Below, one piece after another: positions 1-64,000 of a DNA stretch of 64,000 nt; within the stretch, counting starts at the first letter, position 1, and every line of letters starts with the position of its first letter. The notes under the pieces were generated by a model, which had not been told where the DNA came from, made no database searches, and was given only the letters and a program-made list of their open reading frames with translations. The DNA lies in IMG/VR virus record IMGVR_UViG_3300010403_000705, positions 368,845 through 432,844 of that record, one strand, 5' to 3'. The translations under genes were made by a program, and so were the position numbers.

Positions 1-326
1 TTATTAGATTAAGATATGTAGACGATAAAGGGATACCACAATCGCTAGGAGAAAATTTTTCTCAACCACCTAATACTAAATATTGGGCAGAAGTCTGGCA
101 AGGTCCCGAATCTATTGTTTATGGTCACTGTGTTCATGATCTAAAAAATCCTAGAATAGATGATCATGGCAGATATAAATGTATAGGCATTGACACAGGA
201 TGCGTTTTCGGTGGAATGTTAACTGCCGCTATATTCAATGTATCAAATAACAATAACTTTGACATTGAATTTGTACAGATTGCCGCTAAGACTAAATATT
301 ATAATTTGTCTAATAAAAAAGAATAA
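1..326 (+). CDS. Metallophosphoesterase (PrpE/ApaH/PNKP-phosphatase-like), 5' truncated by window edge
   Basis: Frame 3 translates to ...IVYGHCVHD...GIDTGCVFGGMLTA..., the calcineurin-like C-terminal motifs; stop TAA at 324-326. Confidence 0.8.
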   Translation, partial: IRLRYVDDKGIPQSLGENFSQPPNTKYWAEVWQGPESIVYGHCVHDLKNPRIDDHGRYKCIGIDTGCVFGGMLTAAIFNVSNNNNFDIEFVQIAAKTKYYNLSNKKE

Positions 327-370
327 ATTTATACCGATTGCATTTACCAAACTAAGGATCGTTAGAATAA

Positions 371-1216
371 ATGTGTATTTCAATTTCACCATCTACAATG
401 TCTGATACACTAATTTATGTAGGAGAATCGCATAGATTAGGACGAGACATTCATGTTTTGGCATATCAAAATATTGCTATAAATGAATCCTCGACACCTA
501 ATGCTATGATCATTCCTTTTCCAACTAGTCAAACTATGACTGAAGAAAATATTATAAATACTACTACCTTTAAAAATTTTTTAAAAGATATTAGTAATGC
601 GACAAAATCTACTAGGAGATTGACGCTAGGTGGACCTGTCTGCGCCACATTACCAACCTGTCAAGCAAAAGTATTTGATATAGGTTCTTATACAGTGGTA
701 TTAGCGTCACATGTCAAATATGTGCCAGAAGCTTTATTAAAAGTACCAAAACATAAAAGACCAGATATTCCAATTAGATTTCTGTTCCAATATGGTAAAT
801 TATATGGGCATAAACCAATAGCTGTTTGCTGTTGGGATGGTCAAATTGAAGCAGAACCTCTTCTATGGTGGTATGAGCCAATCAACAATAAATCTTTGTT
901 TATTCCCACTATGGACGCTCACGATGGTAACCCTCCTAATATAGATGCAATTGTGAAAATGGATCATATTATTTCAGCAGGCTCATCTAATGTACCAAAT
1001 GGTATTTCAGTTAAATATACAGATAGTATTCCAGAAAAGATAGCGGAAATTTTGCCAACTAAAGTTCATGGGACTAAGATGGATTATCAAATCAAAAATG
1101 GAGATAGTTTTATTGATTTAGATTTGGTAAGAAATAAGAGGTATGGTGCTCATATAACACGTGGCATTAATTTAGAAAACTCTTATAAAGTTGATAGCAT
1201 GTATGGTTGGTCATAA
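371..1216 (+). CDS. Hypothetical protein
   Basis: 281 aa ORF in the gene run. Confidence 0.75.
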   Translation: MCISISPSTMSDTLIYVGESHRLGRDIHVLAYQNIAINESSTPNAMIIPFPTSQTMTEENIINTTTFKNFLKDISNATKSTRRLTLGGPVCATLPTCQAKVFDIGSYTVVLASHVKYVPEALLKVPKHKRPDIPIRFLFQYGKLYGHKPIAVCCWDGQIEAEPLLWWYEPINNKSLFIPTMDAHDGNPPNIDAIVKMDHIISAGSSNVPNGISVKYTDSIPEKIAEILPTKVHGTKMDYQIKNGDSFIDLDLVRNKRYGAHITRGINLENSYKVDSMYGWS

Positions 1217-1722
1217 TGAATAAGATAATTTTTTTAGATATTGATGGAGTGTTAAATAGTGATATCTATTTTAATAGCCCTGCTTTTAAAGAAGAATCCA
1301 AAGGTATGTCCTGGGAAGAAATCATGTTAATTGCTCATCATACCCATCTTGATCCAGTAGCAATACACATATTTAATCAATTAGTAAATAGATCTAAAGC
1401 TGAGGTAGTATTATCATCTACATGGAGATTGAAATACTCTATAGAAGCATTAAATAATATGCTTAAAGATCGTGGAGCTACTTTTCAAATTAATGCCGTC
1501 ACACCTAAACATCCTGAATATATAGGTTGGAGTTCTTTTCCAATTCCTCGCGGAATAGAAATTCAAGCATATTTAAATTCACTTGATCAAAAACCGGAAT
1601 CATTTGTTATTTTGGATGATGTAGATAACATGGTTCATTTAATTAATTATCTAATTTTAGTAGATGACTATTATGGACTGACAACTGAAAACGTAGAAAT
1701 GGCTTTAAATATTTTAGGATAA
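1216..1722 (+). CDS. HAD-superfamily phosphatase (Swiss-army-knife RNA-repair HAD type)
   Basis: IIFLDIDGVLN, VLSSTWR, RGIEI and FVILDD motifs. Confidence 0.8.
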   Translation: MNKIIFLDIDGVLNSDIYFNSPAFKEESKGMSWEEIMLIAHHTHLDPVAIHIFNQLVNRSKAEVVLSSTWRLKYSIEALNNMLKDRGATFQINAVTPKHPEYIGWSSFPIPRGIEIQAYLNSLDQKPESFVILDDVDNMVHLINYLILVDDYYGLTTENVEMALNILG

Positions 1723-1726
1723 AATT

Positions 1727-1933
1727 ATGACTGTCCCACCGGAAATTATTGTAGACTGGATAAGAAAGAAAAAATACATTCAAGATCGATTAAATAGAAT
1801 TCGCAAACGCATTAAAAAACTTGAAAAACAAATAAATCATTTTGAATTTAGATTACAAATTATTAAAAAACATTGTATTAAAAATGAAAAAAATATTAAG
1901 AAAGCTTCTTCTTGTAAAAGAGATAATATCTAA
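1727..1933 (+). CDS. Small basic coiled-coil hypothetical protein
   Basis: 68 aa ORF directly after the previous stop. Confidence 0.5.
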   Translation: MTVPPEIIVDWIRKKKYIQDRLNRIRKRIKKLEKQINHFEFRLQIIKKHCIKNEKNIKKASSCKRDNI

Positions 1934-2318
1934 GCAAGGTATTATTCATTTCAGAAGATATCGATTATTACAAACTCCTTTATTTTCAATATATATTCAT
2001 CAAATTTGCCAGTCAGATACAGATGACATGCATGATCATCCCTGGCATTTCTTATCAATTATCTTAAAAGGCGGATATAGAGAAATATCAAGAAGTTTCC
2101 CATATTTTAAAGATCTTAAGGTAGTAGATTACTATCCAGGTGACGTAATCGTACATCATTTGAATGATGTACATAAGATATCTCTTTTAAATAAATCTGT
2201 CTGGACATTAGTATTTGTTTTTGGTAGAAAAAAATATTGGGGGTACCGATTAAAAGATGGTATATCGATCGGTCACGAAGAATATCGTAGTCTTAAAAAT
2301 AAAGGTAAATTAAAATGA
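1884..2318 (+). CDS. Cupin-like phage protein
   Basis: HDHPWHFLSIILKGGYRE motif and a downstream H; start moved to ATG 1884. Confidence 0.65.
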   Translation: MKKILRKLLLVKEIISKQGIIHFRRYRLLQTPLFSIYIHQICQSDTDDMHDHPWHFLSIILKGGYREISRSFPYFKDLKVVDYYPGDVIVHHLNDVHKISLLNKSVWTLVFVFGRKKYWGYRLKDGISIGHEEYRSLKNKGKLK

Positions 2319-3454
2319 TTGAATTATTTATTGCTGATGACAATGTAACTAGTGGAACTATTGCTATTAGTTGGTGTGTTAGTCATGAAACACTAGATTT
2401 TTTAGCCAATGAAAAGGTAGCGAACCCACAACTTGTTATATGCGTATCGCCAGAGGGCGAAGAATATAGTCCTGAAAAAGAATATCGTAAGGTAGTGCCT
2501 CTCAAGGATATGATGACTTATATTGAATTTCATGTTCCAGGCAAAAATAAAATTTCAGCATTTTTATCTCATAAAAATCATAAAGAAGCTAAGGACAAAT
2601 ATTTATCCAAGAATAATGGATCTTATGATTCTGACATTTTAAATAGTAATGGCAGTGATTATTCTATTTGGTTGCGTAGATACTGTGTAGAAAATGAAAG
2701 CCAATATATGCTAGCTGCACCAATTATAGTTAACGTACCGTTAGAATGTTTTGCGCCAGAACCTCCAAAATGGGAAAAGTTATGGGTTAATTATTTCTTT
2801 CGTGATAAACCTATTGATCAATGCCATTATCGCAAGCGTCGACTATTTGCGTATTTGATACAACCATTCATTTTTGTAGCATTTTCTTTAATTAAATTAC
2901 TTCCATTATTAGTAGCAACATTGGTGGGTTCTCGTAATTGGTCTTTAAAATATTTATTGCATCCTTTAACATATGATGTTGAATCTAGCACTGAAGTAGT
3001 ATTTGGTGGTTCTATTTTCATTCGTAAATTACCAGAAGATGATCTTCCGTTACATGAGCAGGGTAATTATGTATGGTACTTGTGTAAAAAACTATGTCTG
3101 CTGCCGTTAATGCCTATGATTTTTATACCATTAGCATTGCTTATCTATTTTCATATTTTTGGTTTATTTGTCTTAGCTGTATGCATGATTTCAACAGTAA
3201 TGCTATGTGTAGTGATTATATCTAATGGTATGGCTAAAAATGTTATTTCATGGTGCTATGACAAGTTAACAGATGTGCTAGATAACAATAAAAGTGATCA
3301 ATTTTGGTATTTGGATAGAGATGAAATAGATATGATAGTTTGTAATAATCGTAGGAAAATTTCCAAATTAGCAGATCTACCATCTAAAAAACGTACTATA
3401 AGTTTAAGATTTCATGATCTAAAATCTAGGGTTTGCAGACCTTTTTCTGCTTAG
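2315..3454 (+). CDS. Membrane protein, hypothetical
   Basis: 379 aa with several hydrophobic segments. Confidence 0.7.
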   Translation: MIELFIADDNVTSGTIAISWCVSHETLDFLANEKVANPQLVICVSPEGEEYSPEKEYRKVVPLKDMMTYIEFHVPGKNKISAFLSHKNHKEAKDKYLSKNNGSYDSDILNSNGSDYSIWLRRYCVENESQYMLAAPIIVNVPLECFAPEPPKWEKLWVNYFFRDKPIDQCHYRKRRLFAYLIQPFIFVAFSLIKLLPLLVATLVGSRNWSLKYLLHPLTYDVESSTEVVFGGSIFIRKLPEDDLPLHEQGNYVWYLCKKLCLLPLMPMIFIPLALLIYFHIFGLFVLAVCMISTVMLCVVIISNGMAKNVISWCYDKLTDVLDNNKSDQFWYLDRDEIDMIVCNNRRKISKLADLPSKKRTISLRFHDLKSRVCRPFSA

Positions 3455-3471
3455 GGAAAGTTAATCTTAAA

Positions 3472-3828
3472 ATGAAACCATATCAACATGCAAAAAATTC
3501 TGCTCGTAAACATGGCGGTGTTCCTGAGGATTATCAAAAAATTCATGATTTTATTGATAGTTCTAAAGCCGCCATGCCTGATATGAGGCACCGCGCACAG
3601 TTACATTCAGCATTTGGAATTTTTCTAGTAGAACAAGTATTTGGAACTACACTTACTAACTCTGATGGAAAAAAAGTCTGTATTAGGGATCTTGCTGAAG
3701 ATCATGTAATTGAAGATCTTGGATTCATTCCAACTATGGAACAGTGGTTTGGTAATATGAAGATGCAAAATTGGATGTTTGGTGGACGCCGCAATGTCAA
3801 TAAAATAAAAGTTATTAAAATAGATTAG
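3472..3828 (+). CDS. DUF6915-like His-rich protein
   Basis: HAKNSARKHGG..EDYQKIHDFIDSSK...RHRAQLH...HVIEDLGFIPT pattern. Confidence 0.65.
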   Translation: MKPYQHAKNSARKHGGVPEDYQKIHDFIDSSKAAMPDMRHRAQLHSAFGIFLVEQVFGTTLTNSDGKKVCIRDLAEDHVIEDLGFIPTMEQWFGNMKMQNWMFGGRRNVNKIKVIKID

Positions 3829-3846
3829 GAGCATCAGGATTAAAAT

Positions 3847-4335
3847 ATGAGTAATAATGGATTCGATAAAATTACTGAAATGAAAAAACGTTTGCAAGAG
3901 ACTATAAAGAATGATGGAATAAAAATTCTAAAAGAAGAAGTAGACCGTATTTTAGAAATTTTACCAGAGGTGGAATGTATCTTATGGGGACAAAATAATA
4001 ATGTATATAATGATGAATCTTATGAGTTTAGAATGTTTGGGATAGATTTTTTACCTTCTACGACATGTTCATGGTATACTAATTTTATTAAAAGTCTAGA
4101 AAACGATCATGGATCCATAAAAAATGCTGTACATTTTCATGGGGAAACTTTAGAACATCTACATTCTCTTTCAAAAAATATTTCGCAACATCGTGATAGA
4201 ATGTTATTTATTTACGACACACTTTCCTCTTTTGGTAAAAGTATTCCAGAAGAAGTTCTTCAAGTTCTCGGAAATGTAACGGTCCGAATAGATAGAAAAA
4301 ACTTCTCAACCCAAGAATATGATTGTGGATATTAG
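3847..4335 (+). CDS. Hypothetical phage protein
   Basis: 162 aa ORF; WGQ...YND motif. Confidence 0.65.
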   Translation: MSNNGFDKITEMKKRLQETIKNDGIKILKEEVDRILEILPEVECILWGQNNNVYNDESYEFRMFGIDFLPSTTCSWYTNFIKSLENDHGSIKNAVHFHGETLEHLHSLSKNISQHRDRMLFIYDTLSSFGKSIPEEVLQVLGNVTVRIDRKNFSTQEYDCGY

Positions 4336-4576
4336 CCCATGTGTATTTGAAGTAAATGATTTTTATGTAACATTTAAAAACTCTGATAGTGAAGATGAGG
4401 ATGACTTATATTCTTTAGCTAGGTCTAAAGATCCGGTGAAGAAAAAAATTGGCCAGGCTGTTGAAGCTTTAAGTAAAGAATTGCCGGATGATGTATTAGA
4501 AGCTGTTTTTGGTGATCATTGTGATGTAGTTGCTACACCAGATAAATTTTCTGTAACAGAATGTGAGCACGATTAA
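4319..4576 (+). CDS. Hypothetical protein, probably a truncated paralog of 3847..4335
   Basis: C-terminus LPDDVLEAVFGDHCDV...FSVTECEH parallels IPEEVLQVLGNVTV...FSTQEYDC. Confidence 0.5.
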   Translation: MIVDISPCVFEVNDFYVTFKNSDSEDEDDLYSLARSKDPVKKKIGQAVEALSKELPDDVLEAVFGDHCDVVATPDKFSVTECEHD

Positions 4577-4598
4577 GAAATCTTGATATATAAAAGCT

Positions 4599-4675
4599 TG
4601 GGATAGGTTATTAGTAAATGTAAATATTTCCCCTCCTTTTCTATTTACATTTATAGATGCCAGTAATTTATCCCA
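4599..4675 (+). ncRNA. Hairpin RNA with pyrimidine-only (anti-SD-like) loop
   Basis: TGGGATA/TATCCCA outer stem, 12-bp inner stem TAAATGTAAATA/TATTTACATTTA, loop TTTCCCCTCCTTTTC; lies just before tRNA-Leu. Confidence 0.55.
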
Positions 4676-4678
4676 TCT

Positions 4679-4762
4679 GGGCAGGTGGCGAAACTGGTAG
4701 ACGCAGCGTGCTTAAAACTCGCCGGATTAATCTCCGTAAGGGTTCGAATCCCTTCTTGCCCA
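4679..4762 (+). tRNA. tRNA-Leu(TAA)
   Basis: Cloverleaf, anticodon loop CTTAAAA, long variable arm, GGTTCGAATCC; CCA not encoded. Confidence 0.9.
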
Positions 4763-4802
4763 CTTATTCTTAATTTATTATTTTAAAGTAATCGAGTTTA
4801 TA

Positions 4803-4967
4803 ATGAAAAAAGTTATTGATTTTACTGATTGTAATATCAAGGATTGTAGACATCCCGAACACAACCCTCCTAATATGATTGTTTTATCCCCAGGCGTTTA
4901 TGAGCATAAATGCCCTCATTGTGGGCAACTACAACGAGTTATTATTCCATTAAAGCCAAGATTGTAA
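4803..4967 (+). CDS. Small Cys/His zinc-binding protein (54 aa)
   Basis: MKKVIDFTDCNIKDCRHPEHNPP...YEHKCPHCG; below the ORF-track cutoff. Confidence 0.6.
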   Translation: MKKVIDFTDCNIKDCRHPEHNPPNMIVLSPGVYEHKCPHCGQLQRVIIPLKPRL

Positions 4968-4974
4968 ATATACT

Positions 4975-6534
4975 ATGTATGAAACTAATTTAGCTGCCGT
5001 GCGACAATCCAAGCACCAAGAATTAAATAGTGGTGCTTATCCACTTGCTTCAGAAAGTGGAATGAAGATTAATCTGATCCTTGATCAGATCAATACCACT
5101 GCCCCAGCAATTTCTTTAGATCCTAGTGAATTAGGTGATATTATTACTGCACATGGTAGAATTACAGCTATTCGTAAGTCAGGTGGTATTACTTTTATAA
5201 AGATTTTTGATTCTACCGGCTCATTACAATTAATTGCCAGTCGATCAGTTTTACTTAATTATGAACAACTTAAGCTCTTAGATTTGGGAGATATAGTTGA
5301 AATTCAAGGTAAGATGTGTCGTTCAAAGACTAGTGAACCATCTCTTTTAATTATTCAATGGTCAGTACTCACTAAGTCACATCGCCCGCCACCCGAAAAA
5401 TATTTGGGTATTTCAAATGTTGAAACTAAGTATCGAAAGAGATATTTAGATCTCATGAGTTCTGATGAGAGCCGTGCTGTATTTACTATTAGGAGTTACA
5501 TTATACGTTCTCTACGTGAGTTCATGGAACGTAATAACTTCATGGAAATGGAAACTTCTACTCTAAACACTATAAATAGTGGAGCTAATGCTTTACCATT
5601 TATTACACGACATAATTATCTAGAAATAGATCTATTTTTACGTATTGCGCCAGAACTCTATCTCAAGAGATTGTTAGTCGGTGGATACGATAAGGTTTTT
5701 GAAATAGGTAGAAATTATAGAAATGAAGGCGTATCTACACGTCATAATCCAGAGTTTACTATGATGGAATTCTATGAAACCTACGGTAGGTTTCCAGATT
5801 TGATTTCCTACACCAAGGAAATGCTACTTTATGTTGATAATTATTTAGAAAATTTAAAGGGCAATTTTGCTTATTCATACTTCCAAGAATGGAAAAATAA
5901 GAGATCCTTTACTTTATCTGCATTCAAAGTAATTACCATGTCAGAAGCTGTTAACAATGCATGCGCTAAGTTTGGCGTGACTATTGACAACCTTGGTGTG
6001 CATATTAATGACATTGATAGTCTTCAGTCAAAGAAAATTGATATTAATAGTCTATTAAATGATTTAGAATCTTGCCCTTCACAAGGCAGATTGACATCAA
6101 TATTATTCGAGTATTTTGCTGAACCATTCTTAACAGAAGATTATCGAGAAACTATTAATGGCGTCTCATATTCTGTTCCAGTATTTATTACAGAATATCC
6201 AACAGAAATTTGTCCACTTGCTAGAAAGAATGATCAAAACCCTAATGTTTGTGATAGATTTGAGTTGTTTGTAGATGGCAGGGAGTTATGCAATGCATTC
6301 CAAGAATTGAATGATCCTAATGAACAGGCTAGTAGATTTCAAGAACAACTTGAATTAAATCAAAAAGATCCTATGGGTTATGATGAAGATTACATTGAAG
6401 CATTACAATATGGTATGCCACCATCAATTGGTTTTGGTATGGGAATAGATCGTTTAGTTATGTTATTAACTAATTCTACATCTATTAAGGATGTTATTTT
6501 GTTTCCTACATTAAAAAAGGTTAATAATGTCTAA
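4975..6534 (+). CDS. lysS: Lysine--tRNA ligase, class II
   Basis: OB-fold N-terminus, YRKRYLDL, LRIAPELYLKRL, YRNEGVSTRHNPEF, GMGIDRL, VILFP. Confidence 0.95.
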   Translation: MYETNLAAVRQSKHQELNSGAYPLASESGMKINLILDQINTTAPAISLDPSELGDIITAHGRITAIRKSGGITFIKIFDSTGSLQLIASRSVLLNYEQLKLLDLGDIVEIQGKMCRSKTSEPSLLIIQWSVLTKSHRPPPEKYLGISNVETKYRKRYLDLMSSDESRAVFTIRSYIIRSLREFMERNNFMEMETSTLNTINSGANALPFITRHNYLEIDLFLRIAPELYLKRLLVGGYDKVFEIGRNYRNEGVSTRHNPEFTMMEFYETYGRFPDLISYTKEMLLYVDNYLENLKGNFAYSYFQEWKNKRSFTLSAFKVITMSEAVNNACAKFGVTIDNLGVHINDIDSLQSKKIDINSLLNDLESCPSQGRLTSILFEYFAEPFLTEDYRETINGVSYSVPVFITEYPTEICPLARKNDQNPNVCDRFELFVDGRELCNAFQELNDPNEQASRFQEQLELNQKDPMGYDEDYIEALQYGMPPSIGFGMGIDRLVMLLTNSTSIKDVILFPTLKKVNNV

Positions 6535-6802
6535 ACTTGATAAAGACATATTTCAGTTTGTAAGTGAATCTTTTATTCATATTAATGTCTATGATAAGTT
6601 AGTAGAAGATGGAAGATTTGTAGGTGCCATCAAAACAGATTTAATTGATGGCAAAGTTGTTCTTACTTTATCTTCTATAGAAGAAATTGATCTCGAACGA
6701 TTAATGGTATTGTGCGAGAAAATGAATAAGATTAAATTATTCTATGAATCAGAGAAGCCACGATTGGTTAAAGTTTTATCATCTATAAATCAGCAAATGT
6801 AA
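6527..6802 (+). CDS. Hypothetical protein
   Basis: 91 aa ORF overlapping the lysS stop. Confidence 0.6.
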   Translation: MSKLDKDIFQFVSESFIHINVYDKLVEDGRFVGAIKTDLIDGKVVLTLSSIEEIDLERLMVLCEKMNKIKLFYESEKPRLVKVLSSINQQM

Positions 6803-6833
6803 TTAGTTATACATTAATACATATTAGGTAAAT

Positions 6834-7433
6834 ATGACGACAGTAAAATGCAGTGAATTTGTTAAAAGACAAACAGCAAATTCTGGGTATTCTCATTTTG
6901 AAGGTTCATGGGAGGAATTAGAAAAAATAACAGAACAATATTTAAATGATAGTTCCAATATTTACATCAGACCTGGGTATAGAGATGGTGTAATTATAAT
7001 AGATTTACCAGGGGAAAAATTTAGATCAGCCATTGTAAAATTGGATGAAAAATCTAAAATCTATGCTAATTATAACCCACGTAGATTAGGGGAAGATCCT
7101 TACATAAAAATTTCTGTAAAATCTAATAAACAAATTGCTGCCTACGCTTCCGTGGTTCTATATAGATCTGATGTTTTATTAGAAGATAATGATCGATCTT
7201 CTAGTGCAGATTGGGAAATTATAGCTATCAAAGCTAGAATGACTGAAGAAGAGCCGATGAATCCTTATACAATGGCAAGAAATTTTTTGCACCTAACTGG
7301 AGGAACAAAAGGCGATTTTACTGCCGAACAATTTGCAAAGTCTATTATATATTGGAATAATCATTGTATAACTATGAGCAAACAAAAATGGTGGAAACGT
7401 ATCTTAAAATTTTTTAAGGTGATTAATGGGTGA
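6834..7433 (+). CDS. DUF3228-like protein
   Basis: VVLYRSDVL...DWEIIAIKA...EEPMNPYTMARNFL...GG pattern. Confidence 0.55.
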   Translation: MTTVKCSEFVKRQTANSGYSHFEGSWEELEKITEQYLNDSSNIYIRPGYRDGVIIIDLPGEKFRSAIVKLDEKSKIYANYNPRRLGEDPYIKISVKSNKQIAAYASVVLYRSDVLLEDNDRSSSADWEIIAIKARMTEEEPMNPYTMARNFLHLTGGTKGDFTAEQFAKSIIYWNNHCITMSKQKWWKRILKFFKVING

Positions 7434-7995
7434 AGGAATTAAAATTTCAGAAGAACATCGACCATCCATTTTGTCTATTTCCAAAAAATTAGATAGTAAA
7501 ATTAGCAAACAACTACAAAGTTTTTTTATTATTGATTTACAAAACGATTGCAATTGTAGTATTGAAAATTACGATGCAGAGATAGATTGTACAATAGCCT
7601 ATTTATCTACTAGCGGTGTTAAATACTACAATAGTTCTCATTGTCTTGCTTTACCCATGCTGAGCGAAATTTGTGATCAAGATATTTTGAATTTATTGCA
7701 AGAAGCAGGTACAACGTCTTCTGGTGTGTCTAATATAGATTGTTTGCCAACCAACATGCTTTTTAATATAGAAAATGATAGCGATCAGGTGTGGTCAATA
7801 TATAAAAAATATACAAAACAATATGTTCCTTCTATTAATAGAGCATTTATTAATGGGGTATTTGGTGCTGATTTTGTTCCAAAAAATCAGATTTGGTTTA
7901 TGCCACAGCCAGAATTTTTTGGCTGTATTTCAGTGAACATAGATAAATTTGGAGTTTTTTGTTTACCTCAACAAATCTTCAAGATTGGAATTTAA
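7426..7995 (+). CDS. Hypothetical protein, possibly a degenerate capsid-protein paralog
   Basis: 189 aa; VPKNQIWFMPQPEFFGCI recalls a capsid-protein C-terminal strand motif (from memory). Confidence 0.5.
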   Translation: MGEGIKISEEHRPSILSISKKLDSKISKQLQSFFIIDLQNDCNCSIENYDAEIDCTIAYLSTSGVKYYNSSHCLALPMLSEICDQDILNLLQEAGTTSSGVSNIDCLPTNMLFNIENDSDQVWSIYKKYTKQYVPSINRAFINGVFGADFVPKNQIWFMPQPEFFGCISVNIDKFGVFCLPQQIFKIGI

Positions 7996-8238
7996 ATGTT
8001 TAAAATGAAATTATTTTTATTGTTATTATTATCCTTATGTGCTTGTTCACGTTTTTATGCTAGCCAACAAGCAACGACATGGGCTAAATCAAATGGAATC
8101 AATACGTTTTCTATTTTTTGTGATACGAAAGAAAACATAAATTATCATAGTTGTACATTAACATATCCCTTGCCCGGTAATGTGATTGTGTCACAGGCAT
8201 TAATTTGTAATTCTGAATCTTGTGTTGAGGTAAAATAA
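7996..8238 (+). CDS. Small lipoprotein
   Basis: Hydrophobic N-terminus with LCAC lipobox-like site. Confidence 0.6.
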   Translation: MFKMKLFLLLLLSLCACSRFYASQQATTWAKSNGINTFSIFCDTKENINYHSCTLTYPLPGNVIVSQALICNSESCVEVK

Positions 8239-8244
8239 CATAAT

Positions 8245-9057
8245 ATGATTATTGATTGTCACGCACATATTGGAAAGAACGAGCATATTAATTTTTCTGT
8301 TCATCAGTTACTTAAATCAATGGATAAAGCAAAAATAGATAAAACTTTAGTATTTGCTGGAAAGATAAATGACTGCTCTAACGAATGGATGTTAGAACAA
8401 ATTGCTCCATATAAAGATAGACTATATGGAGTCGCAGCGGCTGATATGGCTGGTGGACCAATCACTTGGAGACAAGGAGTTCCATCAATGACTGAGCTTC
8501 AAGATGAAGCAAGTAAAATTACTGATTGGTATGCAGAAGGCAAAATTATTGCCTGTAAATTTTATACTGGTTATCATCACTATTACCCATTTGATAGATT
8601 AATAGAAGATTATTTATCTTCTTTAGAAGAGGTTGGTTGCCCAGCTATTTTTCATTGTGGTGATTGTTTGTGTTCAATTAAAAATGCTAAACTTAAATAC
8701 GCGCACCCATTACATATAGATGATATAGCGGTAGATTATCCAAATATGAATTTTGTTATTGCTCATGTTGGATTCCCTTGGGTAGATGATACTGCTGAAG
8801 TTTGTTATAAAAATAAAAATGTTTATACTGATATTTCTGGATTTGTATATAATGAATTTGATGTTGAATCTAAAGTAAAATTTTCTAATATGATATCTAA
8901 ATTTCTGGATATTGCTAGTAATAATAAATTGCTATTTGGAACGGATTGTCCAATTTCCAATCAACAATCATATAGAGAAACAGTGGAAGATTTATTAGGA
9001 TCTATTATTTTCGAAAATATGCAAAAAAATATAAGAACAGTATTTAATTTGAAATAA
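8245..9057 (+). CDS. Amidohydrolase family protein (Amidohydro_2)
   Basis: IDCHAH, FHCG, IAHVGFPW, VYTDIS, LLFGTDCP. Confidence 0.85.
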   Translation: MIIDCHAHIGKNEHINFSVHQLLKSMDKAKIDKTLVFAGKINDCSNEWMLEQIAPYKDRLYGVAAADMAGGPITWRQGVPSMTELQDEASKITDWYAEGKIIACKFYTGYHHYYPFDRLIEDYLSSLEEVGCPAIFHCGDCLCSIKNAKLKYAHPLHIDDIAVDYPNMNFVIAHVGFPWVDDTAEVCYKNKNVYTDISGFVYNEFDVESKVKFSNMISKFLDIASNNKLLFGTDCPISNQQSYRETVEDLLGSIIFENMQKNIRTVFNLK

Positions 9058-9129
9058 TATGTTTATTATAATTGAGTATTTTATTACTACGTTCACTATG
9101 ACAATTAGCACATACTAATTCACATTTAT

Positions 9130-9318
9130 CTATTTCAGAAAATATAATACTCAATTTTCATAAATTTAAATATAACAAAATTCTTGTAAAGTGATGTTAG
9201 AAAATATTATATGACTCTGATACCCATCTCCAATCAGGATGACTACGTTTCAGTGGTATCAAAAATTCTTCCGGAAGAAATCTTTTTCGAAAATCTAAAA
9301 AAAGTTTTTAAGTTATAA
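9130..9318 (+). pseudogene. Frameshifted remnant of a second amidohydrolase C-terminus
   Basis: KILYDSDT/PISNQDDY...IFFENLKKVFKL matches KLLFGTDCPISNQQSY...IIFEN...TVFNLK of the upstream gene; 5' limit approximate. Confidence 0.55.
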
Positions 9319-9336
9319 TTTAATAGAAGAATTAAT

Positions 9337-10677
9337 ATGAATAGAGTTAGATTTGCTCCCAGCCCTACTGGATCTCTTCATGTAGGAGGAGTTCGTACAG
9401 CCTTATATAATTGGTTATGGTCTAAGAAAATTGGTGGTCAATTTATATTACGTATTGAAGATACTGATTTTATTAGAAATGATCCATCAAGTTATGATAA
9501 TATTTTACGAACTTTAGATTGGTTAGGTTTACATTGGGATGAGGGTCCAGATATTAATGGTAAATTTGGTCCTTATACTCAATCAGATAGGCGAGATTTT
9601 TATAAGGCATTTGCAAATTCTTTAATTGCTGATGGCAAAGCATACCGTTGCAATTGTAGTATGCAACAATTGATGCAATGGAAATCGCAATCTCCTAATT
9701 GGAAATATCCTGGCATTTGTAGGGACAAGAATATTGACTCTAGTAACTCACATGTTGTAAGACTAAAAGTAGATACTGATGCTATAATTTCATATAATGA
9801 TTTAGTTTTTGGAAAAATAACAACTCCTACATCCTCATTATATGATTTTGTTTTGCTTAGGGAAAATGGTATTCCACTTTATAATTTTGCAGCTGTTGTG
9901 GATGATCATTTAATGCATATTGATTTAGTAGCTAGAGGTCGTGATCATATGATTAATACTCCCAATCAAATTTTATTATATAATGCTTTTGGCTGGGACC
10001 TCCCATCGTTTGCGCATCTTCCTATGCTATTAAACATGCAAGGAGACAAACTTTCTAAAAGAGATGGATCAGTCTCAGTAAATGAGTTTAGAAAACTTGG
10101 ATTTTCTGCCAACGGGTTATTAAATTATTTATTAAGATTTGGTTGGTCTCACGGTGACCAAGAACTTTTCTCTATGGGGGAAATGATTGAATTGTTTTCT
10201 TGGGAATCATGTAAAAAATCGGATGGTCGATTTGACATGGCAAAAGCACTTGCTATTAATGGTAAAAACTTGATGAGGTCCAATTTAGTATCTAATGAAA
10301 CATATATTAAAGATTTAGCGTCATTTGGAATTTGTGCAGATGATAAAATTATTGAAATGGTACGAGCCAAGGCTAAGTCCTACCTAGAAGCAAAAGAATT
10401 ATTATCCTTTTTGGTAGATGGTGCATTAACTAATTATCCTATGGATATTCCAGAAGATGGAAAAATTCATATCAGCAATTTGTTAAAAATTTACTCGCAA
10501 CTATCTTTAATAGATAAAGATGCATTAGTATTAGCGACTAAATCTTATTGCCAAGAAAATAATTTAAATTTTCCAAATATTTCTCAATTGTTAAGACATT
10601 ATTTTACTGGTAAAACGATTGGTCCAGATATTTATAAAATTATAGAATATTTATGTCATTACAAAAATATCCATTGA
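9337..10677 (+). CDS. gltX: Glutamate--tRNA ligase
   Basis: RFAPSPTG, HVGG (HIGH), LRIEDTD, YNFAAVVDD, KLSKR. Confidence 0.93.
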   Translation: MNRVRFAPSPTGSLHVGGVRTALYNWLWSKKIGGQFILRIEDTDFIRNDPSSYDNILRTLDWLGLHWDEGPDINGKFGPYTQSDRRDFYKAFANSLIADGKAYRCNCSMQQLMQWKSQSPNWKYPGICRDKNIDSSNSHVVRLKVDTDAIISYNDLVFGKITTPTSSLYDFVLLRENGIPLYNFAAVVDDHLMHIDLVARGRDHMINTPNQILLYNAFGWDLPSFAHLPMLLNMQGDKLSKRDGSVSVNEFRKLGFSANGLLNYLLRFGWSHGDQELFSMGEMIELFSWESCKKSDGRFDMAKALAINGKNLMRSNLVSNETYIKDLASFGICADDKIIEMVRAKAKSYLEAKELLSFLVDGALTNYPMDIPEDGKIHISNLLKIYSQLSLIDKDALVLATKSYCQENNLNFPNISQLLRHYFTGKTIGPDIYKIIEYLCHYKNIH

Positions 10678-10703
10678 TAAATAAAAATTTTAAGGTAAAA
10701 TGA

Positions 10704-11324
10704 ATGAGTAAAGATCGAATAACAACATCGCCTAATCTATTAGAATCCTCACCTTTACATCATGAAGCTAGAACACTAGGAGATATTCATTTCCGAGCTT
10801 GGTCACATAATGTACAAGATAAGTATAAAGGGATGGCGGTAGAAGATATTAAAGATGCGTTACAAAAAACATCTTTGCCATATGCTGTATGTTTTGAGCA
10901 TTGGATTGGTGATTTTAATATGGGTACTGGCATACGTAACGCAAATGCTTTTAATGCTAGGGAAGTTTTTTATATTGGTGATAAAAAATGGGATCGCCGA
11001 TCAGCAGTAGGGGTGCATAATTATATTGATGTTAAATGGGTTCCCACAATAGAAGAATTTCTATCTTTAAAAGATAGATATGTTTTCATCGGAGTTGATA
11101 ATATCCCTGGCTCTGTACCGTTAGTGAACTTTAAATGGCCAAAAAATACTTTAATGATTTTTGGTGAAGAAGGTGTGGGTCTTACTCCAGAAATACAATC
11201 ACATTGTGAAGCTATTGTAGCTATTGAAATGTTTGGCAGTGTTCGATCTCTTAATTGTGGAACAGCATCGGGTATTGTAATGTATGATTTTGTATCTAAA
11301 TTAGGAAATATTTATGAAAAGTAA
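10704..11324 (+). CDS. TrmH/SpoU family RNA 2'-O-methyltransferase
   Basis: NMGTGIRNANAF, FGEEGVGL, VRSLNCGTASGI. Confidence 0.88.
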   Translation: MSKDRITTSPNLLESSPLHHEARTLGDIHFRAWSHNVQDKYKGMAVEDIKDALQKTSLPYAVCFEHWIGDFNMGTGIRNANAFNAREVFYIGDKKWDRRSAVGVHNYIDVKWVPTIEEFLSLKDRYVFIGVDNIPGSVPLVNFKWPKNTLMIFGEEGVGLTPEIQSHCEAIVAIEMFGSVRSLNCGTASGIVMYDFVSKLGNIYEK

Positions 11325-11571
11325 AAATAGTTTACCTTTTATGAATAAAAAAGAGATAAAATTTAATGCGCATGATTTAGTAGATTATATAGATGAAGTT
11401 GTGGATCCAGATCATAAGTTATCTATATCTGAAATAGATATGTTGGTATCATTTTCTATGAAAATTCATAATCTTATCCCAGATAAAAGAATGATTTTTG
11501 TTGGTCAAGGATTATATAATGAGTTATGTGTAACTATAACAAAATTGTTTAAAAATTGGATTTTTTCTTAG
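11314..11571 (+). CDS. Hypothetical protein with C-terminal F-x motif
   Basis: Ends KLFKNWIFS*. Confidence 0.6.
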   Translation: MKSKNSLPFMNKKEIKFNAHDLVDYIDEVVDPDHKLSISEIDMLVSFSMKIHNLIPDKRMIFVGQGLYNELCVTITKLFKNWIFS

Positions 11572-11666
11572 AGGTTTTTATGAGTTGCGATAATGATTGT
11601 TGGTTAATGTGACAAACAGGAGTCACAAGTAGTTAAATGGTTGAAACTAACCGAGAAATTATTTAA

Positions 11667-11870
11667 ATGATTAAAAAATTACTTTCTAGAGAAGAAATGG
11701 AAAAGTTAAATACAAGAAGGCTTTTGTCCTATAGAGATAAACTATTATCTTATCATGATTATCCAGACCATGATGATCCTACTTCAATAGGCAAATCTAG
11801 CCCAGAGTGGCAAGAAGCATATCTAAACATTAGAGAAATTCTTTCTACTAGAGAACATGTAGATAGGTAA
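11667..11870 (+). CDS. Hypothetical phage protein
   Basis: 67 aa, ends ILSTREHV. Confidence 0.6.
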   Translation: MIKKLLSREEMEKLNTRRLLSYRDKLLSYHDYPDHDDPTSIGKSSPEWQEAYLNIREILSTREHVDR

Positions 11871-11874
11871 GTTT

Positions 11875-12276
11875 ATGAGACAAGCAGCAGTAATGTTAAT
11901 TATTAAAGAAGGACTAATTTTAGGCGTGAGCCGTCGCCTTGATCCAAATAAATTTGGACTCCCTGGTGGTAAATTAGAGGACAATGAATTTCCAATTGAT
12001 GCAGCAATTAGGGAAACTTTTGAAGAGACTGGGGTAAAAGTAAGTTCTGCTTCTTTTCTTTATGAAAGAATAGAGCCGCCGGGATCACCAGATGGTTATG
12101 CTTTTCAAACATATTGTTATTACGCTGATAGTTGGTCTGGTGAAGCTTCAAAACTTGAAGAGAGTGAAGTTAAATGGGTGACAGAAAATGAATTAGCTTC
12201 TGGTGCTTTTCCAGAGCATAATATTAACACAATTGCAGTATTCAAAACATTATATCCTAATGTTTATATTAAGTAA
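11875..12276 (+). CDS. NUDIX hydrolase
   Basis: GGKLEDNEFPIDAAIRETFEETG Nudix box. Confidence 0.9.
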   Translation: MRQAAVMLIIKEGLILGVSRRLDPNKFGLPGGKLEDNEFPIDAAIRETFEETGVKVSSASFLYERIEPPGSPDGYAFQTYCYYADSWSGEASKLEESEVKWVTENELASGAFPEHNINTIAVFKTLYPNVYIK

Positions 12277-12292
12277 AAAGAAGGAGTTAATA

Positions 12293-12949
12293 ATGAATCG
12301 TCTCTTATATACAATTTTATTTGGTTTGACGTTATATGGATGTGATGCCAGCAAACATATGGAAGATTTGGGTTTTAAAAAAGGTAATGGCGTAGTGGAA
12401 AAAGGAGTAGTAAAATATGATTCTTTAGTTGAAAAAGACGAAATTTGTAATCAGAAGTGGTCAGATTATGAAGCGCAACTGCAAAGACGTGCTGATTTAA
12501 TTCCTATGTTAGTTGAGACTGCTAAAGGTTTTGCGACCCATGAACAAGATACTCTTCGTCAAGTGATTGAAGCACGTGCTTCTGCTACGCAAATTAAATT
12601 GACCGGCGAAGATTTTACTGATCCAGTCAAGATGGAAGAATTTCAAAAAGCTCAAAGTCAAATGAAAGGATCCTTATCTCGTTTAATGATGGTAGAAGAA
12701 AAATATCCAGATTTAAAAAGTGATAAACATTTCCATGATTTAATGATTCAAATGGAAGGCACCGAAAATAGGATTCTGCGCTCCCGACAAGAGTATAATA
12801 AAGCTGTAATGGAATTTAATTTAGAATTGCGTCGTATTAGCGGTAAAGCAATTAACCCAATCACAGGGTTTGAATTCAAACCACGTGTATTCTTTACTGC
12901 TGATGAAAGTTCTAAAACTGCTCCTAAAATTGATTTTTCTAAAAAATAA
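12293..12949 (+). CDS. lemA: LemA family lipoprotein
   Basis: QLQRRADLIP, YPDLKS, EGTENRI; lipobox LYGC; SD AAGGAG before ATG 12293. Confidence 0.88.
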   Translation: MNRLLYTILFGLTLYGCDASKHMEDLGFKKGNGVVEKGVVKYDSLVEKDEICNQKWSDYEAQLQRRADLIPMLVETAKGFATHEQDTLRQVIEARASATQIKLTGEDFTDPVKMEEFQKAQSQMKGSLSRLMMVEEKYPDLKSDKHFHDLMIQMEGTENRILRSRQEYNKAVMEFNLELRRISGKAINPITGFEFKPRVFFTADESSKTAPKIDFSKK

Positions 12950-12975
12950 TATAGATAAATCTGTGATATACAAGA

Positions 12976-14010
12976 ATGCATTTTAAATTTAAAAATTTAC
13001 TTATATTAATTGTTTTATTAATAACATTAATTAATAAATTCTCATACGCTTTTACTCCTCCCCCAGCACCTAAGCCTCCTAGAAATTACATAGTAGATAT
13101 GGCTAATAAGTTATCTCCGGTTAATTTGAATAACCTAAATGCTAGAATTAATCAAGTAAACAGAATTTCTAAAAATGAAATTGCAGTTTTGATTATTCCA
13201 TCTTTAGAAAGTGAGAATATCAGTGATGTTGCACATACAACTTTTAATGATTGGAAAATTGGAAAAAAAGGTCTTGACAATGGTGTATTAATAGTTATTG
13301 CTGTCCTTGATCGTTGTTCTAGAATCGAAACGGGTAAAGGTGTTGAAGGTGATTTAACTGATCTTAAAACTAATGATATATTAAAAAATAACCTAAACCC
13401 TTTCCTTAAGAAAGGAGATTTTTATGGAGGGTTGATAGAAACAATAAATCTCTTATCTAATACTATAGATAGTCGTAAGGATCAACAAACATCTCCTTTA
13501 CCTAGTTCTTTTTCTCCTAAAAATAATCAGCCAGCTAACTGCTCTTCGTCAACAATTGGATCTGATACAGATCATGGTGGTACAATTATGTTATTTTTAA
13601 TTTTTATAAGTAGTATGATAGTTTTTATATGTTGGCGCAAGTTTCGCACATCACGTAAACCACTGTATGATGCAGATTATAGTAGTACGCAGTCGACATA
13701 TACTAATACAGAAAACACTTATTATTCATCTTCTTCAACAGTACGTCCTGTAACATATACTCCATACACTAGGGAAAAAAATGAAGATTCATTGGTAAAT
13801 ACCATAAGTGTGGTTGCTGCTGTTACTCCATTTGTGCCGTACCTCACAGAAGACAATGATCCTCCAACTAGTAAAAGGATAGAAAATTATCATAATGATA
13901 ATTCTGATAATAACTTTACTTCAGATGATCATGAATTTTGTTCAGATGATCATGAATTTGGAGGCGGTGAATCTGGCGGCGGCGGATCTGACGATAGTTG
14001 GGACGAATGA
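12976..14010 (+). CDS. TPM-domain membrane protein (LemA partner)
   Basis: WKIGKKGLDNGVLI, RIETGKGVEG, TM helix, FGGGESGGGG tail. Confidence 0.85.
   Translation: MHFKFKNLLILIVLLITLINKFSYAFTPPPAPKPPRNYIVDMANKLSPVNLNNLNARINQVNRISKNEIAVLIIPSLESENISDVAHTTFNDWKIGKKGLDNGVLIVIAVLDRCSRIETGKGVEGDLTDLKTNDILKNNLNPFLKKGDFYGGLIETINLLSNTIDSRKDQQTSPLPSSFSPKNNQPANCSSSTIGSDTDHGGTIMLFLIFISSMIVFICWRKFRTSRKPLYDADYSSTQSTYTNTENTYYSSSSTVRPVTYTPYTREKNEDSLVNTISVVAAVTPFVPYLTEDNDPPTSKRIENYHNDNSDNNFTSDDHEFCSDDHEFGGGESGGGGSDDSWDE
13920..13959 (+). repeat. 21-nt-period tandem duplication in the TPM gene
   Basis: TTCAGATGATCATGAATTT twice (SDDHEF x2). Confidence 0.8.
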
Positions 14011-14093
14011 TCAAATATAAAATTTGTAAAACTTACGACTCCCATCACACATTATATGTATGATGTACATTGTGCTCAAATTTTTGGATTAAT

Positions 14094-14624
14094 ATGATTA
14101 TAGCTCATGCGAGTAAAAACTCCCACTGTTCTTATTGTGGTTCATATTTTTCAGAACAGGAAAAGTGGCCAAGACGATGCATCATATGCGACAATATAAC
14201 ATATTGTAATCCTACACCAGTTAGCGTTTCCTTAATAAGGGTCTTAGTAGATTGTAATAAATTAGGCATTCTAGTTGTTAGAAGAGCTGCTGATCCTAAA
14301 TTTGGAGAGTGGGCATTACCAGGTGGGTATTTAGTAGTACAAGAAAGCTGGGAAGAAGGTGCAGTTCGCGAGCTTCATGAGGAAGTTGGAATTAAATTAG
14401 ATCCATCAAAAATTGAAACATATCATGTTTCAAATGCCACCGAAAACAGTAACTTACTAATTTTCCACACATACCAAGACATTATAATGTGGAATGAAAT
14501 ATTAGAACATTTCATTCCAAACAATGAAGTGTTAGATATAGATGTTTGTTTTCTACCTACGGAATTATGTTTTTCTACACATACAAAATGTCTAGAAAAA
14601 TATCTTAAAGAGATTTCTAAATAA
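14094..14624 (+). CDS. Zinc-ribbon NUDIX hydrolase (ADP-ribose pyrophosphatase-like)
   Basis: CSYCG...CIICD, NPTPV, WALPGG...AVRELHEEVG. Confidence 0.85.
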   Translation: MIIAHASKNSHCSYCGSYFSEQEKWPRRCIICDNITYCNPTPVSVSLIRVLVDCNKLGILVVRRAADPKFGEWALPGGYLVVQESWEEGAVRELHEEVGIKLDPSKIETYHVSNATENSNLLIFHTYQDIIMWNEILEHFIPNNEVLDIDVCFLPTELCFSTHTKCLEKYLKEISK

Positions 14625-14660
14625 AATATTTTTTCATTCATTGGCAAGATAATATCTAAT

Positions 14661-14778
14661 GGAGCGATGGCGGAATTGATATACGCAAGCGGTAAAAAAC
14701 AGTGTATGATTTTTTTACCGCTTAATTAGTATAATACACTATACTAATTTATAGGTTTGACTCCTATTCGCTCCACCA
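14661..14778 (+). ncRNA. tRNA-shell RNA with two long complementary-loop hairpins
   Basis: GGAGCGA/TCGCTCC-ACCA, Leu-like D arm, T arm ATAGG-TTTGACT-CCTAT; 13-bp and 10-bp hairpins replace the anticodon and variable arms. Confidence 0.75.
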
Positions 14779-14798
14779 TAAATAAACATAAGGGCATA

Positions 14799-15026
14799 AT
14801 GAAAAAAATCACACTATTAGCAGTTATACTAGTAATAGGATGTCAGCAAGAACCAATACCTATAACCAAAGAAATTATACCTAGGAATACACATGTCGCA
14901 CCGTTTACATTGGAACAATGTGATGAAATACTTCAAAAAGCTGAAAATGAAACTTTTTTTCAAGGTATGCAAGCCCGCGCAACTTTAGCTACGGCTTGTT
15001 ACAATAGTTTAACAGTAAAAAGATAA
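14799..15026 (+). CDS. Small lipoprotein
   Basis: MKKITLLAVILVIGC lipobox. Confidence 0.65.
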   Translation: MKKITLLAVILVIGCQQEPIPITKEIIPRNTHVAPFTLEQCDEILQKAENETFFQGMQARATLATACYNSLTVKR

Positions 15027-15034
15027 TTATTTAG

Positions 15035-15418
15035 ATGTATAGCGTATCTCAATATCATAATGATAAATATGGTAATGTAATAGAAATTTCTATCGATAAG
15101 AATGGAATCTATGAAACACCTTTTAAAGCCATTGCGCAAGTAAAACTTATTAGAAGATTATGGTCAGAAAATCATAATGATAAAATTAGAATATTAATCA
15201 ATAAACAAGTTTTAACCATTAAAGAGATGGAAAAATGGTGCCTGGAGGAATACAAGCTTTTACCAAAGTGTAAAAATTGCGCTATTTGTTTAAAAGAAAG
15301 AATCTATACTCATCCTTTGTCTAAGACGAGCATTTTTTGCTCACAAAAATGCGCAGATGTAGATTATAATTACGAAATAGAAAAAATGAAAGATGAAGAA
15401 GAAATAGATTATTTATAG
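15035..15418 (+). CDS. Hypothetical zinc-finger protein
   Basis: CKNC...FCSQKC (TRASH-like). Confidence 0.6.
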   Translation: MYSVSQYHNDKYGNVIEISIDKNGIYETPFKAIAQVKLIRRLWSENHNDKIRILINKQVLTIKEMEKWCLEEYKLLPKCKNCAICLKERIYTHPLSKTSIFCSQKCADVDYNYEIEKMKDEEEIDYL

Positions 15419-15549
15419 CAATAATATGAATATATAGACATTGATATAGGTCTCTCAACGGACAGTCGATAATCTATTTAGGATAAAATATCCGCGGCAT
15501 ATTTCATCTGTAAAAAGATTGATAAAATACCTACAATAAGGAGAATATT

Positions 15550-15783
15550 ATGGTAGCAAAAAAATTAGTTGAAAAAAAGCCAGTAAAGAAATCTCCAAAA
15601 TCTGGAGCTACTGATACTGTAGTCAAGACTGTTAAAAAAGCCGTCAAAAAGGTGGCAGAAGCAGTAAAAAAAGTGTCTCCAGTAGTTGAAGCGGTTGACA
15701 CCATGTTAGACTCTGGTAGTTCTACCGATTCTGACAAAAATGACTCTGATAAAAAAGTTTCTTCGAAAAAAGAAACAGAATAA
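15550..15783 (+). CDS. Lysine-rich histone-H1-like small protein
   Basis: VKKAVKKV repeats; SD AAGGAG. Confidence 0.55.
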   Translation: MVAKKLVEKKPVKKSPKSGATDTVVKTVKKAVKKVAEAVKKVSPVVEAVDTMLDSGSSTDSDKNDSDKKVSSKKETE

Positions 15784-15811
15784 CGCAGATACAAAATAGT
15801 GTCTTTATTTT

Positions 15812-15842
15812 AAAAGAGAGGGTTATGTCCTCTCTTTTTTTT
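15812..15842 (+). terminator. Rho-independent terminator
   Basis: AAAAGAGAGG/CCTCTCTTTT stem followed by a T-tract. Confidence 0.65.
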
Positions 15843-15847
15843 ATTTA

Positions 15848-16459
15848 GTGGATTCCTTGATTATGCAAGTTTTAAAATTAATTGATAGTCATCCGCTCAA
15901 ATCAAGATTAAGTTATGAAGTGGGTTTTGGTGGCGCAGATGGACAAGTATTTCAACACTTAACTGATAAAGAAAAAGTAATTAAAATATCTGTAGTTTAT
16001 GAACATGCGATTCCAGTTGAAAAGCAAATTTCAAACACATTTCAGGTATTAGAATACTTAAAGTTATATAAACCAGACGCGTACGCGCATGTGTATGAAT
16101 TTGATATAATCAAAAATTATTATCGTGATACTATTTCAGGTGTGCAAAAATATATTGTATACTATTACATAATGGATAAATGCAATCCTTTAACAGAAGA
16201 TGAAAAAAAAGTATTTCACACAATTGTATCACATGAAGATAAATTAAAAAATAAAAGTCCCGTACCAGCATTACATGTTCTAGATGATTTAAGTATGGGT
16301 TTGGATTTTGATTTGTCAAAAATTATAAAATTCTGTCAAACAATTAATTGTTTGCCGATCCAGCATTTAGATATTCATCCGAGAAATATTATGAAAAATA
16401 AATTAGGAGATTTTTGTCTTATTGATTTTGATCGTTGTGAACTAAGAAAGGAAATATAA
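15848..16459 (+). CDS. Protein kinase/APH-like phosphotransferase
   Basis: GFGGADG loop, VIKI, HLDIHPRNIM, IDFD. Confidence 0.75.
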   Translation: MDSLIMQVLKLIDSHPLKSRLSYEVGFGGADGQVFQHLTDKEKVIKISVVYEHAIPVEKQISNTFQVLEYLKLYKPDAYAHVYEFDIIKNYYRDTISGVQKYIVYYYIMDKCNPLTEDEKKVFHTIVSHEDKLKNKSPVPALHVLDDLSMGLDFDLSKIIKFCQTINCLPIQHLDIHPRNIMKNKLGDFCLIDFDRCELRKEI

Positions 16460-16462
16460 ATA

Positions 16463-16771
16463 GTGTCAAAAATAGATAAATTACCAAAAGTAGATTTAGT
16501 GTTACTAAAACAATTAGTTACAGAACTAGAAAATAGTCTAGAGATTTGTGAGAAAATTAAAAATGACGACAATTTCGATCATACAAAATTCATAATTGAA
16601 ATGTCAAAATCCACCGGACTTATAGCTGGTATTATACAAGAAAGTTCAATGTTAATAGGTGACACCCAAACTATTGTAAAAGCAAGTCAGCAACCAAGTT
16701 CTAAGAACACCGACTTTATTGATAAGATATTATCGGGTGGATTAAAAGGTTCTGGCGGTTCAACAAATTAA
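16463..16771 (+). CDS. Hypothetical protein
   Basis: 102 aa ORF in the run. Confidence 0.65.
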   Translation: MSKIDKLPKVDLVLLKQLVTELENSLEICEKIKNDDNFDHTKFIIEMSKSTGLIAGIIQESSMLIGDTQTIVKASQQPSSKNTDFIDKILSGGLKGSGGSTN

Positions 16772-16788
16772 ATAAGGATTATAAAATA

Positions 16789-17076
16789 ATGAAAACATCT
16801 ACACGTAATGACGTAAAACAATTAGCTATTTCAATTGAATCATTAGCTCGTGAAATTCAAAATAAAATTGATTCAGGATCTGATGTGCTTGCTACAGCTA
16901 ATGAGCTGGTAAGAAATAATTTAACATTAGTTTTTGCTTTAGGAGAAGTATCGGCTGTTGAATATATGGAGTCTTCTAAGAAGAAAACGCCTTTAGTAAA
17001 AAAAGGATTAACTCGCAATTATAGCAATTATTATCGCGTAAGAGATAGTCTAACAGGTCGCTTTACTGCCAAATAA
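16789..17076 (+). CDS. Hypothetical protein
   Basis: 95 aa, C-terminal RDSLTGRF. Confidence 0.65.
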   Translation: MKTSTRNDVKQLAISIESLAREIQNKIDSGSDVLATANELVRNNLTLVFALGEVSAVEYMESSKKKTPLVKKGLTRNYSNYYRVRDSLTGRFTAK

Positions 17077-17094
17077 TGAGGGATTATTCAGAAG

Positions 17095-17505
17095 ATGAAT
17101 GATATTATTGATAGTATAATAAAACAAATTTATAGTATTTTTGCTGTTACAGAAGAATCATTACAGAGTTGGAATGGTGAAGGAAATTTGCAATTTCCGG
17201 CATTACTTGCAAAATTAGCGGCTCAAATGAATTGGGATGAAAAACAATTACGCGAAGCCGATCCTATTATTAGGTTTTATATTCGTCGCAATCCTAACTA
17301 CCATGTAACTCGTGGAGCACATGGTGGGATTATGAGAGCTTCTGATAAATATAAAAAAGAAGTTCTCAAAGCTGCAAAGGATTCAGCAAAAAAACAAATG
17401 TTGGCAGCTCTAGAAGCTAAGGCTGCAAGTATGCTAGCAAATAGCAAAAACGATTCAAATAAAAGTGAAGATGAAGATTTAGATAATCTTTTTACAGATA
17501 AGTAA
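17095..17505 (+). CDS. Putative winged-helix DNA-binding protein
   Basis: HVTRGAHGGIMR wing motif shared with 49143..49484. Confidence 0.55.
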   Translation: MNDIIDSIIKQIYSIFAVTEESLQSWNGEGNLQFPALLAKLAAQMNWDEKQLREADPIIRFYIRRNPNYHVTRGAHGGIMRASDKYKKEVLKAAKDSAKKQMLAALEAKAASMLANSKNDSNKSEDEDLDNLFTDK

Positions 17506-17507
17506 TT

Positions 17508-17548
17508 TTTATAGGTGAGTAGTTTTTTTAAATTTACTCACCTATAAA
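17508..17548 (+). terminator. Inverted repeat / terminator
   Basis: TTTATAGGTGAGTA/TACTCACCTATAAA directly after a stop codon. Confidence 0.6.
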
Positions 17549-17772
17549 TAACTACTTCCCCTATTATATAGTCCCCAACTTTTTGTCGAGAGTTACTTTT
17601 TAATTAGTAAATTACCAAGCAGGTCATCACGCGAAGTGCTATGTAACAGAAATTTAATAGATTCCTGTAATTTTATAGAAAGTCTTTGTTGTAAGGTTAG
17701 TCTCTAGGATCCCTTATTGGTTAATGATTGATATAAATTATAATTGTAAGTTTGTCATTTTAAAGGTGAATA

Positions 17773-18300
17773 ATGAAAAAATTTTTAGTATTGTTAGGTT
17801 TATCATTTCTTAATCAAAGCTGTATAAAAAATGATGCAAATATTGCTACACCACCTGCTACTACAAAATCTGTGACAGAAATTGCAGATTCAAAAATCGT
17901 AAATGATAGAAACATAGTTTTTGGTGATATGGAGATTTTAATTCCATTAGCTTGGAGTAGTAAAAAAAATGATGATGGTTTAGTTTTCCTTAATAAACCT
18001 AGAGAGGCTTTGATATTCTTAGGTAAGGAAAGTTGCGATTTAAGTTACGACCAGTGCGTACTGTCATCAGTAAAAGGATTAGAAGAATCAAATGCGGAGC
18101 TTCTTGCAGTAGATCATGTTTTTTTTAATAATAACAAATTCATGTCATTGACGACTCGAAAAAACGGTATTAAAGTATGGTCTTGGGTAACTCATTACCA
18201 TGGCACTCTTTACCTTTTTTCATGTGGAGGTCAAAAACCTGATGCAGATCTTCAACAAGATTGTAAGGCAATTTCTAGTACTATAAAACTGCTACAATAA
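17773..18300 (+). CDS. Putative lipoprotein (PsbP/DcrB-like)
   Basis: Signal peptide ending in QSC; IPLAW motif. Confidence 0.55.
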   Translation: MKKFLVLLGLSFLNQSCIKNDANIATPPATTKSVTEIADSKIVNDRNIVFGDMEILIPLAWSSKKNDDGLVFLNKPREALIFLGKESCDLSYDQCVLSSVKGLEESNAELLAVDHVFFNNNKFMSLTTRKNGIKVWSWVTHYHGTLYLFSCGGQKPDADLQQDCKAISSTIKLLQ

Positions 18301-18304
18301 TTAT

Positions 18305-19228
18305 ATGGACAAAATATTATTGATAGATGGTATGAATTTTATTTGGAGAGCGAATGTTTATTTTCCCTTCAAAGACAAGAAACACTTTTTATGCACACGT
18401 TGTGATGAGAGTTTAAATCATTCACACGCAGAACATTGTCAATGTGGTGGAAGTTGGATAAATGAAAAATGTGAGCATGAACCAAATAAAGAATTTATTC
18501 TTATTTATAATTTTTTTCGAAATCTTCGTTCCATAATAGAAACGTTTTCTCCTGACAAATGTTTTTTTGTTTTAGAAGGTCATCCACAATTTAGATATGA
18601 TTTATTCGCCGAATACAAAGCAAATAGGATTATTAAACAAGCGCATAAAAAAGAAGATTTGGATAAGTTTTATCATTCCAAAAAAGAAATAATAAAATTA
18701 TTACAATTATTACCATTCACAATTTGTCGTGCTGCTAACTATGAATGTGATGATGTAATAAATACTCTGTGCGAAAATATGAAAGAAGAATTATTAATTG
18801 TATTAAGTAATGATTCTGATTATATTCAGCTTCTTCAGAGGGGTTATAAAAATTGTAGGATTTACAATCCTATTAAAAAAGAATTTATGATAGCCCCGCC
18901 TTATCCTTATGTAGCATGGAAATGTTTAAATGGTGACAAATCAGATAATATTCCACCCTTATTAAAACCAAAAAAAGCATTAGAGACCATAACTAATCCA
19001 GAAAAATTTAAAACATTTTTATCTACTGAAGAGAATAGAGCTAATTTTAATATTAGTCGACAGTTAATAGAATTTAGATCTGTTCCAGAAGAAGAGATTA
19101 TTATAAGTGAAGGAGAAAAAAAATTCTCCTTCTTAAAAGAAGAATTTGTTCGTATGAAGTTTGACTCATTAACTAATGAAAAATCATGGATGAAATTTGT
19201 TAAAACTTTTAATTGTCTTAAATTTTGA
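18305..19228 (+). CDS. 5'-3' exonuclease / T4 RNase H-like flap nuclease with Cys/His insertion
   Basis: LLIDGMN, EYKANR, ECDDVI, SNDSDYIQL, GDKSDNIP. Confidence 0.88.
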   Translation: MDKILLIDGMNFIWRANVYFPFKDKKHFLCTRCDESLNHSHAEHCQCGGSWINEKCEHEPNKEFILIYNFFRNLRSIIETFSPDKCFFVLEGHPQFRYDLFAEYKANRIIKQAHKKEDLDKFYHSKKEIIKLLQLLPFTICRAANYECDDVINTLCENMKEELLIVLSNDSDYIQLLQRGYKNCRIYNPIKKEFMIAPPYPYVAWKCLNGDKSDNIPPLLKPKKALETITNPEKFKTFLSTEENRANFNISRQLIEFRSVPEEEIIISEGEKKFSFLKEEFVRMKFDSLTNEKSWMKFVKTFNCLKF

Positions 19229-19498
19229 ATGACACATACATAATACTGATTTGTAGTTTATAAGATGGCGAAAAATTAAGAAATAAGATTAGAAGAAGGT
19301 CTAAGTTCGTTCTTCTTAGTCTAGAAAACGGCTCAATGAAATTTTTTACTTTACTTTATTTTATGATAAATTTAAGAAAGAGTTTACTTCAGGAAGTGAT
19401 TATTTTACTTTTACAGAATTAAGTAAAGAAGTAGCGCGCTCCTCAAAATTGTATAGAAAATTTTGTTCTTTTAAAAAAAACAAAGCATTTATTTAAAA

Positions 19499-19807
19499 AT
19501 GAAATACCATATTAATGATGTTGTAAAAGTTAATGTTGAATCTATCAAAGATAAACAAAAAAGAATATCTATTAAACCACAAAAAAATTCTGTTTTAGAA
19601 GAAATGAATTTTACCATCATTGACGTAAATGAACGTTTACAATCATATAGAATATTAATTCATCAAGATATGGTGGGTTGGATTATTAGCAAATTTCATA
19701 CTAAACATTATAATGTTAGTCCTGAATTAATCGGTAGAAAATTTTATGATATTCCTGAATCATTAATTTTAGGTCTTGTATCTCCTAAGAAAATAAATGA
19801 AAAATGA
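19499..19807 (+). CDS. Hypothetical protein
   Basis: 102 aa ORF. Confidence 0.6.
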   Translation: MKYHINDVVKVNVESIKDKQKRISIKPQKNSVLEEMNFTIIDVNERLQSYRILIHQDMVGWIISKFHTKHYNVSPELIGRKFYDIPESLILGLVSPKKINEK

Positions 19808-20190
19808 AAAAATTTATCATCCAATCTAAACAAAAAATCTCTATTCTAGAGGTTGAATGTGAAAAATTATCAATAATCGATGATATGTCTATTATGCAAC
19901 TTAAGCCTGGAGAATGGAAGGCAAAAATTAATAAACCAATTTCCTTATTTGAGAAAGATAATTGTGGAAAGTTAGTACCTCCAGTGTGGTGTTGGCATTC
20001 TTTTTATGAAACTATAGATGAATGTACTGACCAGATAAAAGATATGGTTAGAACAGAATTATTTAGAGATAGGAAAAAATATTTTTTGAAAAATCTAAAT
20101 ATCACATCTATTGAAATAGATGAAGAAGAAATCAATAAAGAGATAGCAGATGTTATCTCTAAAGTAGAAGTTGTATATCTTAAGTGTTAA
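19804..20190 (+). CDS. Hypothetical protein
   Basis: 128 aa ORF, ATGA overlap. Confidence 0.65.
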   Translation: MKKFIIQSKQKISILEVECEKLSIIDDMSIMQLKPGEWKAKINKPISLFEKDNCGKLVPPVWCWHSFYETIDECTDQIKDMVRTELFRDRKKYFLKNLNITSIEIDEEEINKEIADVISKVEVVYLKC

Positions 20191-20213
20191 ATTAGATTTT
20201 AGTTGAAAGTTAT

Positions 20214-20801
20214 ATGAAGATTTTTATTGTTGGACTACCCTCAACTGGACGAACTACAATTTCAAAAGCATTGAGTCAGGATTGTAATTTTATTTATATT
20301 GATCCTGTATCCTGGCTAAAATCTACTTTTAGGGGTCAATATCCTACAGAACATGAACAACAATATCAAGATTCATATAATGATTATCTAATAAATAGAT
20401 TAAAATTAGATCCAGATTTGTACTACAGAAATATTAATGATTTAATAAAATCTAATCCTGATAACAGTATTTTCGTTATTGATGGTCTTGCTAATCCAAA
20501 AGATTTTATTCAATTGTTTGATTATAATAATGATCACATAATTTTTCTAAATAGAATAGATAATGAAGCTGAATATAAAAGTAATCAAAATATTGCTATT
20601 TCTGTAATAAAAGATTATTGTTTTTGGCTAGCATCTTTAAAATTATTAGATAAAAACAGATGGTTAGAATTTAACTTTTCGATACCTGGTGATTCTAATA
20701 ATGATGTTATAAAAAAATTAGGTATTCACAACACAGTTATTTTGGCAAAATCTATTAGAAAAGTTATTCTCTGTGTAAAAGATAACTTTTTAAATTCTTA
20801 A
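20214..20801 (+). CDS. P-loop nucleotide-kinase-like protein
   Basis: IFIVGLPSTGRTT (variant Walker A), VIDG. Confidence 0.6.
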   Translation: MKIFIVGLPSTGRTTISKALSQDCNFIYIDPVSWLKSTFRGQYPTEHEQQYQDSYNDYLINRLKLDPDLYYRNINDLIKSNPDNSIFVIDGLANPKDFIQLFDYNNDHIIFLNRIDNEAEYKSNQNIAISVIKDYCFWLASLKLLDKNRWLEFNFSIPGDSNNDVIKKLGIHNTVILAKSIRKVILCVKDNFLNS

Positions 20802-20846
20802 CATAAAAGTTGTAGATATAGAAGATAATATCTACAACTTTTATGT
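20801..20846. repeat. 19-bp perfect inverted repeat upstream of DNA methylase
   Basis: ACATAAAAGTTGTAGATAT / ATATCTACAACTTTTATGT. Confidence 0.8.
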
Positions 20847-20855
20847 GAGTACATT

Positions 20856-21755
20856 ATGACTGTAATAAAATCACCATACCCTTATTTTGGAAGTAAGAAA
20901 AGAGTTATTAAGGATGTATGGGATAGATTTGGTGAGATTGAGAATTTTATTGAACCGTTTGCTGGATCACTAGCTGTTATGCTTGGAAATCCTAATATTC
21001 CTAAGATTGAAACGTTAAATGATTTTGATGCTTTCATTCCAAATTTTTGGCGCGCAGTTCAAGCAGAGCCGGATAAAGTAGCTAAACACGCTGATTATCC
21101 AGTTTTGGAAGCTGATTTACATGCTAGGCACAGGTGGTTAATCTCTCCTGCTGCAGATGATTTTAAAAAGAAAATGAGTTTGGATCCGCACTATTATGAT
21201 GCTAAAATAGCAGGATGGTGGGTATGGGGCATGAATGCATCTTTGGGTATCACGTTTTGTAAGCAGCGTGGGTTAAATTGTAAACCATTTTTATCTATGG
21301 TAGGACAAGGAATAACTACACCTACTGTAAATGTTTTAGAATGGTTCAACATCCTACAAAACAGATTAAAAAAAGTTAGAGTATGTTGTGGAGATTGGTC
21401 AAGAGTAGTTACACCTTCAGTAACTTATAAGAATAAAAGCCTAACTAAGAAGGGTATGGTAGGTGTCTTCTTGGATCCTCCATATCTAGTAGAGAATAGA
21501 GAAGATAAACTTTATAGAGTAGAAACTAATGTATTTTATGATGTGTGTAAATGGGCGCTGGAAAATTCTTCAAACCCACGTATGAGAATTGCAGTATGTG
21601 GCTATGAAGGTGATTTTGTTTTTCCCAACGATTGGGATGCATTCAACTGGAACACCGGAGGAGGTTTTTCATCTTTTGCTAAAGATGAAAAAAGAGGCAA
21701 GGAAAACTCTAAAAAAGAAATTATATATTTTTCTCCCTCTTGTCTTAAAGTTTAA
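20856..21755 (+). CDS. DNA adenine methyltransferase (D12 class), copy 1
   Basis: YFGSK, FIEPFAGS, FLDPPY. Confidence 0.88.
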   Translation: MTVIKSPYPYFGSKKRVIKDVWDRFGEIENFIEPFAGSLAVMLGNPNIPKIETLNDFDAFIPNFWRAVQAEPDKVAKHADYPVLEADLHARHRWLISPAADDFKKKMSLDPHYYDAKIAGWWVWGMNASLGITFCKQRGLNCKPFLSMVGQGITTPTVNVLEWFNILQNRLKKVRVCCGDWSRVVTPSVTYKNKSLTKKGMVGVFLDPPYLVENREDKLYRVETNVFYDVCKWALENSSNPRMRIAVCGYEGDFVFPNDWDAFNWNTGGGFSSFAKDEKRGKENSKKEIIYFSPSCLKV

Positions 21756-21919
21756 GATTGTAATTTAGTAATCTCAGCATCAACTGTTTGATCCCATATT
21801 CTTTCAAAAATAGAATCTGCCATTCTATCTGAATCCATGTCATTGATAGGTGTTGTGGATTCTATTTCTGCTTCTTGAGATATTTTTTTTAAGATGTTAA
21901 TTCTTTGATTTTTATTCAT
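21752..21919 (-). CDS. Small hypothetical protein (55 aa)
   Basis: MNKNQRINILKKISQEAE...; coupled to the stop of the 662-aa gene. Confidence 0.5.
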   Translation of the reverse strand: MNKNQRINILKKISQEAEIESTTPINDMDSDRMADSIFERIWDQTVDAEITKLQS

Positions 21920-23900
21920 ATGTTATGGCTCCTGTTTCGGGATTTACTTTTCTTTTTAATATTTCTCCAGTTACTGGATCAATTTTCTCTTCTTCATTAG
22001 AGATACTTCCTGCTCTTTCTAAGATATTCTGTAAATACATACAGGCATTATTAATAATGTTGATTTGTGTGGCATATGGATTATTATATGCAGGACCGCT
22101 TGGACCGGCAAAATTAGTGCCTTGAGGACCTATACTTTTTATCTCTAGTTTAGAAAAGTAATTTACTAATCCTTCACCCATATTTATAACTTGATTAATT
22201 GCTTCAACTTCTTTGTCGTTAAGAGATTCTTTTTCTTCAATCCCCATTTTATCTAGTGTAGATAAAGTGTCTTTGAATTTGTGAAATGATTTGCTAAGTC
22301 TAACACTAAGAACAAATTGACTAAATTCTGGAAGCAATTCTACTTCTTGTTGTACTGCTTTCCTTAAAGCACTTACAGCATTTAACATTGATTTCCTATC
22401 TTTTGCTTTTGTTGCATCTGCAATGCTATCCAAATATGGTTTGAATTTTGATTTTTTCTCTTCTTTAACTTTTCTATTTTTTGAGCCTACCAATCTATCC
22501 TTAGCAGTTTTCCTTTCAGCTAACATTGCTTTAGATAAATTTTCTACATAGCCCGAAAGTTTAATACTCGTCCATTCGCGTACTCCAGGTAAGTGCTTGT
22601 TTTGATACCTACCGAGACCAGATTCTTCACGAGCTTTTTGTAGTTCTTCAGTTATTTCAACCTTTTGCATTTTTTTAGCAATCTCAGTCGCTTGTTGCTT
22701 ATTCCATTCCGCAATTGGTATTTTTTTATTTTCTGCCGCTTTAATCTTATCAAGTAAGTTTTTTAGAGTTGCTTGACCCATCGGAGTTTTACTCATATGA
22801 GGTAAGAAATCTAGTAATTGTTTTCTTAACTTAGTTTCTTCGCCTTTGTTTTTGTCTGCGCTACGCATGGTCTTGCGTAAAAGTAATTCATGTTCAAGCC
22901 TTAATTTTTCTAGTGGATCTCTAACATTTTCATATTCTTTCATTAACTGATCGGTTTGACGTGTTAGAGTGTTTTGACGAATAGCAGCTTTTGCAGCTAT
23001 TCTTTCTTGTTTTGCTTTTTTAAGCTGCCCTCTAATGTTAGCTAGTTCTTGTTGTGTAGCAGGATCTGGTGCCACTTGATTTTCTGCATTGAGTTTGGCT
23101 TCTTTAGCAGTCAATAATTTTAATTGATCTAAAAGGGTTATTAATTTTCTTTTCCTTTCAGCAGTTTTAGGGTCTCTATCAGTAGGTAATTCTTCTAAAT
23201 ATCTTTGTCTTTCGTTTTCGTAACTTTGAATCCAATCTTTTGGCTCTTTGACATTACGAACAAAATATCCTCTTCCTTTGCTTTGCGCCTCTTCCATTCC
23301 TACCCCACCTGACAAATCAAATTTTGCCACGGCTTCTGGATCAATATCTGATAAATCACTAGTGCTTTTATTGCGACCAGCTAATTCATCTTTTAATGAC
23401 TGTTCATTAAATTGATTCTTAACAGCTCTTATTTCTTTTTCGGCTGATGGATTATCACCTTTATTAAATCCTCCTCCCGCTTCTTTAGCGCGTCTACTTA
23501 AATCATTATGCATATCATTAAGTACGCTTTCTAAATCATTTAGTGGACTCTCTTCATCATCTGGATCCACGTCTTCTAGTTGGGTATTAATAAAATTACC
23601 AATAGCTTTTTTTACAGTATTAAAACCTCCATTGATATCCAAAGCTTTACGATACATATCAGCGATTAATAAAGCTTCAGAAACTATGTCTGGATCTGAT
23701 ACAACGCGTGCTAATTCTAATAATTTATTATATAATTCAGTTTCCCCAGGATTTCTTTCGGTAGAAGGACCTTCCTCATCATCAGGCATTGTATATGTTT
23801 GTGGTGATTTATCTTGTGCCAAAGCAATGATTTTATAATCATTTACAGCGTTGTAATAAAAATGGTCAATTTTTTGTATTATAGTTGATAGTTTTAACAT
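21912..23900 (-). CDS. Large coiled-coil protein, possible virion internal protein
   Basis: 662 aa, charged and helical; N-terminal KIDHF motif. Confidence 0.75.
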   Translation of the reverse strand: MLKLSTIIQKIDHFYYNAVNDYKIIALAQDKSPQTYTMPDDEEGPSTERNPGETELYNKLLELARVVSDPDIVSEALLIADMYRKALDINGGFNTVKKAIGNFINTQLEDVDPDDEESPLNDLESVLNDMHNDLSRRAKEAGGGFNKGDNPSAEKEIRAVKNQFNEQSLKDELAGRNKSTSDLSDIDPEAVAKFDLSGGVGMEEAQSKGRGYFVRNVKEPKDWIQSYENERQRYLEELPTDRDPKTAERKRKLITLLDQLKLLTAKEAKLNAENQVAPDPATQQELANIRGQLKKAKQERIAAKAAIRQNTLTRQTDQLMKEYENVRDPLEKLRLEHELLLRKTMRSADKNKGEETKLRKQLLDFLPHMSKTPMGQATLKNLLDKIKAAENKKIPIAEWNKQQATEIAKKMQKVEITEELQKAREESGLGRYQNKHLPGVREWTSIKLSGYVENLSKAMLAERKTAKDRLVGSKNRKVKEEKKSKFKPYLDSIADATKAKDRKSMLNAVSALRKAVQQEVELLPEFSQFVLSVRLSKSFHKFKDTLSTLDKMGIEEKESLNDKEVEAINQVINMGEGLVNYFSKLEIKSIGPQGTNFAGPSGPAYNNPYATQINIINNACMYLQNILERAGSISNEEEKIDPVTGEILKRKVNPETGAITYE

Positions 23901-23944
23901 ATTTTTTATTTATTAAGTTTGGGTTATAATTATATATAACATTA

Positions 23945-24625
23945 TTAGGCATTTAACGATAGTAATATTGTTCGCAATTCTTTAACTATTAGATATACTA
24001 CAGCAATTAGTGTTTGCCCACGAGTAGACCTTCCATCAATGACCATATTGGTGTCATTTGGTGTAATTAGTAATGATTCGCCTTCTTCAATTAATTTTTT
24101 AATACTATCCACTTGTTTTGAGGGATCAGTTAATTGAGGAAGTAATTTGCTTACATTAGCCTTGAATTGACTAAATGGTTCTGTAGATTTTAGTGCATTG
24201 GAGATATAATTTAATTCTTCTTGAGTTGGGCTACTTCTATTTTGTTTTTTTAATTTATCCATAACTGTCTGTTTAGCAGTGCTTCTAACAGTAGCTATTC
24301 TTTGTCTTAAATGAATTAACAATCCTTCAATTTTTTGCCTTAAAGGAATGAAAGGTCCTTCAATATTTGAATTATTTTTCATTTCTCTAAGTTTATCTCT
24401 ATTTCTTATATTATATTGTTTTTTCTTTTCTTTCCATGCAATATAATCCGGATCGTTAGGATTGTTTAATCCCTTTTCCTTCATATTTTGAGCGATTTCT
24501 CTGCTATATTCTCGAGTCCAGTCTCTATTATATTCTCGTCTTTGTTGAAGTTTTTCTTCTGGAGTTTCTGCTAGCGCCAAAAAATGGTCTATCTTTTCAT
24601 ATAAAGAGCTATATATATTTTTCAT
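23945..24625 (-). CDS. Hypothetical protein related to its neighbour
   Basis: 226 aa; N-terminal KIDHF and FSQF motifs shared with the 662-aa protein. Confidence 0.7.
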   Translation of the reverse strand: MKNIYSSLYEKIDHFLALAETPEEKLQQRREYNRDWTREYSREIAQNMKEKGLNNPNDPDYIAWKEKKKQYNIRNRDKLREMKNNSNIEGPFIPLRQKIEGLLIHLRQRIATVRSTAKQTVMDKLKKQNRSSPTQEELNYISNALKSTEPFSQFKANVSKLLPQLTDPSKQVDSIKKLIEEGESLLITPNDTNMVIDGRSTRGQTLIAVVYLIVKELRTILLSLNA

Positions 24626-24645
24626 ATCTGATATAATTCAATATT

Positions 24646-25548
24646 ATGAGTATGAAGAATAAATTAAAAACTGCTTTTAGCTGGTTTGGTGGAAAATCTA
24701 AAGTGGCAAAAGTTGTTTGGTTAGGTTTAGGTGAAGTTTCTAATTATGTAGAACCCTTTGCTGGTTCTTTAGCAGTATTATTATCGAACCCTAATATTCC
24801 TAAAATTGAAACAGTTAATGATTTAGATTGTGGATTATCTAATTTTTGGAGAGCTATTTCTTATGATGCAGAGGCAGTAGCAAAATATGCGGATTATCCA
24901 GTAAATGAATCTGATTTACATGCTCGTCATAAATGGTTAACTTCTGTTATAACAGACGACTTTAGAAATAAGATGGATTCAGATCCAGACTTTTTTGATG
25001 CCAAAGTTGCTGGATATTGGGTTTGGGGACAGTGTGCTAGTGTAGGTAATAATTGGTTGCAAAATAAAGGTCTAAAAGCTTTGCCTATGTTATCTTCGGC
25101 AGGAGGAGGCATTCACGGTTTAACTTATGATATAAAAGAAGATTTCAAAAAATTACAAAATAGACTAAGAAGAGTTAGAGTAGCATGTGGTGATTGGTCC
25201 AGAATAATTACTCCAGGAATTACTTATGCCAGCAAAGGCTTAGGTAATAATGATATTACTGGGGTATTTCTGGATCCACCATACGATGTCAATGTAAGAG
25301 ATAAAGTGTACAAAGAAGATAATGATGTTTTTACACAAGTTTGTAAGTGGGCAATAGAGAATGGAGATAATCATCGTATGAGAATCGCTTTGTGTGGATA
25401 TGAAGGAAATCATAACATCCCAGATACCTGGCAAACATATGCTTGGAAGACCGGTGGCGGTCTATCTAGTCTTGGAAATGATAGAGGTAAAGACAATGCA
25501 CTTAAAGAACGCATCTATTTTTCTCCTCATTGCTTAAAAATAATATGA
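24646..25548 (+). CDS. DNA adenine methyltransferase (D12 class), copy 2
   Basis: WFGGKS, YVEPFAGS, FLDPPY; paralog of 20856..21755. Confidence 0.88.
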   Translation: MSMKNKLKTAFSWFGGKSKVAKVVWLGLGEVSNYVEPFAGSLAVLLSNPNIPKIETVNDLDCGLSNFWRAISYDAEAVAKYADYPVNESDLHARHKWLTSVITDDFRNKMDSDPDFFDAKVAGYWVWGQCASVGNNWLQNKGLKALPMLSSAGGGIHGLTYDIKEDFKKLQNRLRRVRVACGDWSRIITPGITYASKGLGNNDITGVFLDPPYDVNVRDKVYKEDNDVFTQVCKWAIENGDNHRMRIALCGYEGNHNIPDTWQTYAWKTGGGLSSLGNDRGKDNALKERIYFSPHCLKII

Positions 25549-25670
25549 TATTTATTTTTACTAGTGATTTTTGTTTAACAACTTTATAAAAAAATTAATT
25601 ACAATCAATAATTGTATTAGTCGAAGTAGTATTATTTACTTCACTTTTACTTAATATTAAAGATATTAAA

Positions 25671-25895
25671 ATGAATTTAAGACAAATATTATGTTACTTA
25701 GATACTTGGGGCAAACATATAGAATCATCAAGATGGTTTGATCAAACTGATTCTAGATATAGATGTATTTTCTTAAAGAAAGGTGGGGATCATTATTGCA
25801 CCAACTGTGGTTATTATTTGTATACTGAATATAATTTTCCAGAATCATTAAAAAAGATGCGTGAGATGTATAAAATGTGGTGGGAAATTAAATAA
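25671..25895 (+). CDS. Hypothetical protein
   Basis: 74 aa, CTNCG. Confidence 0.55.
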   Translation: MNLRQILCYLDTWGKHIESSRWFDQTDSRYRCIFLKKGGDHYCTNCGYYLYTEYNFPESLKKMREMYKMWWEIK

Positions 25896-26155
25896 TGATA
25901 ATTAAAAGTGTACCATCAAGTGTTTATCCAGAAGGAGTTACTAAAAAATATTTAATATTTGAAAAAGAAAAAGATGAACATGTTTGTTCAGTAGAGTTTG
26001 TTGATAAATTAGTTTGGATAAAATTTATAGGTTATGGAATAGAGTTTGCACGTATAAAAAATAATAAATTAGTTTGGACAACTAAGCATGATTTTATCAA
26101 AGAAAAGTATAAAAAAATGATAGATAAGTTAATTAGTTTGCACATTTTTTCTTAA
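25895..26155 (+). CDS. Hypothetical protein with C-terminal F-x motif
   Basis: Ends DKLISLHIFS*. Confidence 0.6.
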   Translation: MIIKSVPSSVYPEGVTKKYLIFEKEKDEHVCSVEFVDKLVWIKFIGYGIEFARIKNNKLVWTTKHDFIKEKYKKMIDKLISLHIFS

Positions 26156-26291
26156 TAAAATGGCAAAATTATGGTTTTTAAAGTTTAAAAAAGATAATCG
26201 ATGTTAAAAAAATAACTAGGACTAAGTTATATCATTATCATTAATTATCTGTTTATCGTTGAAATTTTTGTTCAAATATAAGGAATGTATT

Positions 26292-27851
26292 ATGTCTTCA
26301 AAAAAGTTATTTTCTAATAAGTCTGTGGATGTTAAGTTAGTTAAACCAACTGATACAGTAAATAATGCTGGTGGTCAAGCCTATTCTTTAGATGATAAGG
26401 CAGCCTTGGCTCAATTAGCCATGACGGGATGTTTCAATGGTACTTATTATGTTTCTGATGAAGATCAATTAAAAAAAGTATTAGATTTAGCAAATAAATT
26501 GCCAGCAAAATATGTTGCACAACTAGCTGTTTATTCTCGTCAATATGGTTTAATGAAAGATATGCCAGCAGTTTTGGCAGCGGTAGTGGCAGGTAAGGAT
26601 TCAGATCTTTTATCAAAAATTTTTGATAAGGTAGTAGATTCCCCCAAAATGTTAAGAAATTTTGTACAAATTCTTCGTTCAGGAGTAGTAGGTCGCAAAT
26701 CTTTAGGCACTAGACCTAAGAAATTGGTTCAAAAATACCTTGAATCTTTAACTGACGAACAATTATTTATGGCTGATGTTGGAAACGACCCATCTTTACA
26801 AGATGTAATTAAATTGGTTCATCCTAAACCAACTACCAAACAACGTTCTGCTATGTTTGCATATCTCTTAAATAAAGAATATTCCCAGGATGATTTATCT
26901 TTATTAGTAAGACAATTTGAGGACTTTAAAAAGGACATGTCCAAGGACATTCCTAATGTACCTTTTCAAAAATTAACTGCTTTACCACTTACTTCTGATC
27001 ATTGGAAAAAAATTGCTTCAAATGCCACTTGGAATCAAATCAGACAAAATCTTAATACATTCGCTCGTCATAATGTCTTAAGTGATCAGGCATTATTGAA
27101 TCTTATATGTTCTAGAATAGAGGATAAGGAATTAGTTAAAAGAGCTAGAGTATTTCCTTATCAGCTTTTTACCACGTTTCAAAATTTGGAATCAAGTATA
27201 CCAACTAAGATCTCAGTTGCTTTACAAAAAGCTGCTGAACATGCATTGGAAAATATTCCAGAATTTAAAGGTAAAGTCTATGTTATGGTAGATACTTCTG
27301 GTTCTATGAGTTCGCCAGTGACTGGTAAACGTGGTACAGCTACTACAAAAATGTCTTGCATTGATGTTGCTGCTTTAGTGGCGGCAGCTATAATGAGAAA
27401 AAATTCTGATGTAGAAGTATTACCTTTTGATACTAAAGTTCATACACATAAACTGAATCCACTTGATTCGATTATGACTAATGCAAAGATTTTATCTGCT
27501 TTTGGTGGAGGAGGTACGAATTGTTCTCTTCCATTACAAGAATTGAATCGTAGAAAAGCCATGGGAGATTTAGTTATTTATGTAAGTGATAATGAATCTT
27601 GGGTTGATTCTAGCAGAGGAAAGGGGACTGCAACTATGAATGCTTGGGAAGTTTTTAAAGCTCGTAATAGAAATGCAAAATTAGTTTGTATTGATTTGAC
27701 ACCCAATACTTCTACACAAGTTTATTCTAAAAAAGACGTTCTTAACATCGGAGGTTTCTCAGATTCTGTATTTGAAGTGATAAATAAGTTCATGGAGTAC
27801 GGAAATGACGCAAATCTATGGATTAGAACAATTGAGCAGATTAAACTTTAA
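26292..27851 (+). CDS. Ro60/Rsr TROVE-vWA RNA-binding protein
   Basis: NNAGGQAY, LAQLAMTGCFNGTYY, ARVFPYQL, VDTSGSM MIDAS, GGGGTNCS, SDNESW, IGGFSD. Confidence 0.92.
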   Translation: MSSKKLFSNKSVDVKLVKPTDTVNNAGGQAYSLDDKAALAQLAMTGCFNGTYYVSDEDQLKKVLDLANKLPAKYVAQLAVYSRQYGLMKDMPAVLAAVVAGKDSDLLSKIFDKVVDSPKMLRNFVQILRSGVVGRKSLGTRPKKLVQKYLESLTDEQLFMADVGNDPSLQDVIKLVHPKPTTKQRSAMFAYLLNKEYSQDDLSLLVRQFEDFKKDMSKDIPNVPFQKLTALPLTSDHWKKIASNATWNQIRQNLNTFARHNVLSDQALLNLICSRIEDKELVKRARVFPYQLFTTFQNLESSIPTKISVALQKAAEHALENIPEFKGKVYVMVDTSGSMSSPVTGKRGTATTKMSCIDVAALVAAAIMRKNSDVEVLPFDTKVHTHKLNPLDSIMTNAKILSAFGGGGTNCSLPLQELNRRKAMGDLVIYVSDNESWVDSSRGKGTATMNAWEVFKARNRNAKLVCIDLTPNTSTQVYSKKDVLNIGGFSDSVFEVINKFMEYGNDANLWIRTIEQIKL

Positions 27852-27899
27852 TCTGCCATCAAGATTTAAGCATAACTATGCTAAGAAAGATCTTTTATT

Positions 27900-28127
27900 A
27901 TGAAAATAGAAATTGACACAGAAACTTTTGATTTTTCTTATCAAAATGAAGAATTTATTAAAGCCAGTACTCATTATTGGAAGTTACTTAAAGGTGAGGA
28001 TGATGGTTTGAATGGTGAAGAATTATTAAAAGCTTCAGAAAAAGAGCAGGCGTTAAACGAATTTCGTATGAGAGCTTTTAAGTTTTATTGTTTAAATATT
28101 AAAAGTAAATTATGTTTGCAAAAGTAA
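27900..28127 (+). CDS. Hypothetical protein
   Basis: 75 aa ORF. Confidence 0.55.
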   Translation: MKIEIDTETFDFSYQNEEFIKASTHYWKLLKGEDDGLNGEELLKASEKEQALNEFRMRAFKFYCLNIKSKLCLQK

Positions 28128-28417
28128 AAGAATTTTTTATAAATAATAATATAGATATTAATAATAAAGTTAAAGAATTTACTAATGAATATAGGTTTGC
28201 TGTTTTTGGACCCAGAGATTCTGTAGTATATTATCGTATTTGGGGCACAGAAGATACGCCTATTGTGGATGCCTGGTTTGGTAAACATAATAGTGAGAGT
28301 GGTGGATTGAGCTTACAATCAAGTGCTAATAATGAAAATCAATTATATTATATGTTTAAATTGCATAAACGTTTTATGCAATCGGGTCGTAAAAAAATTT
28401 TACGTAATTGGAAATAA
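28112..28417 (+). CDS. Hypothetical protein
   Basis: 101 aa ORF. Confidence 0.6.
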   Translation: MFAKVKEFFINNNIDINNKVKEFTNEYRFAVFGPRDSVVYYRIWGTEDTPIVDAWFGKHNSESGGLSLQSSANNENQLYYMFKLHKRFMQSGRKKILRNWK

Positions 28418-28419
28418 AA

Positions 28420-28821
28420 ATGGGTCATTATTGTTCTATTAAATTTACTAGTAATTTGTCTGAGCTAGGTGCAGAAATTATTGAATATTTACAGAATCAT
28501 TCTTTACTAGAAGCTAGTCAAACATTTACCTATTATCCTTTTATAGAAGCCTGTTATAATAGATATCAATGGGCGGTAATTCCCATTACAATTTTCGATA
28601 AGAACAACAAAATATGGAAAGTTGATTGGGAACATAAAATTAAATTTTATGAGAGACCTTTAAAGTTTCTTATTCCTTATTTAACTACAAAAGAAACAAA
28701 TTTTATATATTCTTCTGAACATAGTGATTGGGTGGAGTTTTCTATTACTTTATGCCCAAAAACTCCTATAATACAATGGGATCGTAAATTTGGAGATCCA
28801 ACTGGAATAGAAATTTATTAA
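28420..28821 (+). CDS. Hypothetical protein
   Basis: ORF starting MGHYCS. Confidence 0.6.
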   Translation: MGHYCSIKFTSNLSELGAEIIEYLQNHSLLEASQTFTYYPFIEACYNRYQWAVIPITIFDKNNKIWKVDWEHKIKFYERPLKFLIPYLTTKETNFIYSSEHSDWVEFSITLCPKTPIIQWDRKFGDPTGIEIY

Positions 28822-28835
28822 AAGGATTTTTAAAA

Positions 28836-29318
28836 ATGGCAAATCATGGATTTTTGATATTTAAAAGTAATATAAAATTAAATGAAATATCTAAAATTTT
28901 ACAAGAAATAAATGAAAATAGATTTAAAAATAAGTTAATTATTACTTTTCATGAAGGTGACCAATCATGGTTTATTGAATATCAGTCACCCACAAGACTT
29001 GGATGTCCAGGATTTAGAATTTGGAAGAGATCACCTCGTAAATTAGAATTTCGTCATCCTTATGGAAAGTGGATGCCATATGTGATGACAGTTTTTATTG
29101 AGACACTTTCATTTAAAATGAATTCTATCATTTCTGATGAGGGAACAAATAATAAATGGATAGGAGACCCAAATAATTATTGTTCTTTTAAGCAATGGTC
29201 TGGAGACTTTTATCCAAAAAATTGTGATTATATATCTATTGTAGATAAAATTTTTTCTATAAATTCATTTATAGAATCTGATTTAGAAGATGCACCAGAA
29301 GAATTGAGAGACTGTTAA
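28836..29318 (+). CDS. Hypothetical protein
   Basis: 160 aa ORF. Confidence 0.65.
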   Translation: MANHGFLIFKSNIKLNEISKILQEINENRFKNKLIITFHEGDQSWFIEYQSPTRLGCPGFRIWKRSPRKLEFRHPYGKWMPYVMTVFIETLSFKMNSIISDEGTNNKWIGDPNNYCSFKQWSGDFYPKNCDYISIVDKIFSINSFIESDLEDAPEELRDC

Positions 29319-29319
29319 A

Positions 29320-30150
29320 ATGATAAAAAGAGATGGTGTTAAGTTAATGAATGCAAGAACTAATAACGTTTCTATTGCCAAAGAAACGCTGGCTATTTTG
29401 AAACAAAAATATTATAATTCTCCCAATGGTAACAAAATAAATATTTCTGAAGCATTGGATGCCGCTGTTAAAGGATCTGTTCTTTATCAAAATGAAATAA
29501 GTTTTGTTGAAAATGAGTCGGTAAAATTACCATTAATAGAAGTTACTCCTGAAACAACTGCTCAAGCAGCACAACGATTATTATGTATACATAAAGATGT
29601 AGTAGTTTTAAATTTTGCTTCTGCTAGAAATCCAGGCGGTGGATTTTTATCTGGTGCTATAGCACAAGAAGAAGATTTATGTCGCTGTTCTGGATTATAT
29701 TCTTGTCTTAAATCTAAGCCAATTTTTTATAATGAAAATATATTATGTGATAATACATATTATACAGATAATATTATTTACTCACCAAATGTTCCATTTT
29801 TTAGAAGCGAACATTTTTTATTTTTAGAAAATCCATTTTGTGTTTCTGTTATAACTGCTCCAGCACCTAATATTAGAGGTATGAATAATATCGATGAAAA
29901 ACAATTATTTGATGTATTGAGTAATAGAATATCTAAAATATTAAAAATTGCTGCATATCATAATCATAAAAATATTATTTTGGGCGCATTTGGATGTGGA
30001 GCATTTGGTAATGATCCATTAATGGTTGCACATATTTTTTTAAATTCTTTGAAAATGTTTAATTATTTTGGAAATGTATGTTTTGCTATTTATTCTAATA
30101 AAGGAGATTTAACTAATTTAAATGCATTTAAAAAAATATTTGATAAATGA
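29320..30150 (+). CDS. TIGR02452 family microbial-type PARG / macrodomain
   Basis: LNFASARNPGGGFLSGAIAQEEDLCRCS, LGAFGCGAFGNDP. Confidence 0.88.
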   Translation: MIKRDGVKLMNARTNNVSIAKETLAILKQKYYNSPNGNKINISEALDAAVKGSVLYQNEISFVENESVKLPLIEVTPETTAQAAQRLLCIHKDVVVLNFASARNPGGGFLSGAIAQEEDLCRCSGLYSCLKSKPIFYNENILCDNTYYTDNIIYSPNVPFFRSEHFLFLENPFCVSVITAPAPNIRGMNNIDEKQLFDVLSNRISKILKIAAYHNHKNIILGAFGCGAFGNDPLMVAHIFLNSLKMFNYFGNVCFAIYSNKGDLTNLNAFKKIFDK

Positions 30151-30551
30151 AGAATTTTTTGATAAATTAGATACTGAAGATAAAGCTTATACATTAGGTT
30201 TTATTTATGCGGATGGTTGTGTTAGAAATTCCTAAACATTTTATTAGAGGATATTTTGATGGTGACGGATCATTAAGATTACCTGATAAAAAGAGTGCAT
30301 CGATAGATATCATTGGTACATATGATTTTTGTTTAGGGATACAGACTGTGGTTAATGAACAGATCAAAGATATTTATTCTAATATAAGAAAAGATAAAAG
30401 TTCCGAAATGTTTCGTTTTGAGGTTAGTGGAAATAAAAATTCTAAAAAATTTCTTGATTGGTTATATTTGGGTTCTTCTATTTATCTTTATAGAAAATAT
30501 GATAAATATTTAAAATTATGTAACAAAATAGATGTGAAAGAAAAATCATGA
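30146..30551 (+). pseudogene. Internally deleted LAGLIDADG homing endonuclease
   Basis: KAYTLGFIYADGCV, then a frameshift directly into HFIRGYFDGDG...YLYRKY; the inter-motif region is missing. Confidence 0.75.
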
Positions 30552-30787
30552 ATTGTTTAATTACAAGTAGTCTTGGTAACACTCAACAAATTTTAGAAAA
30601 AGTAGGATATTTTGTTATGCCTACTGATAAAGATGAAGTATTTGAAATGATTTTTGAATCGGTGGATGAATTATTTCATTTAGCAGATATCATAGATTAT
30701 GATTTGCTAATTCATAAGAGAACTTCGAAAGAAGGAAGTTTTGTAGTTGAGATTTTTGATAAGAAAAAGTTTGTACCAAAAGCCTAA
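30548..30787 (+). CDS. Hypothetical protein
   Basis: 79 aa ORF. Confidence 0.6.
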   Translation: MNCLITSSLGNTQQILEKVGYFVMPTDKDEVFEMIFESVDELFHLADIIDYDLLIHKRTSKEGSFVVEIFDKKKFVPKA

Positions 30788-30894
30788 AATATGCAGGGAA
30801 TTTTTGAACATATTTGTATTCATTAATATAAAAAATTCATAAAAATAGAATAAAATTCGATAACATAATCGCACAGATATTCATACTAATATAT

Positions 30895-31173
30895 ATGTAT
30901 ATCTTTATGTGGTACGTATATATTATTCGTTGCTTAAAAGATAATTCTTTATATACTGGTATTACAAATAATCTTAACAAACGAATTGCCATACATAATG
31001 ATGGTAAAGGGGCAAAATATACTAGAGGGCGTCGTCCAGTAATATTAATGAAATATTTTCAAGTTGATAACAAAAGTCATGCTCTTAGAATAGAAATGAA
31101 AATAAAGTCTCTTCCAAAAAATAAAAAACTTATGTTCTCTTTATCGCAATATGATTATAAAAAGGAAAATTAA
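30895..31173 (+). CDS. GIY-YIG nuclease (UPF0213-like)
   Basis: YVYIIRC..NSLYTGITNN...HN.GKGAKYTRGRRPV. Confidence 0.88.
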   Translation: MYIFMWYVYIIRCLKDNSLYTGITNNLNKRIAIHNDGKGAKYTRGRRPVILMKYFQVDNKSHALRIEMKIKSLPKNKKLMFSLSQYDYKKEN

Positions 31174-31177
31174 TTTT

Positions 31178-31339
31178 ATGAATAAATTACTATTAATGTT
31201 TTTTCTTACCGTCATCAGTTGTGGACCAAGTTCAAGATGCCAATCACGATGTAAAGAAACTCAAAATGAATTTGGCTGCCAGTGTCAATGTGACCCTTTT
31301 TGGGAATGTGGAAATTTTAGTTCGGAAGAAGAAGAATAA
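31178..31339 (+). CDS. Small Cys-rich lipoprotein
   Basis: MNKLLLMFFLTVISC plus 6 Cys. Confidence 0.55.
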   Translation: MNKLLLMFFLTVISCGPSSRCQSRCKETQNEFGCQCQCDPFWECGNFSSEEEE

Positions 31340-31348
31340 GAAAAGCTT

Positions 31349-32047
31349 ATGAAAAAAGATTTTACTTCAATTAATGTAGTTTTAGATGCTAGTGGCTCAA
31401 TGGGACGTTTGGTTGATGATACAATTGGTGGTTTTAATAATTTTCTAAAAGACCAACAAGCTCTGGCGGGTGAGGCAACTCTATCTTTATGTTTGTTTAA
31501 TGACGATTATAAATTAATATACGATTATGTACCAATTACTCTAGCACAACCGTTAGATAAAAAAGTTTATAGAGCTTCTGGCGGTACAGCTTTATTAGAT
31601 GCTTTAGGAATTACTATTGATAATGTTGGCAAAAAACTTTCAGAAATGAAAGAAAAAGACAGACCTTCAAAAGTTATTTTTCTGGTTATCACGGATGGTC
31701 AGGAAAATTCTAGTCATTTATTAGGAGAATCAGAAGCTAGCTTGCCTAAATTTGTGCAAGGACAACATAATATTTATAAATGGATTGAAAAAGATAATGA
31801 AATTTTTTATAAAAGAAAGCTACGTTATCCTTTGTCACGCATCAAAGATATGATTACTCATCAGCAACAAAAATATAATTGGGAATTTTTGTATTACGGT
31901 GCTAATGTTAATTCAATAGCTGAAGCAAAAACTTTAGGAATTGTTGCGGCTCGCAGCCAAAGTTATAGTGCTACTTCTGTAGGGACTAAGGATTTATATA
32001 ATAGTATTTCTAATACAGTATTAGACTATAGAACAGGTAAAAAATGA
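31349..32047 (+). CDS. vWA domain protein
   Basis: LDASGSM, GGTALLDA, ITDGQENSS, WEFLYYGAN. Confidence 0.85.
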   Translation: MKKDFTSINVVLDASGSMGRLVDDTIGGFNNFLKDQQALAGEATLSLCLFNDDYKLIYDYVPITLAQPLDKKVYRASGGTALLDALGITIDNVGKKLSEMKEKDRPSKVIFLVITDGQENSSHLLGESEASLPKFVQGQHNIYKWIEKDNEIFYKRKLRYPLSRIKDMITHQQQKYNWEFLYYGANVNSIAEAKTLGIVAARSQSYSATSVGTKDLYNSISNTVLDYRTGKK

Positions 32048-32216
32048 AAAATAACAGAAGATAGTGTATTTAGATTAGAAGTTGTTGGGAATTTTCATGA
32101 TATATTTGATAAAAATTTTCCAACAAGATTTTAGGGCGTCCGCTCCCATCGACCACGGCATACGGTGCGGTACTCACCAAGCACGGTTATGAAAAAATAA
32201 AAAAAATAAAAAGCAG

Positions 32217-32244
32217 TCGACAATTACTAAATTGGTGTTATAGT
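32217..32244 (+). promoter_or_regulatory. Sigma70-like promoter upstream of the tRNA array
   Basis: TCGACA-N16-TATAGT with upstream A-tract; same GGTG pre -10 segment as at 49067. Confidence 0.5.
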
Positions 32245-32316
32245 ATGGGTACGTAGATGATGAAATGAAAAATCTATGCATAGTTTAGTATACTAAATAC
32301 CATTTTTAAGTTAAAT

Positions 32317-32392
32317 GTCTCTGTAGTCTAACGGATAGGGCAACTGCCTTCTAAGCAGTGCGGTGCAAGTTCGAATCTTGCCAGAGGCACCA
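32317..32392 (+). tRNA. tRNA-Arg(TCT)
   Basis: Cloverleaf, loop CTTCTAA, CCA. Confidence 0.93.
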
Positions 32393-32481
32393 ATCTTCAA
32401 TTATCCTGAAGAGATTAATAGAAGGATTAATTAGCAAACCATATTAACTTATGTTTAGGCTAGTAATTGCGGACAGTACAT

Positions 32482-32558
32482 GGAGGAGTAGCTCAGTGAA
32501 AGAGCACGATGCTATAAACATAACGAGGTCCTTGGTTCAAGTCCAAGCTCTTCCACCA
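32482..32558 (+). ncRNA. tRNA-like RNA, bulged anticodon stem (nominal anticodon ATA)
   Basis: Intact acceptor, D and T arms and CCA; anticodon arm CGATG-CTATAAA-CAT-AA-CG. Confidence 0.65.
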
Positions 32559-32573
32559 ATGATCTACAACAAA

Positions 32574-32680
32574 GGCATCCAGGGACACTGAACCCGCTTC
32601 GCAGGTGGGCAGTGCCACCCTCTCTGACAGAGGGGAACGTCACCAGTAACTAGACGTGACACGTTGGAGAGAAAATGTGA
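32574..32680 (+). ncRNA. GC-rich four-hairpin structured RNA
   Basis: CACTG..CCCGC/GTGGG..CAGTG; CCCTCT/AGAGGG; ACGTC/GACGT; CACGTT/AATGTG. Confidence 0.55.
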
Positions 32681-32738
32681 ATGTTAGACCCAAATCACTA
32701 CACATAATAAAATATGCATAAATTGATATATAAATATT

Positions 32739-32812
32739 GGGCTTGTAATTAAATGGGATAATAATTCGTTTGCACCGAATTTTTGAGAGTTCGATTCTCT
32801 CCGGGTCCACCA
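32739..32812 (+). tRNA. tRNA-Ala(TGC)
   Basis: G3:U70, loop TTTGCAC, CCA. Confidence 0.88.
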
Positions 32813-32833
32813 GAATTTAAGGTAAATTTCATT

Positions 32834-33034
32834 ATGAATGTGAAAGATTTGAAGAAAAAGTTAGATGGATTACCCGATAATCTTGAAGTAAAAATTGCTT
32901 ATGGTTGCCAGCTTTTTGAAACGGCAGGTAGTAAAGGTCATACTTTAGACGAGATTCAAGATGTAGTGATAGTGCACCATAACGATTGTATTGATGAAGT
33001 TTGGTTATATAATGAATATGCGTCTGAGGTTTAA
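32834..33034 (+). CDS. Hypothetical phage protein
   Basis: MNVKDLKKKLDGLPDNLEV, a common small phage family. Confidence 0.65.
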   Translation: MNVKDLKKKLDGLPDNLEVKIAYGCQLFETAGSKGHTLDEIQDVVIVHHNDCIDEVWLYNEYASEV

Positions 33035-33221
33035 GTTTTTAAAAATATGAATAAAACAGAACAGTCAGAATTATTAAAAATAAAAGAGTTTTTGGAATCT
33101 CTGTTAGAATCATTATCTAGAAAAGAATTGTTGTACTTTAAAGATAGATTTGAAAAATTAATGATTGAGAATAGTTATTCTGGTTTGTTAGATTCATTTA
33201 ACAAAGATACAAAAAAGTAAT

Positions 33222-33300
33222 GGTGATCGTAGTGTACTGGTTTTGTGCATGACTGACTGTGACTCAGTAGGTGCGGGTTCAAATCCCGTCGATCACCCCA
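33222..33300 (+). tRNA. tRNA-His(GTG)
   Basis: G-1:C73, loop CTGTGAC, CCA. Confidence 0.92.
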
Positions 33301-33324
33301 ATTAGCAATAGTACAGGTAAATTT

Positions 33325-33398
33325 GCCTCGTTCGTCTAATGGTAGGACAAAGCCCTTTCAAGGCTTGAACAGGAGATCGATACTCCTACGAGGTACCA
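33325..33398 (+). tRNA. tRNA-Glu(TTC)
   Basis: Loop CTTTCAA, T-loop ATCGATA, CCA. Confidence 0.9.
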
Positions 33399-33405
33399 AG
33401 TATAT

Positions 33406-33480
33406 TGTGGAGTAGAGCATCGGTAGCTTGCTTGGCTCATAACCAAGAGGTAGGAAGTTCAATTCTTCCCTCCGCAACCA
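33406..33480 (+). tRNA. tRNA-Met(CAT), initiator-like D arm
   Basis: Loop CTCATAA, CCA. Confidence 0.88.
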
Positions 33481-33500
33481 ATAGAAAGACAAACCGTAAA

Positions 33501-33725
33501 ATGAGAAAAACTGGTGTTATAGTATATTCAAATTCTTCAAAAGAAACCGTGGATTACTATTGTGAGGCTCTGAAAAAACATTTTGCAATGCCTCTGTATT
33601 TCGAAATTGAAATGATTAATAATCAATATTCAATTTTGTTTGATCCTTGGGACGGATATCTTGTAAATACTAGTGGATATGTTGATGAAATTAAAAAGTA
33701 TGTGACTAAAATACAAAAAGAATAA
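33501..33725 (+). CDS. Hypothetical protein
   Basis: Start moved to the ATG after the tRNA. Confidence 0.55.
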   Translation: MRKTGVIVYSNSSKETVDYYCEALKKHFAMPLYFEIEMINNQYSILFDPWDGYLVNTSGYVDEIKKYVTKIQKE

Positions 33726-33787
33726 TATGATGACTGTGGACAAAGTTATTATGAGGAACCATTATATGGTTGTGGTGGTTATTAAAA

Positions 33788-33952
33788 ATGTGTGATATTT
33801 GTAATGATGATTCTTTAAATGAAAGCTTCGTTGAAGAACAGAATTTTAAATTCTGGCAACGTTTGAAAAATAAATTAAGCGAAGAAGATTTAGAAAAGAT
33901 GTATCCTAATAAGAATAATGTTGTCATTAAACGTAATGATGATTATCAATAA
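33788..33952 (+). CDS. Small hypothetical protein
   Basis: MCDICN... Confidence 0.4.
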   Translation: MCDICNDDSLNESFVEEQNFKFWQRLKNKLSEEDLEKMYPNKNNVVIKRNDDYQ

Positions 33953-33953
33953 T

Positions 33954-34027
33954 TGGAATATCGTCCAACGGCAGGACAACGGGCTTTGAACCCGTGAATC
34001 TAGGTTCGAATCCTAGTATTCCAGCCA
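33954..34027 (+). tRNA. tRNA-Gln(TTG)
   Basis: U1-A72, loop CTTTGAA, G73, CCA. Confidence 0.93.
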
Positions 34028-34030
34028 ACT

Positions 34031-34246
34031 ATGAGTAGGCTTAAAAGGATAAATATGTCAATAAAAAATGCTGATGAATTGATTGATTTATTTAAAAATA
34101 AATTAAATAAACCATCATTGAAGAAAGACGTACAAATTCTTAAAGAAAGCATAAAGATTATATATGAAGATAAAAATTCAAACAATGAAATTAAAGAGAA
34201 AGCATTGTTAAGTCTACAATATTTACAAGAAAAAACAGAGAACTAA
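34031..34246 (+). CDS. Hypothetical protein
   Basis: 71 aa between RNA genes. Confidence 0.5.
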   Translation: MSRLKRINMSIKNADELIDLFKNKLNKPSLKKDVQILKESIKIIYEDKNSNNEIKEKALLSLQYLQEKTEN

Positions 34247-34255
34247 TTGTTCTTA

Positions 34256-34364
34256 AGCAAGAATAGTTTAATGGTAGAACGCTGGAGTCCATCCAGAAGC
34301 GGTACAAAAAGAATCCACGTGCACTGGGTAAAAAAATTCTTAGGTTCAAATCCTCCTTCTTGCT
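34256..34364 (+). ncRNA. tRNA-shell RNA with enlarged variable region
   Basis: AGCAAGAA/TTCTTGCT, D arm TAGTTTAATGGTAGAAC, CTGGA-GTCCA-TCCAG, ~45-nt insert, AGGTTCAAATCCT. Confidence 0.6.
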
Positions 34365-34365
34365 C

Positions 34366-34435
34366 TATGACGAATGCTAAAATGGGATTACATTTAATTT
34401 ACAAAAACATATCTCATTTAATTTTTGTCGTCATA
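34366..34435 (+). ncRNA. Hairpin RNA, Y-RNA candidate
   Basis: TATGACGA/TCGTCATA and AAATGGGAT/ATCTCATTT stems; 5' strand contains GACGAATG. Confidence 0.35.
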
Positions 34436-34441
34436 ATATTT

Positions 34442-34548
34442 GGGTACGTACCTCAAATATGGATGAGGATCGGAGCGGGGGCGAATTGGTAAAATATTAG
34501 CTAGTCCCGAGCACTCTAAAGTTGTTGGTTCAAATTCAATCGTATCCA
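34442..34548 (+). ncRNA. tRNA-shell RNA with extended bulged anticodon-position stem and G3:U70
   Basis: GGGTACG/CGTATCC-A, CCTC/GAGG D stem, GTTGG-TTCAAAT-TCAAT T arm; ~55-nt central domain. Confidence 0.65.
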
Positions 34549-34669
34549 CTTAGATTTTATGTTCCCTGAAAAAGTATACCCGTTAGTTTGGGCGGAGAAC
34601 ACTATAGCTGAATGCAGATAGGTTTACATCGGAAAAAAATAGACTTATCAAATTTTGTCAGCTTAATAT

Positions 34670-34744
34670 AGAGTAATAGTTTAATGTAAAGAATAGCCTC
34701 ATTAACAGAGGAAGATTTTGGTTTAAATCCAAATTACTCTACCA
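34670..34744 (+). ncRNA. Atypical tRNA (nominal anticodon TAA, short variable loop)
   Basis: AGAGTAA/TTACTCT-ACCA, loop ATTAACA, T-loop TTTAAAT. Confidence 0.6.
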
Positions 34745-34752
34745 CCTATAAT

Positions 34753-34838
34753 GCCGACGTTGAGCAGGTGGTGGGCTCAGTGCGCTGTAAACGCATATCC
34801 TTAAGGACTTGGAGGTTCGATTCCTCTCGGCGGCACCA
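34753..34838 (+). tRNA. tRNA-Tyr(GTA)
   Basis: Loop CTGTAAA, variable arm, CCA. Confidence 0.88.
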
Positions 34839-34964
34839 AGATAAAATTATTTTTATTTGGGGTATAATTAGGTATAACTATAACAAGTTGTAAGAACAAT
34901 ATTTAACTCACTACCGCAATTAAATATTGTACAGACTAAATCTAGCGGTGTTATTAGAGGTTTT

Positions 34965-35393
34965 ATGATAAAGATCAAGAAACTTGAAAAAATAGAAACC
35001 AATCAAATGGGTGATAATTATCTTGACCATTTAGTAACTGTTGATATAGATAGTATTACACATAGAGTTTGGGTAAGTTGTAGTGGTTCTCTAATGCGTA
35101 CCGAGAAGAAATCTTTAAAAGATGTAAGTAAGTTTATCAATGATAAATTAGAAAAGTCATTATATAATGATATCAGTTTTGAACATTGGTTAGGAAATCA
35201 AGGAGATTATGCTGCTCCGTATGTTGTGTTAAAAGCAGGCAATGTTGATAAGGTAGTAGATGATGAGTGTTTTTATCATGAATACCCACGTTTGATATTC
35301 ACTACTCCACCACCTCCTCCAGCAGAACCAAAACAGAAACCAACGAATACTATTAATGACGAAATTAAAAAATCAATTATTAATGTAACTTAA
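34965..35393 (+). CDS. Hypothetical protein with polyproline tract
   Basis: 142 aa; SD GAGG; TPPPPPAEP. Confidence 0.65.
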   Translation: MIKIKKLEKIETNQMGDNYLDHLVTVDIDSITHRVWVSCSGSLMRTEKKSLKDVSKFINDKLEKSLYNDISFEHWLGNQGDYAAPYVVLKAGNVDKVVDDECFYHEYPRLIFTTPPPPPAEPKQKPTNTINDEIKKSIINVT

Positions 35394-35399
35394 TGAAAA

Positions 35400-35428
35400 A
35401 AGTATGGTAGATTTTATCTACCATACTT
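35400..35428. terminator. Inverted repeat / terminator or processing stem
   Basis: AAGTATGGTAGA/TCTACCATACTT. Confidence 0.55.
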
Positions 35429-35435
35429 AATAAAA

Positions 35436-35508
35436 CGGGAATAAAGTGTAGCCTGGTTGCACACGTCGTTTGGGGCGATGTAGGGTGGTTCAAATCCAAT
35501 ATTCCCGA
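35436..35508 (+). tRNA. tRNA-Pro(TGG), 8/4-like
   Basis: CGGGAATA/TATTCCCG, loop TTTGGGG. Confidence 0.8.
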
Positions 35509-35509
35509 C

Positions 35510-35591
35510 TAGATAAAATATGGTGCGGTGACGCCTGTAAATAATTTCTAAAGAAAATTATTTATCCGTTGCAACTACGGTATTTTATCTA
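35510..35591 (+). ncRNA. Cloverleaf-like RNA
   Basis: 11-bp closing stem TAGATAAAATA/TATTTTATCTA enclosing three hairpins, the last CCGT-TGCAACT-ACGG (T-like). Confidence 0.5.
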
Positions 35592-35602
35592 AAAATTATT
35601 AT

Positions 35603-35705
35603 GCACATCTAAAAAGTCTCCAGCAGAACCCCAGGAGGCACGAATCTAAGGAGTAGTGGCAGTCGAATTAACGATAGATACGTTTGAACTTAGAATGTGT
35701 TGTGC
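35603..35705 (+). ncRNA. Multi-branch structured RNA
   Basis: GCACATCTAA/TTAGAATGTGT closing stem, GTCTCC/GGAGGC, ATCTA/TAGAT. Confidence 0.4.
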
Positions 35706-35717
35706 TTAATGATATTT

Positions 35718-35793
35718 CGGGAATGAGGTGTAACTTGGTTGCATGGGAGCTCTGGAAGCTTTTGGAGGCGTTCGAATCGCACATTCCCGACCA
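35718..35793 (+). tRNA. tRNA-Pro(TGG), C33/A37, 8/4-like
   Basis: CGGGAATG/CATTCCCG-ACCA, loop TCTGGAA. Confidence 0.75.
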
Positions 35794-35900
35794 GTAGAGA
35801 GATCGTATTAGCAGATAAAACTTTAGTACGAGTTAAAGGAATTAGTAATATATCTTAAATGATAAATGTTTGGCGGTGCAAGACCCGCCTCTCTACTCCA
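35794..35900 (+). ncRNA. tRNA-shell RNA ending in CCA
   Basis: GTAGAGA/TCTCTAC-TCCA, T-like GGCGG-TGCAAGAC-CCGCC, internal TCGTATTA/TAGTACGA hairpin. Confidence 0.6.
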
Positions 35901-35946
35901 AAACCTAAATTAAAAATCAACACAAACTCATAACAAGGAGCTTATA

Positions 35947-36204
35947 ATGTCAATTGTACTATGGATTCTATTTGGACTTGTAGTTGGTGTTATCGCTAAA
36001 TTATTGACTCCTGGTCGTGAACCTAGTGGATTTGTTTTAACTACTCTATTAGGTATTGGTGGTTCGTTATTGGGAGGATTTCTAGGAAAATTGATTGGTA
36101 TATATCCAACGTACCAATCAACGGGTGGATTTTTTATGGCTATTTTAGGAGCTGTCGTTATACTAGCGATATATAACTCTTTTCTATTTCGTAGAACTTT
36201 TTAA
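35947..36204 (+). CDS. GlsB/YeaQ/YmgE (transglycosylase-associated) membrane protein
   Basis: WILFGLVVGVIAKLLTPG...LGIGGSLLGG...AILGAVVIL. Confidence 0.88.
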   Translation: MSIVLWILFGLVVGVIAKLLTPGREPSGFVLTTLLGIGGSLLGGFLGKLIGIYPTYQSTGGFFMAILGAVVILAIYNSFLFRRTF

Positions 36205-36227
36205 TAAAAAAAGTATTTAAAAATCTT

Positions 36228-36300
36228 CAGAATATGTGGTCTAAGGGCAGGGCAGGTGGAAGTGTTCATCACGTTCAGGTTCGATTCCTGACATATTCTG
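36228..36300 (+). ncRNA. tRNA-like RNA with shrunken anticodon loop
   Basis: CAGAATATG/CATATTCTG, TCAGG-TTCGATT-CCTGA; loop of 4-6 nt; no CCA. Confidence 0.6.
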
Positions 36301-36306
36301 TTTTAT

Positions 36307-36382
36307 CGGGAAATGTTGTAATCTGGTAGCATCCGTGCTCAGGAAGCATGTAGTATGAGTTCAAATCTCGTTTTCCCGACCA
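36307..36382 (+). tRNA. tRNA-Pro(AGG), C33/A37
   Basis: CGGGAAA/TTTCCCG-ACCA, loop TCAGGAA. Confidence 0.8.
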
Positions 36383-36385
36383 TAT

Positions 36386-36494
36386 TGTAATTAAGTGTAA
36401 TGGTGCATCATCTCGATAATGATACGTACGTTCAATTCGTACACTTCCAGTCGGATATAGTAGAGAGAAAAAGGTTCGATTCCTTTAATTACAA
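36386..36494 (+). ncRNA. tRNA-shell RNA with a nested second T-arm
   Basis: TGTAATT/AATTACA, D arm, TCTC/GAGA enclosing GTACG-TTCAATT-CGTAC, outer AAAGG-TTCGATT-CCTTT. Confidence 0.65.
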
Positions 36495-36502
36495 TATACT
36501 AT

Positions 36503-36587
36503 GGATCTGTTCTCTAGCGGCAATGAGAAGAGCCTTTTAAGCTCTCGGCGAAAGCCTACGTGGGTTCGAGTCCCTCCAGATCCACCA
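36503..36587 (+). tRNA. tRNA-Lys(TTT) with long variable arm
   Basis: Loop CTTTTAA, variable stem GGC-GAAA-GCC, CCA. Confidence 0.85.
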
Positions 36588-36674
36588 CATCAAAACGATG
36601 TAGTAAGAAAATGAATATAGATTACGATTTTCTAGATATTATGATGTTACAATATTTGAATAGAGAGATAACAA

Positions 36675-36914
36675 ATGAAGTCAAGGTATATAAATAATTC
36701 TGCAATGAATAGTGCTGAATTTGGAAAATTCATGCAAAGTGAAGAAACTAAAGCCGCCATAGAAGAAGGATATAATATTATTAATATTAAAGGTTATACA
36801 AAAGGCAGTGGATCGGAAGTTTGTTATTGTGTTTCTATGAAAAAACCTTTTTTTAAATTTATTTGTGACGAGATAAATTCTACTATAAGACTATGGTTTA
36901 TGTTAGATAAATAA
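36675..36914 (+). CDS. Hypothetical protein
   Basis: 79 aa ORF. Confidence 0.55.
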   Translation: MKSRYINNSAMNSAEFGKFMQSEETKAAIEEGYNIINIKGYTKGSGSEVCYCVSMKKPFFKFICDEINSTIRLWFMLDK

Positions 36915-36920
36915 TTTTAT

Positions 36921-36995
36921 TCCTACCTAGCTCAATGGTAGAGCGTTCGGCTGTTAACCGAATGGTTCCAGGTTCGAGTCCTGGGGTAGGAGCCA
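36921..36995 (+). tRNA. tRNA-Asn(GTT)
   Basis: Canonical cloverleaf, G73, CCA. Confidence 0.95.
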
Positions 36996-37003
36996 ATAAA
37001 TAG

Positions 37004-37096
37004 CATGGAGGATACCAGCAGCGAGAGCAGCTTACCTTAAGTGGCAACTGGATAAAATCTTCCCAAAGTAGTTTGCTCAAACTACATAGATCCATG
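37004..37096 (+). ncRNA. Structured RNA between tRNAs
   Basis: CATGGA/TCCATG, CCAG/CTGG, GTAGTTT-GCTC-AAACTAC. Confidence 0.4.
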
Positions 37097-37125
37097 ATAT
37101 AACATGGTTATACTATTTATTCTAT

Positions 37126-37201
37126 GGTACGTTAGCTGGCTTGGTGCAGCGCCCGCCTGTTAAGCGGATGACGGAGGGTTCAATTCCCTCACGTATCGCC
37201 A
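37126..37201 (+). tRNA. tRNA-Asn(GTT), second type
   Basis: Loop CTGTTAA, G73, CCA. Confidence 0.88.
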
Positions 37202-37251
37202 TCATGATTTGTGAATAAAATATATTCATATAATGATATATAATTAGAAAT

Positions 37252-37326
37252 AGCTTCATCGTTCAATGGTTAGGACACTGGCTTGTCACGTCAGTAATGA
37301 GGGTTCGATTCCCTTTGGAGCTGCCA
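37252..37326 (+). tRNA. tRNA-Asp(GTC)
   Basis: Loop TTGTCAC, CCA. Confidence 0.92.
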
Positions 37327-37421
37327 ATAAACATAATTAGGTATGTAGTAATTTTATAATGTTTATTCCCAGAACTTATCACTAGTCAAGGCAAAGTATA
37401 GTAATAATAATTCATTACAAT

Positions 37422-37739
37422 ATGAATATTTCTCAATTATGCAAATTAGCAGACAAGTTTGAAGAAAAAATTAAATTAGCTACTGCTAGTAATAGTTGCT
37501 CACGTTGTAATGATATTCATTGTTGTATGAATTTTGGTAATTCTCATAGTCTAGATCAAGATAATAATGAGGCAAAATGTGAGGGTTACAAAAAATCTCC
37601 TGTAGGATCTCCGAGACAAAGATCTTTTTGTGCAAGACATTGTGCTATGAAAAAACAAAGAACTTCTATAGAAGTTGCAAATGATCCAGAATCTTGTATT
37701 AATAAAGGTTTAAGGCGTTGGAAATGCCGTTGTGGTTGA
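37422..37739 (+). CDS. DUF6321-like Cys-rich phage protein
   Basis: RQRSFCAR...DPESCINKGLRRWKC. Confidence 0.6.
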   Translation: MNISQLCKLADKFEEKIKLATASNSCSRCNDIHCCMNFGNSHSLDQDNNEAKCEGYKKSPVGSPRQRSFCARHCAMKKQRTSIEVANDPESCINKGLRRWKCRCG

Positions 37740-37769
37740 TATAAAACAACTACATAAATAGTGATATAT

Positions 37770-37845
37770 AGGTGTGTAGCAATTCGGCAATTGCACTTGC
37801 TTGTCAAGCAAGACCAAGCGGGATCGACACCCGTCATGCCTGCCA
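37770..37845 (+). tRNA. tRNA-Asp(GTC), second type
   Basis: Loop TTGTCAA, T-loop ATCGACA, CCA. Confidence 0.85.
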
Positions 37846-37848
37846 TAT

Positions 37849-37924
37849 AGTCCATTAGCTCAGGGGTTAGAGCGCCTGTCTTATAAACAGGAAGTCGTTG
37901 GTTCAATTCCAACATGGACTACCA
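37849..37924 (+). tRNA. tRNA-Ile(TAT)
   Basis: Loop CTTATAA, CCA. Confidence 0.9.
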
Positions 37925-38100
37925 TATTATACTAAAAACGCAAGATTGCGATACTATAAAATTGGAGTGTCAATCATGAAAAAAGTCATCAATAACTTGA
38001 TGTGTTCGCTATGCTATCTGCTACCATTACACAATACAAAATATTGTGTTTGTCCATGTCATTGGGATTAAATATTAGTACATAATAATATTTCATACAT

Positions 38101-38322
38101 ATGAAAAAAATGCAAGATTGTGATTTTGTCGTAGGTTTTAATAATAAAGGAATCTATGTTTTAAAAGATAGAAATTCATTTTCAGATGAAATTGCTATAA
38201 CATTTCAAGAATTTTTTCATAGATTATCTGATTATTCTTTATATTTAGAGCCAATAAAGATATTCGAGCCTCTAATACAATTTATGTATAAAAAAATTAT
38301 CTCGTTGAAATGTTTTTTATAA
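38101..38322 (+). CDS. Hypothetical protein with C-terminal F-x motif
   Basis: Ends KKIISLKCFL*. Confidence 0.6.
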   Translation: MKKMQDCDFVVGFNNKGIYVLKDRNSFSDEIAITFQEFFHRLSDYSLYLEPIKIFEPLIQFMYKKIISLKCFL

Positions 38323-38330
38323 AATAAAAT

Positions 38331-38579
38331 GCGATTGTGGTGAAAGAGGAAAACACACCATCAAAAATGTTAAAAGAAGATGGCATATTAAAAATGGCAT
38401 CATAGTATTTTTTAATATAAGCTTTATAAGGTGATGCCTAGGAAAGATATATTTATAAAATATGTAACGGGTTTGCGGAAGCACCGGACAGGGTTTTGAC
38501 AAGTTCTGTAGGGAAGCGCGTTTGCCTAATAGTTATAGTGTGATGTTATATACGGGTTCAAATCCCGTCAATCGCACCA
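38331..38579 (+). ncRNA. 249-nt tRNA-shell RNA with pseudoknotted insert
   Basis: GCGATTG/CAATCGC-ACCA, D arm, ACGGG-TTCAAAT-CCCGT; ~190-nt structured insert. Confidence 0.75.
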
Positions 38580-38715
38580 TTTTGCAAATTTAGGATATAT
38601 GATGCATTATAATATAATAAATGCTCATAATGAAATTGTGCATATTAAGAGATATAAAGTAAGAAGAAGTATGATAGAGAAATTGGTATAAGTAGAATAC
38701 AATAATTTAAGTTAT

Positions 38716-38792
38716 CGTCCTTTAGCTCATTTGGTTAGAGCGCCGTTCTGATAAGGCGGAGGTGCTGGGATCGTAGCCCAGGAGGACGACCA
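38716..38792 (+). tRNA. tRNA-Ile(GAT)
   Basis: Loop CTGATAA, T-loop ATCGTAG, CCA. Confidence 0.9.
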
Positions 38793-38805
38793 ATTAGAAA
38801 ATAAC

Positions 38806-38881
38806 GGCACTGTCGTATTTGTGGTCAAGACTCGGGTCTGAAAAGCCCAGAAAAGCGGATCGTTACCGCTCGGTGCCGCCA
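38806..38881 (+). tRNA. tRNA-Phe(GAA), divergent
   Basis: Loop CTGAAAA, T-loop ATCGTTA, G73, CCA. Confidence 0.8.
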
Positions 38882-38884
38882 TTA

Positions 38885-38961
38885 GGGTTTGTAACTCAAT
38901 TGGAAGCAGTAGCTGGCTCTTAACCAGTGTTGTGAGAGTTCGAGTCTCTCCAGACCCACCA
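38885..38961 (+). tRNA. tRNA-Lys(CTT)
   Basis: Loop CTCTTAA, CCA. Confidence 0.9.
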
Positions 38962-39026
38962 CAAAATAAATATATGTGAAAGATTACATTTTATTTGTAA
39001 TTTACAAATTCTTATAATCTATAAAT

Positions 39027-39134
39027 ATGAGTACATAACAATGTGCTCAATGTAAATTAGATAATGAATTATTAGAATTCAATTCCAAAGGTAATAGAAA
39101 GTTTGCTAGCAAATGTAAAATTTGTTTGGTATAA
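39027..39134 (+). pseudogene. Remnant of the zinc-finger N-terminus typical of phage HNH endonucleases
   Basis: MST*QCAQCK...EFNSKG...SKCKICLV*. Confidence 0.5.
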
Positions 39135-39200
39135 AATGGTCTTTCTAGTTTTTGTTGTTTCATATTTTTTATTTTAAATTAGTAAAAGATATAAAAAATT

Positions 39201-40112
39201 ATGTCAATAGATCAATCGTTTAATTATTTGACTTGGAAATATTCAGATAAACCTGATACATCATTAATTTGTTATTTAAAAATTGATTTATCTTTGAGAA
39301 AAGATAATTTATATGTAGGTTCGGGACTGGGTGGAGATCCTTCCCAATTTTTCTTCTTATTAACCAAAAAGATAAAAACAAAGTGGTCAAACGATTCTAA
39401 TATTCATGTATATTTAGATGAAAAAAATTCAGATGAATTAATTTTTGAATTACCAAAGTCTTCCGATGAAAGTATTAATACAGATCTTCTTTCCCCTAGA
39501 AAAGCTTTGAATAGTTTTTGGGATAATTATACAACAAAAATAGAAGTTACTTTTAAGCAACTTATTGATTCGTCTTTTCTTAAGAACCAAAATTCTGATT
39601 CTATAGATTTGTATTTTTTGATAAAAGCAGTGGAAATAGCAAAGGATATAGTTTTCTGTTTAAATCACGCTGAAAAATTTATGAGTGACATATCTAATTT
39701 TTTTGTCGTAGAATATAAAGATATAGAGAAACAGTACTTAATAGAAGTTGGCTTGCCACTTAATTATTTTGAAAAATTTGATGCATTAGAGCTACAAGAA
39801 AATAAAATAGGATATTCTTATGAACCAAATTATGTGCGAAGTGCATTGCAGAAACATCCGATTTGGGGTACTAAATTAAAAAATATAGGTAAAAGAGAAT
39901 CTAGCATTTTAGATCAATTACTAAGTGAACAAGTTATGCAAAAATTTGATCTTATTGGTTCTTTTCCTCCTTATGTTGTTGGGTATGTAATACGCTATGT
40001 TATTTCTTTAGAAAGAATTGTTAAATTTGATTTAGATAAAAAAATTACTTTGTTTTCTGAAATGACAAAAATGTTTCAAACTCTTGAATTAAATGATGAT
40101 GAAAAGACATAA
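39201..40112 (+). CDS. Hypothetical protein
   Basis: 303 aa ORF. Confidence 0.7.
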   Translation: MSIDQSFNYLTWKYSDKPDTSLICYLKIDLSLRKDNLYVGSGLGGDPSQFFFLLTKKIKTKWSNDSNIHVYLDEKNSDELIFELPKSSDESINTDLLSPRKALNSFWDNYTTKIEVTFKQLIDSSFLKNQNSDSIDLYFLIKAVEIAKDIVFCLNHAEKFMSDISNFFVVEYKDIEKQYLIEVGLPLNYFEKFDALELQENKIGYSYEPNYVRSALQKHPIWGTKLKNIGKRESSILDQLLSEQVMQKFDLIGSFPPYVVGYVIRYVISLERIVKFDLDKKITLFSEMTKMFQTLELNDDEKT

Positions 40113-40362
40113 ATTAAAAGATAATTTAGGGAAGAATAAAATTTTCTATATTCATATCTCTAATATTCGTACTCCACTACAAACTATTGAAAATTCATAC
40201 TTAATAGAAGGTCCAAAATCAAAAGAAGATTTTGAAGATTTTAGGTATGAAAATTGGGAGGAACAGATTACTAATTTAGATGAAAAAGATGCATTATTAG
40301 CTTTGACTAAACATGAAGCCGAAAAGCTACAAGCTAGATTAGCCAGGATGCTCTCAGAATGA
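40093..40362 (+). CDS. Hypothetical protein
   Basis: 89 aa ORF. Confidence 0.6.
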   Translation: MMMKRHKLKDNLGKNKIFYIHISNIRTPLQTIENSYLIEGPKSKEDFEDFRYENWEEQITNLDEKDALLALTKHEAEKLQARLARMLSE

Positions 40363-40598
40363 GAGTAGGATTAGAGATAGATATCTCAGGTAGACGTAAG
40401 TGTCGCTACCATAACTGTGATAAAAATCCTGAATATATTGCACAGAATGGAAGAATAAAAAAAGGAACTACCTGTGCCTGGATTTCTGTAGAAGATGCTA
40501 GCGGTTCTTCTTGTGGATATTATTGTAGAGGTTGCATAGATAAAGTTTATGCAGACTTAAAGAAAATACTAAATCCTAATTTATGGGTTTTTCATTAA
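40359..40598 (+). CDS. Zinc-binding (PARP-type finger-like) protein with C-terminal F-x motif
   Basis: SGRRKCRYHNC...IKKG...YCRGC; ends NPNLWVFH*. Confidence 0.6.
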   Translation: MRVGLEIDISGRRKCRYHNCDKNPEYIAQNGRIKKGTTCAWISVEDASGSSCGYYCRGCIDKVYADLKKILNPNLWVFH

Positions 40599-40672
40599 AT
40601 TCTTCTAAAAATAACATATGATTTGTATGTATTATATGTAATATTACATAGGAACAATCATATAGGTGGTCT

Positions 40673-41824
40673 ATGGCTTCTTTAGAAGATATACAAAGTG
40701 TAAAAGGTTTGTTAGGGAATATAGAAAATATTCTAAAACATTTATCAGGATTAGAATATGCCTCAGTGGATAACTTAAATTTGTATTTAACTAAAATAAA
40801 ATCTTTAGTAATTGATTATAATAATTTAAATAAATATACCTATCAAGGAAAATTTTCACCTGCTTTAAGGTTAAAATTAAAAAAATTAATAGCATGGAAA
40901 AATAATGTAGATTCATTACTTGAAAAAGAAGTCAGAATGAAGAAGAACAAAGATTTCATGCTTGATCGAGAAAATGTTGATAAATATGTTGATTACATAG
41001 AAAAATCTGAATATTTTATGGAAAGTTTTCCATCGATATTAAAAGATATAAAGAAGAATATTGATTCTTTATATAAAGGTTCATCTTATTTAAAGAATAA
41101 TTTAGATAAGTTTAAAATGCAAGAATCTGATATTGCAACTTCTGATTTATTGAAAGCTGAAGATGAAGAAGTAACTGCTATTGAACCAATAAAAACATTA
41201 AGTGCTGCAAAATCCTCTATTAACGAATTTGCGAGAGTTATAAAAAAAGTTAAAGGCATACTAAGTGAAATAAATTTAGCCATAAATGAATGTAATAATT
41301 ATTCTGTTGAAGACGTTTTATCAGCATTAAATAAGAAAAATTTGTTAGTAAAAAATCTGTTTCTTATTTTAAACAAGACAAATAGAATTCTTTCAACTAC
41401 AAATATTAGCGGTGATTTATCTTTACGTCAAAAATATAATCAACTTTTAGCTGAGTCTATTAAATATTTACCGCCCGGCTTAATAAATAAATTTACATTA
41501 GACACTTCTACAAAATCTAAGTCTAGAATTGAAAATATTACAGATAGTTCTATTGGAGTATTAAAAGATCAAATAGAAAAAGATAAAATAAAAACTGATA
41601 AAATTTCTCCTTGGGGAAAAGTTGATGTACCAAGTGGAAAAACTCCTTTTCCAGCTAATACTAATTATACAAATATACAAAAAACTCCTTTTCCAGCTAA
41701 TACAAATATACAAGTAAAAGCGCCAACTAGTCCTATACCTACTGGCAAATATCAAGAGTATATAAAATCTACTAAAATAGACCCAGAAGAAAAAAGTAGA
41801 TATGAACAGTTATGGCAACAATAA
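40673..41824 (+). CDS. Coiled-coil hypothetical protein
   Basis: 383 aa; internal repeat KTPFPANTN x2. Confidence 0.7.
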   Translation: MASLEDIQSVKGLLGNIENILKHLSGLEYASVDNLNLYLTKIKSLVIDYNNLNKYTYQGKFSPALRLKLKKLIAWKNNVDSLLEKEVRMKKNKDFMLDRENVDKYVDYIEKSEYFMESFPSILKDIKKNIDSLYKGSSYLKNNLDKFKMQESDIATSDLLKAEDEEVTAIEPIKTLSAAKSSINEFARVIKKVKGILSEINLAINECNNYSVEDVLSALNKKNLLVKNLFLILNKTNRILSTTNISGDLSLRQKYNQLLAESIKYLPPGLINKFTLDTSTKSKSRIENITDSSIGVLKDQIEKDKIKTDKISPWGKVDVPSGKTPFPANTNYTNIQKTPFPANTNIQVKAPTSPIPTGKYQEYIKSTKIDPEEKSRYEQLWQQ

Positions 41825-41858
41825 TAAAATAGTTTAATTGTAATAATTGAAGTAATAG

Positions 41859-41924
41859 ATATGTTTTTTTGTTATTTAAATTTATAGGAGCATCTTCTAT
41901 AGTTAAATAACAAAAAAAACATAT
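41859..41924. repeat. Long AT-rich inverted repeat (bidirectional terminator-like)
   Basis: ATATGTTTTTTTGTTATTTAA ... TTAAATAACAAAAAAAACATAT with inner TATAGGAG/CTTCTATA. Confidence 0.65.
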
Positions 41925-41951
41925 TATTTAATAATTTGGAGTAAAAACAAA

Positions 41952-42368
41952 GTGAGTGATGAAAAAATTTTGGATGATTTAGGTTTTATAGAAGGTGCAG
42001 GACCAGACAAGTGGGAAGAGGTCCTTCAAGAAAAATTAGGTTTAAAAATTGTTGATCTTCAAAAGTCAATATGCGATTGGGTTACAGATAACATAGAAAC
42101 TTTATCTCAAGATTTTATTAACATTTGTCCTTCAGGTGATTATGGAAAGTTAATAGAAGATTATAATTCTATATCTAAATTTCTCAAAGAAGAGACTACA
42201 AAACCAGAAGCGTGGAAAATAATGGGAGTAAGACAAAATAGCAATCCAAATATGATCCAATTTATATTTGATTGTGATGTGGTAGATGAAGGTGATACTT
42301 TTAAGGGTTTTGTTTTTGTAAGTAAAACTGGTAAAATTCGCCATGCTTTTGCTCAAAATCAATCATAA
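41952..42368 (+). CDS. Hypothetical protein
   Basis: 138 aa, GTG start with GGAG SD. Confidence 0.7.
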   Translation: MSDEKILDDLGFIEGAGPDKWEEVLQEKLGLKIVDLQKSICDWVTDNIETLSQDFINICPSGDYGKLIEDYNSISKFLKEETTKPEAWKIMGVRQNSNPNMIQFIFDCDVVDEGDTFKGFVFVSKTGKIRHAFAQNQS

Positions 42369-42376
42369 AAGATTTT

Positions 42377-42601
42377 ATGAAGAATATTTTATATTTAGTT
42401 ATTATTTGTGCTGTGGTATTAGGCTGTCATTCTACTAAAGAAAGTCAGAAAAGACCATTACTACATACACTTACATATTACAAAGATCCACGTACAAATT
42501 TGTGTTTTGCAGGAGCTCTTGTTTGGCATCCTGCGGGACTATTAACTAATGTACCGTGCACACCACAAGTAGAAGAATTAGTTAAATATTATGATGAATA
42601 A
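42377..42601 (+). CDS. Small lipoprotein
   Basis: VLGC lipobox; YYKDPRTNLCFA...NVPC. Confidence 0.7.
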   Translation: MKNILYLVIICAVVLGCHSTKESQKRPLLHTLTYYKDPRTNLCFAGALVWHPAGLLTNVPCTPQVEELVKYYDE

Positions 42602-42890
42602 ACATAAAACTAAAAAAAAGAAATTGGAATTCAACTCGGAAAAAGAATACATTAGTTATTACAATACTTTAAGTGTAACTTATAAATCAATTTATTTAAA
42701 TAAATGGAATATATTGTTTTCCGAAATTTTAAAAAATGATCCAGAAAATTCTTTATCTAAAAATATGTATGAATTTTGCCAAAAAGAGCAAGAAGTGTTG
42801 AGTAACGAAAAGCAAAAACAGATTCAAAAAATGGATGAGCAAATAAATATTATTCACCATTTACATCTAGATAAAAAGAAGAGAAAGTAA
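42591..42890 (+). CDS. Hypothetical protein
   Basis: 99 aa ORF. Confidence 0.5.
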   Translation: MMNKHKTKKKKLEFNSEKEYISYYNTLSVTYKSIYLNKWNILFSEILKNDPENSLSKNMYEFCQKEQEVLSNEKQKQIQKMDEQINIIHHLHLDKKKRK

Positions 42891-43030
42891 TAAATTAATT
42901 AATCATATAATAAGATCTGATAAAGGATGACGACCCATCAGAGATAGCATACTATGAATCGATCTGATAATATCATTGACTACACTATTAATTAAATTTT
43001 CACTATATTACGAAAATAAGTATTTAGGAA

Positions 43031-43297
43031 ATGAATCTAGATAAATTAGATATAGCTTTGTGTTTAGCTTTTCAATGTGGAGAAGGACCTTTTAATGTTG
43101 TAATATGTAAAATAAATGGTGATGTAGAAGAATCTTTTTTACTGAGAGAAGAAATTAAAGCATTGTCAATGTCTGAAGATATACAAACTATTAGCCTATG
43201 TAAGCGTATCTATCGGAGAAGATGGCGCCCTCGTTCTAATTCAGGTAGGAGAAAAACAGATAAAGAAACAGATTGGACGAAATGGCCAACAAAGTAA
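43031..43297 (+). CDS. Hypothetical protein
   Basis: 88 aa, Arg-rich C-terminus. Confidence 0.55.
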   Translation: MNLDKLDIALCLAFQCGEGPFNVVICKINGDVEESFLLREEIKALSMSEDIQTISLCKRIYRRRWRPRSNSGRRKTDKETDWTKWPTK

Positions 43298-43509
43298 TGT
43301 AAAAAATTCCAATTTGGATGTGTTATATAATATTGATGCGACATCCAATATTTATTGATCCTCATAATAGAGGGTATAAACTACATTGTCCCGCTGTAAT
43401 GGATAATGTATGGAATAATTTTAAAAAAATTTTTAATGTAAGTTCAATACAACTGTATAGATTATTATAAATCATTGTGGGTTAATAACATACTGATATA
43501 TGTTTCATT

Positions 43510-43875
43510 ATGAAACACCCAGTAATTATTGATCCTCATAATAATATACAGGATACATATAAAAAAGTTATTACGGCACCAGGTCTCCAAAAGCTAGCGT
43601 CACTTATGACGCAACCATTACGTCTTAAGTTTGATTATCGGAGCATTGGAAGTAAAACTTTTTTAGCAGATCAATTGCCTACACCATCACCGCAAATTTA
43701 TGTTGATAAATATCTACATAATGAAATAAGTATAGATCAACATAATAAAATACAACAACGTAGACATGGTTTTCAAATTAAAAAAGTTATGTTTCCAGTC
43801 TTTTCATTGAGTAATAATCCTACGATTAGCTTAAAGCAAATTAAACATCGTCGTTTCACTCTGATTGATAGATAA
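43510..43875 (+). CDS. Truncated major-capsid-protein-like paralog
   Basis: GLQKLASLMTQPLR..DY.SIGSKTFLADQLP...VMFPVF.LSNNP.I.LKQIK.RRF.LIDR resembles the N-terminal half of a jumbo-phage MCP (from memory). Confidence 0.55.
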   Translation: MKHPVIIDPHNNIQDTYKKVITAPGLQKLASLMTQPLRLKFDYRSIGSKTFLADQLPTPSPQIYVDKYLHNEISIDQHNKIQQRRHGFQIKKVMFPVFSLSNNPTISLKQIKHRRFTLIDR

Positions 43876-43945
43876 GCAATTGATGTTGCAGATAACATAT
43901 TTTTCTTTCTGTAAAAGAATGGCGATTGTGAAATGGTTTTAGTTG

Positions 43946-44101
43946 ATGAAAATTAAAAGATATCATTTGAAAAAATCTAAATCAGATAATTTGATTAGAT
44001 TAGCAAAATTCCTTAAACTACATATAGATGGAATGTCACATCGACAAATAGCCAAATTAATTTATTGGCGTATAACTAGAACAGAATATAATCGTCATTA
44101 A
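43946..44101 (+). CDS. Small basic protein (51 aa)
   Basis: MKIKRYHLKK...GMSHRQIAKLI. Confidence 0.5.
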   Translation: MKIKRYHLKKSKSDNLIRLAKFLKLHIDGMSHRQIAKLIYWRITRTEYNRH

Positions 44102-44131
44102 ACTGATTGTATTTCATTCCTTTTTAGAAAA

Positions 44132-44500
44132 ATGAATTATATATTATTGCCTGCCCCAAATAGATTAACAATTTTTGTAAAGGTATCAAACGATATTGAT
44201 AATGGGTGTTATCCATCACGTGTACACTTAGAATCAATAAGTAGAATAGTTAACAATAATAATTGGGACGTAAAGAATATTATAGATAATTATCCGAATT
44301 GTCATGTTACTACTTACCAACCCTACGAAGAAGGCAAAATGTATTATTACATAATTTATGGGGCTGAGGAACAACATATTTCTAATTGGAAGGCTGTTTT
44401 GGAAGAAGCTAGCAATTGTATTGATTTTGATTTCAAAATTTTTCATGCGGCATGTTATACAGTTCAAAGAATATCGGAAAACTTGAGAGTGTTTATTTAA
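44132..44500 (+). CDS. Hypothetical protein with C-terminal F-x motif
   Basis: Ends RISENLRVFI*. Confidence 0.6.
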   Translation: MNYILLPAPNRLTIFVKVSNDIDNGCYPSRVHLESISRIVNNNNWDVKNIIDNYPNCHVTTYQPYEEGKMYYYIIYGAEEQHISNWKAVLEEASNCIDFDFKIFHAACYTVQRISENLRVFI

Positions 44501-44569
44501 ACTTAATAATATCGATGTACTCAATAATCATTTTTAAAATAAACTTGTCTCCTAATGGAGAATTAATTT

Positions 44570-45466
44570 ATGTCCAAAAAGCGTCTTAGTCGTACAATTA
44601 TTGAAGGTGGAAGAGACAATTATAACAAATGGGAACGAAGAAATTCTCATAACCCAGTCCGTGCCTCTGAAAGGGATTTTTGTAAGCGCATCATTACAGA
44701 TGAAGAAAGAGCAGATGATGATATTTTTATCTTACAAAAATATACGGTTATAAAAGAATTTAATGACAAATTAGGACCTATGTATCGATGGTTACATAGT
44801 CAAATTGGAAGATCATGGAATGATGTACGTTCGGAGATATCAAAGAAATTTGATTCACGCACAACTGCTAGTCGACATATTTTAAATGATCATCTTCTTT
44901 CTTCTGTGGAAGAAGTTCCAGATTTAACCTATAATAGATTTTATCGCAATACTGGAGAATATACTACATCCAGATATAAGAATGATTTTTATGTGGATAT
45001 TAATGGTCTATTACAAGCTAAAACGTATTTACCATATAAAAATGATAAGATTCCCCAGTTTAATAGAAAAACAATCGTAGATTGGTTAAGTGGGAGAACA
45101 GTTGGAAAAGTAGGTGAGAAACTATTTTGGTTTGTTCCTACTACTAAAAATAAAAAAAGAGGGGGTGCAAATAAAGAATGGAAAATTGAATGGAACAGCA
45201 ATGGTTACCGTGGATATTATAATCATAATACTTTAAGTTTTCTTTATTTATATCAAAAGCCTATTTATAGTAAAAATAAAGAAAACTTAACAGAAATTAT
45301 AGGATATGACTCAGCATGGCAGGTTGCTTCTCCAAATCTACGTCAAGATCGTAAACTTAATAATAAAGAGATGATTTTTTGGCAATCTCTACCAGAATGG
45401 TATAGAAATAAGATTCTGGAAACATCGCCTATTTACAATGATAAATTAAGTCATAGAAATTATTAA
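44570..45466 (+). CDS. Conserved hypothetical protein
   Basis: 298 aa; DKLGPMYRWLHSQIGRSWNDVRSEI. Confidence 0.7.
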   Translation: MSKKRLSRTIIEGGRDNYNKWERRNSHNPVRASERDFCKRIITDEERADDDIFILQKYTVIKEFNDKLGPMYRWLHSQIGRSWNDVRSEISKKFDSRTTASRHILNDHLLSSVEEVPDLTYNRFYRNTGEYTTSRYKNDFYVDINGLLQAKTYLPYKNDKIPQFNRKTIVDWLSGRTVGKVGEKLFWFVPTTKNKKRGGANKEWKIEWNSNGYRGYYNHNTLSFLYLYQKPIYSKNKENLTEIIGYDSAWQVASPNLRQDRKLNNKEMIFWQSLPEWYRNKILETSPIYNDKLSHRNY

Positions 45467-45744
45467 AATAATTATTGGTTCTAAAGTTAGGATATCTACT
45501 CATGGTAATAATTGTGGTACAGTAATAGATATAATTGGAGATGAAATGGTTGCCCAAATGGAGGGTAAACCTGGACCCGTTTATGTCTTGCAATCAATGT
45601 ATTTTTAATTAATGAATAATATTTTCTTTTTCGCTGAATCCTATACTAAATGGCTAGATACTAATAATTAATCATAATTTCATGAGCGTAAGAAAATTTG
45701 AGACCATTAAGTTCAAAAAAAAATTGATTGGATGGAGATAGAAA

Positions 45745-46323
45745 ATGAATAAATTTTCTTCTCTGTTAGAAAAAATTTCAGTTTATGAATTAATAACTAA
45801 CGCAAGAAAAATTCATGGTCCATACAAAAGACGAGATGGTCGTCAAATAGTAATTGTTGTGAATGATGATGGAACTAGAAGAACAGTTAGTTATCCAAAA
45901 TTTTTGGTTGAGGAACACCTTGGAAGAATATTAGACCCAGATTTGGAAACAATTGATCATATTGATAGCAATTTTGATAATAACAATTTAGATAATCTTA
46001 GGATAGTAGAGCGATCTCAGCATTCTGGGGACGATACTCGTAGGGTTAAATTAGTAAAATTTGACTGTGCATGGTGTGGTAAAGAGTTTGAGCGTAGTCC
46101 GCGTTTAGTTAGAGATAAAGCTAAAAAGAATAAAGCTGGTCCCTTTTGTTCTAGAGGATGTGCTGGTAAATATAGTCGTATGTTACAACTAAAATTAATA
46201 GATAAAATGGATAGCCAAAAAGCAGTAGACAGTGAGTATTATAAAAGAAAATATGTTACTGCTTCTTCTATACTTGTCTTAGGAGATTTATTTATTGATT
46301 ATTTATGTGACATTTGGGAATAA
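45745..46323 (+). CDS. HNH endonuclease with C-terminal zinc finger
   Basis: EEHLGR..IDHIDSNFDNNNLDNL; CAWCGKEF...FCSRGC. Confidence 0.8.
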   Translation: MNKFSSLLEKISVYELITNARKIHGPYKRRDGRQIVIVVNDDGTRRTVSYPKFLVEEHLGRILDPDLETIDHIDSNFDNNNLDNLRIVERSQHSGDDTRRVKLVKFDCAWCGKEFERSPRLVRDKAKKNKAGPFCSRGCAGKYSRMLQLKLIDKMDSQKAVDSEYYKRKYVTASSILVLGDLFIDYLCDIWE

Positions 46324-46341
46324 ATTTTAGGATAAAATATT

Positions 46342-47040
46342 ATGGAAAATAAGATAGTCACTACTGTTGCTGCGATTGGAGAAGCGGAAGCTAATTATGA
46401 TGTCGCAACTTTTACCTTGTCTATTTTGGTAGAAGATGTGTTGTTGTCTTCGGTGAAAGATAGGTTACAAAATCAGATTACTACTTTAGATCAGATTGTT
46501 AAAGAAATGTTGGAGTTGCATCAAATTAAAATTAAAGATTCAATAAATACTGATACAAGTATCATTAGTAAATTACGTTGGGATAATATCAGAGTAGAAA
46601 ATGTACCTGATGGTTTTCAAGGCGTGTATTGTATAAAATTTCAAACCGAATCAATGGATAAAGTTAGTTCATTATATAATGAATTATCATTGTTGCATAA
46701 TGTAACTGTTCAAAAGCCTGCTTTTAGCATAAAAAACTCAGATCGTTTAGCTAGAAAAGCACTTAAAAACGCTTGGAAAAAAGTAAATGAAAGATTTACT
46801 GATGAATGTGAAATTTTGGGTTTGAATGTAGATGACTATGAAATAATGAATTGGGATGTGTTATATCCAGATTCACAAAAAAATAGCTTATTGCTCGGAC
46901 ATAAGAAGCCTTATGTTGAAGTAGGTCTTATAGGTCAAGAAATTCAGAATCCAGCATTGATAGTTAATGTCAATGCTGAAGTAGCAAAAGTGGCAAAAAT
47001 GTCAGTAAATTTAAATGTTTCCTTTAAGAAAAAGGAATAA
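46342..47040 (+). CDS. SIMPL (DUF541) domain-like protein
   Basis: GEAEANYDVATFTL, helix, ALKNA, final strand VNLNVSF. Confidence 0.6.
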   Translation: MENKIVTTVAAIGEAEANYDVATFTLSILVEDVLLSSVKDRLQNQITTLDQIVKEMLELHQIKIKDSINTDTSIISKLRWDNIRVENVPDGFQGVYCIKFQTESMDKVSSLYNELSLLHNVTVQKPAFSIKNSDRLARKALKNAWKKVNERFTDECEILGLNVDDYEIMNWDVLYPDSQKNSLLLGHKKPYVEVGLIGQEIQNPALIVNVNAEVAKVAKMSVNLNVSFKKKE

Positions 47041-47070
47041 TATAGTCATTTGAAAGATTTTATAAAACAT

Positions 47071-47438
47071 ATATAGTTGGTTAAGATAATCGCTGCCAAT
47101 TTTAATTGGGAGAGGAAGTTCCGAACACCAATAAAGCAGAGTGCCAGTTAACGGCTGGGTGCAGTGATGCAACTGAAAGTGTAACAGAAAATAAACCGCC
47201 TGTAAAGGTAAGGGTGAAATGGTGAAAAATGGCGAACTAAGAGTGCGCCATGTGTAAGAGACCACCGCATATTTGGTAACAAATATGGCAATACAAACCA
47301 CACTCGGTGCAAGACAAATAGAAAACGTTTGAGAATCGCTTATTCGATGTTTTCGGGTTGTTGCTTGATCCAAATAGTGATATTTGGACTAGATTAATGA
47401 TTATCCTAGACAGAATTCGGGCTACTTATTAACTATAT
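47071..47438 (+). ncRNA. rnpB: RNase P RNA (bacterial type A-like)
   Basis: GAGGAAGTTCCG(AAC), GAAAGTGTAACAGAAA, AGGGTGAAA, GTGCAAGAC, ACAGAATTCGGGCTA; P1 ATATAGTTGGT/ATTAACTATAT. Confidence 0.92.
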
Positions 47439-47472
47439 TTCTTTTATAAAAGTTATCTAAAACATCAATACC

Positions 47473-48141
47473 ATGAAAATACCTCTTATTTATCCCAAAA
47501 TTCCTAATGGTAATAATTGCACTCTTAAAGAATGTACCGCTTTTGAGAAATTAGATGGCACCAATATTCATTTTGTATGGGAAAAATTGGCGTACCAAAT
47601 ATTAGGAAACGGGTGGGTTTCTTTTGGTACAAGGCGTGATAGTTTTTCTTTGGAAACAAAAGAAATAGATAATTTTGTATTTAAACATCCAAATTTGAAA
47701 TTGGTTATACCAGATTTTGAGGATAGATTAAGTGAAGATTTAAATAAAAAATTTGGTTCTTCTAATTATGAGAGAGTCCGTTTGTTTACAGAGTTCTTAG
47801 GAGCCAATTCTTTTGCGGGCACACATGATAAAAATGAAAAACAATATCATACAATAATAGATTTGCAAATAGATCAGCAATTAGGCGATAATTCTTTTCT
47901 TGATCCAAAATCATTTATTAATGGGTATAAAATGTTTGGTATACCAAAAGTAGTATACCAGGGTAAATATACTGGGCAATTTGTACAAGATGTGAGGACT
48001 GGAAAATATTTAGTTAATGAGGGTGTAGTTTGTAAAGGTATTGTAGATAATAAAATCTATAGAGTAAAAATTAAAACTGATGCTTATTTAAGAAAATTGA
48101 AAAACGTATTTCATAATTCTTGGCAAGATTATTGGGAATAA
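47473..48141 (+). CDS. RNA ligase-like nucleotidyltransferase
   Basis: YPKI, FEKLDGTN (motif I), EGVVCK, KIK. Confidence 0.75.
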   Translation: MKIPLIYPKIPNGNNCTLKECTAFEKLDGTNIHFVWEKLAYQILGNGWVSFGTRRDSFSLETKEIDNFVFKHPNLKLVIPDFEDRLSEDLNKKFGSSNYERVRLFTEFLGANSFAGTHDKNEKQYHTIIDLQIDQQLGDNSFLDPKSFINGYKMFGIPKVVYQGKYTGQFVQDVRTGKYLVNEGVVCKGIVDNKIYRVKIKTDAYLRKLKNVFHNSWQDYWE

Positions 48142-48158
48142 ATTAGATTGGAAAGAAA

Positions 48159-48497
48159 ATGAAGGTTCTATCTCTAAAAGATTTCACTAGAGGATGGATT
48201 GTGGGAAAATTCGAACCTAATCTTTATACTAAAGATTACGAGCTTGGCTTTAAGTATTATCAAAAAGGAGAATGTGAAAAATTTCACACCCATCTTCTTA
48301 GTGATGAGGTAACCATCGTTCTTTTAGGAGAAATACAAATGAATTATCAGGTTTATAGGGAAGGAGATATAATAATTCAAGAAAAGGGTGAATTTACAGA
48401 TTTCATATGTCTCTCAGACAAAGCTATTACCGCAGTATATAGACCAGACGGTTCTTTTCCAAATGATAAAATTATTATAAAAAGTGATTATGAGTGA
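48159..48497 (+). CDS. Cupin domain protein
   Basis: RGWIVGKFEP, HTH...E. Confidence 0.7.
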   Translation: MKVLSLKDFTRGWIVGKFEPNLYTKDYELGFKYYQKGECEKFHTHLLSDEVTIVLLGEIQMNYQVYREGDIIIQEKGEFTDFICLSDKAITAVYRPDGSFPNDKIIIKSDYE

Positions 48498-48690
48498 ACA
48501 ATTAAGAGATGTTTTGATCTTTATTTTCGAAGAAGGTTTAGATGAAGATGCGTTTTATAGATCAAACCAATATAGTGATATGTCCCTTGATAAGTTAATA
48601 AAAGAAAGATTATCTTTTAGCAGCGAGTGTTTAGAGGCAACATTACTGGATTTGTTGATTGTGAATGTACAAAATAAGATTGGAAAGTAA
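48484..48690 (+). CDS. Hypothetical protein
   Basis: 68 aa ORF. Confidence 0.5.
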   Translation: MIMSEQLRDVLIFIFEEGLDEDAFYRSNQYSDMSLDKLIKERLSFSSECLEATLLDLLIVNVQNKIGK

Positions 48691-48692
48691 AA

Positions 48693-49046
48693 GTGAAATT
48701 TAATATTAAAATTTGTATTCATTGCAATGAAGAATTTGATTTTACTTCTCCTGCTAAAAAGTCGGCAGGCGGTCTAATAAATGAGTGCCCAGAGTGCTCC
48801 TGTGAGAATGTTATAAAATACGCTGGTGTCCAAGCCGCCGACGGTAAGCAAGCGCAGGCTACAATTTTAAAATTTGATACTGCCGCCGACCGTAGCCGAT
48901 ACTTAGATTTCTGGAAAAATAATTCTGGTTTACATAAAGGTAAATCTTGTCAATTAGGTAACCATCTTTCTACAACTCCTGGAATAAAATTCCAAACAAT
49001 TATGGCATTTAAACCGACAAATCATAAAGGTAAAAATAATACGTAA
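48693..49046 (+). CDS. Zinc-ribbon hypothetical protein
   Basis: CIHC...CPEC. Confidence 0.65.
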   Translation: MKFNIKICIHCNEEFDFTSPAKKSAGGLINECPECSCENVIKYAGVQAADGKQAQATILKFDTAADRSRYLDFWKNNSGLHKGKSCQLGNHLSTTPGIKFQTIMAFKPTNHKGKNNT

Positions 49047-49066
49047 TTATTTTTAATTACATAAGA

Positions 49067-49094
49067 TTGACGAATTAAGCGCGGTGATTATAAT
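49067..49094 (+). promoter_or_regulatory. Sigma70-type promoter
   Basis: TTGACG-N16-TATAAT. Confidence 0.65.
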
Positions 49095-49142
49095 TTGTAT
49101 TATCAAAAAATGGCAATTAAGCCATAAAACTGGAGATTAAAA

Positions 49143-49484
49143 ATGAATAAAAATAAAAACATTTTAAATATGTTAGAAACGGTCGAGCGTATATTTGAAG
49201 CAACAAATTCTGCTGTGGAAGGAATGAATGAAGGTGATCGCATTCAACTAAAAGAGTTAGCTCAGACTGTAGGTCTTGCGGTAGCAATGGAGCCAAAAAA
49301 TGTGTTAAGTTTTGTCAATCATTTTGTTCATAATAGTGATATAGCATATGTGACTAGAGGAAAAAATGGCGGTGTAATTAGAGGTAGTAAAAATTCTAAG
49401 GTCATTAAAAGTATCAAAAATACAAAATCAACTCGTGATCCATCAGTGGAGTTAGTGGATCCTGCTGACGATTTAGAGGAATGA
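49143..49484 (+). CDS. Putative winged-helix DNA-binding protein
   Basis: LKELAQTV...YVTRGKNGGVIR. Confidence 0.55.
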   Translation: MNKNKNILNMLETVERIFEATNSAVEGMNEGDRIQLKELAQTVGLAVAMEPKNVLSFVNHFVHNSDIAYVTRGKNGGVIRGSKNSKVIKSIKNTKSTRDPSVELVDPADDLEE

Positions 49485-49556
49485 TTTTGTCGAGTCAAAA
49501 GTTTTTTTTGACTCGTTTTATAGGGTTGTTGACCCTAAATAAAACGGAAAGTAATT

Positions 49557-50093
49557 ATGGGTATTAATCTTGAGATTGAAAGAAGATTTTTAGTTAATTT
49601 TCCATCCTCTTGGGCTGAATTAGCAGAGATGTTTGATGGTTTAATAGATGTAAAAAGAATTAGTCAGACCTATCTAGAACCAGAGGAAGGCAAGCCATCA
49701 AGTAGAGTTCGAAAGACTGTAGAAGGTTTGACTGGAGAAACAAATACAGTTTTTCATTTCAATCAAAAGAAGTTTATTAAACCAGGTGTTAATGAAGAGA
49801 AAGAACATGAAATTTCTAGAAATCAGTACGAAAAGTATCTACAGAAATTTCATCCTGATAAAGTTACGTTAGAAAAAACACGATTCGTTTTTAAATATAA
49901 TGATCAGGTTTTTGAACTAGATGTTTTTAAAGGACCCTTAAAAGGTCTGGCTATCTTAGAGATAGAATTAGATAGTATGGATGAGAAAATAGAACTTCCA
50001 CCTTTTTTAAAAATAATAGAAGAGGTTACAACAGATAGAAAATTCAATAATTTCACTTTATCTAATAAAAATCTTGTCAAGAAATTGAAATAA
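49557..50093 (+). CDS. CYTH domain (triphosphate tunnel) protein
   Basis: LEIERRFLV, QTYL, EKTR, FELDVF, LEIEL, EVT.DRKFNN. Confidence 0.88.
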   Translation: MGINLEIERRFLVNFPSSWAELAEMFDGLIDVKRISQTYLEPEEGKPSSRVRKTVEGLTGETNTVFHFNQKKFIKPGVNEEKEHEISRNQYEKYLQKFHPDKVTLEKTRFVFKYNDQVFELDVFKGPLKGLAILEIELDSMDEKIELPPFLKIIEEVTTDRKFNNFTLSNKNLVKKLK

Positions 50094-50101
50094 GGTATTA
50101 T

Positions 50102-50563
50102 ATGGGAATAGATTACTACTCAAAATCTGGTTTAGGAATTATAGTTACTCTAGATAATCTTACAATTTTTAAGAAAGAAAAAACTTTTCCTCATGATAAT
50201 TTTCCAGAAGATTGGGAAGTACATCCAAAAACAGGTAAAAGATTATGGCGGACAGTAATTTTTTATAATCCTATTGTTTTCCCGGAACGGAAAAATGTTG
50301 AATATGAAGGATTATATAATGCATCTGTTGGAGGTTATGACATTATCCCACTTGATCATGGGATGCGCGAAGGTAATGAATTTCTAATCTGCTTGGACTC
50401 TGCCGTTACTGATTCTCATAGAAACGGTGAGAGTATCGCTTATTGTAAAATTGATCCAAATTCTTTTTTAAATAGATTTGAAAAATTTAAATCTTGTATG
50501 GATCAAAAGGGTCTTTGGAATGATAGTTTTGGTTTGTATTCTTATTTAAAAATAAGTGTATAA
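50102..50563 (+). CDS. Hypothetical protein
   Basis: 153 aa ORF. Confidence 0.65.
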   Translation: MGIDYYSKSGLGIIVTLDNLTIFKKEKTFPHDNFPEDWEVHPKTGKRLWRTVIFYNPIVFPERKNVEYEGLYNASVGGYDIIPLDHGMREGNEFLICLDSAVTDSHRNGESIAYCKIDPNSFLNRFEKFKSCMDQKGLWNDSFGLYSYLKISV

Positions 50564-50570
50564 GTAGATT

Positions 50571-50837
50571 ATGCATCCAGAAGTTAAAGAATTTTGGGAA
50601 CATCATTATAAAAAAGATATTATTGAAAATATAAGTCCAAGATATTATTATATCTCACCCTTAGGCAATAAAAATGGTATAATAATATTAGCTATGTCAT
50701 TTAAAGTAGCGGAAGTAATTAATAATGATAATACGGATTTGTCAAAATTTGATACAAATAAATTAGTATATTTATGGGAAGGGCTTCATACTGAGAATGA
50801 AATGCTGAAGCGTATTAAATTAATAAATTTTTTATGA
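50571..50837 (+). CDS. MHPE-family paralog 1 (F-x tail)
   Basis: MHPEVKEFW...EMLKRIKLINFL*. Confidence 0.7.
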   Translation: MHPEVKEFWEHHYKKDIIENISPRYYYISPLGNKNGIIILAMSFKVAEVINNDNTDLSKFDTNKLVYLWEGLHTENEMLKRIKLINFL

Positions 50838-51067
50838 ACGTCGAGATAAAACAGTATTGGATTAAAAAATTGCAAAAAGATCAGATTTTGATTCCTATAG
50901 AAAATGGATGCTGGAGAGTGCAAGTTAAAAATCAAGATAATACTTGGTTTGCGATTGCCATATTACCTCCTAATAATGTATGGGAGTATCTTTTAGATAA
51001 AGAAGAATGGAAGTTTTATTCTGAATCGGAAGCTTTAAGAAGAATAAGATTAAAATCATTTTGGTAG
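50834..51067 (+). CDS. MHPE-family paralog 2 (F-x tail)
   Basis: EIKQYW...YSESEALRRIRLKSFW*. Confidence 0.7.
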   Translation: MNVEIKQYWIKKLQKDQILIPIENGCWRVQVKNQDNTWFAIAILPPNNVWEYLLDKEEWKFYSESEALRRIRLKSFW

Positions 51068-51078
51068 AGTAATAAAAT

Positions 51079-51324
51079 ATGCATCCAGAAATCATTAAAT
51101 TTTGGAGACAAAATTTTCCTATAGGCAGTATTAAAGGTATTGGTATAGAAATTTATTTTATAATTTCTGATATTGATTATTATAACCAAGGTGGTCTGCC
51201 TCTACCGTTGACTAACGATATTATATACATGAGTTCAAAAACAAATGAACCTTATCAATTGAATAATAAATGGTATTCTGAGGAAATAATGTTGAAAATG
51301 ATTTATTTGAAACCCTTTTTGTGA
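51079..51324 (+). CDS. MHPE-family paralog 3 (F-x tail)
   Basis: MHPEIIKFW...YSEEIMLKMIYLKPFL*. Confidence 0.7.
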   Translation: MHPEIIKFWRQNFPIGSIKGIGIEIYFIISDIDYYNQGGLPLPLTNDIIYMSSKTNEPYQLNNKWYSEEIMLKMIYLKPFL

Positions 51325-51356
51325 TTTATAAAATATAATACGATAATTATTTTGAT

Positions 51357-51620
51357 ATGAGTATACATTCTGATATTAAGAAATTTTGGGAAGATGCTGG
51401 GTACTACATTTCTTCTATAAGAATTTGGGATAAAAATAGAGATGATATAAAAGGTTGGCATAGATATGCCCCACCAGATTTTATAAAAAACAAGATTATT
51501 GCGCGCCATTTTGACATTGACGGTAAACTTGAAATACAATATTTTTTAGATCCATCTGATGGTAATAAATATACCGAGGAAGAAATGTTAAGGTTAATTA
51601 AATTAAAAGGATTTTTATAA
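51357..51620 (+). CDS. MHPE-family paralog 4 (F-x tail)
   Basis: HSDIKKFW...YTEEEMLRLIKLKGFL*. Confidence 0.7.
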   Translation: MSIHSDIKKFWEDAGYYISSIRIWDKNRDDIKGWHRYAPPDFIKNKIIARHFDIDGKLEIQYFLDPSDGNKYTEEEMLRLIKLKGFL

Positions 51621-51627
51621 TATAATT

Positions 51628-51882
51628 ATGCATCCAGAAATTAGAAAGTTTTGGGAAAAAAAATTTCCCATAGGTAGTGTTAAACTTGGTAATACACAGA
51701 TTTATTTTGTGTCTTCTGGTAATACCAAAATTTTTATGGGTGATTTGCTATCAACACATGACGACATCATATATATGGAGTCAAAGACAAAAACTTTACC
51801 CTTTAAGCCATATAAGGTTAATGATAAGTGGTATTCTGAACAAGAAATGTTAAAATTAATTAAGTTAAAGTCCTTTTGGTGA
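51628..51882 (+). CDS. MHPE-family paralog 5 (F-x tail)
   Basis: MHPEIRKFW...YSEQEMLKLIKLKSFW*. Confidence 0.7.
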   Translation: MHPEIRKFWEKKFPIGSVKLGNTQIYFVSSGNTKIFMGDLLSTHDDIIYMESKTKTLPFKPYKVNDKWYSEQEMLKLIKLKSFW

Positions 51883-51911
51883 ATATCGAGATATATAGAT
51901 AGTCTTAATGT

Positions 51912-51988
51912 GTCGTCGTACTCAAATGGATTAAGAGGCGAATCTGCAAAATTCGTATTTGTCCGTTCGAATCGGACCGACGACTCCA
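51912..51988 (+). tRNA. tRNA-Cys(GCA)
   Basis: Loop CTGCAAA, U73, CCA. Confidence 0.92.
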
Positions 51989-51990
51989 AT

Positions 51991-52078
51991 GGAAGATGAA
52001 TTAGCTAGGGGCTAAGCATGCCTGGAAAGCATGTCGTACTCGCAAGGGTATTTGGGTCGGAACCAACTTCTTCCTCCA
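51991..52078 (+). tRNA. tRNA-Ser(GGA), non-canonical 8/4-like
   Basis: Loop CTGGAAA, long variable arm, T arm TTGG-GTCGGAA-CCAA, U73, CCA. Confidence 0.75.
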
Positions 52079-52156
52079 AATATGAGCAGTAATTGTCAGC
52101 GTTAAGAATATTACTGATATATTCAATAAGTAATAGTTAACTTTTTGGAGGCATTT

Positions 52157-52585
52157 ATGAAACTAATATTATTAGCAATAGTGAGTACGTTTCTATTATC
52201 TTGTGTGCCAAATGGCAGCGCCTCAGGAGTAGGTGGGCATAGTTCTTCATCTGGCGACGTTTCTTCCTGTGTTTCATCAAGCTTTGTTTCATCAGGTGAA
52301 AATACATCTTGTATAAAATGTAATACAAGATTATTTACAACTATCGGTTATCCATTATGTGCAGAACCTCAGGATGGTGGCTTATCTAGTCAGCAAAAAT
52401 GGGATGCTCTGCAAAAATGTTCCTGTAGTGAAGGTGGAGTGTGTGCCAATATTTGTGCAAATAATTACTGTGTTAATTTAAATGGTTCAGCAGCTACTTC
52501 AGATTGTAATAATTGTATTCGTGCTAGTGAAGGATGTAGTAAATATTTTGATGAGTGTGCGCATGATACCAAAGATAACTACTGA
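52157..52585 (+). CDS. Cys-rich lipoprotein
   Basis: LLSC lipobox, Gly/Ser linker, many Cys. Confidence 0.7.
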   Translation: MKLILLAIVSTFLLSCVPNGSASGVGGHSSSSGDVSSCVSSSFVSSGENTSCIKCNTRLFTTIGYPLCAEPQDGGLSSQQKWDALQKCSCSEGGVCANICANNYCVNLNGSAATSDCNNCIRASEGCSKYFDECAHDTKDNY

Positions 52586-52613
52586 ACGTTTAAAGGATAT
52601 TTATTTAAATGTA

Positions 52614-52641
52614 TGCTCGTGATTATCGATAATCACGAGCA
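52614..52641. repeat. 28-bp perfect palindrome
   Basis: TGCTCGTGATTATCGATAATCACGAGCA. Confidence 0.85.
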
Positions 52642-52649
52642 GTTTATAT

Positions 52650-52736
52650 GGAAGGTCCACCCGATTGGGGACGGGATTTGCCTTGAAAACAAACGAGTGT
52701 AACAACCTTGGAGTTCGACTCTCTCACCTTCCGCCA
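52650..52736 (+). tRNA. tRNA-Ser(TGA)
   Basis: GGAAGGT/ACCTTCC-GCCA, loop CTTGAAA, variable arm. Confidence 0.8.
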
Positions 52737-52775
52737 ATTTTCCAACTAACAATATTTAAATATTTTTGTTGATTT

Positions 52776-53162
52776 ATGAAAACTGTTAAAGAATTAGTTA
52801 TTGAACATACAGATATGATTAAAAATATGGTTAAAGCTTCTGAAATTAAGTTTTTAGAACCTCACGAGTCGTTTAGTCCAACCACAATTGTTCAACCTGT
52901 GTATGTTTCAGATCAATTGATAGAGATTGGTGTGGATGTTGCAGACTGTGTTGATGTGGAAAAAGAATTTCAGAAAATAGATAAAGAACGTGCCAAGAAA
53001 CAAAAAGAGTTGATTGTTCTGAAAAATAAAATAAATAATGATGATTTTGTGAAAAGAGCTCCATCAGAAATAGTAGAAAAAGTGAGAAATTCAATTAGGA
53101 ATATTGAAGATTTTCTAGACTCTTTAACTTGTTCAGAAGAGAAATTAAAATTAAGTTTGTAA
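52776..53162 (+). CDS. Stand-alone ValRS C-terminal coiled-coil (tRNA-binding arm)
   Basis: VDVEKEFQKIDKE...KINNDDFVKRAPSEIVEKVR. Confidence 0.75.
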   Translation: MKTVKELVIEHTDMIKNMVKASEIKFLEPHESFSPTTIVQPVYVSDQLIEIGVDVADCVDVEKEFQKIDKERAKKQKELIVLKNKINNDDFVKRAPSEIVEKVRNSIRNIEDFLDSLTCSEEKLKLSL

Positions 53163-53189
53163 TATTTTCAATTTAATGAAAGTAAAATT

Positions 53190-54104
53190 ATGTCATTTAA
53201 GTTTGCTACGTTAGTCGGCTGTGCCATTGGTGATGCTTTAGGTAATCCATTCGAAACAAAATTATCATCATATCAACCTTTACAAGATTGGGATGGAACC
53301 TTCAAAGAAGGTGGAACATTTTGGTGGGGTCAACCAGGACAATATACTGATGATACATTGATGAGTTTAGGATTAGCTAATAGTTTAGTTCGCTGTAAGG
53401 GTTTTGATCCAGTAGATGCTGCCCAAGAATATTTAGCTTGGTATAATTCAAAAAATACGCGAGGTATTGGCGGCACAACTGCTCGAGCTATGCATAACTT
53501 AAAACAAGGTATTCCTTGGACACATAGTGGGATTACTGGCGACACAATTGGTGGTAATGGTACAGCTATGAGGGTATCTCCATTAGGAATCGTTTACAAA
53601 AACGATATCTATAAGCTACTGCAATATGCCATACAAGACGCTCAAATTACTCATAATGCAATAGAGCCAAAGCTAGGATCAATGGCAGTTGCAATTGGCA
53701 CAGCTATGTTAGCGTCTGGTAAATTTTCTTCGATAGATGTGTTAGAAAAATTAATAGAGATGTTGGTAGATTCTATAGTCAAATCTAAATTACTTTTAGT
53801 ACAAGAACATTTGAAAAAAGGTAGCGAACATAAAGATGCATTATTAGAAATTGGATCTTCTGGTTATGTTCCAGAAACTGTTGGAGCTGCTTATTACTGT
53901 TTACTAGCAAATAATAATTTCAAAGACACAGTGATTATGGCAGTTAAAGCAGGTGGTGATACAGATACCACTGCTGCAATTGCTGGAGCTATGGCTGGCA
54001 CCTTATATGGTATAGATGTCATTCCAGATGAATATAAAAATGGAGTTGAAAATTTTGAAATGCTTTCTTCATTAGATGAAGAACTTACTAATATCTTGAT
54101 ATAA
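53190..54104 (+). CDS. ADP-ribosylglycohydrolase (DraG/ARH family)
   Basis: GCAIGDALG, YTDDT, GNGTAMR, ITH, GGDTDTTAAIAGA. Confidence 0.92.
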   Translation: MSFKFATLVGCAIGDALGNPFETKLSSYQPLQDWDGTFKEGGTFWWGQPGQYTDDTLMSLGLANSLVRCKGFDPVDAAQEYLAWYNSKNTRGIGGTTARAMHNLKQGIPWTHSGITGDTIGGNGTAMRVSPLGIVYKNDIYKLLQYAIQDAQITHNAIEPKLGSMAVAIGTAMLASGKFSSIDVLEKLIEMLVDSIVKSKLLLVQEHLKKGSEHKDALLEIGSSGYVPETVGAAYYCLLANNNFKDTVIMAVKAGGDTDTTAAIAGAMAGTLYGIDVIPDEYKNGVENFEMLSSLDEELTNILI

Positions 54105-54119
54105 ACACATATCAGATAC

Positions 54120-54209
54120 GGAAAGTTGTCCGAGTGGTCTATGGAGATTGTTTGCTAAACAATTGGAGCGTAACAGCTCCCACAGGTTCGAATCCTGTAC
54201 TTTCCACCA
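54120..54209 (+). tRNA. tRNA-Ser(GCT)
   Basis: Loop TTGCTAA, long variable arm, CCA (A73). Confidence 0.9.
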
Positions 54210-54212
54210 TAT

Positions 54213-54286
54213 AGGTGTCTGGTGTAACGGCAACATAACTGTTTCCAACTCAGTAGATACGGGTTCAATTCCTGTGACATCTGCCA
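54213..54286 (+). tRNA. tRNA-Trp(CCA)
   Basis: Loop TTCCAAC, G73, CCA. Confidence 0.88.
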
Positions 54287-54334
54287 ATTTTTATTGTGTA
54301 TTACATTATTTTATATCAAAGGAAGAAATTGTTA

Positions 54335-54703
54335 ATGAAAAAGTTACTGGCTACTGCATTTATGTGTTTTATGGTTGTAGGTTGTTCTGGCGGCATGAAT
54401 GATGGTTGTGCTGGTTGGTCTGCCAAGGAAGTAACTGGATCTGGACAAGTTAAAAGGGTATGGAAAGAAACCCCAATTATTTGCCCTGATTACCATATGA
54501 TAGATATTTCTTTAGGTATTATGCGCAATGGGATTGGATCAATGAGTGGTCATGACATGTTTTTGTACCTTCCAGATAAAGATGTAGCAGGACTAAAAAA
54601 AGCCGCAGAAGATAGTAGTATCATAGATTTTACATATGATCGACGTCGTTTTAGTTGGTGTGCTAATAGTGATCGTATGACTTCTTTTAAAATTCAGAAA
54701 TAA
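54335..54703 (+). CDS. Lipoprotein
   Basis: MKKLL...VVGC lipobox. Confidence 0.7.
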   Translation: MKKLLATAFMCFMVVGCSGGMNDGCAGWSAKEVTGSGQVKRVWKETPIICPDYHMIDISLGIMRNGIGSMSGHDMFLYLPDKDVAGLKKAAEDSSIIDFTYDRRRFSWCANSDRMTSFKIQK

Positions 54704-54727
54704 TTTAATTAAGGATTATAAAATAGC

Positions 54728-55195
54728 ATGAGTACATATAATCAGGATTTAAGTTTATTTATTAATACACTTGAGCAATACGACTGGTTTTGTGATGTCG
54801 AATTAGATGATTTAGGTAGATTTGTTGTGTATGTAGATAGAATGGATCTTAATTTTATAAGGTCAACACCTGACAAAATTGGTGGTCATCATGTTTTGTT
54901 CCATTATATTTCTAGTCAACCTATGTTGAAAGAAAAACAGCCCAACCATATTGTAAATGTAGAAAATTATCCGACAGAGGAATTGGAAACTAATTTAGAT
55001 TCCTTGATTTTTGAACTAGATAGATTAGAAAAAATTTGTGGATCAAATATTTTACAGGATATTTTTTACGAGGTTCACGATGGCAAAAACGCAGTTACTA
55101 ACCTATCAAATAAATTTCCAGAGGTAAGACAAGTATTAGATTCATTATATAATGAGTATGGATTCGACCTGATCTATGAGGAATTAGATGGATGA
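54728..55195 (+). CDS. Hypothetical protein
   Basis: 155 aa ORF. Confidence 0.7.
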   Translation: MSTYNQDLSLFINTLEQYDWFCDVELDDLGRFVVYVDRMDLNFIRSTPDKIGGHHVLFHYISSQPMLKEKQPNHIVNVENYPTEELETNLDSLIFELDRLEKICGSNILQDIFYEVHDGKNAVTNLSNKFPEVRQVLDSLYNEYGFDLIYEELDG

Positions 55196-55484
55196 TTGTA
55201 TCACTTCAATATTTGAATTAGTATATGATTTATTAAAATCATATAATGTGGTTGATTTAAATAAAAAAGTTTTTGTAGCGCAAGCTAATAAAATATTTAA
55301 TGGTCAACAAAAAATTAAATATGTAGATTTAGGTTACTTATACTTTTATATTAATCGCCCTCTTTATTTATATGTGGGACAAAGTAATAAAAGGTGTATG
55401 AGAAAATTGCCAATTGCTGAGACTAATAATCAAATAGATGAGGTAATAATGAAACGTTTTAGAAGATTAAAAGCATTTTGGTGA
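55188..55484 (+). CDS. Hypothetical protein with C-terminal F-x motif
   Basis: IFELVYDLLKSYN...RFRRLKAFW*; paralog of the next gene. Confidence 0.65.
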   Translation: MDDCITSIFELVYDLLKSYNVVDLNKKVFVAQANKIFNGQQKIKYVDLGYLYFYINRPLYLYVGQSNKRCMRKLPIAETNNQIDEVIMKRFRRLKAFW

Positions 55485-55566
55485 ATTATGGGATTATGAA
55501 TGTCCTACTAAAATATAAACATAATTTAGCGGGTGAGACATGCCAAAATAATGAGGTTTGTAACTC

Positions 55567-55872
55567 ATGACCATACCCAGTATAATACTTTCAGAAATTT
55601 ATGATTTGTTATGTAGCTATAATGAATGTCCAAAGATATCCAAAGAAACATTTGTGGGTTGGTATGCCAAAGGTCATATTTACACTATCAGTATTCAATT
55701 AAGAACTTTAGTATTTACATGTGTAAAACCATTTTCTTGTTCTGTAATTCAGGATGATTTGGAGTTATCAAATAATAATACCGAATTAATGCCTCAAAGT
55801 CAGTTAGATGAATTAAACGAAAAACTTTCTTTGTTTTCTTCAAGATTCTATAGAGTAAAAGTTTTTTGGTAA
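55567..55872 (+). CDS. Hypothetical protein with C-terminal F-x motif
   Basis: EIYDLLCSYN...RFYRVKVFW*. Confidence 0.65.
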   Translation: MTIPSIILSEIYDLLCSYNECPKISKETFVGWYAKGHIYTISIQLRTLVFTCVKPFSCSVIQDDLELSNNNTELMPQSQLDELNEKLSLFSSRFYRVKVFW

Positions 55873-55877
55873 ATTAT

Positions 55878-56201
55878 ATGAATAATAAAAAACAAATTCG
55901 TAAAATTTTTCGTGATGCTTGTCTTAGAAGAGATGATTATAAATGTGTCATTTGTGGTATGAAATCATCACAAGAATTGGCAGAAAAAGAGTTAGATGTA
56001 CATCATATTACTAATAGAAAAGATATTGTAAATGGTGGTTATGTTAAAGAAAATGGTATTTCTTTATGCGGCGCCTGTCACATGAAAGCAGAGAGTTTTC
56101 ATTCTACTGGAATTGCTCTTCCTGGATATTCTATAAATGAACTATATGAAGCTATCAAATCTTCTTTAGGAGCAGCTCAATTAGCTAGTTCGAGATTATG
56201 A
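55878..56201 (+). CDS. HNH endonuclease
   Basis: RDDYKCVICG, DVHHI, NGISLCGACH. Confidence 0.85.
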   Translation: MNNKKQIRKIFRDACLRRDDYKCVICGMKSSQELAEKELDVHHITNRKDIVNGGYVKENGISLCGACHMKAESFHSTGIALPGYSINELYEAIKSSLGAAQLASSRL

Positions 56202-56611
56202 AAAATCTTTCGCTTGATGAATTAAAAGAATTATCTATTTTAGATGTTTTAGATTTTTTAAATAAAAAATGTGAATCATATCTAGTAGAGCAACAAGTAA
56301 TAGTACCGTTTAATGTGGCTATGTCATTCTCTTTTAACATCTGTCTTCCATCCGATCTTCCTCTTAGAGAAGATCAAAATGTGAAAGTTTATATTTTCGA
56401 ATTTGTACGACATTATAATAGATCGTATTCTCTAAAAAACATTGATCCAAAGACTGATAAGAGATTTGTTAATGAGATATGGTCAAAATTATTTATATCT
56501 GAAAATTCTGTTAATGATTTAGGATATGTTGCCGAAAATGTATCTATCGATAATTTGTTAGAAATGATAAAATTTACAGCCCGTCTATCTAGAATTAAAA
56601 TATTTGAATAG
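56198..56611 (+). CDS. Hypothetical protein with C-terminal F-x motif
   Basis: D.RF...W; ends ARLSRIKIFE*; related to 57120..57506. Confidence 0.65.
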   Translation: MKNLSLDELKELSILDVLDFLNKKCESYLVEQQVIVPFNVAMSFSFNICLPSDLPLREDQNVKVYIFEFVRHYNRSYSLKNIDPKTDKRFVNEIWSKLFISENSVNDLGYVAENVSIDNLLEMIKFTARLSRIKIFE

Positions 56612-56719
56612 CATTGTTATGATTAATTTAGCATAAGGTATATAGTGTTTTTAAAATTGGAGGTCTACATTATTGTTATTTGTACCTTATAATTATTAAT
56701 TTTTTCATAAGGAGTTCTT

Positions 56720-57058
56720 ATGACTACTCAAGAGTTAAGTTTAGCTAATATCGCTATTACAGATGAAGAATATAATATTCCTTTAGACATTTCAGATATT
56801 ATTTATATCTGTCGCGAATATAATAAATTAGGTTGCCAAGTTCAGAATCAAATTGAAAATATATTAGATATTGGAGTGGCTCAATCTATTGAAAATATGT
56901 GCGTAAAAAGAGAATCACTACCTCATATTAAAAGTTTCCTTCGCAGCATTGTTAAAAATCCATATTTTGGTGATGCAGTATTACAAGCTGAGGAATGTTT
57001 ATATTTAATAGATGAATATGAAACTAAGCATAAAATAATTAATATACAGGTTAATTAA
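56720..57058 (+). CDS. Hypothetical protein
   Basis: 112 aa; SD AAGGAG. Confidence 0.7.
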   Translation: MTTQELSLANIAITDEEYNIPLDISDIIYICREYNKLGCQVQNQIENILDIGVAQSIENMCVKRESLPHIKSFLRSIVKNPYFGDAVLQAEECLYLIDEYETKHKIINIQVN

Positions 57059-57081
57059 ACAACTTATGTAAACAATCTATT

Positions 57082-57114
57082 GAGGAGAGTATTATACTCT
57101 CCTCGTATTTTTTT
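57082..57114 (+). terminator. Rho-independent terminator
   Basis: GAGGAGAGTA/TACTCTCCTC followed by a T-tract. Confidence 0.65.
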
Positions 57115-57119
57115 ATATT

Positions 57120-57506
57120 ATGAATAATACAGATATTATGGAAATTTTAACTAAATTAAAGAAAGTCCCACATAAATCATATTATATTTATTGTGTGGGT
57201 GGATTTATAGTTAAGATATATACGCAACGTATACAAGAGCATCCATCAACAGAATGTGTGGATGAATGCCTTACCAAATACAATATAGTGGATGTGGATC
57301 TATATGAATTAACAAGACGGGATGATCCTCGTTTTATAGAGCATACTATGGTGTATTTAGATAAAGATTTTAGATTTAAGAACTATACTCCCATTAAGTA
57401 TGGTAAGTGGGCGGGATATTCTACTGGATTAGAAATGCCATTAATTTATTTATGTGAATTAATAAAATATCTTCACAGATTATCTAGTTTATCAATCTTT
57501 GGTTAA
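57120..57506 (+). CDS. Hypothetical protein with C-terminal F-x motif
   Basis: Ends IKYLHRLSSLSIFG*. Confidence 0.65.
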   Translation: MNNTDIMEILTKLKKVPHKSYYIYCVGGFIVKIYTQRIQEHPSTECVDECLTKYNIVDVDLYELTRRDDPRFIEHTMVYLDKDFRFKNYTPIKYGKWAGYSTGLEMPLIYLCELIKYLHRLSSLSIFG

Positions 57507-57712
57507 TAAGTGCTTAACAGATAAATATATTTTATCAAATATGATGAATTCATATTTATTGGCACAAATTTCATCATTCTCAGCATTGAAACTGTCAGAT
57601 TTACAGTTATATAATAGCACTAAAAGCTAGAGTAAAAATGCTTTTGTGTTACAGTCAATCATAAAATCTTTAAAAAATTAAAGATTATAACGTTTTTATA
57701 AGTTAAATTAAT

Positions 57713-59794
57713 ATGAAACCTACAAACTTGTCTATAGAAAAATTTAGAAATATTGGTATTATGGCACATATTGATGCTGGTAAAACAACAGTATCAGAGC
57801 GCATATTATTTTATAGTGGACGTATTCATTCTATGGGTGAAGTTCATAACGGTGATACTGTTATGGATGATGATCCTCTTGAAATGAAGCACGGCATCAC
57901 CATTAATTCGGCTGCCACCACTGTGTTTTGGGGCAAAGGTGGAGATATCTATCGTATTAATTTGATTGATACACCTGGTCACATTGATTTTACAGTTGAA
58001 GTTGAAAGATCATTAAGAGTGCTTGATGGTGCTGTATGTGTTCTTGACGGATCCCAAGGTGTTGAACCGCAAACAGAACAAGTATGGAGACAAGCTGATA
58101 AATATAATGTTACTCGTATAATTTTTGTTAATAAGATGGATAAAGTTGGTGCCAGTTTTCAAATGTCTTTGGATTCTTTAAAAGAAAAATTGGGCATTAA
58201 ACCTGTAGCCATTCAATTGCCGGCAGGTGAAGAAGATAAATTCAAAGGTATTTATGATCTGGTTAACATGAAATTAATTTCTTTTGATGAGAAATCTTTA
58301 GGAAGACAATATGATATTTCGGAAATTCCTCTTTCTGCTTTGGAAGAAGTCAAGGCTGCCAGGAATCAAATGATTGAGTCGTTAGCCGATGTTAGTGATT
58401 CTATTATGGAAAAATTTTTGGAGGGTAACCTGAGCGCTATTTCGATTGATGAGATTAAAATTGCTCTTCGTAAAGGTACTATCAACAGAGATTTATATCC
58501 AGTCATGTGTGGATCCGCTCTTCGTAACAAGGGAGTTCAAATGTTATTGGATGCAATAATAGATTATTTACCTTCTCCCATTGATCTGCCAGCTATAGCT
58601 GCGTTATCTAGTACAACAGGTGAAATGTTAAATTTCAAACCAGAAGCTAATGAAAAATTAGCTGCCCTATCTTTTAAGGTCGTTAATGATAAAAATGGTG
58701 ATCTTACATTCATTAGAATTTATTCTGGAACTTTAAGTGCTGGAAGTGTGGTATTTAACTCTACTCGACAACATACAGAACGTATTTCAAAATTGGTTTT
58801 GGTTCATGCTTCAAATAAGAATGAAGAAATAAAATCAGCCGGACCAGGAACTATTGTTGCGGCAGTTGGATTAAAAAATACTTTTACTGGAGACACGTTG
58901 TGTGAAAAGAAAAATCCAATTACCTTGGAGAAGATGGAATTTCCAGAACCAGTAGTAGAATTATCTGTGGAACCAAAAACTAATGCTGACCAAGATAAAT
59001 TATCAGCCGGCTTACAGAAAATGCTTTTATCAGATCCCTCATTGAAAGCGGGTACCAATATTGAAACCGGGCAAACTGTCCTAAAAGGTATGGGCGAGCT
59101 TCATTTGGAGATTGTAGTTGAACGTTTGAAAAGCGTGCATGGTGTTGATGTTAATACTGGTAAACCACAAGTTTCCTATAAAGAAACTATCACTAAGTCA
59201 AGCCAAGCAGATTATAAGTATGTTCGACAATCAGGTGGTAGAGGTCAATATGGTCATGTAGTAATTACTATTACTCCTGCTCCTAGAGGATCTGGATTGA
59301 TTTTTGTTAATGATATTGTAGGAGGAACTATTCCAAAAGAATATGTTCCTGCTGTTGAGAAAGGTATTAAAGGAGCCATGGAAAAAGGTGTATTAGCTGA
59401 TTATCCAGTCGTAGATGTAGAAGTACATCTTGTAGATGGAAGCTATCATAATGTAGACTCAAGTACCAATGCATTCGAAATTGCTGGCTCATTGGCTTTT
59501 CAACAAGCTGCAAAGGGTGCTGGAATGGTTATTTTAGAACCAATTATGGCATTAGAAATTGTAACTCCAGAACAATTTATGGGAGATGTAATTGGTACTG
59601 TTTCATCTAGAGGTGGACATATTAAAGATTCTACTATTAGAGGTAATGCTAGAGTGCTTTCAGCTCAAATGCCATTGAGAAATTTATTTGGTTATACTAC
59701 CGAGCTTCGTGGTAGAACTCAAGGCAGAGCCACACCCTCAGCAATTTTTTCTCACTATGAAGTATGTAATCTAAAATTATCTGAACTGAAATGA
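57713..59794 (+). CDS. fusA: Elongation factor G
   Basis: RNIGIMAHIDAGKTT, DTPGHIDF, NKMD, GMGELHL, QSGGRGQYGHV, SYHNVDSS. Confidence 0.95.
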   Translation: MKPTNLSIEKFRNIGIMAHIDAGKTTVSERILFYSGRIHSMGEVHNGDTVMDDDPLEMKHGITINSAATTVFWGKGGDIYRINLIDTPGHIDFTVEVERSLRVLDGAVCVLDGSQGVEPQTEQVWRQADKYNVTRIIFVNKMDKVGASFQMSLDSLKEKLGIKPVAIQLPAGEEDKFKGIYDLVNMKLISFDEKSLGRQYDISEIPLSALEEVKAARNQMIESLADVSDSIMEKFLEGNLSAISIDEIKIALRKGTINRDLYPVMCGSALRNKGVQMLLDAIIDYLPSPIDLPAIAALSSTTGEMLNFKPEANEKLAALSFKVVNDKNGDLTFIRIYSGTLSAGSVVFNSTRQHTERISKLVLVHASNKNEEIKSAGPGTIVAAVGLKNTFTGDTLCEKKNPITLEKMEFPEPVVELSVEPKTNADQDKLSAGLQKMLLSDPSLKAGTNIETGQTVLKGMGELHLEIVVERLKSVHGVDVNTGKPQVSYKETITKSSQADYKYVRQSGGRGQYGHVVITITPAPRGSGLIFVNDIVGGTIPKEYVPAVEKGIKGAMEKGVLADYPVVDVEVHLVDGSYHNVDSSTNAFEIAGSLAFQQAAKGAGMVILEPIMALEIVTPEQFMGDVIGTVSSRGGHIKDSTIRGNARVLSAQMPLRNLFGYTTELRGRTQGRATPSAIFSHYEVCNLKLSELK

Positions 59795-60018
59795 TATCCT
59801 ATTATTCGATAGATGATAACTACTATCAGATTATTTTTACAAAGAATAGATTAACTATCTGGAAACATAGTGATGTTACCAATAACCATGGTTTTTGGAT
59901 TTATACTGCTAGTGCTAAGATTAAACATGGTAACCTAGACCATAATTGGTCTAGGTCTGTCCCAATAGAACTTAAAAAGTTTTGTGAAAAAATTTTAACA
60001 AATAAGGTATTTTGGTAA
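59791..60018 (+). CDS. Hypothetical protein with C-terminal F-x motif
   Basis: Ends FCEKILTNKVFW*. Confidence 0.65.
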   Translation: MISYYSIDDNYYQIIFTKNRLTIWKHSDVTNNHGFWIYTASAKIKHGNLDHNWSRSVPIELKKFCEKILTNKVFW

Positions 60019-60338
60019 TGTGCACAAGTTGTTTATCTTATACGGTATTAATTTCAAAAGAGACAAAAATTAATTCAGATTCAAGAGTAATTGATTCTCT
60101 AAGAGGTAATGTTAAAGGTGTTATTTTTAATAGAATATATTATAACATTATGCATCCAAAACAATCCTCTTATTGGTGCAATACTTCAGATATAGAATTG
60201 ATGTCAGTCTGTTTGATAAGAAACATCATAGATAACCAAATACAGTGGAATAAATTTGATTATGATCATGAATATCATATGATTTTAAATGGAAAATTTC
60301 TACTGGAAAAATTTAATAAGTTAGTGTTATTTGTATAA
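60018..60338 (+). CDS. Hypothetical protein with C-terminal F-x motif
   Basis: Ends EKFNKLVLFV*. Confidence 0.6.
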   Translation: MCTSCLSYTVLISKETKINSDSRVIDSLRGNVKGVIFNRIYYNIMHPKQSSYWCNTSDIELMSVCLIRNIIDNQIQWNKFDYDHEYHMILNGKFLLEKFNKLVLFV

Positions 60339-60340
60339 TT

Positions 60341-61093
60341 ATGTTATTTATTACTCAACCACGTGTAGGAATTTCTCATAATGAGATTCTAGCTTTACAA
60401 ATCTCAGCCAGAGAATATGGGTGGGATGTAATTCCGGCAGATAGTAGTTGGAGACTTGATGAAGAATTAATAGCCAAAAAACAATTAGGCGTTCCATATG
60501 GTTCACAGATGTTTTGTGAAATTATTGCTCAACAAATGAATTGGAAACTTCATCAAAATGCTTTTGATTGGTTAGCACGATTACCAAAACATTACTTGAA
60601 ACGTCAAGTAGATTTTATGTCATTAAAAGAAGCAAAAAATCTACATGTTAAAAAATTTATTAAACCTGCTGATGATAAATGTTTTGACGCCAAAGTGTAT
60701 GAAGTGGGTACATTTAAACCTTCTGATTTAATATCAGAAGATTATCCAGTCTTAGTTTCTGAAATAGTAAAATGGGATTTAGAATATAGATGTTTTGTTA
60801 AAAATGGCATTGTTTATACTTGGTCTAATTATTTATTTTTTGGTGAAGTAAATGAAAGGAAATATAAGTATATGATTCCTGGAGATGATATCAGACCAGA
60901 TCAATTCGTATTAAATTTATTAAATGAGATTGGTGAAACTCCTAATTGTGTAATTGATATTGGAATTATTCACAATAAAGGTTGGGCGGTAATTGAAACA
61001 AATCCTATTTGGGCATCTGGTATTTATGGATGTGATCCGTATAAAATTATTGAAGCTATGGATGGATCTACTTCATTTTTGGAGAGTAAATGA
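60341..61093 (+). CDS. ATP-grasp protein, R2K-like
   Basis: FIKP, EYRCFV, VIDIG, WAVIETN, SGIYG. Confidence 0.8.
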   Translation: MLFITQPRVGISHNEILALQISAREYGWDVIPADSSWRLDEELIAKKQLGVPYGSQMFCEIIAQQMNWKLHQNAFDWLARLPKHYLKRQVDFMSLKEAKNLHVKKFIKPADDKCFDAKVYEVGTFKPSDLISEDYPVLVSEIVKWDLEYRCFVKNGIVYTWSNYLFFGEVNERKYKYMIPGDDIRPDQFVLNLLNEIGETPNCVIDIGIIHNKGWAVIETNPIWASGIYGCDPYKIIEAMDGSTSFLESK

Positions 61094-61308
61094 CTTACTG
61101 GTTTGAAGAAAAATATGGTATAAGTATTTGTGATCGAGATACGGCAGAAATAATTTTAAAATGGGGACCAGAACTACAATATAAGATGTCCACCTATGTG
61201 GACATTCAAGGGGGTCTAATCATATGGAATCAAGGTAATAGTAAGGGTTTTCCAGCAGAAGCTATTATCTTTTTTAATAAAATAGTGAAAAATAAGGTAT
61301 TTTTGTAA
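61090..61308 (+). CDS. Hypothetical protein with C-terminal F-x motif
   Basis: Ends FNKIVKNKVFL*. Confidence 0.65.
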   Translation: MTYWFEEKYGISICDRDTAEIILKWGPELQYKMSTYVDIQGGLIIWNQGNSKGFPAEAIIFFNKIVKNKVFL

Positions 61309-61581
61309 ATGGAATTTACATTAAATCTTGATAAAAATGAAGTTTATGATATTTATATACATTTAGATCATCTTATAATTCATAAGATAAATAAAGACCA
61401 TACTCTGGGCATTGAGATTTATTTTCAAGTGCCGATTAATAATATAATTCAATGGGAAAATATTTATTCATCACGCCCTTTAGTTGATCTAGCTATTAAT
61501 CCTTATGAAAAAGGAAATTTGCCTCATTATAAAGTAGTGAATTTTTGTAATAAGATAATGAACAATAAAATTTTTTGGTAA
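61309..61581 (+). CDS. Hypothetical protein with C-terminal F-x motif
   Basis: Ends FCNKIMNNKIFW*. Confidence 0.65.
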   Translation: MEFTLNLDKNEVYDIYIHLDHLIIHKINKDHTLGIEIYFQVPINNIIQWENIYSSRPLVDLAINPYEKGNLPHYKVVNFCNKIMNNKIFW

Positions 61582-61588
61582 ATAATCT

Positions 61589-62218
61589 ATGGCGCAAATA
61601 CAATTTGATCAGTTAAGTTACTTTTTGGAAAGTAAAATTTTTATTATTGGAATAGATGAATGTGGATATGGAAGTATTTCTGGTCCACTTTGCGTGGGTG
61701 CAGTTAAAGCTCCTAAAAATTGGTCTATTCCTGGTCTTAAAGATTCCAAACAATTAACTCCCAAGAATCGCGAAATAATGCGTGTACAATTATTAAAATT
61801 GATTGAAAAAAACGTTATTCAATTTCATTTGGCTGAACGCACTAATAAACAAATTGATCAATTTGGTTTAGGAGTAATGTTGAAGGATTGTTATGTCGAA
61901 AATTTTAAAAAATTATATACGGATGACTCATTATTAGTTTGTGATGGAAATTTAAAATTTAATAATCTTGGAGTGGACGATTTAGATAAAGTTTGTATTA
62001 TTAAAGCCGACACTTTGGTCCCATCCGTTATGGCTGCTTCCATCTTAGCGAAAACCTATAGAGATGAAAAAATGAGAGAATTGCATAAGCAATATCCAAT
62101 GTATAATTGGATTGAAAATATGGGGTACTACGGCGCACAAGAAATTCACATTGGTGCCATCCGAAAATATGGATTTTCTCCATTACATCGTTTATCATAT
62201 AAATTAAAAAAGTTATAA
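61589..62218 (+). CDS. rnhB: Ribonuclease HII
   Basis: GIDECGYG.ISGP, DSKQL, DG, KAD...AASILAK..RD, HR.SY. Confidence 0.88.
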   Translation: MAQIQFDQLSYFLESKIFIIGIDECGYGSISGPLCVGAVKAPKNWSIPGLKDSKQLTPKNREIMRVQLLKLIEKNVIQFHLAERTNKQIDQFGLGVMLKDCYVENFKKLYTDDSLLVCDGNLKFNNLGVDDLDKVCIIKADTLVPSVMAASILAKTYRDEKMRELHKQYPMYNWIENMGYYGAQEIHIGAIRKYGFSPLHRLSYKLKKL

Positions 62219-62253
62219 ATACTATCAATAATGAAGGTGTTTTGGTAATAGTT

Positions 62254-63135
62254 ATGAATATTTTATTTCCAGCCAATTTTAATAGTAAAAATCAGATTGA
62301 TGATTCTTGGCAAAAAGAAGCTGAGGCTGCTAAATCTGTTGGATTTGATGTCTCTATTTTGATTGATGGCTATTTTGGATCGCCTATAAAGATCTATAAC
62401 AAAAAGTCTCCTTCTCTATATCGTGGATGGATAGTAACTCCGCAAGTCTATCAAGAGGTAGATTCGTTAGGTGCCGAACTTATTAACTCATATAATAGTT
62501 ATATGTGGTCATATGAATTTCCTAAATGGTACTTATGTCTTGAGGAATATACTCCACATTCATTAATTATTAAAGCTGATGAAATAGTTAAATGTGGACT
62601 TGAAGGAATAACTCCATTAGTGATTGACAATTTTAATTCTCAATCTATTATGATCAAAGATTTTTTGAAGAGTCGCAAACATGAATGGTACGATGCTTGT
62701 TTTATTAGAGATGCCTCCGACAGAACTGAACTTATTAGAGTGATGTCTAATTTTTTCAAACTTCAAGGCAGAGAATTTTATGGTGGTCTAGTGTTTAGAG
62801 AATTCCTTAATCTAAAGAAAATTGGATTTCATCCTAAGAGTAAGATGCCTTTGCCTCTAGAGTTTAGAACGTTTTTTGTGAATGGTAAACCTGTTTTCAC
62901 TACCCCTTATTGGAGTAATGATGTTAGTTATCCAGATAATGTCAACTATCCACCAAATAGTTGGTTAGAAGAAGTTGGAAAGAATGTTAATAGTCCTTTT
63001 GTAGCACTTGATATTGCGCAAGATGAAAATGATAAGTGGTGGGTTATTGAAGTAAATGATGGTGGGATTTCTGGATTGCCATCGCATGTCAATTTAGAAT
63101 CTTTCTATAAAATATTGTATGATCAGTTTCAATAA
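62254..63135 (+). CDS. ATP-grasp protein, R2K-like
   Basis: YRGW, KDFLKSRKHEW, EFRTF, LDIA, WWVIEVNDG. Confidence 0.8.
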   Translation: MNILFPANFNSKNQIDDSWQKEAEAAKSVGFDVSILIDGYFGSPIKIYNKKSPSLYRGWIVTPQVYQEVDSLGAELINSYNSYMWSYEFPKWYLCLEEYTPHSLIIKADEIVKCGLEGITPLVIDNFNSQSIMIKDFLKSRKHEWYDACFIRDASDRTELIRVMSNFFKLQGREFYGGLVFREFLNLKKIGFHPKSKMPLPLEFRTFFVNGKPVFTTPYWSNDVSYPDNVNYPPNSWLEEVGKNVNSPFVALDIAQDENDKWWVIEVNDGGISGLPSHVNLESFYKILYDQFQ

Positions 63136-63194
63136 TTATAATGAATTGGAGAATAAATTAATGCGAAAAGTCTTTAAAAAATAAATGAGTAATT

Positions 63195-63440
63195 ATGGGA
63201 TATCATATTCGTGAAATAAAAAAAGGTAAATTCGGAGATTTTTCTAAAGTCCAAGAAGAATGGGAAGAATTATTGGATGCCTGTGAGCAGAATGCAAAAA
63301 TATTGGAATTAATTGAACTATCGGATTTATATGGAGCCATAGAAGGTTATCTTAATATTAAATATGGAATGACCATGGATGATATTAAGAAAATGTCAGA
63401 TATGACGTCATCTGCGTTTAAAGAAGGAAAAAGAAAATGA
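63195..63440 (+). CDS. MazG-like nucleotide pyrophosphohydrolase
   Basis: KVQEEWEEL...ELSDLY acidic motif. Confidence 0.6.
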   Translation: MGYHIREIKKGKFGDFSKVQEEWEELLDACEQNAKILELIELSDLYGAIEGYLNIKYGMTMDDIKKMSDMTSSAFKEGKRK

Positions 63441-64000
63441 AACCAATTAATTGGACTTGGATTGGACAAGCCGTTCAATATTATGTTGATAATGAATTTA
63501 ATTATATAGAAGCTCCTTGGATTGTACAACAATCAGCTACAGAAGTTACTTTACCACTTTTTAGGCGTGCTTTTAAAGTTAGTCATCCAGTACCAAACCT
63601 AAACCTAGGTTTTTTGGTTGGTTCAGCAGAACAAAGTTTTATTCAAATGATGATGGACGGAGATTTGTCTAAAGGTAAGTATTGCGCAGCCGGACCTTGT
63701 TTTAGAGACGAGCAAATTGCAAATGAATGGCAATTGCATTATTTTTTCAAAGTAGAATTAATAGAAGTGTCTCCGAATTCCAAAAATGTGTTTGAGGTAA
63801 TGGATTGTGCACGCCATTTTATGGAGCAGATTGGTAATTGTAATATTAGAGTAGAAAAAACAGAAGAAGGTTTTGATTTAATTTGCAAAGATATTGAATT
63901 AGGGTCTTATGGTTTTCGTACTTATGATAATTTTTCCTGGACTTATGGGACTGGTTTAGCTTTGCCAAGATTTAGTCAAATGCTAGAAGTAGTAGAATAG
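63437..64000 (+). CDS. Class II aminoacyl-tRNA synthetase catalytic-core-like protein
   Basis: GSAEQ, PCFRDE (motif 2), FFKVEL, ELGSYG, GTGLALPR (motif 3); TAG at 63998-64000. Confidence 0.7.
   Translation: MKPINWTWIGQAVQYYVDNEFNYIEAPWIVQQSATEVTLPLFRRAFKVSHPVPNLNLGFLVGSAEQSFIQMMMDGDLSKGKYCAAGPCFRDEQIANEWQLHYFFKVELIEVSPNSKNVFEVMDCARHFMEQIGNCNIRVEKTEEGFDLICKDIELGSYGFRTYDNFSWTYGTGLALPRFSQMLEVVE

What the first reader, a model, noticed from the sequence alone, without database searches (positions are those of the whole stretch)
14661..38579. Family of tRNA-shell ncRNAs: tRNA frame retained, anticodon/variable region swapped for cargo
Seen: about 10 loci keep a paired acceptor stem and a T-arm, most also a D-arm, and five end in CCA, yet none has a normal anticodon arm. 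They are 14661-14778, 32482-32558, 34256-34364, 34442-34548, 34670-34744, 35510-35591, 35794-35900, 36228-36300, 36386-36494 and 38331-38579. The replacements are mostly well paired, which argues against simple decay. Established: RNase P and the CCA-adding enzyme recognise the acceptor/T elbow rather than the anticodon, and this window encodes its own RNase P RNA and Ro60. Inference: the phage may use the tRNA frame as a processing and stability scaffold for functional RNAs, such as decoys for anticodon nucleases, aaRS or EF-Tu, or Ro60 partners.
Basis: partly seen in the sequence, partly recalled or inferred. Interest (0 to 1): 0.9.

Follow-up and report, generated by a model that had tools for sequence, protein, structure and literature searches.

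The report
Non-decoding tRNA mimics in huge phage
Beside its ordinary tRNA genes, a 433-kb phage carries tRNA-shaped genes that cannot read codons; at least three are conserved in related phages, and one is a leucine-tRNA look-alike whose anticodon arm is base-paired to its own extra arm, so these viruses appear to use tRNA mimicry as a working tool.

Summary
The observation largely holds. Eight of the ten loci are clearly tRNA-derived frames with an abnormal anticodon region. E7 is a looser frame, and E6 is mainly a long hairpin. They are not one family, and the "cargo" idea is mostly unsupported.

- **E1 (14661-14778)** is the main result. It belongs to a family of 21 distinct sequences in related huge phages and metagenomes. 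It has a tRNA-Leu-like body with every known bacterial leucine identity element invariant, no anticodon loop, and a covarying 6-bp kissing helix between the tip of a lengthened anticodon arm and the variable-arm loop. It usually sits 0-18 nt upstream of a conserved 127-aa zinc-finger gene.
- **E2 and E8** (probably E3 too) are conserved frames. Their anticodon stems covary, while the loops differ freely in length and sequence.
- **E5** is a near-normal tRNA.
- **E10** becomes a Thr(AGU)-like tRNA if a 174-nt insert is removed.
- **E4, E6, E7 and E9** have no homologues in any relative fetched. They may be recent insertions or debris, like the "enigmatic introns" reported in megaphage tRNAs.

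Best reading: these are non-decoding tRNA mimics matured like tRNAs, and E1 is probably chargeable with leucine. Their biological role is unknown.

The parts
14661..14778 (+). E1: tRNA-Leu-derived non-decoding RNA. It has a 7-bp acceptor stem, a 3-bp D stem, an anticodon arm lengthened to about 15 bp with no 7-nt loop, a 10-bp variable arm, a T arm and ACCA. The anticodon-arm tip AGUGUAU pairs with the variable-arm loop AUACACU.
   Evidence: Fold z = -7.15. No Rfam match, not even tRNA at E<=10. 21 distinct homologues. 28 of 33 pairs compensatory. Kissing helix 92.9% paired with compensatory changes, and elbow pair 19:56 covaries. Leucine identity elements invariant.
15035..15418 (+). 127-aa Cys-rich protein with a MYM/TRASH-type zinc finger and an acidic C-terminal tail. 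It is the conserved gene partner of E1.
   Evidence: An E1 homologue lies 0-18 nt upstream of this gene in 18 of 22 loci and 256-795 nt upstream in the other 4, including this window. AF2 model pLDDT 89; no whole-fold match in the PDB, only a local zinc-finger match. No Pfam or PHROG family.
32482..32558 (+). E2: member of a clade-wide tRNA-like family. The acceptor stem, D arm, T arm and ACCA are conserved; the anticodon stem covaries; the loop varies from about 6 to 19 nt. In this copy the loop is 9 nt, or 7 nt (anticodon AUA) with a 2-nt bulge in the stem.
   Evidence: ARAGORN Tyr(ata), Rfam 47.9 bits. 14-sequence alignment. 98.3% paired, 13 of 21 pairs compensatory, 0 of 500 shuffles reach the observed values.
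34257..34364 (+). E3: tRNA frame with discriminator U73, a 5-nt 'anticodon' loop, a 41-nt insert at the variable region and a T stem of 3 of 5 pairs.
   Evidence: Rfam tRNA 38.7 bits with the insert. Frame similar to L020:19287-19370 and L026:18183-18314, whose centres differ by 11, 40 and 58 nt. Fold not better than shuffles.
34442..34548 (+). E4: intact acceptor stem (7/7), D arm (4 bp, GG in the loop) and T arm (5/5), with a 40-nt insert in place of the anticodon loop. No CCA.
   Evidence: Strict frame scan. No excision gives a loop with U33 (by inspection), and ARAGORN intron mode finds nothing. No homologue in any locus.
34670..34744 (+). E5: near-normal class I tRNA with loop AUUAACA (anticodon UAA, C37) and ACCA.
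   Evidence: Rfam tRNA 44.9 bits with a full cloverleaf and one non-canonical pair in the anticodon stem. Not called by ARAGORN. Partial similarity to L011:8298-8372.
35510..35591 (+). E6: 82-nt structured element directly abutting tRNA-Pro(UGG). It has an 11-bp closing stem, a long AU hairpin and a 4-bp hairpin with loop UGCAACU. It is not a convincing tRNA frame.
   Evidence: Fold z = -5.43. No homologue.
35718..35793 (+). Loop UCUGGAA (C33, A37), T stem 3 of 5 pairs, ACCA. E7 follows directly.
   Evidence: Read from the sequence. Missed by ARAGORN and Rfam. The same loop occurs in Pro-type genes of relatives.
35794..35900 (+). E7: 7-bp acceptor-like stem, a long hairpin in place of the D arm, an AU-rich centre, a GC-rich T-like hairpin with an 8-nt loop, and UCCA.
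   Evidence: Fold z = -3.32. Relaxed frame scan with NCCA. No homologue.
36229..36300 (+). E8: tRNA frame with a 5-bp anticodon stem and a 6-nt loop.
   Evidence: ARAGORN reports 'tRNA-???' with a 2-base anticodon. The homologue in L004 and L046 has an almost identical D region, T arm and acceptor stem, but a completely different, still paired anticodon stem and again a 6-nt loop.
36386..36494 (+). E9: intact acceptor stem, D arm and T arm enclosing a 48-nt insert that itself holds a second perfect T-arm hairpin (36426-36442). It directly follows tRNA-Pro(AGG).
   Evidence: Strict frame scan. Two T-arm hairpins. No excision gives a canonical loop, and ARAGORN intron mode finds nothing. No homologue.
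38331..38579 (+). E10: tRNA frame (G1-C72, C2-G71, A73, CCA) with a 174-nt insert at the 5' edge of the anticodon loop. Removing the insert leaves loop AUAGUGU, a Thr(AGU)-like tRNA.
   Evidence: Strict frame scan. Stem CCAUC/GAUGU plus a 5-nt variable region, read from the sequence. No group I intron or other Rfam family. Fold z = -1.9. No homologue.
47073..47440 (+). Phage-encoded RNase P RNA (bacterial class A), the likely 5'-end maturation enzyme for all these frames. An RNA ligase gene follows at 47473-48141.
   Evidence: Rfam RF00010, 247.5 bits, full length. PF09414 RNA_ligase.
26259..27851 (+). Ro60 (TROVE + vWA) gene. In all relatives the tRNA array follows it within about 4-6 kb.
   Evidence: Pfam. 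Homologues at 63-81% identity in many 250-510-kb contigs. Array synteny.

Best explanation
The ten loci are a mixed population of tRNA-derived genes, and part of it is a set of working, non-decoding tRNA mimics.

**Shown.**
- E1, E2 and E8 (probably E3) are kept by selection in related huge phages.
- Substitutions preserve the acceptor stem, D stem, T stem and anticodon stem.
- The position where an anticodon loop should be is either free to vary (E2, E8, E3) or sealed (E1).
- E1 descends from a class II tRNA-Leu. It keeps U8, A14, G18, U54, U55, A58, A73 and a covarying 19:56 elbow pair, so it folds into the L-shape.
- E1's anticodon arm is about twice the normal length, and its tip forms a roughly 6-bp Watson-Crick helix with the loop of the long variable arm.

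**Inferred.**
- The RNAs are cut out by RNase P (the phage has its own RNase P RNA) and by 3' processing to an encoded CCA.
- They persist as stable L-shaped RNAs and act through the acceptor/elbow half.
- E1 can probably be charged with leucine, because bacterial LeuRS needs only A73 and the elbow. It cannot pair with a codon, so it would work off the ribosome. It might be an aminoacyl donor, or a ligand or decoy for LeuRS, EF-Tu or a tRNA-directed defence enzyme, probably together with the zinc-finger protein encoded just downstream.

**The remaining loci.** E4, E6, E7, E9 and E10 are lineage-specific products of insertion and recombination in a fast-turning-over array. Whether they function is open.
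For: - **Frames far above chance:**
- **E1 homologues:** 21 distinct sequences found with model R1 in viral and metagenome loci.
- **E1 nested structure:** 33 pairs, 28 compensatory. With the pseudoknot and 19:56 included, the whole structure is 93% paired, with 0 of 500 shuffles as high and slid controls at 40-45%.
- **E1 kissing helix:** pairs 46:82 (GC 18, AU 3), 47:81 (UA 14, CG 6, AU 1) and 48:79 (AU 18, GC 3) have no unpaired cell. Every member has a contiguous loop-loop duplex of 4-8 bp, summing to 126 against a shuffled mean of 75 and maximum of 95, 0 of 3000. Ordinary class II tRNAs of the same phages reach at most 4 bp, mean 3.05.
- **E1 elbow:** pair 19:56 is G-C in 19 and A-U in 2.
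- **E1 leucine identity:** all elements invariant in 21 of 21. The review PMC9976931 states that in E. coli A73 and the D/T-loop tertiary pairs are required, and that the anticodon and variable arm are not.
- **E1 origin:** R1's next-best hits, and hits to the D-arm pattern, are ordinary tRNA-Leu genes.
- **E1 gene context:** it abuts the zinc-finger gene.
- **E2:**
- **E8:**
- **E3 family:**
- **Processing and repair genes in the window:** RNase P RNA, RNA ligase, Ro60, HAD_SAK RNA-repair domain, SpoU methylase, two aaRS genes.
Against: - There are no expression, end-mapping or charging data, so maturation and leucylation are inferences.
- The host and its LeuRS are unknown.
- The biological role is not established by anything here.
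- Six of the ten loci have no homologue, so no covariation test is possible, and they may be inert.
- The window's E2 copy and E5 could still decode.
- E1's position right before a start codon also fits a purely cis-acting leader or processing signal.
- The loop-loop pairing is shown by covariation, not by probing. It could form between molecules rather than within one.
- Three of the 21 E1 sequences encode ACAA instead of ACCA.
Confidence: 0.55

Rival explanations
1. These are intron-containing tRNA genes, like the 'enigmatic introns' of Lak megaphage tRNAs. The inserts are removed from the transcript by an endonuclease plus the phage RNA ligase, or by self-splicing, and ordinary decoding tRNAs result.
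For: - In relatives, removing a 45-nt insert (L018:16210-16331) or a 26-nt insert (L020:16726-16828) gives sequences that ARAGORN calls tRNA-Pro(UGG). This matches their Pro-type bodies.
- E10 minus 174 nt gives a Thr(AGU)-like loop with Thr-type G1-C72 and C2-G71.
- L026 and L020 orthologues differ by a 47-nt central indel.
- An RNA ligase gene is in the window.
- Devoto et al. report such introns, one of which looks like a tRNA, as does the E9 insert.
Against: - No group I core or any Rfam family is found in the inserts.
- No bulge-helix-bulge geometry is seen at the junctions.
- No splicing endonuclease is found among about 60 ORFs scanned.
- For E3, E4, E7 and E9 no single excision yields a loop with U33 and R37, and ARAGORN intron mode finds nothing.
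- E2 and E8 have loops that are too short or variable, with nothing to excise.
- In E1 the 'extra' sequence forms conserved, covarying helices and a pseudoknot, so it is part of the mature fold.
Confidence: 0.15
2. E3, E4, E6, E7, E9 and E10 (and P2) are non-functional debris. They are tRNA duplicates recently broken by insertions or by illegitimate recombination between neighbouring tRNA genes, and have not yet been deleted.
For: - No homologue of these loci exists in the closest relatives (Ro60 79-81% identical), although the surrounding array is syntenic.
- E3, E4 and E9 fold no better than shuffled sequence.
- Inserts in E9 and L026 carry tRNA fragments.
- P2 and E3 have mismatched T stems.
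- The arrays hold many same-anticodon duplicates.
Against: - Damage is confined to the anticodon region, while the acceptor, D and T stems remain fully paired in E4, E9 and E10.
- The genome is otherwise tightly packed.
- Every relative carries its own set of such frames.
- This reading cannot apply to E1, E2 or E8, which covary.
Confidence: 0.35
3. This is the reader's model: the tRNA frame is a processing and stability scaffold, and the functional part is the inserted 'cargo', such as an antisense RNA, an aptamer or a protein-binding hairpin.
For: - E1's lengthened arm and variable arm are conserved in structure.
- Engineered tRNA scaffolds work this way (own knowledge).
Against: - In E2, E8 and E3 the replaced region is the least conserved part in both length and sequence.
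- Inserts in E4, E7, E9 and E10 are unique, unrepeated and without homologues.
- In E1 the two 'cargo' loops pair with each other rather than being displayed, and the conserved nucleotides are those of the tRNA core.
Confidence: 0.1
4. These are cis-acting punctuation marks. The tRNA-like folds are there only to be cut by RNase P and a 3' endonuclease, so that neighbouring small ORFs are released with defined, often leaderless, 5' ends, as in mitochondrial transcripts.
For: - E1 ends 0-18 nt before the start codon of the zinc-finger gene in 18 of 22 loci.
- The array is interspersed with about 11 small ORFs.
- E6, E7 and E9 directly abut Pro-type tRNAs.
- The phage encodes its own RNase P RNA.
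Against: - Ordinary tRNAs already flank most ORFs.
- E2 and E8 sit between tRNAs, not before ORFs.
- A cut site needs neither the invariant leucine identity set, nor the covarying 19:56 pair, nor a kissing helix.
- In 4 loci E1 is 256-795 nt from the gene.
Confidence: 0.2
5. These are Ro60 partners: the phage's equivalent of Y RNAs, which in bacteria contain a tRNA-like domain.
For: - Ro60 lies about 4.5 kb upstream of the array here and at a similar distance in all relatives.
- No canonical YrlA is detectable next to Ro60, so the partner RNA is unaccounted for.
- YrlA RNAs mimic the tRNA D arm, T arm and acceptor stem, and one is cut by RNase P.
Against: - Topology is opposite to YrlA: here the termini are at the acceptor end with CCA, whereas in YrlA they form the Ro60-binding stem.
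- The GNCGAAN0-1G motif is absent from the elements and not enriched in the window, with 6 found against 11 expected.
- E1 is 11.5 kb upstream of Ro60 and is linked to a different gene.
Confidence: 0.1

Closest known systems
Class II tRNA-Leu (bacterial)
   Same: E1 shares the 3-bp D stem with a GAAU..GG..UA loop, U8:A14, G18:U55, 19:56, U54:A58, A73-CCA, a long variable arm and a 7/5 acceptor/T branch. The E1 model's next-best hits are real tRNA-Leu genes.
   Different: E1 has no 7-nt anticodon loop and no Leu anticodon. Its anticodon arm is about 11-17 bp, usually with an internal loop. The arm's tip pairs with the variable-arm loop. It is 117-123 nt long, and Rfam's tRNA model does not detect it.
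Oversized 'pseudo-tRNAs' with enigmatic introns in Lak megaphages (Devoto et al., bioRxiv 10.1101/356790)
   Same: These are huge-phage tRNA arrays holding over-long tRNA genes with an insert in the anticodon region. One insert itself looks like a tRNA, and presence or absence differs between related genomes. E9, E10, L018:16210, L020:16726 and L026:18183 fit this description.
   Different: That report treats the inserts as introns to be excised. It describes no conserved non-decoding families, covariation or pseudoknot. E1, E2 and E8 cannot be turned into tRNAs by excision.
Bacterial Y RNAs of the YrlA type (Chen et al. 2014, PMC4201824)
   Same: They are non-coding RNAs that mimic the tRNA D arm, T arm and acceptor stem. 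They occur in genomes (including phages) that encode Ro60, and some are cut by RNase P and receive CCA.
   Different: YrlA has its ends in a Ro60-binding stem carrying GNCGAAN0-1G, a closed 'acceptor' stem-loop, and lies within 4 kb of rsr. The elements here have open acceptor ends with encoded CCA and lack the motif.
Stable RNAs C and D (rnaC, rnaD) in the phage T4 tRNA cluster (own knowledge, not checked here)
   Same: They are small stable RNAs of unknown function, encoded among phage tRNA genes and matured by the tRNA-processing machinery.
   Different: No sequence or structural relation was tested. No kissing-loop tRNA-Leu architecture is known for them.
Engineered tRNA scaffolds and viral tRNA-like RNAs (plant-virus TLS, gammaherpesvirus 68 TMER tRNA-like RNAs) (own knowledge)
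   Same: A tRNA fold is used for processing, stability or enzyme recognition rather than for decoding.
   Different: Scaffolds display a cargo at the anticodon arm, whereas E1 sequesters that end. TLS elements are 3' ends of genomes. None of these is a free-standing phage gene family.

Membership tests
Canonical decoding tRNA | 7-bp acceptor stem, D arm, and T arm with a T-loop | tested here: met
   Met for E1, E2, E4, E5, E8, E9 and E10. E3 has a T stem of 3 of 5 pairs. E7 has a variant 8-nt loop. E6 is not convincing.
Canonical decoding tRNA | 5-bp anticodon stem closing a 7-nt loop with U33 and a purine at 37 | tested here: not met
   - E1: no loop, the arm is extended.
- E3: 5-nt loop.
- E8: 6-nt loop.
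- E4, E9, E10: 40-174-nt inserts.
- E5: 7-nt loop with U33 but C37.
- E2: 7-nt loop only if a 2-nt bulge is accepted, and across the family the loop is about 6-19 nt.
tRNA-Leu (for E1) | Bacterial leucine identity set: A73 plus the elbow tertiary pairs U8:A14, G18:U55, G19:C56 and U54:A58 | tested here: met
   All are invariant in 21 of 21 sequences. Pair 19:56 is G-C in 19 and A-U in 2. The element list comes from PMC9976931.
tRNA-Leu (for E1) | Leucine anticodon in a 7-nt loop (decoding function) | tested here: not met
   No 7-nt loop is present. The apical loops vary and pair with the variable-arm loop.
tRNA-Leu (for E1) | Aminoacylation by LeuRS | not testable with these tools
   Needs an in vitro charging assay or acid-gel/periodate analysis.
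tRNA gene with a group I intron | Conserved group I catalytic core | tested here: not met
   No Intron_gpI or other ribozyme match, even at E<=10 on the isolated E10 region, nor at E<=1 across the array. The other inserts (26-48 nt) are too short.
tRNA gene with a group I intron | Excision restores a canonical anticodon loop | tested here: inconclusive
   E10 gives AUAGUGU, a Thr-AGU-like loop. Two relatives give Pro-UGG. E3, E4, E7 and E9 have no solution.
Archaeal/eukaryal-type tRNA intron | Bulge-helix-bulge motif at the exon-intron junctions | tested here: not met
   Inspection of the folds shows hairpins inserted at different loop positions (33/34, 36/37, 31/32) with no 3-nt bulge / 4-bp helix / 3-nt bulge arrangement.
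Archaeal/eukaryal-type tRNA intron | A splicing endonuclease encoded or available | tested here: inconclusive
   None found among about 60 window ORFs scanned with Pfam. The other roughly 370 kb of the genome and the host were not examined.
Y RNA / YrlA | Ro60-binding stem formed by the 5' and 3' ends, carrying the GNCGAAN0-1G motif | tested here: not met
   The ends form an acceptor stem with CCA. The motif is absent from the elements, with 6 in the window against 11 expected. No Rfam Y RNA hit near Ro60.
Y RNA / YrlA | Encoded within about 4 kb of Ro60 on the same strand | tested here: inconclusive
   All are on the same strand. E2 starts 4.6 kb after the end of Ro60, the others lie further away, and E1 is 11.5 kb upstream.
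Y RNA / YrlA | Physical binding to Ro60 | not testable with these tools
   Needs a pull-down or gel-shift assay.
tmRNA | tRNA-Ala-like domain plus a tag reading frame | tested here: not met
   ARAGORN finds no tmRNA. There is no G3:U70 pair. The only Rfam tmRNA signal is a 17-nt T-arm fragment.
tRNA pseudogene | No selective constraint: no conservation and no compensatory change | tested here: not met
   Not met for E1, E2 and E8. For E4, E6, E7, E9 and E10 the test is impossible because no homologue exists, so those remain inconclusive.

The most novel reading that the evidence does not exclude
E1 defines a new class of phage RNA: a tRNA-Leu mimic that is still matured and charged with leucine but is made translation-inert by a kissing helix that ties its lengthened anticodon arm to its variable arm. 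It would work with a dedicated zinc-finger protein off the ribosome. It might supply Leu for a non-ribosomal transfer, or bait LeuRS, EF-Tu or a tRNA-directed host defence. E2 and E8 would be simpler members of the same strategy, in which huge phages keep a repertoire of anticodon-less tRNA mimics.
Probability: 0.3. Interest if true: 0.85.

Novelty: new variant of a known kind. Interest (0 to 1): 0.75.

Why it matters
- Huge phages are known to carry many 'tRNAs of unknown isotype' and 'enigmatic introns', usually written off as annotation noise.
- This analysis shows that at least part of that noise is selected. These are tRNA-shaped RNAs that have given up decoding while keeping the half of the molecule that processing enzymes, synthetases and many defence and repair proteins recognise.
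- E1 gives a concrete, testable object: a defined 118-nt RNA, a defined tertiary contact supported by covariation, a predicted enzyme (LeuRS) and a genetically linked protein.
- If E1 is charged yet cannot decode, it would be a natural example of aminoacyl-tRNA mimicry used outside translation by a virus.
- It would also give a handle on how phages manipulate the tRNA-centred conflict with their hosts.
- The work supplies families missing from Rfam. It also warns that tRNA counts in huge-phage genomes mix decoders, mimics and debris.

Tried and rejected
- **Group I intron in E10.** No Rfam match, even on the isolated region.
- **ARAGORN intron mode.** It proposes 'tRNA-Stop(tta) with a 22-nt intron' for E1 and 'tRNA-Gly(gcc) with a 160-nt intron' for E10. 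I rejected the E1 call because it cuts through a covarying helix. I rejected the E10 call because it needs an odd 17-nt variable arm, whereas a 5-nt variable region gives a cleaner Thr-like solution.
- **ARAGORN splice points for the two relatives' Pro genes.** These were also offset. Manual excision gives Pro(UGG).
- **Bulge-helix-bulge introns.** Not seen.
- **YrlA/Y RNA.** No hit and no motif.
- **A mobile repeated insert.** The inserts have no second copy in the window.
- **Close relatives in GenBank phages.** None, only generic tRNA hits.
- **Protein 39201-40112 as an anchor.** It is an orphan.
- **Homologues of E4, E5, E6, E7, E9 and E10.** BLAST, fuzzy matching and closer Ro60 relatives all found none.
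- **Kissing loops in the other elements.** None found.
- **A trans or long-range pairing between E8 and E9.** E8's loop (UGGAAGU) is complementary to the 7 nt after E9's inner T arm (ACUUCCA). The chance is roughly 1% in that span, but it cannot be tested because L004 has no E9.
- **Fold of the zinc-finger protein.** Confident model but no informative PDB match.
- **D-arm pattern scan of viral contigs.** Too unspecific. It returned ordinary tRNA-Leu genes, which was nevertheless useful for showing E1's origin.
- **GC-richer spacers in the array** (32560-32700, 35600-35719, 36996-37125). Not significantly structured.

Full report
**Setting**

The window is part of IMGVR_UViG_3300010403_000705, a 432,844-bp phage contig with about 30% G+C. 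Almost all genes are on the + strand.

It is rich in translation and RNA-repair genes:
- a class II Asp/Asn/Lys-type aaRS and a Glu/Gln-type aaRS, Ro60, and EF-G
- a SpoU methylase, a NUDIX hydrolase and a HAD domain of RNA-repair proteins
- an RNA ligase, a CYTH domain, PARG and ADP-ribosylglycohydrolase
- a full-length class A RNase P RNA at 47073-47440

ARAGORN finds 24 tRNAs, 20 of them in an array at 32317-38961. GenBank phages hold no close relative. Ro60 has hundreds of homologues at 63-81% identity on contigs of 250-510 kb. In those contigs a syntenic tRNA array follows Ro60, as it does here.

I scanned for a fully paired T stem, a T-loop-like 7-nt loop and a fully paired 7-bp acceptor stem. 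This found 31 frames on the + strand, 3 on the - strand, and 3.5 on average in shuffles. GC-containing T-arm hairpins number 22 on the + strand, every one inside a tRNA or a listed locus, against 2 on the - strand.

- E1, E2, E4, E5, E8, E9 and E10 pass the strict test.
- E3 is a full-length Rfam tRNA match with a large insert.
- E7 passes a relaxed test with an 8-nt T-like loop and NCCA.
- E6 is essentially a long hairpin.
- E5 is a near-normal cloverleaf at 44.9 bits, and both tools call E2 a tRNA.

**E1 is a conserved tRNA-Leu mimic with an internal kissing helix**

E1 folds far better than shuffled sequence (z = -7.15). It matches nothing in Rfam, not even the tRNA model.

*Homologues.* One syntenic homologue (L018:1522-1638) already showed nine compensatory double changes in the acceptor, D and T stems. 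A covariance model built from the pair found homologues in seven more viral contigs. It also found one in all 16 additional loci fetched through the neighbouring protein. That makes 21 distinct sequences of 117-123 nt.

*Nested structure.* RNAalifold predicts 33 nested pairs, 28 of them with compensatory changes.

*tRNA-Leu origin.* The architecture is a 7-bp acceptor stem, U8-G9, a 3-bp D stem with a GAAU..GG..UA loop, a long variable arm, a T arm and ACCA. This is the body of a class II tRNA-Leu. The model's next-best hits, and hits to a D-arm pattern in the viral collection, are ordinary 77-87-nt tRNA-Leu genes.

*The anticodon end.* In place of the anticodon stem-loop there is an arm of roughly 11-17 bp, usually with an internal loop. 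It is capped by a loop containing GUGYAU or a variant.

*The kissing helix.* That cap is complementary to the loop of the variable arm in every member, and the two change together. Observed pairs include GUGUAU/AUACAC, GUGUG/CACAC, GUGCA/UGCAC, GUGAAU/AUUCAC, UACAAU/AUUGUA, GUAUAAU/AUUAUAC and GGUAUGU/ACAUACC.
- The summed contiguous Watson-Crick length is 126, against a shuffled mean of 75 and maximum of 95 (0 of 3000).
- Ordinary class II tRNAs of the same phages reach at most 4 bp.
- Written as a pseudoknot on the 21-sequence alignment, the helix is 92.9% paired. Three central pairs have no unpaired cell and carry G-C/A-U or U-A/C-G exchanges.
- No other element in the window shows such a contact.

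*The core.* The elbow pair 19:56 is G-C in 19 sequences and A-U in the window and its nearest relative. U8, A14, G18, U54, U55, A58 and A73 are invariant. According to the identity review PMC9976931, E. coli LeuRS requires exactly A73 and these D/T-loop tertiary pairs. It does not need the anticodon or the variable arm, and truncated tRNA-Leu lacking those arms is still charged.

E1 therefore keeps all that is known to be needed for RNase P, CCA and LeuRS recognition, while its decoding end is removed and tied back. Leucylation is an inference, not a result.

**E1 has a gene partner**

E1 lies after a NUDIX gene and before a conserved 127-aa protein (15035-15418).
- In 18 of 22 loci the RNA's CCA end is 0-18 nt from that gene's start codon. 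In 4 loci, including this window, other sequence of 256-795 nt has been inserted. In this window the inserted sequence is a small lipoprotein-like ORF.
- The protein gives a confident model (pLDDT 89). It resembles solved structures only locally, in a MYM/TRASH-type zinc finger.
- It has no Pfam or PHROG family.

This linkage fits an RNA-protein pair. It equally fits a cis-acting leader or processing signal.

**E2, E8 and E3: conserved frame, free anticodon loop**

*E2.* It has homologues at the start of the array in at least 12 related contigs. Across 14 sequences, 98.3% of cells pair, and 13 of 21 pairs have compensatory changes, including all five anticodon-stem pairs. No shuffle out of 500 reaches the observed values.

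The D arm and the T-loop core are nearly invariant. The sequence between the anticodon-stem strands ranges from about 6 to 19 nt. In several phages it is a mini-hairpin capped by a GNRA-type tetraloop. Decoding is therefore not the conserved property of the family. The window copy can, however, be drawn with a 7-nt CUAUAAA loop.

*E8.* Its homologue in L004 and L046 has a nearly identical D region and T arm, and an acceptor stem with one compensatory pair. The anticodon stem is entirely different but still paired, and the loop is again 6 nt.

*E3.* It shares its frame and a GGUAAAA-containing extra arm with L020:19287 and L026:18183. Their centres differ by 11, 40 and 58 nt, and the L026 insert contains a T-arm-like hairpin.

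**The remaining loci**

- **E4, E9, E10.** They have perfectly paired acceptor, D and T stems around inserts of 40, 48 and 174 nt.
- **E10.** The flanking stem CCAUC/GAUGU plus a 5-nt variable region leaves the loop AUAGUGU if the insert is removed. That gives a Thr(AGU)-like tRNA with Thr-type G1-C72 and C2-G71. No canonical Thr tRNA is present in the window. The insert matches no intron or ribozyme family.
- **E4 and E9.** No excision gives U33 and R37, and ARAGORN's intron mode finds nothing. E9's insert contains a second perfect T arm.
- **E6, E7, E9.** Each directly follows a Pro-type tRNA: 35436-35509, 35718-35793 and 36307-36382 respectively. The same arrangement is seen in L003.
- **Homologues.** None of E4, E5 (beyond partial similarity), E6, E7, E9 or E10 has a homologue, even in contigs whose Ro60 is 79-81% identical and whose arrays are syntenic. 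The inserts are not repeated in the window.
- **Relatives.** They carry their own, different over-long frames. Two of these become clean tRNA-Pro(UGG) genes when a 45-nt or a 26-nt insert is removed, at different loop positions.

This matches the 'enigmatic introns' and tRNA-in-tRNA inserts described for Lak megaphages. Whether such inserts are spliced, tolerated or simply recent damage cannot be decided from sequence.

**Mechanism and rivals**

*Best supported.* Part of the set (E1, E2, E8, probably E3) consists of functional tRNA mimics. They are matured like tRNAs and work through the acceptor/elbow half. E1 is probably leucylatable yet translation-inert.

*The cargo model.* It fits poorly because the replaced regions are the least conserved parts. 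In E1 the two loops bind each other rather than being displayed.

*The Ro60-partner model.* It fails the defining features of Y RNAs. It is not excluded as a looser substrate relationship.

*The punctuation model.* It explains E1's position but not its conserved identity set and pseudoknot.

*The intron model.* It is plausible for E10 and demonstrated in silico for two relatives. It is incompatible with E1, E2 and E8.

*The debris model.* It remains a live option for E4, E6, E7 and E9.

**Novelty**

tRNA mimicry and odd tRNAs in huge phages are known. A covariation-supported family of tRNA-Leu mimics with an anticodon-arm/variable-arm kissing helix and a linked zinc-finger gene is not in Rfam, and I found no description of it in the literature searched. 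Clade-wide frames with free anticodon loops are likewise undescribed there. I rate this a new variant of a known kind, with high interest for E1 and moderate interest for the rest.

Noticed in passing
window 34606-34665: The 3' part of the spacer before E5 and tRNA-Tyr is conserved at 78-84% identity in at least seven related contigs, usually just upstream of tRNA-Tyr or after tRNA-Cys. It is not significantly structured. It may be a promoter or other signal.
   Followed up: partly
window 35718-35793: An extra Pro-type tRNA gene is missed by both ARAGORN and Rfam. Its loop is UCUGGAA (C33 instead of U33, A37), two T-stem pairs are mismatched, and it ends in ACCA. The same unusual loop occurs in Pro-type genes with variant UGCAAAU T-loops in relatives (L020:17416, L026:17026).
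   Followed up: partly
window 36503-36587: The gene called tRNA-Lys(UUU) is 85 nt long and has a 14-nt extra arm (GGC-GAAA-GCC). This is a class II-like body with a Lys anticodon, so a possible isotype mismatch.
   Followed up: no
window 36257-36263 and 36443-36449: E8's 'anticodon' loop (UGGAAGU) is perfectly complementary to the 7 nt that follow the inner T arm of E9 (ACUUCCA). Together they would form an acceptor-like stem spanning tRNA-Pro(AGG). This could be chance (about 1% in that span).
   Followed up: partly
window 14799-15026: A small ORF with a lipoprotein-type signal peptide (MKKITLLAVILVIGC...) sits between E1 and the zinc-finger gene. In most relatives the RNA abuts the zinc-finger gene directly.
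   Followed up: partly
window 47073-48141: The RNase P RNA gene is immediately followed by an RNA ligase gene (PF09414), and a CYTH-domain gene lies at 49557-50093. In relative L047 an RNA ligase lies just after Ro60.
   Followed up: no
window 1207-1722, 14070-14624, 29320-30150, 53190-54104, 60341-63135: A dense set of conflict and repair genes: HAD domain of 'Swiss Army Knife' RNA-repair proteins, NUDIX, microbial PARG, ADP-ribosylglycohydrolase and two R2K ATP-grasp enzymes. This suggests ADP-ribose and RNA-end chemistry alongside the tRNA genes.
   Followed up: no
relatives: L003:15198-15264, L004:16904-16970, L017:8146-8212, L020:17884-17951: A conserved 67-68-nt tRNA-like gene has a reduced D region. 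In L003, L004 and L017 the loop is CUCCAAA (Trp-CCA-like); in L020 the loop is different. ARAGORN does not call it. No copy was seen in this window.
   Followed up: no
relatives: L003:16350-16460, L018:16913-17032, L006:16382-16516: A family of tRNA frames has a 45-60-nt insert inside the D loop (GCUC AGU ... GGUA GAGC) and a very short 'anticodon' loop. In L003 it directly follows tRNA-Pro.
   Followed up: no
window 30207-30551 and 45745-46323: A LAGLIDADG-like ORF and an HNH endonuclease carrying a zf-FCS finger are present. These are homing-endonuclease-type genes in a genome whose tRNA genes carry inserts.
   Followed up: no
window array 32317-38961 and relatives: There are multiple same-anticodon copies: Asn-GUU x2-3, Asp-GUC x2 and Pro x3-5. 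This indicates frequent duplication in the array.
   Followed up: no

What the first reader, a model, noticed from the sequence alone, without database searches (positions are those of the whole stretch)
14661..14778. tRNA mimic with an intramolecular kissing loop between anticodon-position and variable-position hairpins
Seen: a Leu-type D arm, A73 and CCA. A 13-bp stem (14687-14699/14711-14723) has loop CAGTGTATGAT, and an adjacent 10-bp stem (14724-14733/14740-14749) has loop ATACAC. GTGTAT and ATACAC are exact complements. Established: bacterial LeuRS relies mainly on A73 and the elbow rather than the anticodon. Inference: a chargeable but non-decoding RNA whose loops are locked by a kissing interaction, or which dimerises.
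Basis: partly seen in the sequence, partly recalled or inferred. Interest (0 to 1): 0.8.

Follow-up and report, generated by a model that had tools for sequence, protein, structure and literature searches.

The report
Kissing-loop tRNA-Leu mimic of huge phages
This is a real, conserved small RNA gene of a group of very large phages. It keeps the top half of a leucine tRNA but has no anticodon: two long hairpins take its place, and their loops base-pair with each other, which makes it a tRNA look-alike that cannot decode and whose function is unknown.

Summary
Window 14661-14778(+) folds into a cloverleaf (-41.7 kcal/mol, z = -7.2) with a 7-bp acceptor stem, A73, an encoded CCA, and a tRNA-Leu-type D arm and T arm. 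The anticodon arm is a 13-bp stem with an 11-nt loop, and the variable arm is a 10-bp stem with a 6-nt loop. ARAGORN and Rfam do not call it.

I found 15 further distinct homologues, 14 full-length and one 5'-truncated, in syntenic loci of related contigs (several 267-481 kb). A covariance model scores 14 full-length homologues at 63-124 bits against the target's 104.7; generic tRNA-Leu-like elements score 67.5 bits or less. In the alignment of 15 full-length members, 33 of 39 modelled pairs show compensatory changes.

The loop-loop pairing is conserved through nine different complementary sequence pairs, for example GUGUAU/AUACAC, GUAUAU/AUAUAC, GUGAUG/CAUCAC and GAGCUU/AAGC(A)UC. Randomly reassigning loop partners reaches the observed fit in 2 of 200,000 trials.

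No member has an anticodon loop, while the E. coli LeuRS identity features are kept (A73, A15:U48, elbow pair 19:56).

The gene sits just upstream of a conserved 127-aa protein with an FCS-type zinc finger and no known function.

Not tested here: whether it is charged, whether the kiss is within one molecule or between two, and what it does. It is a new family of tRNA mimic.

The parts
14661..14778 (+). The whole tRNA-Leu-like RNA gene (118 nt including A73 and the encoded CCA).
   Evidence: MFE cloverleaf with z = -7.15. Covariance model R1 scores it 104.7 bits. Not called by ARAGORN or Rfam.
14661..14667 (+). Acceptor stem, 5' strand (GGAGCGA). It pairs with 14768-14774 (TCGCTCC).
   Evidence: In the family the helix is 100% paired, and 5 of 7 pairs show changes on both sides.
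14670..14686 (+). D arm: 3-bp stem GCG/CGC and loop GAATTGATATA (A14, A15, G18, A19), the tRNA-Leu type.
   Evidence: D-loop table for all members.
14687..14723 (+). Arm 1, in the anticodon-arm position: 13-bp stem 14687-14699 / 14711-14723 and 11-nt loop 14700-14710. It contains no anticodon loop.
   Evidence: The basal and distal helices covary in the family (9 of 10 pairs with changes on both sides).
14702..14707 (+). Kissing sequence of loop 1 (GTGTAT).
   Evidence: Exact complement of 14734-14739. Alignment columns 46-50 pair with 85-89, and all 5 pairs show changes on both sides. Nine sequence variants of the pairing; partner permutation reaches the observed fit in 2 of 200,000 trials.
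14724..14749 (+). Arm 2, in the variable-arm position: 10-bp stem 14724-14733 / 14740-14749 and 6-nt loop 14734-14739.
   Evidence: All 9 modelled pairs of the two arm-2 helices show changes on both sides in the family.
14734..14739 (+). Kissing sequence of loop 2 (ATACAC). It is the entire loop.
14750..14750 (+). U at the position of U48, the partner of A15 in the Levitt pair.
   Evidence: U in 15 of 15 members (alignment column 102).
14751..14767 (+). T arm ATAGG-TTTGACT-CCTAT. U56 compensates for A19.
   Evidence: T helix 100% paired, 4 of 5 pairs with changes on both sides. T-loop table.
14768..14778 (+). Acceptor stem 3' strand (TCGCTCC), discriminator A73 (14775) and encoded CCA (14776-14778).
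   Evidence: A73 in 14 of 15 members; CCA encoded in 10 of 15.
15035..15418 (+). Conserved downstream partner gene: a 127-aa protein with four invariant Cys and an 'FCS' motif (FCS/TRASH/MYND-like zinc finger) and an acidic tail KDEEEIDYL.
   Evidence: Its homologue starts 0-13 nt after the RNA in at least eight relatives (six plus L296 and L288). Alignment A4. AlphaFold2 model with pLDDT 89. No Pfam, PHROG or PDB match.
14799..15026 (+). 75-aa lipoprotein-like ORF (MKKITLLAVILVIGCQQ...) lying between the RNA and the partner gene. No homologue was detected in the nine relatives screened.
   Evidence: tblastn found no homologue in the nine related loci. No Pfam or PHROG match.

Best explanation
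The region is the gene of a stable, non-decoding mimic of tRNA-Leu that belongs to a conserved family in a group of very large phages.

Shown:
- The RNA keeps a full acceptor/T-arm stack, a tRNA-Leu-type D arm, the elbow contacts, A73 and (usually) an encoded CCA.
- The anticodon stem-loop is replaced by a 14-18-nt-per-strand arm, and the variable arm is a 10-12-nt-per-strand arm.
- The two terminal loops form a 5-7-bp Watson-Crick helix that is maintained by compensatory evolution.

Inferred:
- It is transcribed inside a polycistronic message, because the upstream ORF's stop codon lies 1-8 nt before its first base. RNase P would then cut it out like the phage's tRNAs; the phage carries its own RNase P RNA.
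- The loop-loop helix stacks on arm 2 and closes the two arms into a rigid body. That body cannot enter the ribosomal decoding site.
- The exposed upper half can still be bound, and probably leucylated, by LeuRS. E. coli LeuRS needs only A73 and the elbow.

The RNA therefore most likely acts as a tRNA-shaped ligand (decoy, sponge, aminoacyl carrier or RNP scaffold) for tRNA-handling proteins. The small FCS-zinc-finger protein encoded directly downstream is the most probable specific partner.
For: Structure:
- MFE z = -7.15.
- RNAalifold on 9 sequences: 19 of 28 pairs compensatory.
- On the 15-sequence model alignment: 95.3% of cells paired, 33 of 39 pairs with changes on both sides, 0 of 500 shuffles as good, and slid controls at 35-48% paired.

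Kissing helix:
- It was not part of the covariance model, so the alignment was not fitted to it. Even so, all 5 pairs show changes on both sides and 83% of cells are paired.
- Nine different complementary pairs exist. Random partner assignment reaches the observed fit in 2 of 200,000 trials, and Fisher-combined shuffle p = 9e-9 over nine representatives.
- Negative control: among unrelated elongated Leu-like elements, only 3 of the 50 that fold into two or more hairpins (81 screened) reach p < 0.05.

Other evidence:
- Strand-specific G-U pairs (for example G:U in 10 of 15 at columns 28/69) show that the RNA is read from the + strand.
- No anticodon loop in any member.
- LeuRS identity features: A73 in 14 of 15, U48 in 15 of 15, U8 in 14 of 15, and the elbow pair compensated as A19:U56 in the window. 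The E. coli rules are A73, A15:U48, G18G19 and the D/T-loop tertiary pairs, with anticodon arm and variable arm dispensable for charging (PMC9976931).
- Geometry: arm 1 exceeds arm 2 by 5.0 +/- 1.0 nt per strand in all 15, about the length of the kiss.
- Linkage to the 127-aa gene.
- RNase P RNA in the same window: 247.5 bits.
Against: - There are no expression, end-mapping, probing or charging data.
- Five of 15 members encode CAA, CUA or CGA instead of CCA, so they would need 3' repair before they could be charged. One member (L288) has U73 and A8.
- The identity rules come from E. coli, and the host is unknown.
- The whole ~10-gene block is syntenic, so adjacency to the zinc-finger gene is weaker evidence of partnership than it looks. 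In at least five genomes another ORF, or more than 300 nt, lies between the RNA and that gene.
- A fully paired 6-nt loop is usually seen in coaxial, intermolecular-type kissing complexes. The intramolecular geometry was not modelled.
- The viral nature of the contig rests on IMG/VR and on gene content. No capsid or terminase gene lies in the window.
Confidence: 0.6

Rival explanations
1. The loop complementarity works between molecules. Loop 1 of one RNA pairs with loop 2 of another, and the reverse, so the RNA forms head-to-head dimers or chains and the functional unit is a multimer.
For: Covariation shows pairing but not whether it lies within one molecule. Loop 2 is often fully consumed by the helix (6 of 6 nt in the window), as in known intermolecular kissing complexes (own knowledge). 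In class II tRNAs the variable arm normally points away from the anticodon arm (own knowledge).
Against: The arm-length difference is held at 3.5-6.5 nt in all 15 members although both arms vary in sequence and internal loops. A dimer imposes no such constraint. Arm 2 follows arm 1 with no linker nucleotide, which places the two helices side by side. Both arms carry internal loops or A-U tracts that could act as hinges. The kissing sequences are not consistently palindromic, so same-loop homodimers of the HIV DIS type are excluded.
Confidence: 0.2
2. The element is mainly a cis-acting processing or translation signal. As a tRNA-shaped 'punctuation mark' it directs RNase P and 3' cleavage of the polycistronic transcript, and so sets the 5' end, stability or translation of the next gene. 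The released RNA has no role of its own.
For: The upstream ORF's stop codon lies 1-8 nt before the RNA, and the next start codon lies 0-13 nt after it in most members (0 nt in L256 and L296). No separate promoter or terminator is evident. The phage encodes RNase P RNA.
Against: Any ordinary tRNA would do this job. It would not need two extra-long arms with a loop-loop helix maintained through nine compensatory variants, nor the LeuRS identity set. The downstream gene differs among genomes: lipoprotein ORF, Endonuclease VII, a 146-aa ORF.
Confidence: 0.2
3. It is the Y-RNA-like partner of the phage's Ro60 (TROVE) protein encoded 11.5 kb downstream. It would tether Ro60 to a nuclease or gate it, as bacterial YrlA does.
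For: The window encodes a Ro60 orthologue at 26259-27851. [quoted passage not shown] No YrlA-like RNA, T-arm motif or Rfam Y RNA lies within about 4 kb of the Ro60 gene, so Ro60 has no evident partner RNA.
Against: YrlA is circularly permuted relative to tRNA: its acceptor stem is closed, its ends lie in the Ro-binding stem, and it carries a GNCGAAN0-1G motif. This RNA has tRNA topology with a free ACCA end. The motif is absent from the window sequence and from one homologue checked by eye; the other members were not scanned. Reported Y RNAs lie within 4 kb of Ro60; this one is 11.5 kb away and is instead linked to a different protein gene. Co-occurrence of Ro60 with the RNA in relatives could not be established.
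Confidence: 0.08
4. It is a degenerate tRNA-Leu pseudogene, or a tRNA-Leu gene interrupted by inserts or introns that are removed to give a normal decoding tRNA.
For: The scaffold clearly derives from tRNA-Leu. Other phage contigs carry tRNA-Leu-like genes with hairpin inserts in the anticodon loop (L084 and L107).
Against: A pseudogene would not show 33 of 39 pairs with compensatory changes across members whose neighbouring proteins are only 40-60% identical. No member keeps a U33-NNN-R37 loop or bulge-helix-bulge motif, and arm 1 in the window is an uninterrupted 13-bp helix. Removing either arm leaves no anticodon.
Confidence: 0.03

Closest known systems
Bacterial class II tRNA-Leu, and the 'minimalist' E. 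coli tRNA-Leu variants that lack the anticodon and variable arms yet are still leucylated (Larkin et al. 2002, as summarised in PMC9976931)
   Same: 7-bp acceptor stem, A73, CCA, 3-bp D stem, A14, A15:U48, G18, the 19:56 and T-loop elbow contacts, and a long extra arm. Recognition by E. coli LeuRS needs none of the parts that are altered here.
   Different: There is no anticodon loop. The anticodon-position arm has 14-18 nt per strand and the extra arm 10-12 nt per strand. The two loops pair with each other. ARAGORN and the Rfam tRNA model do not detect it.
YrlA / bacterial and mycobacteriophage Y RNAs (Chen et al. 2014, PMC4201824)
   Same: A non-coding RNA that mimics the tRNA elbow (D and T arms and tertiary pairs) and is found in phages. 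A Ro60 gene is present in this window.
   Different: YrlA is permuted (closed acceptor stem, ends in the Ro60-binding stem), carries GNCGAAN0-1G and lies within 4 kb of Ro60. This RNA has normal tRNA topology and a free ACCA end. The motif is absent from the window sequence and from one homologue checked by eye. It lies 11.5 kb from Ro60.
Phage T4 stable RNAs C and D (species 1 and 2), encoded in the tRNA cluster (own knowledge; sequences not compared here)
   Same: Phage-encoded, tRNA-sized or larger stable RNAs with tRNA-like ends, processed together with tRNAs. Their function is still unknown.
   Different: No homology was tested. No kissing-loop architecture or tRNA-Leu identity set is known to me for them.
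SRP Alu domain RNA (loop-loop pseudoknot in a tRNA-like fold; PMC8137916 abstract)
   Same: Two neighbouring hairpins from one junction whose terminal loops pair and close the fold into a compact tRNA-like body. This shows that an intramolecular loop-loop lock between adjacent helices is physically possible.
   Different: It is unrelated in sequence and has only 2-3 tertiary pairs. It has no acceptor end and binds SRP9/14.
tmRNA tRNA-like domain
   Same: A chargeable tRNA mimic that lacks an anticodon.
   Different: tmRNA has no D stem, carries a tag reading frame and pseudoknots, is charged with Ala via G3:U70 and is much longer. ARAGORN finds no tmRNA here.

Membership tests
Canonical decoding tRNA-Leu (class II) | 7-bp acceptor stem, discriminator A73 and a 3' CCA | tested here: met
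   A73 in 14 of 15 members; CCA encoded in 10 of 15.
Canonical decoding tRNA-Leu (class II) | D arm / T arm elbow: U8, A14, A15:U48, G18, pair 19:56, T loop UUCRANY | tested here: met
   The window has the compensated A19:U56, and L288 appears to have U19:A56.
Canonical decoding tRNA-Leu (class II) | 5-bp anticodon stem with a 7-nt loop (U33, a Leu anticodon, purine 37) | tested here: not met
   The window has a 13-bp stem and an 11-nt loop. No member has such a loop. ARAGORN and the Rfam tRNA model do not call it.
Canonical decoding tRNA-Leu (class II) | Aminoacylation with leucine by LeuRS | not testable with these tools
   Only conservation of the E. coli identity set could be checked.
Bacterial/phage Y RNA (YrlA type) | Permuted topology: closed acceptor-like stem, with the 5'/3' ends forming the Ro60-binding stem | tested here: not met
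   The ends lie at the acceptor stem with a free ACCA. Description of YrlA.
Bacterial/phage Y RNA (YrlA type) | GNCGAAN0-1G motif near the 5' end, and location within about 4 kb of the Ro60 gene on the same strand | tested here: not met
   The motif is absent from 14661-14778 (by inspection). Other members were not scanned systematically. The Ro60 gene starts at 26259, 11.5 kb away.
Bacterial/phage Y RNA (YrlA type) | Binding to Ro60 | not testable with these tools
   No computation available.
tmRNA | tRNA-Ala-like domain plus a tag reading frame and pseudoknots | tested here: not met
   ARAGORN reports no tmRNA, Rfam gives no hit, and the RNA is only 118 nt.
New family defined here (kissing-loop tRNA-Leu mimic) | R1 covariance-model score of about 63 bits or more, plus two arms with complementary loops, plus position in the SpoU-Nudix-LemA-TPM-Nudix...5'-3' exonuclease block upstream of the 127-aa zinc-finger gene | tested here: met
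   Window 104.7 bits. Loops. Synteny.

The most novel reading that the evidence does not exclude
The RNA is matured, leucylated and kept off the ribosome by its kissing-locked lower body. Together with the co-conserved FCS-zinc-finger protein it forms a phage RNP that diverts or exploits the Leu-tRNA-handling machinery (LeuRS, EF-Tu, aminoacyl-transferases). That would be a chargeable, non-decoding tRNA effector, a class of phage-host interaction not yet described. Because the anticodon arm is needed for LeuRS editing but not for charging, such an RNA might also escape proofreading.
Probability: 0.2. Interest if true: 0.9.

Novelty: new variant of a known kind. Interest (0 to 1): 0.74.

Why it matters
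Phage tRNAs are usually explained by codon usage or by escape from anticodon nucleases. This family does not fit either explanation. It keeps exactly the parts of tRNA-Leu that enzymes recognise and has discarded decoding. It also spends about 60 nt on a loop-loop-locked two-helix body that has been maintained by compensatory evolution across distantly related huge phages.

It offers four things:
- a natural counterpart to the engineered 'minimalist' tRNA-Leu molecules;
- a small, testable example of an intramolecular or dimerising kissing complex built on a tRNA scaffold;
- a lead to the function of an uncharacterised zinc-finger protein family (about 55 clusters at E < 1e-15);
- a warning that tRNA finders and Rfam miss tRNA-derived genes of this kind.

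Tried and rejected
- GenBank phages (INPHARED) contain no relative of the region, the element or the 127-aa protein.
- A loose D-arm/T-arm pattern returned more than 116 IMG/VR loci. These are a heterogeneous set of elongated tRNA-Leu-like genes. They score 67.5 bits or less with R1 and show no general loop complementarity, so I did not pool them with the family.
- Pattern GGAA..ACRCRRGCGGT.. found only unrelated sequences.
- The first metagenome pattern had a one-base error and found nothing. The corrected pattern found the source contig plus L129.
After a structural filter, none of its hits belonged to the family.
- The closest Nudix relative (P0003, 59% identity) has no retrievable DNA, and neither does P0076.
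- The last two viral scans (Ro60, 5'-3' exonuclease) failed to bring in the RNA region of the closest relatives. Micro-evolution of the loops at about 80% identity, and co-occurrence with Ro60, therefore remain unknown.
- Intron/BHB reading rejected: there are no bulges and no residual anticodon.
- Hammerhead-like 'CUGAUG' in arm 2 of some members rejected: it is not conserved and Rfam gives no hit.
- Intrinsic-terminator reading of the U-run in arm 1 rejected: no G+C-rich hairpin precedes it.
- The promoter/terminator scan was uninformative.
- Fold and family searches for the partner protein gave only weak zinc-finger similarities (MYND, FLZ, TRASH).

Full report
**1. The observation**

It has:
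- a 7-bp acceptor stem, GGAGCGA/TCGCTCC;
- a 3-bp D stem with a tRNA-Leu-type D loop, GAAUUGAUAUA;
- a 13-bp stem (14687-14699 / 14711-14723) closed by CAGUGUAUGAU;
- directly abutting it, a 10-bp stem (14724-14733 / 14740-14749) closed by AUACAC;
- a single U;
- a T arm, AUAGG-UUUGACU-CCUAU;
- A73 and an encoded CCA.

The minimum-free-energy fold is exactly this cloverleaf: -41.7 kcal/mol, z = -7.15, and none of 200 shuffles folds as well. GUGUAU (14702-14707) and AUACAC (14734-14739) are exact complements.

ARAGORN finds 24 tRNAs in the window but not this one. Rfam finds nothing at its gathering thresholds, and nothing tRNA-like even at E <= 10.

The element lies between a Nudix ORF (14070-14624) and a small lipoprotein-like ORF (14799-15026).

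**2. Where the window comes from**

The window is the last ~64 kb of IMGVR_UViG_3300010403_000705 (432,844 bp). The same sequence appears as Ga0134123_10000001 (447,633 bp). It contains:
- a dispersed cluster of more than 20 tRNA genes;
- a class A RNase P RNA (247.5 bits);
- two aminoacyl-tRNA synthetases, EF-G, an ADP-ribosylglycohydrolase and a Ro60/TROVE protein;
- a SpoU methylase.

No capsid or terminase gene lies in the window. The 'huge phage' label therefore rests on IMG/VR and on gene content. GenBank phages contain no relative.

**3. Homologues**

- Homologues of the Nudix gene lie in a conserved block: SpoU - Nudix - LemA - TPM - Nudix - ... - 5'-3' exonuclease. A scan for a T arm plus a matching acceptor stem found the same kind of element in three such loci: L119, L121 and L122. 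ARAGORN called none of them.
- Degenerate DNA patterns added L129 from a JGI metagenome. They also added L256, L278, L279 and L280 from IMG/VR contigs of 63-481 kb.
- A covariance model built from nine sequences (R1) separated the family clearly. Ten members scored 87.6-124.3 bits. The many generic 'tRNA-Leu scaffold' elements in the other loci scored 67.5 bits or less. The search also revealed L251.
- Searching around homologues of the downstream protein added L283, L288, L289, L296, L297 and L298/L299. It also gave the 5'-truncated copies L287 and L290.
- In all there are 16 distinct sequences. All but the 5'-truncated copy of L287 are full-length (15).

**4. Secondary structure is under selection**

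RNAalifold on the first nine sequences predicts the cloverleaf and both arms, with 19 of 28 pairs compensated. On the 15-sequence model alignment (A6):
- 95.3% of pair cells are standard pairs, against 75% after shuffling partners;
- partners slid by 1-3 columns give 35-48%;
- 33 of 39 pairs show changes on both sides;
- 0 of 500 shuffles reach any of the five measures.

Frequent G:U pairs, for example 10 of 15 at the base of arm 1, show that the RNA is read from the + strand.

**5. The kissing interaction**

The model contains no loop-loop pairs, so the alignment was not fitted to them. Even so, columns 46-50 against 85-89 are 83% paired, and all five pairs show changes on both sides.

Read sequence by sequence, the loops use nine different complementary pairs:

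| Loop 1 / loop 2 | Members |
|---|---|
| GUGUAU / AUACAC | window, L119 |
| GUAUAU / AUAUAC | L121 |
| GUGCA(U) / (A)UGCAC | L122, L278, L279, L280, L289 |
| GUACAAU / AUUGUA(A)C | L256 |
| GAGCUU / AAGC(A)UC | L129 |
| GUGAUG / CAUCAC | L251, L288 |
| AUGUAU / AUACAU | L283 |
| GUGUG / CACAC | L297, L299 |
| GUAUGU / ACAUAC | L296 |

Five members need a one-nucleotide bulge in loop 2. L289 also needs one in loop 1 and is the weakest case, with a contiguous run of 3 (shuffle p = 0.51).

Statistics:
- Shuffling the loops gives p = 0.005-0.10 per sequence (L289 apart). The Fisher-combined value over nine representatives is 9e-9.
- Reassigning loop 2 partners at random among the nine representatives reaches the observed total in 2 of 200,000 trials.
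- As a negative control, I screened 81 unrelated elongated Leu-like elements. Of the 50 that fold into two or more hairpins, only 3 reach p < 0.05, which is the chance level.

The loops therefore pair in vivo.

**6. Within one molecule or between two?**

Covariation cannot tell these apart. Several things favour the intramolecular reading:
- Arm 1 is longer than arm 2 by 5.0 +/- 1.0 nt per strand in every member (range 3.5-6.5). That is about the length of the kissing helix, and both arms otherwise vary.
- There is no linker nucleotide between the arms.
- Both arms have internal loops or A-U tracts that could act as hinges.
- The SRP Alu domain shows that two adjacent hairpins can close through a loop-loop pseudoknot (PMC8137916).

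One thing favours the dimer reading: a 6-nt loop that is fully paired is typical of coaxial intermolecular kissing complexes (own knowledge).

I put the intramolecular reading at roughly 3:1 over reciprocal dimers. Same-loop dimers are excluded, because the sequences are not consistently palindromic.

**7. What it is not**

- Not a decoding tRNA. No member has a 7-nt anticodon loop, and loop 1 evolves together with loop 2.
- Not an intron-containing tRNA. Arm 1 of the window is an uninterrupted helix, and removing either arm leaves no anticodon.
- Not a pseudogene, given the covariation.
- Not tmRNA.
- Not a YrlA-type Y RNA. Those are permuted, carry GNCGAAN0-1G and lie within 4 kb of Ro60 (PMC4201824). 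This RNA has tRNA topology and a free ACCA end. The motif is absent from the window sequence and from one homologue checked by eye. It lies 11.5 kb from the Ro60 gene.

No Y-RNA-like sequence is detectable next to that Ro60 gene, so a Ro60 link cannot be excluded outright.

**8. How it probably works**

The retained features are exactly those that E. coli LeuRS uses: A73, A15:U48, G18G19 and the D/T-loop tertiary pairs. The anticodon and the long variable arm are dispensable, and truncated tRNA-Leu molecules lacking both arms are still charged (PMC9976931). In the family:
- A73 is present in 14 of 15 members, U48 in 15 of 15 and U8 in 14 of 15;
- the 19:56 pair is kept by compensation;
- ten of 15 members encode CCA, and the other five encode CAA, CUA or CGA.

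The upstream ORF's stop codon lies 1-8 nt before the first base, and the next start codon usually follows within 13 nt. The RNA must therefore be cut out of a polycistronic transcript. RNase P is the obvious 5' enzyme, and the phage encodes its own RNase P RNA.

My best reading is a matured tRNA-shaped ligand. Its upper half is available to tRNA-handling proteins and is probably leucylatable. Its lower half is a rigid, closed two-helix body that keeps it out of the decoding site.

According to the same review, the anticodon arm is needed for LeuRS editing but not for charging. That raises the possibility that such an RNA escapes proofreading; this is inference only.

**9. The linked protein**

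- In at least eight relatives the RNA ends 0-13 nt before the start codon of a homologue of window ORF 15035-15418: L122, L129, L256, L278, L279 and L280, plus L296 and L288.
- In the window a 75-aa lipoprotein-like ORF intervenes.
- In the remaining members something else lies between: a 146-aa ORF, an Endonuclease VII gene, or 0.3-0.8 kb.
- The distance to the upstream Nudix gene varies far more, from 37 nt in the window to about 3.1 kb. The RNA is therefore linked most tightly to this gene.

The protein has four invariant cysteines in a C-x2-C...FCS-x2-C arrangement (an FCS/TRASH/MYND-like zinc finger) and an acidic tail, KDEEEIDYL. Its AlphaFold2 model is confident (pLDDT 89). It has no Pfam, PHROG or PDB counterpart. 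Only weak zinc-finger similarities appear. A profile search finds about 55 cluster representatives at E < 1e-15.

It is the most plausible specific partner, but this rests on gene order alone, and the whole block is syntenic.

**10. Novelty**

Rfam 15 has no matching family. Seven literature searches and two papers read found no description of such an RNA. tRNA mimics as a kind are known: YrlA, the tmRNA tRNA-like domain, viral tRNA-like structures and the T4 stable RNAs. Within that kind, this family combines four features: it derives from tRNA-Leu, has normal tRNA topology, lacks an anticodon and has its arms locked by a kissing loop. I class it as a new variant of a known kind.

**11. Limits**

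- There are no expression or biochemical data.
- The host is unknown.
- The identity rules are taken from E. coli.
- The related sequences are not independent, although nine separate kissing variants argue for repeated compensation.

Noticed in passing
window 47073-47440 (+): A complete class A bacterial RNase P RNA (247.5 bits, E = 2e-79) sits in a contig that IMG/VR classes as viral. A phage-encoded RNase P RNA would be unusual, and it fits the large tRNA set.
   Followed up: no
window 26259-27851 (+): A Ro60/TROVE + vWA orthologue. No YrlA-like Y RNA, T-arm motif or Rfam hit lies within about 4 kb on either side, and small ORFs fill the flanks. Ro60 relatives (66-81% identity) occur in IMGVR_UViG_3300036715_004471 (446 kb), 3300033069_001769 and 3300015360_001774.
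   Followed up: partly
window 4975-6534, 9337-10677, 57713-59794, 53190-54104, 10704-11324: Translation- and RNA-related genes: a class II aaRS (Asp/Lys/Asn type), a GluRS/GlnRS-type aaRS, EF-G, an ADP-ribosylglycohydrolase and a SpoU-family RNA methylase.
   Followed up: partly
window 34257-34364, 34442-34547, 36386-36493, 36229-36300: Further odd tRNA-like genes in the tRNA cluster. One is 108 nt, scored as tRNA by Rfam (38.7 bits) but missed by ARAGORN. Two more are elongated candidates, and one of those contains an embedded second T arm and acceptor 3' strand. ARAGORN also reports a 'tRNA-???' with a 2-nt anticodon. None folds better than shuffles (z between -0.6 and -1.8).
   Followed up: partly
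L001-L116 (IMG/VR), e.g. L030:13023-13125, L027:2397-2522: More than 116 viral loci carry a tRNA-Leu D arm, T arm and matching 7-bp acceptor stem (often AGTCAGG/CCTGACT) but have 55-85 nt instead of about 35 nt in the middle. ARAGORN misses those tested, and Rfam's tRNA model catches some. Their middles are very diverse and show no general loop-loop complementarity (3 of the 50 that fold into two or more hairpins at p < 0.05, out of 81 screened). What they are is unexplained.
   Followed up: partly
L084:3275-3403 (-), L107:115-235 (-): tRNA-Leu(UAA)-like genes with a 33-44-nt hairpin insert exactly between nucleotides 34 and 35 (CUU|insert|AAAA). This is the site of the cyanobacterial tRNA-Leu group I intron, but the insert is far too short to be one.
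   Followed up: no
L286:67-501, L287:123-557; JGI 3300069203 contig (no DNA): ORFs of homing-endonuclease type (Endonuclease VII, HNH) are inserted beside the tRNA-like gene in some relatives. This suggests the locus is a target for mobile endonucleases.
   Followed up: no
L230, L241, L212, L165 (Sphingobacterium genomes); L270, L012 (IMG/VR): Elongated tRNA-Leu-like genes also occur in cultured Sphingobacterium genomes. L230 and L241 share the conserved middle motifs GUUAUAAGUUGAAACGC and AAUAGUAUCC with viral loci L270 and L012. L212 and L165 have different middles. These may lie in prophages.
   Followed up: no

What the first reader, a model, noticed from the sequence alone, without database searches (positions are those of the whole stretch)
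26292..27851. Phage Ro60 without an adjacent canonical Y RNA, inside an RNA-repair-rich genome
Seen: a complete TROVE-vWA gene with no YrlA-type permuted tRNA-like RNA recognised next to it. The window also has a PNKP-like phosphoesterase, an RNA-repair HAD, an RNA ligase-like enzyme, CYTH, two R2K ATP-grasps and TrmH. Established: bacterial Ro60 binds tRNA-mimicking Y RNAs and is linked to RNA repair operons. Inference: its partners are among the odd RNAs of the tRNA array.
Basis: partly seen in the sequence, partly recalled or inferred. Interest (0 to 1): 0.6.

Follow-up and report, generated by a model that had tools for sequence, protein, structure and literature searches.

The report
Phage Ro60 with tRNA-array Y RNAs
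The Ro60 gene of this giant soil phage is real, and its apparently missing partner RNAs are probably two small hairpin Y RNAs sitting between tRNA genes 6.5 kb downstream, where the standard RNA library does not detect them.

Summary
The ORF at 26292-27851 is a complete Ro60 (TROVE plus vWA with a MIDAS motif). It lies in a 432.8-kb soil huge-phage record.

Y RNAs are nevertheless present. Two hairpins, at 34366-34436 and 34604-34666, lie on the same strand inside the tRNA array. They carry the Ro60-binding stem of YrlA: P1 containing the GNCGAAUG motif, an asymmetric internal loop, and P2 ending in GGAUUAC. They lack the tRNA-like domain.

- **Structure:** 12 of 16 pairs show compensatory changes across 19 sequences.
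- **Own genome:** a covariance model of the stem gives only these two strong hits in the whole genome.
- **Link to Ro60:** the model gives 166 hits, all on the Ro60 strand, in 61 of 80 phage Ro60 loci.
- **Link to YrlA:** the longer hits coincide end to end with sub-threshold full-length Rfam YrlA matches.

In this phage clade the Y RNAs start 3-10 kb downstream of Ro60, often directly abutting tRNA genes. This suggests they are released by tRNA-processing enzymes. Ro60 binding is inferred, not tested.

A separate permuted tRNA-like RNA 131 kb upstream lacks this stem and remains unexplained.

The parts
26292..27851 (+). Ro60 (Rsr-like) gene: TROVE HEAT-repeat ring plus vWA domain with a MIDAS motif
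   Evidence: Pfam vWA_Ro60 6e-18 and TROVE 6e-6. Full-length alignment to 2NVO, 9KOP, 9NEN and 1YVP. At least 120 homologs at 66-81% identity.
34366..34436 (+). Y-a, a hairpin-type Y RNA. P1 is UAUGACGA/UCGUCAUA and contains GACGAAUG. The internal loop is AUGCUA / AAUUUUUG. P2 is AAAUGGGAU/AUCUCAUUU, followed by a UACAU-initiated 22-nt loop.
   Evidence: CM R1 (relatives' YrlA-like RNA) gives its best genome hit here, matching the outer stem only. CM R2 gives 77.3 bits, but this sequence was in the training set. The MFE fold equals the covariation structure, z -3.99. It is 82% identical to G001 at the syntenic place.
34604..34666 (+). Y-b, a second hairpin-type Y RNA. P1 is AGCUGA/UCAGCU with GCUGAAUG. 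P2 is GAUAGGU/ACUUAUC, followed by UUACAU and an A-rich loop.
   Evidence: CM R2 gives 53.7 bits, E 8e-10, and this sequence was not in the training set. MFE z -3.10. Conserved in G001.
34257..34364 (+). Odd 108-nt tRNA-like gene (Gly-UCC-like, with a ~43-nt insertion in the variable region). Its 3' end abuts Y-a; no CCA is encoded.
   Evidence: Rfam tRNA 38.7 bits. Not called by ARAGORN. Sequence read.
34670..34741 (+). tRNA gene that begins 3 nt after Y-b. Its RNase P site would define the 3' end of Y-b.
   Evidence: Rfam tRNA 44.9 bits.
32317..38961 (+). tRNA array that hosts Y-a and Y-b: 20 ARAGORN calls, two further Rfam-only tRNAs, and several unscored tRNA-like elements.
47073..47440 (+). 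Phage-encoded bacterial class A RNase P RNA, a candidate enzyme for cutting the tRNA-Y-tRNA precursor (inferred role).
   Evidence: Rfam RF00010, 247.5 bits, full length. Present in 3 of 5 related huge-phage records.

Best explanation
The phage encodes a normal Ro60, and its Y RNAs are displaced rather than absent. Two ~65-70-nt hairpin RNAs lie in the tRNA array, 6.5 and 6.75 kb downstream of Ro60 on the same strand.

They carry the stem module that YrlA RNAs use to bind Ro60. This module consists of a terminal helix containing the GNCGAAUG motif, an asymmetric internal loop, and a second helix ending in GGAUUAC (the conserved UA 'kink' motif). The tRNA-like effector domain is replaced by a simple A-rich loop. 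In this they resemble the hairpin Y RNAs YrlB and Yrn2 of bacteria.

In related huge phages the same stem carries nothing, a T-arm, or a full T-arm / closed acceptor / D-arm domain. The family is therefore modular.

Inferred steps:
- The array is transcribed as a polycistronic precursor.
- RNase Z-type cleavage at the 3' end of the upstream tRNA, and RNase P cleavage at the 5' end of the downstream tRNA, release the Y RNAs.
- The Y RNAs bind the outer face of the Ro60 ring. There they gate its cavity or tether it to a nuclease such as host PNPase, within a phage programme of tRNA supply and RNA repair.
For: Shown:
1. The CM built from the relatives' array-borne YrlA-like RNA has its best hit in the whole genome at window 34355-34451. 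It matches only the outer stems.
2. A 19-sequence alignment of the hairpins supports two helices. 93.8% of cells are paired and 12 of 16 pairs have compensatory changes. The covariation score is 0.592 against 0.208 in shuffles (0/500) and at most 0.144 when slid.
3. CM R2 over 437 kb of this genome, both strands, gives two strong hits only, Y-a and Y-b. Y-b was not in the training set (53.7 bits, E 8e-10).
4. R2 over 80 phage Ro60 loci (1.51 Mb, both strands) gives 166 hits at E<=0.01. All are on the Ro60 strand, in 61 of 80 loci.
5. The long R2 hits coincide to within 1 nt with full-length Rfam YrlA matches of 49-61 bits: L164 8981-9117, L139 11907-12043, L139 12188-12317 and L116 4328-4459. 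They also coincide with T/AS/D modules. The modelled stem is therefore the YrlA stem.
6. Control from a collection-wide motif scan: of 80 listed motif-bearing loci, 15 are R2-positive, and 10 of those lie on contigs with Ro60. None of the 65 R2-negative loci holds Ro60.
7. Of 37 full-length hairpins, 15 have a tRNA ending within 15 nt upstream (14 of them within -2 to +2 nt) and 15 have a tRNA starting within 15 nt downstream. The window shows the same abutment.
8. In all 21 other loci found for the window's own Ro60 clade (63-81% identity), no locus has a hit closer than about 3 kb; 19 of the 21 have hits, lying +3 to +10 kb downstream.
9. The conserved GNCGAAN0-1G and UA motifs are those described for YrlA (PMC4201824; bioRxiv 10.1101/312249).
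Against: - No RNA data exist. The only run holding this DNA is a soil DNA metagenome. Expression, RNA ends and Ro60 binding are therefore all inferred.
- Y-b has GCUGAAUG (U for the motif's C), and the first G of the motif is not conserved across the family.
- The loops are A-rich, not the small pyrimidine-rich loops described for YrlB and Yrn2.
- Rfam's YrlA model gives no match to either hairpin.
- Nearly all genes and tRNAs in these loci share the Ro60 strand (624 of 625 tRNAs). Strand concordance alone is therefore weak evidence.
- One complete 67-kb phage record has an R2 hit but no Ro60 detected with the clade profile.
Confidence: 0.75

Rival explanations
1. The true, or an additional, partner is the permuted tRNA-like RNA at genome 263,876 (about 263.8-264.0 kb). 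It lies 131 kb upstream of Ro60 on the same strand, inside a GC-rich island. It would be a YrlA-type tRNA mimic encoded far from its protein.
For: It is the best Rfam YrlA match in the genome: 28.3 bits, E 9.5e-5, model positions 29-81, with T-arm, short closed hairpin and D-arm in the YrlA order. It is the only hit of my structural T/AS/D scan in 866 kb of both strands. In IMG/VR that arrangement sits beside Ro60 in 18 of 51 loci. The fold has a long closing stem (about 30 bp in the MFE fold), z -3.5. A GGAUUAC motif lies upstream.
Against: The stem model R2 finds nothing there even with filters off (best 2.4 bits). Genuine phage YrlAs give full-length Rfam matches of 49-61 bits, whereas this RNA gives only a local core match. 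It has no homolog in 80 Ro60 loci or in the closest complete relative G001. It has an extra anticodon-like hairpin, and its ends lie in the variable-arm position, which is not the YrlA topology. T/AS/D RNAs with other stems occur on phage contigs without a nearby Ro60.
Confidence: 0.2
2. The hairpins are tRNA-array punctuation, such as processing signals, spacers or attenuators. They would co-occur with Ro60 only because Ro60 sits near tRNA arrays in these phages.
For: They abut tRNA genes. In the window's clade they occur only inside arrays.
Against: The other tRNA clusters of this same genome (20-23 kb, 55-61 kb and scattered) have no hit. In more distant clades the hairpins and YrlAs sit directly beside Ro60, for example five in a row 70-700 nt after Ro60 in L139. 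The stem is the same as in RNAs that Rfam aligns full length to YrlA. The conserved single-stranded motifs match the published Ro60 contact motif. No R2-negative control locus holds Ro60.
Confidence: 0.1
3. The phage Ro60 has no dedicated phage RNA. It would use host Y RNAs or act directly on misfolded RNAs.
For: Ro60 also binds misfolded RNAs in its cavity (established for Xenopus and Deinococcus Ro60). No canonical YrlA is adjacent.
Against: It leaves unexplained a covarying, Ro60-linked RNA family with the Ro60-contact motif in 61 of 80 loci.
Confidence: 0.05

Closest known systems
YrlA (Rfam RF02553; Chen et al. 2014, PMC4201824)
   Same: The stem is formed by the 5' and 3' ends, with the GNCGAAN0-1G motif on the 5' strand and the conserved UA (YUAY) motif at the top of the stem. 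The RNAs are encoded on the Ro60 strand. Relatives carry the full T/AS/D domain on the same stem.
   Different: Y-a and Y-b have no T-arm, acceptor-like hairpin or D-arm. They lie 6.5 kb from Ro60 rather than within 4 kb. They are embedded between tRNA genes. Rfam's model gives no match to them.
Hairpin-type bacterial Y RNAs: S. Typhimurium YrlB, M. smegmatis YrlB and D. radiodurans Yrn2 (PMC4201824)
   Same: They are second, shorter Y RNAs that fold into one long hairpin bearing the Ro60 motif. In M. smegmatis they are processed from a common precursor with other RNAs.
   Different: The described loops are small and pyrimidine-rich, whereas here they are 13-22 nt and A-rich. No sequence homology was tested, because no YrlB or Yrn2 sequence was available to the tools.
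Thermus phage phiLo Ro60 with Yrl1/Yrl2 (PMC12135203)
   Same: A phage Ro60 with two phage-encoded Y-like RNAs that contain a CGAA motif. That paper reports binding to host PNPase and attenuation of its activity.
   Different: The phiLo Yrls lie immediately upstream of the Ro60 gene, not in a tRNA array. The protein shows only distant sequence similarity to this one (phmmer E 2e-13).
Metazoan Y RNAs
   Same: A terminal stem binds Ro60 mainly through its 5' strand (GGUCCGA-like motif), and a variable loop acts as the effector module.
   Different: Metazoan Y RNAs are Pol III transcripts of individual genes with no tRNA-array context.

Membership tests
Ro60 / TROVE protein | TROVE (HEAT-repeat ring) domain followed by the Ro60-type vWA domain | tested here: met
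   Pfam PF05731 6e-6 and PF25045 6e-18, both above their cut-offs. Precomputed Pfam on homologs agrees.
Ro60 / TROVE protein | MIDAS motif DxSxS in the vWA domain | tested here: met
   DTSGS aligns with DVSGS of D. radiodurans Rsr. It is invariant in 40 homologs.
Ro60 / TROVE protein | Ring fold and RNA binding | not tested
   No structure was predicted. There is a full-length sequence alignment to four solved Ro60 proteins.
YrlA (RF02553) | Score at or above Rfam's gathering threshold (69 bits) | tested here: not met
   There is no match to Y-a or Y-b even at E<=10. Note that phage YrlAs next to Ro60 also fall below the threshold, at 49-61 bits.
YrlA (RF02553) | Terminal stem with GNCGAAN0-1G on the 5' strand | tested here: met
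   Y-a has GACGAAUG. Y-b has GCUGAAUG, one deviation. The helices are supported by covariation.
YrlA (RF02553) | Conserved UA / YUAY at the top of the stem | tested here: met
   Y-a has GGAUUACAU and Y-b has GGUUUACAU. UACAU is invariant in 19 sequences.
YrlA (RF02553) | tRNA-like domain: T-arm, closed acceptor-like hairpin, D-arm | tested here: not met
   The loops are 22 and 13 nt with no such arms. The structural scan finds none in the window.
YrlA (RF02553) | Encoded within 4 kb of Ro60 on the same strand | tested here: not met
   The strand is the same, but the distances are 6,515 and 6,753 nt. In this clade all hits found start 3-10 kb downstream.
Hairpin-type Y RNA (YrlB / Yrn2 class) | Single long hairpin carrying the Ro60 motif | tested here: met
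   The two-helix hairpin is the MFE structure and is supported by covariation.
Hairpin-type Y RNA (YrlB / Yrn2 class) | Small pyrimidine-rich loop | tested here: not met
   The loops are A-rich and 13-22 nt long.
Any Y RNA | Physical association with Ro60, and Ro60-dependent accumulation | not testable with these tools
   No isolate and no RNA run are available.

The most novel reading that the evidence does not exclude
Huge phages carry a modular Y-RNA superfamily. One Ro60-binding stem bears nothing, a T-arm, or a whole permuted tRNA. Up to five or more copies per genome are interleaved with tRNA genes. They would be matured by tRNA-processing enzymes, including the phage's own RNase P RNA. 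Together with Ro60 they would form a phage-run surveillance or anti-defence hub for tRNAs. Current RNA libraries miss nearly all of these RNAs.
Probability: 0.4. Interest if true: 0.7.

Novelty: new variant of a known kind. Interest (0 to 1): 0.55.

Why it matters
Phage Ro60 and phage YrlA RNAs are already known, so the gene itself is ordinary. What is new lies in three points.

- **Annotation.** In a large clade of 360-510-kb phages the Y RNAs are not next to Ro60. They sit kilobases away inside tRNA arrays, often as stem-only hairpins. Adjacency-based and Rfam-based annotation therefore reports 'Ro60 without Y RNA'. The covariance model built here recovers 166 candidates in 80 loci.
- **Modularity.** The family forms a natural series running from stem only, through stem plus T-arm, to stem plus full tRNA mimic. 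This series could be used to dissect what the tRNA-like effector domain adds.
- **Maturation.** The direct abutment to tRNA genes gives a concrete, testable route through RNase P and RNase Z. It also links Ro60 to the phage's tRNA-supply and RNA-repair programme.

Tried and rejected
- **Rfam over the genome.** I ran gathering thresholds on the window and on 273 kb of the rest of the genome. I did not scan genome 138-237 kb with all of Rfam. The YrlA model alone was run genome-wide through the genome search, and R1 and R2 covered everything.
- **Phage collection.** Megablast of 24000-30000 against GenBank phages found nothing.
- **Weak YrlA hits in relatives.** The hits at G001 396,880 and 426,501 overlap tandem tRNAs and were rejected as dimeric-tRNA artefacts.
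- **The 263.8-kb RNA.** I first took it for the missing YrlA. I demoted it after it failed the stem model and showed no conservation.
- **Assembly chimera.** I suspected the GC-rich segment at 248-280 kb was a chimera. I rejected this because relative G001 has a syntenic GC-rich island and shares flanking genes.
- **Stop-codon recoding.** I tested whether recoding explains the low coding density there. It does not.
- **First alignment.** A MAFFT alignment of 16 canonical phage YrlAs (A1) was too ragged in the flanks to model, and I did not use it for a CM.
- **Relatives' tRNA-like Y RNAs.** nhmmer and blastn searches with the relatives' family 1 RNA found no copy in this genome. Family 2 was searched only against the Ro60 loci. 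For this genome I rely on the Rfam YrlA search and my T/AS/D scan, which found only the 263.8-kb RNA.
- **Motif scan.** The 15-base motif scan of IMG/VR returned mostly chance matches: 65 of the 80 listed loci are R2-negative.
- **Expression.** Only one DNA run holds the sequence. Its Logan contig of 84.5 kb covers 28701-34700 without a difference. It is probably the source sample and so is not independent.
- **Literature.** The supplement of Chen et al. 2014 and two reviews were not held.
- **Unused tools and other matters.** I did not use the large representative protein search, structure prediction or complex prediction.

Full report
**1. What is at the coordinates**

The window is the last 64 kb of a 432,844-bp IMG/VR virus record (CheckV 97% complete). 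The record has about 30% GC, and the only sequencing run holding it is a soil metagenome.

The ORF at 26292-27851 (+) starts at an ATG preceded by AAGGAA. It encodes 519 aa with Pfam TROVE and vWA_Ro60 domains. It aligns over its full length to solved Ro60 proteins from Deinococcus, Thermus phage phiLo, human and Xenopus, with the MIDAS DxSxS motif in place.

It belongs to a large clade. At least 120 proteins at 66-81% identity exist, many on contigs of 360-511 kb. Its N-terminus matches their consensus. The gene is real and intact.

**2. The claimed absence**

Rfam 15 finds no Y_RNA or YrlA in the window, either at gathering score or at E<=10 over 20000-56000. The intergenic stretches next to the gene are short and AT-rich.

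- HAD_SAK_2, a SpoU methylase, an RNA ligase, CYTH and two R2K ATP-grasps;
- in addition two aminoacyl-tRNA synthetases, EF-G, PARG and an ADP-ribosylglycohydrolase.

The observation therefore stands as written.

**3. A YrlA-like core elsewhere**

Run genome-wide, Rfam's YrlA model has one notable match at genome 263,874-263,924 (+). It scores 28.3 bits (E 9.5e-5) and covers model positions 29-81. The match is a T-arm, a short closed hairpin and a D-arm in the permuted order typical of YrlA. The flanks fold into a long stem (z -3.5).

An IMG/VR scan for this arrangement returned 51 loci. Eighteen of them have Ro60 within 1.7 kb on the same strand. My structural scanner finds this as the only such module in both strands of the genome.

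It lies in a GC-rich island (45-60% GC) with low coding density. I suspected a chimeric assembly. However, the closest complete relative (G001, 446.5 kb, Ro60 81% identical) has a syntenic GC-rich island and shares neighbouring genes.

G001 has no counterpart of this RNA, and neither do 80 Ro60 loci.

**4. What the relatives have**

In G001 and G002 (Ro60 80-81% identical), weak full-length YrlA matches lie 6.4-8.6 kb downstream of Ro60 on the same strand, inside the tRNA array.

These are genuine YrlA-topology RNAs: a closing stem, a V hairpin, a T-arm, a 7-8-bp closed acceptor-like hairpin and a D-arm. Two families of them have homologs in further loci, and the stems covary.

The window has no homolog at the syntenic place. 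Between tRNA-Pro(UGG) and position 36227 it carries 715 nt of unrelated sequence.

**5. The key result**

I built a covariance model from relatives' family 1 (R1). Its best hit in the whole genome is at window 34355-34451, and it matches only the outer stems. The 78 model positions of the tRNA-like core are replaced by 4 nt.

Searching with this element retrieved many similar hairpins from the Ro60 loci, all on the Ro60 strand. An alignment of 19 of them (A5) shows these features in order:
- helix P1, which includes the CGA of a conserved N-C-G-A-A-U-G-C;
- an asymmetric internal loop (AUGC.. on the 5' side, A-AUYUUUG on the 3' side);
- helix P2 ending in GGAUUAC;
- an invariant UACAU opening the loop.

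Pair counts support both helices. 93.8% of cells are paired and 12 of 16 pairs have compensatory changes. The covariation score is 0.592, against 0.208 in shuffles (0 of 500 reach it) and at most 0.144 for slid partners.

I built model R2 from this alignment. Over 437 kb of the phage genome, both strands, it gives two strong hits only:
- Y-a at 34366-34436 (77.3 bits; in the training set);
- Y-b at 34604-34666 (53.7 bits, E 8e-10; not in the training set).

One weak minus-strand hit lies at genome 243,197-243,261 (27.8 bits). Both hairpins fold into the modelled structure as their MFE (z -3.99 and -3.10), and both are conserved in G001.

**6. Why these are Y RNAs**

a. R2 finds 166 hits at E<=0.01 in the 80 Ro60 loci. 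Every hit is on the Ro60 strand, and 61 of 80 loci have at least one.

b. About a third of the hits are 82-163 nt long. These coincide with T/AS/D modules. They also coincide, to within one nucleotide, with full-length Rfam YrlA matches of 49-61 bits: L164 8981-9117, L139 11907-12043, L139 12188-12317 and L116 4328-4459. The modelled stem is thus the YrlA stem, which the literature assigns as the Ro60-binding module.

c. The motifs are the published ones. GNCGAAN0-1G near the 5' end resembles the GGUCCGA contacted by Xenopus Ro60 (PMC4201824). The conserved UA produces the kink at the top of the stem (bioRxiv 10.1101/312249).

d. A collection-wide motif scan served as a control. Of its 80 listed loci, 15 are R2-positive. 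Ten of those lie on Ro60-bearing contigs, four are on incomplete records or fragments, and one is a complete 67-kb record without a detectable Ro60. None of the 65 R2-negative loci holds Ro60.

e. The other tRNA clusters of this genome have no hit.

**7. Placement and likely maturation**

In the window's own clade (Ro60 63-81% identical), the hairpins and their longer relatives start 3-10 kb downstream of Ro60, at or inside the tRNA array. In more distant clades they sit within about 2 kb of Ro60, sometimes as five tandem copies (L139). The window is therefore typical of its clade.

Of 37 full-length hairpins, 15 have an ARAGORN tRNA ending within 15 nt upstream (14 of them at -2 to +2 nt). 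Fifteen have a tRNA starting within 15 nt downstream.

The window shows the same pattern. Y-a begins 2 nt after the tRNA-like gene 34257-34364, which encodes no CCA. Y-b ends 3 nt before the tRNA at 34670-34741.

I infer that the Y RNAs are cut out of a polycistronic tRNA precursor by RNase Z-type and RNase P cleavages. The phage encodes its own class A RNase P RNA at 47073-47440, and so do three of five relatives. This step is inference. Precedent exists in M. smegmatis, where YrlA and YrlB are processed from one precursor and RNase P cuts YrlA (PMC4201824).

**8. Function**

By analogy, the Y RNA stem binds the outer surface of the Ro60 ring and gates its cavity, while the loop recruits an effector. 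In D. radiodurans and Salmonella, Y RNA tethers Rsr to PNPase. In phage phiLo, Ro60-Yrl complexes bind host PNPase and attenuate it (PMC12135203).

This genome has only stem-only forms in the array, whereas relatives also keep T-arm and full tRNA-mimic forms. Its Ro60 may therefore work with a reduced effector set. Alternatively, the 263.8-kb tRNA-like RNA may supply that role. That RNA lacks the stem (best R2 score 2.4 bits with filters off), so I rate this rival at about 0.2.

**9. Comparison with known systems and novelty**

Phage Ro60, phage YrlA and hairpin-type second Y RNAs are all described (PMC4201824, PMC7824862, PMC12135203). I found three things not described in the held literature:
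- Y RNAs embedded in huge-phage tRNA arrays kilobases from Ro60;
- the modular series built on one stem;
- the fact that Rfam's threshold misses even the Ro60-adjacent phage YrlAs.

I file Y-a and Y-b as Y RNAs of the YrlA-stem lineage. They are not members of YrlA proper, because the tRNA-like domain was tested and is absent.

**10. Limits**

There is no RNA evidence and no binding evidence. The Logan contig that confirms the assembly over 28701-34700 probably comes from the source sample. E-values from the home-made models are rough. Strand concordance is partly expected, because nearly all genes in these loci share one strand.

Noticed in passing
window 47073-47440 (+): A full-length bacterial class A RNase P RNA (247.5 bits) is encoded by the phage, directly upstream of an RNA ligase ORF (47473-48141). 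Homologs at 270-288 bits occur in 3 of 5 related huge-phage records. My literature search turned up no paper describing phage-encoded RNase P RNA.
   Followed up: partly
genome C1:263,8xx (L001:1440-1620), outside the window: A permuted tRNA-like RNA: T-arm, short closed acceptor-like hairpin, D-arm and an anticodon-like hairpin, closed by a long stem (about 30 bp in the MFE fold) in the variable-arm position. It is the best Rfam YrlA hit in the genome, but it lacks the Y stem and has no homolog in relatives. Its function is unknown.
   Followed up: partly
genome C1:~248,000-280,000 (L015-L017), outside the window: A GC-rich island (45-60% GC in a 30% GC genome) with low coding density and mostly unannotatable small ORFs. 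It also holds a DEAD helicase and a PNK-like ATPase. A syntenic island of 50-64% GC exists in relative G001 (85-127 kb). The cause is unexplained.
   Followed up: partly
window 14650-14770, 34455-34556, 35719-35793, 36383-36500, 38460-38578; genome 252826, 261014, 316725, 319463, 362620: Orphan T-arms and odd tRNA-like genes missed by ARAGORN and mostly by Rfam, all on the + strand. Several have long inserted hairpins or end in CCA. The element at 34455-34556 lies between the two Y hairpins and has no significant fold (z +0.4).
   Followed up: partly
window 36229-36300 (+): ARAGORN calls a tRNA with a 2-base anticodon. A similar call sits at the syntenic place in G001, so it is a conserved oddity rather than an error.
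   Followed up: no
genome C1:55,645-55,997 and 58,637-58,710, outside the window: A phage-encoded tmRNA (tag ANDNAFVPMAQAA) and a suppressor-type tRNA with anticodon CUA. ORF statistics do not indicate TAG recoding in the genome.
   Followed up: partly
genome C1:243,197-243,261 (-), L015:5597-5661: A weak minus-strand match (27.8 bits) to the Y-stem model, with a GGAUUACAU motif. It may be a degenerate copy.
   Followed up: no
L103:14616-15103: Four Y hairpins in a related phage. The last three are near-identical copies (equal length and score) repeating every 142 nt, apparently alternating with a ~80-nt unit. Other loci also carry 3-5 Y RNAs in a row (L139, L126, L150).
   Followed up: no
L139:2879-2944: A Pistol ribozyme match above Rfam's threshold (42.5 bits) in a related Ro60-bearing phage contig.
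   Followed up: no
window 4975-6534, 9337-10677, 57713-59794, 29320-30150, 53190-54104: A translation and ADP-ribose toolkit: a class II Asp/Lys/Asn-type tRNA synthetase, a Glu/Gln-type tRNA synthetase, EF-G, a microbial PARG and an ADP-ribosylglycohydrolase.
   Followed up: no
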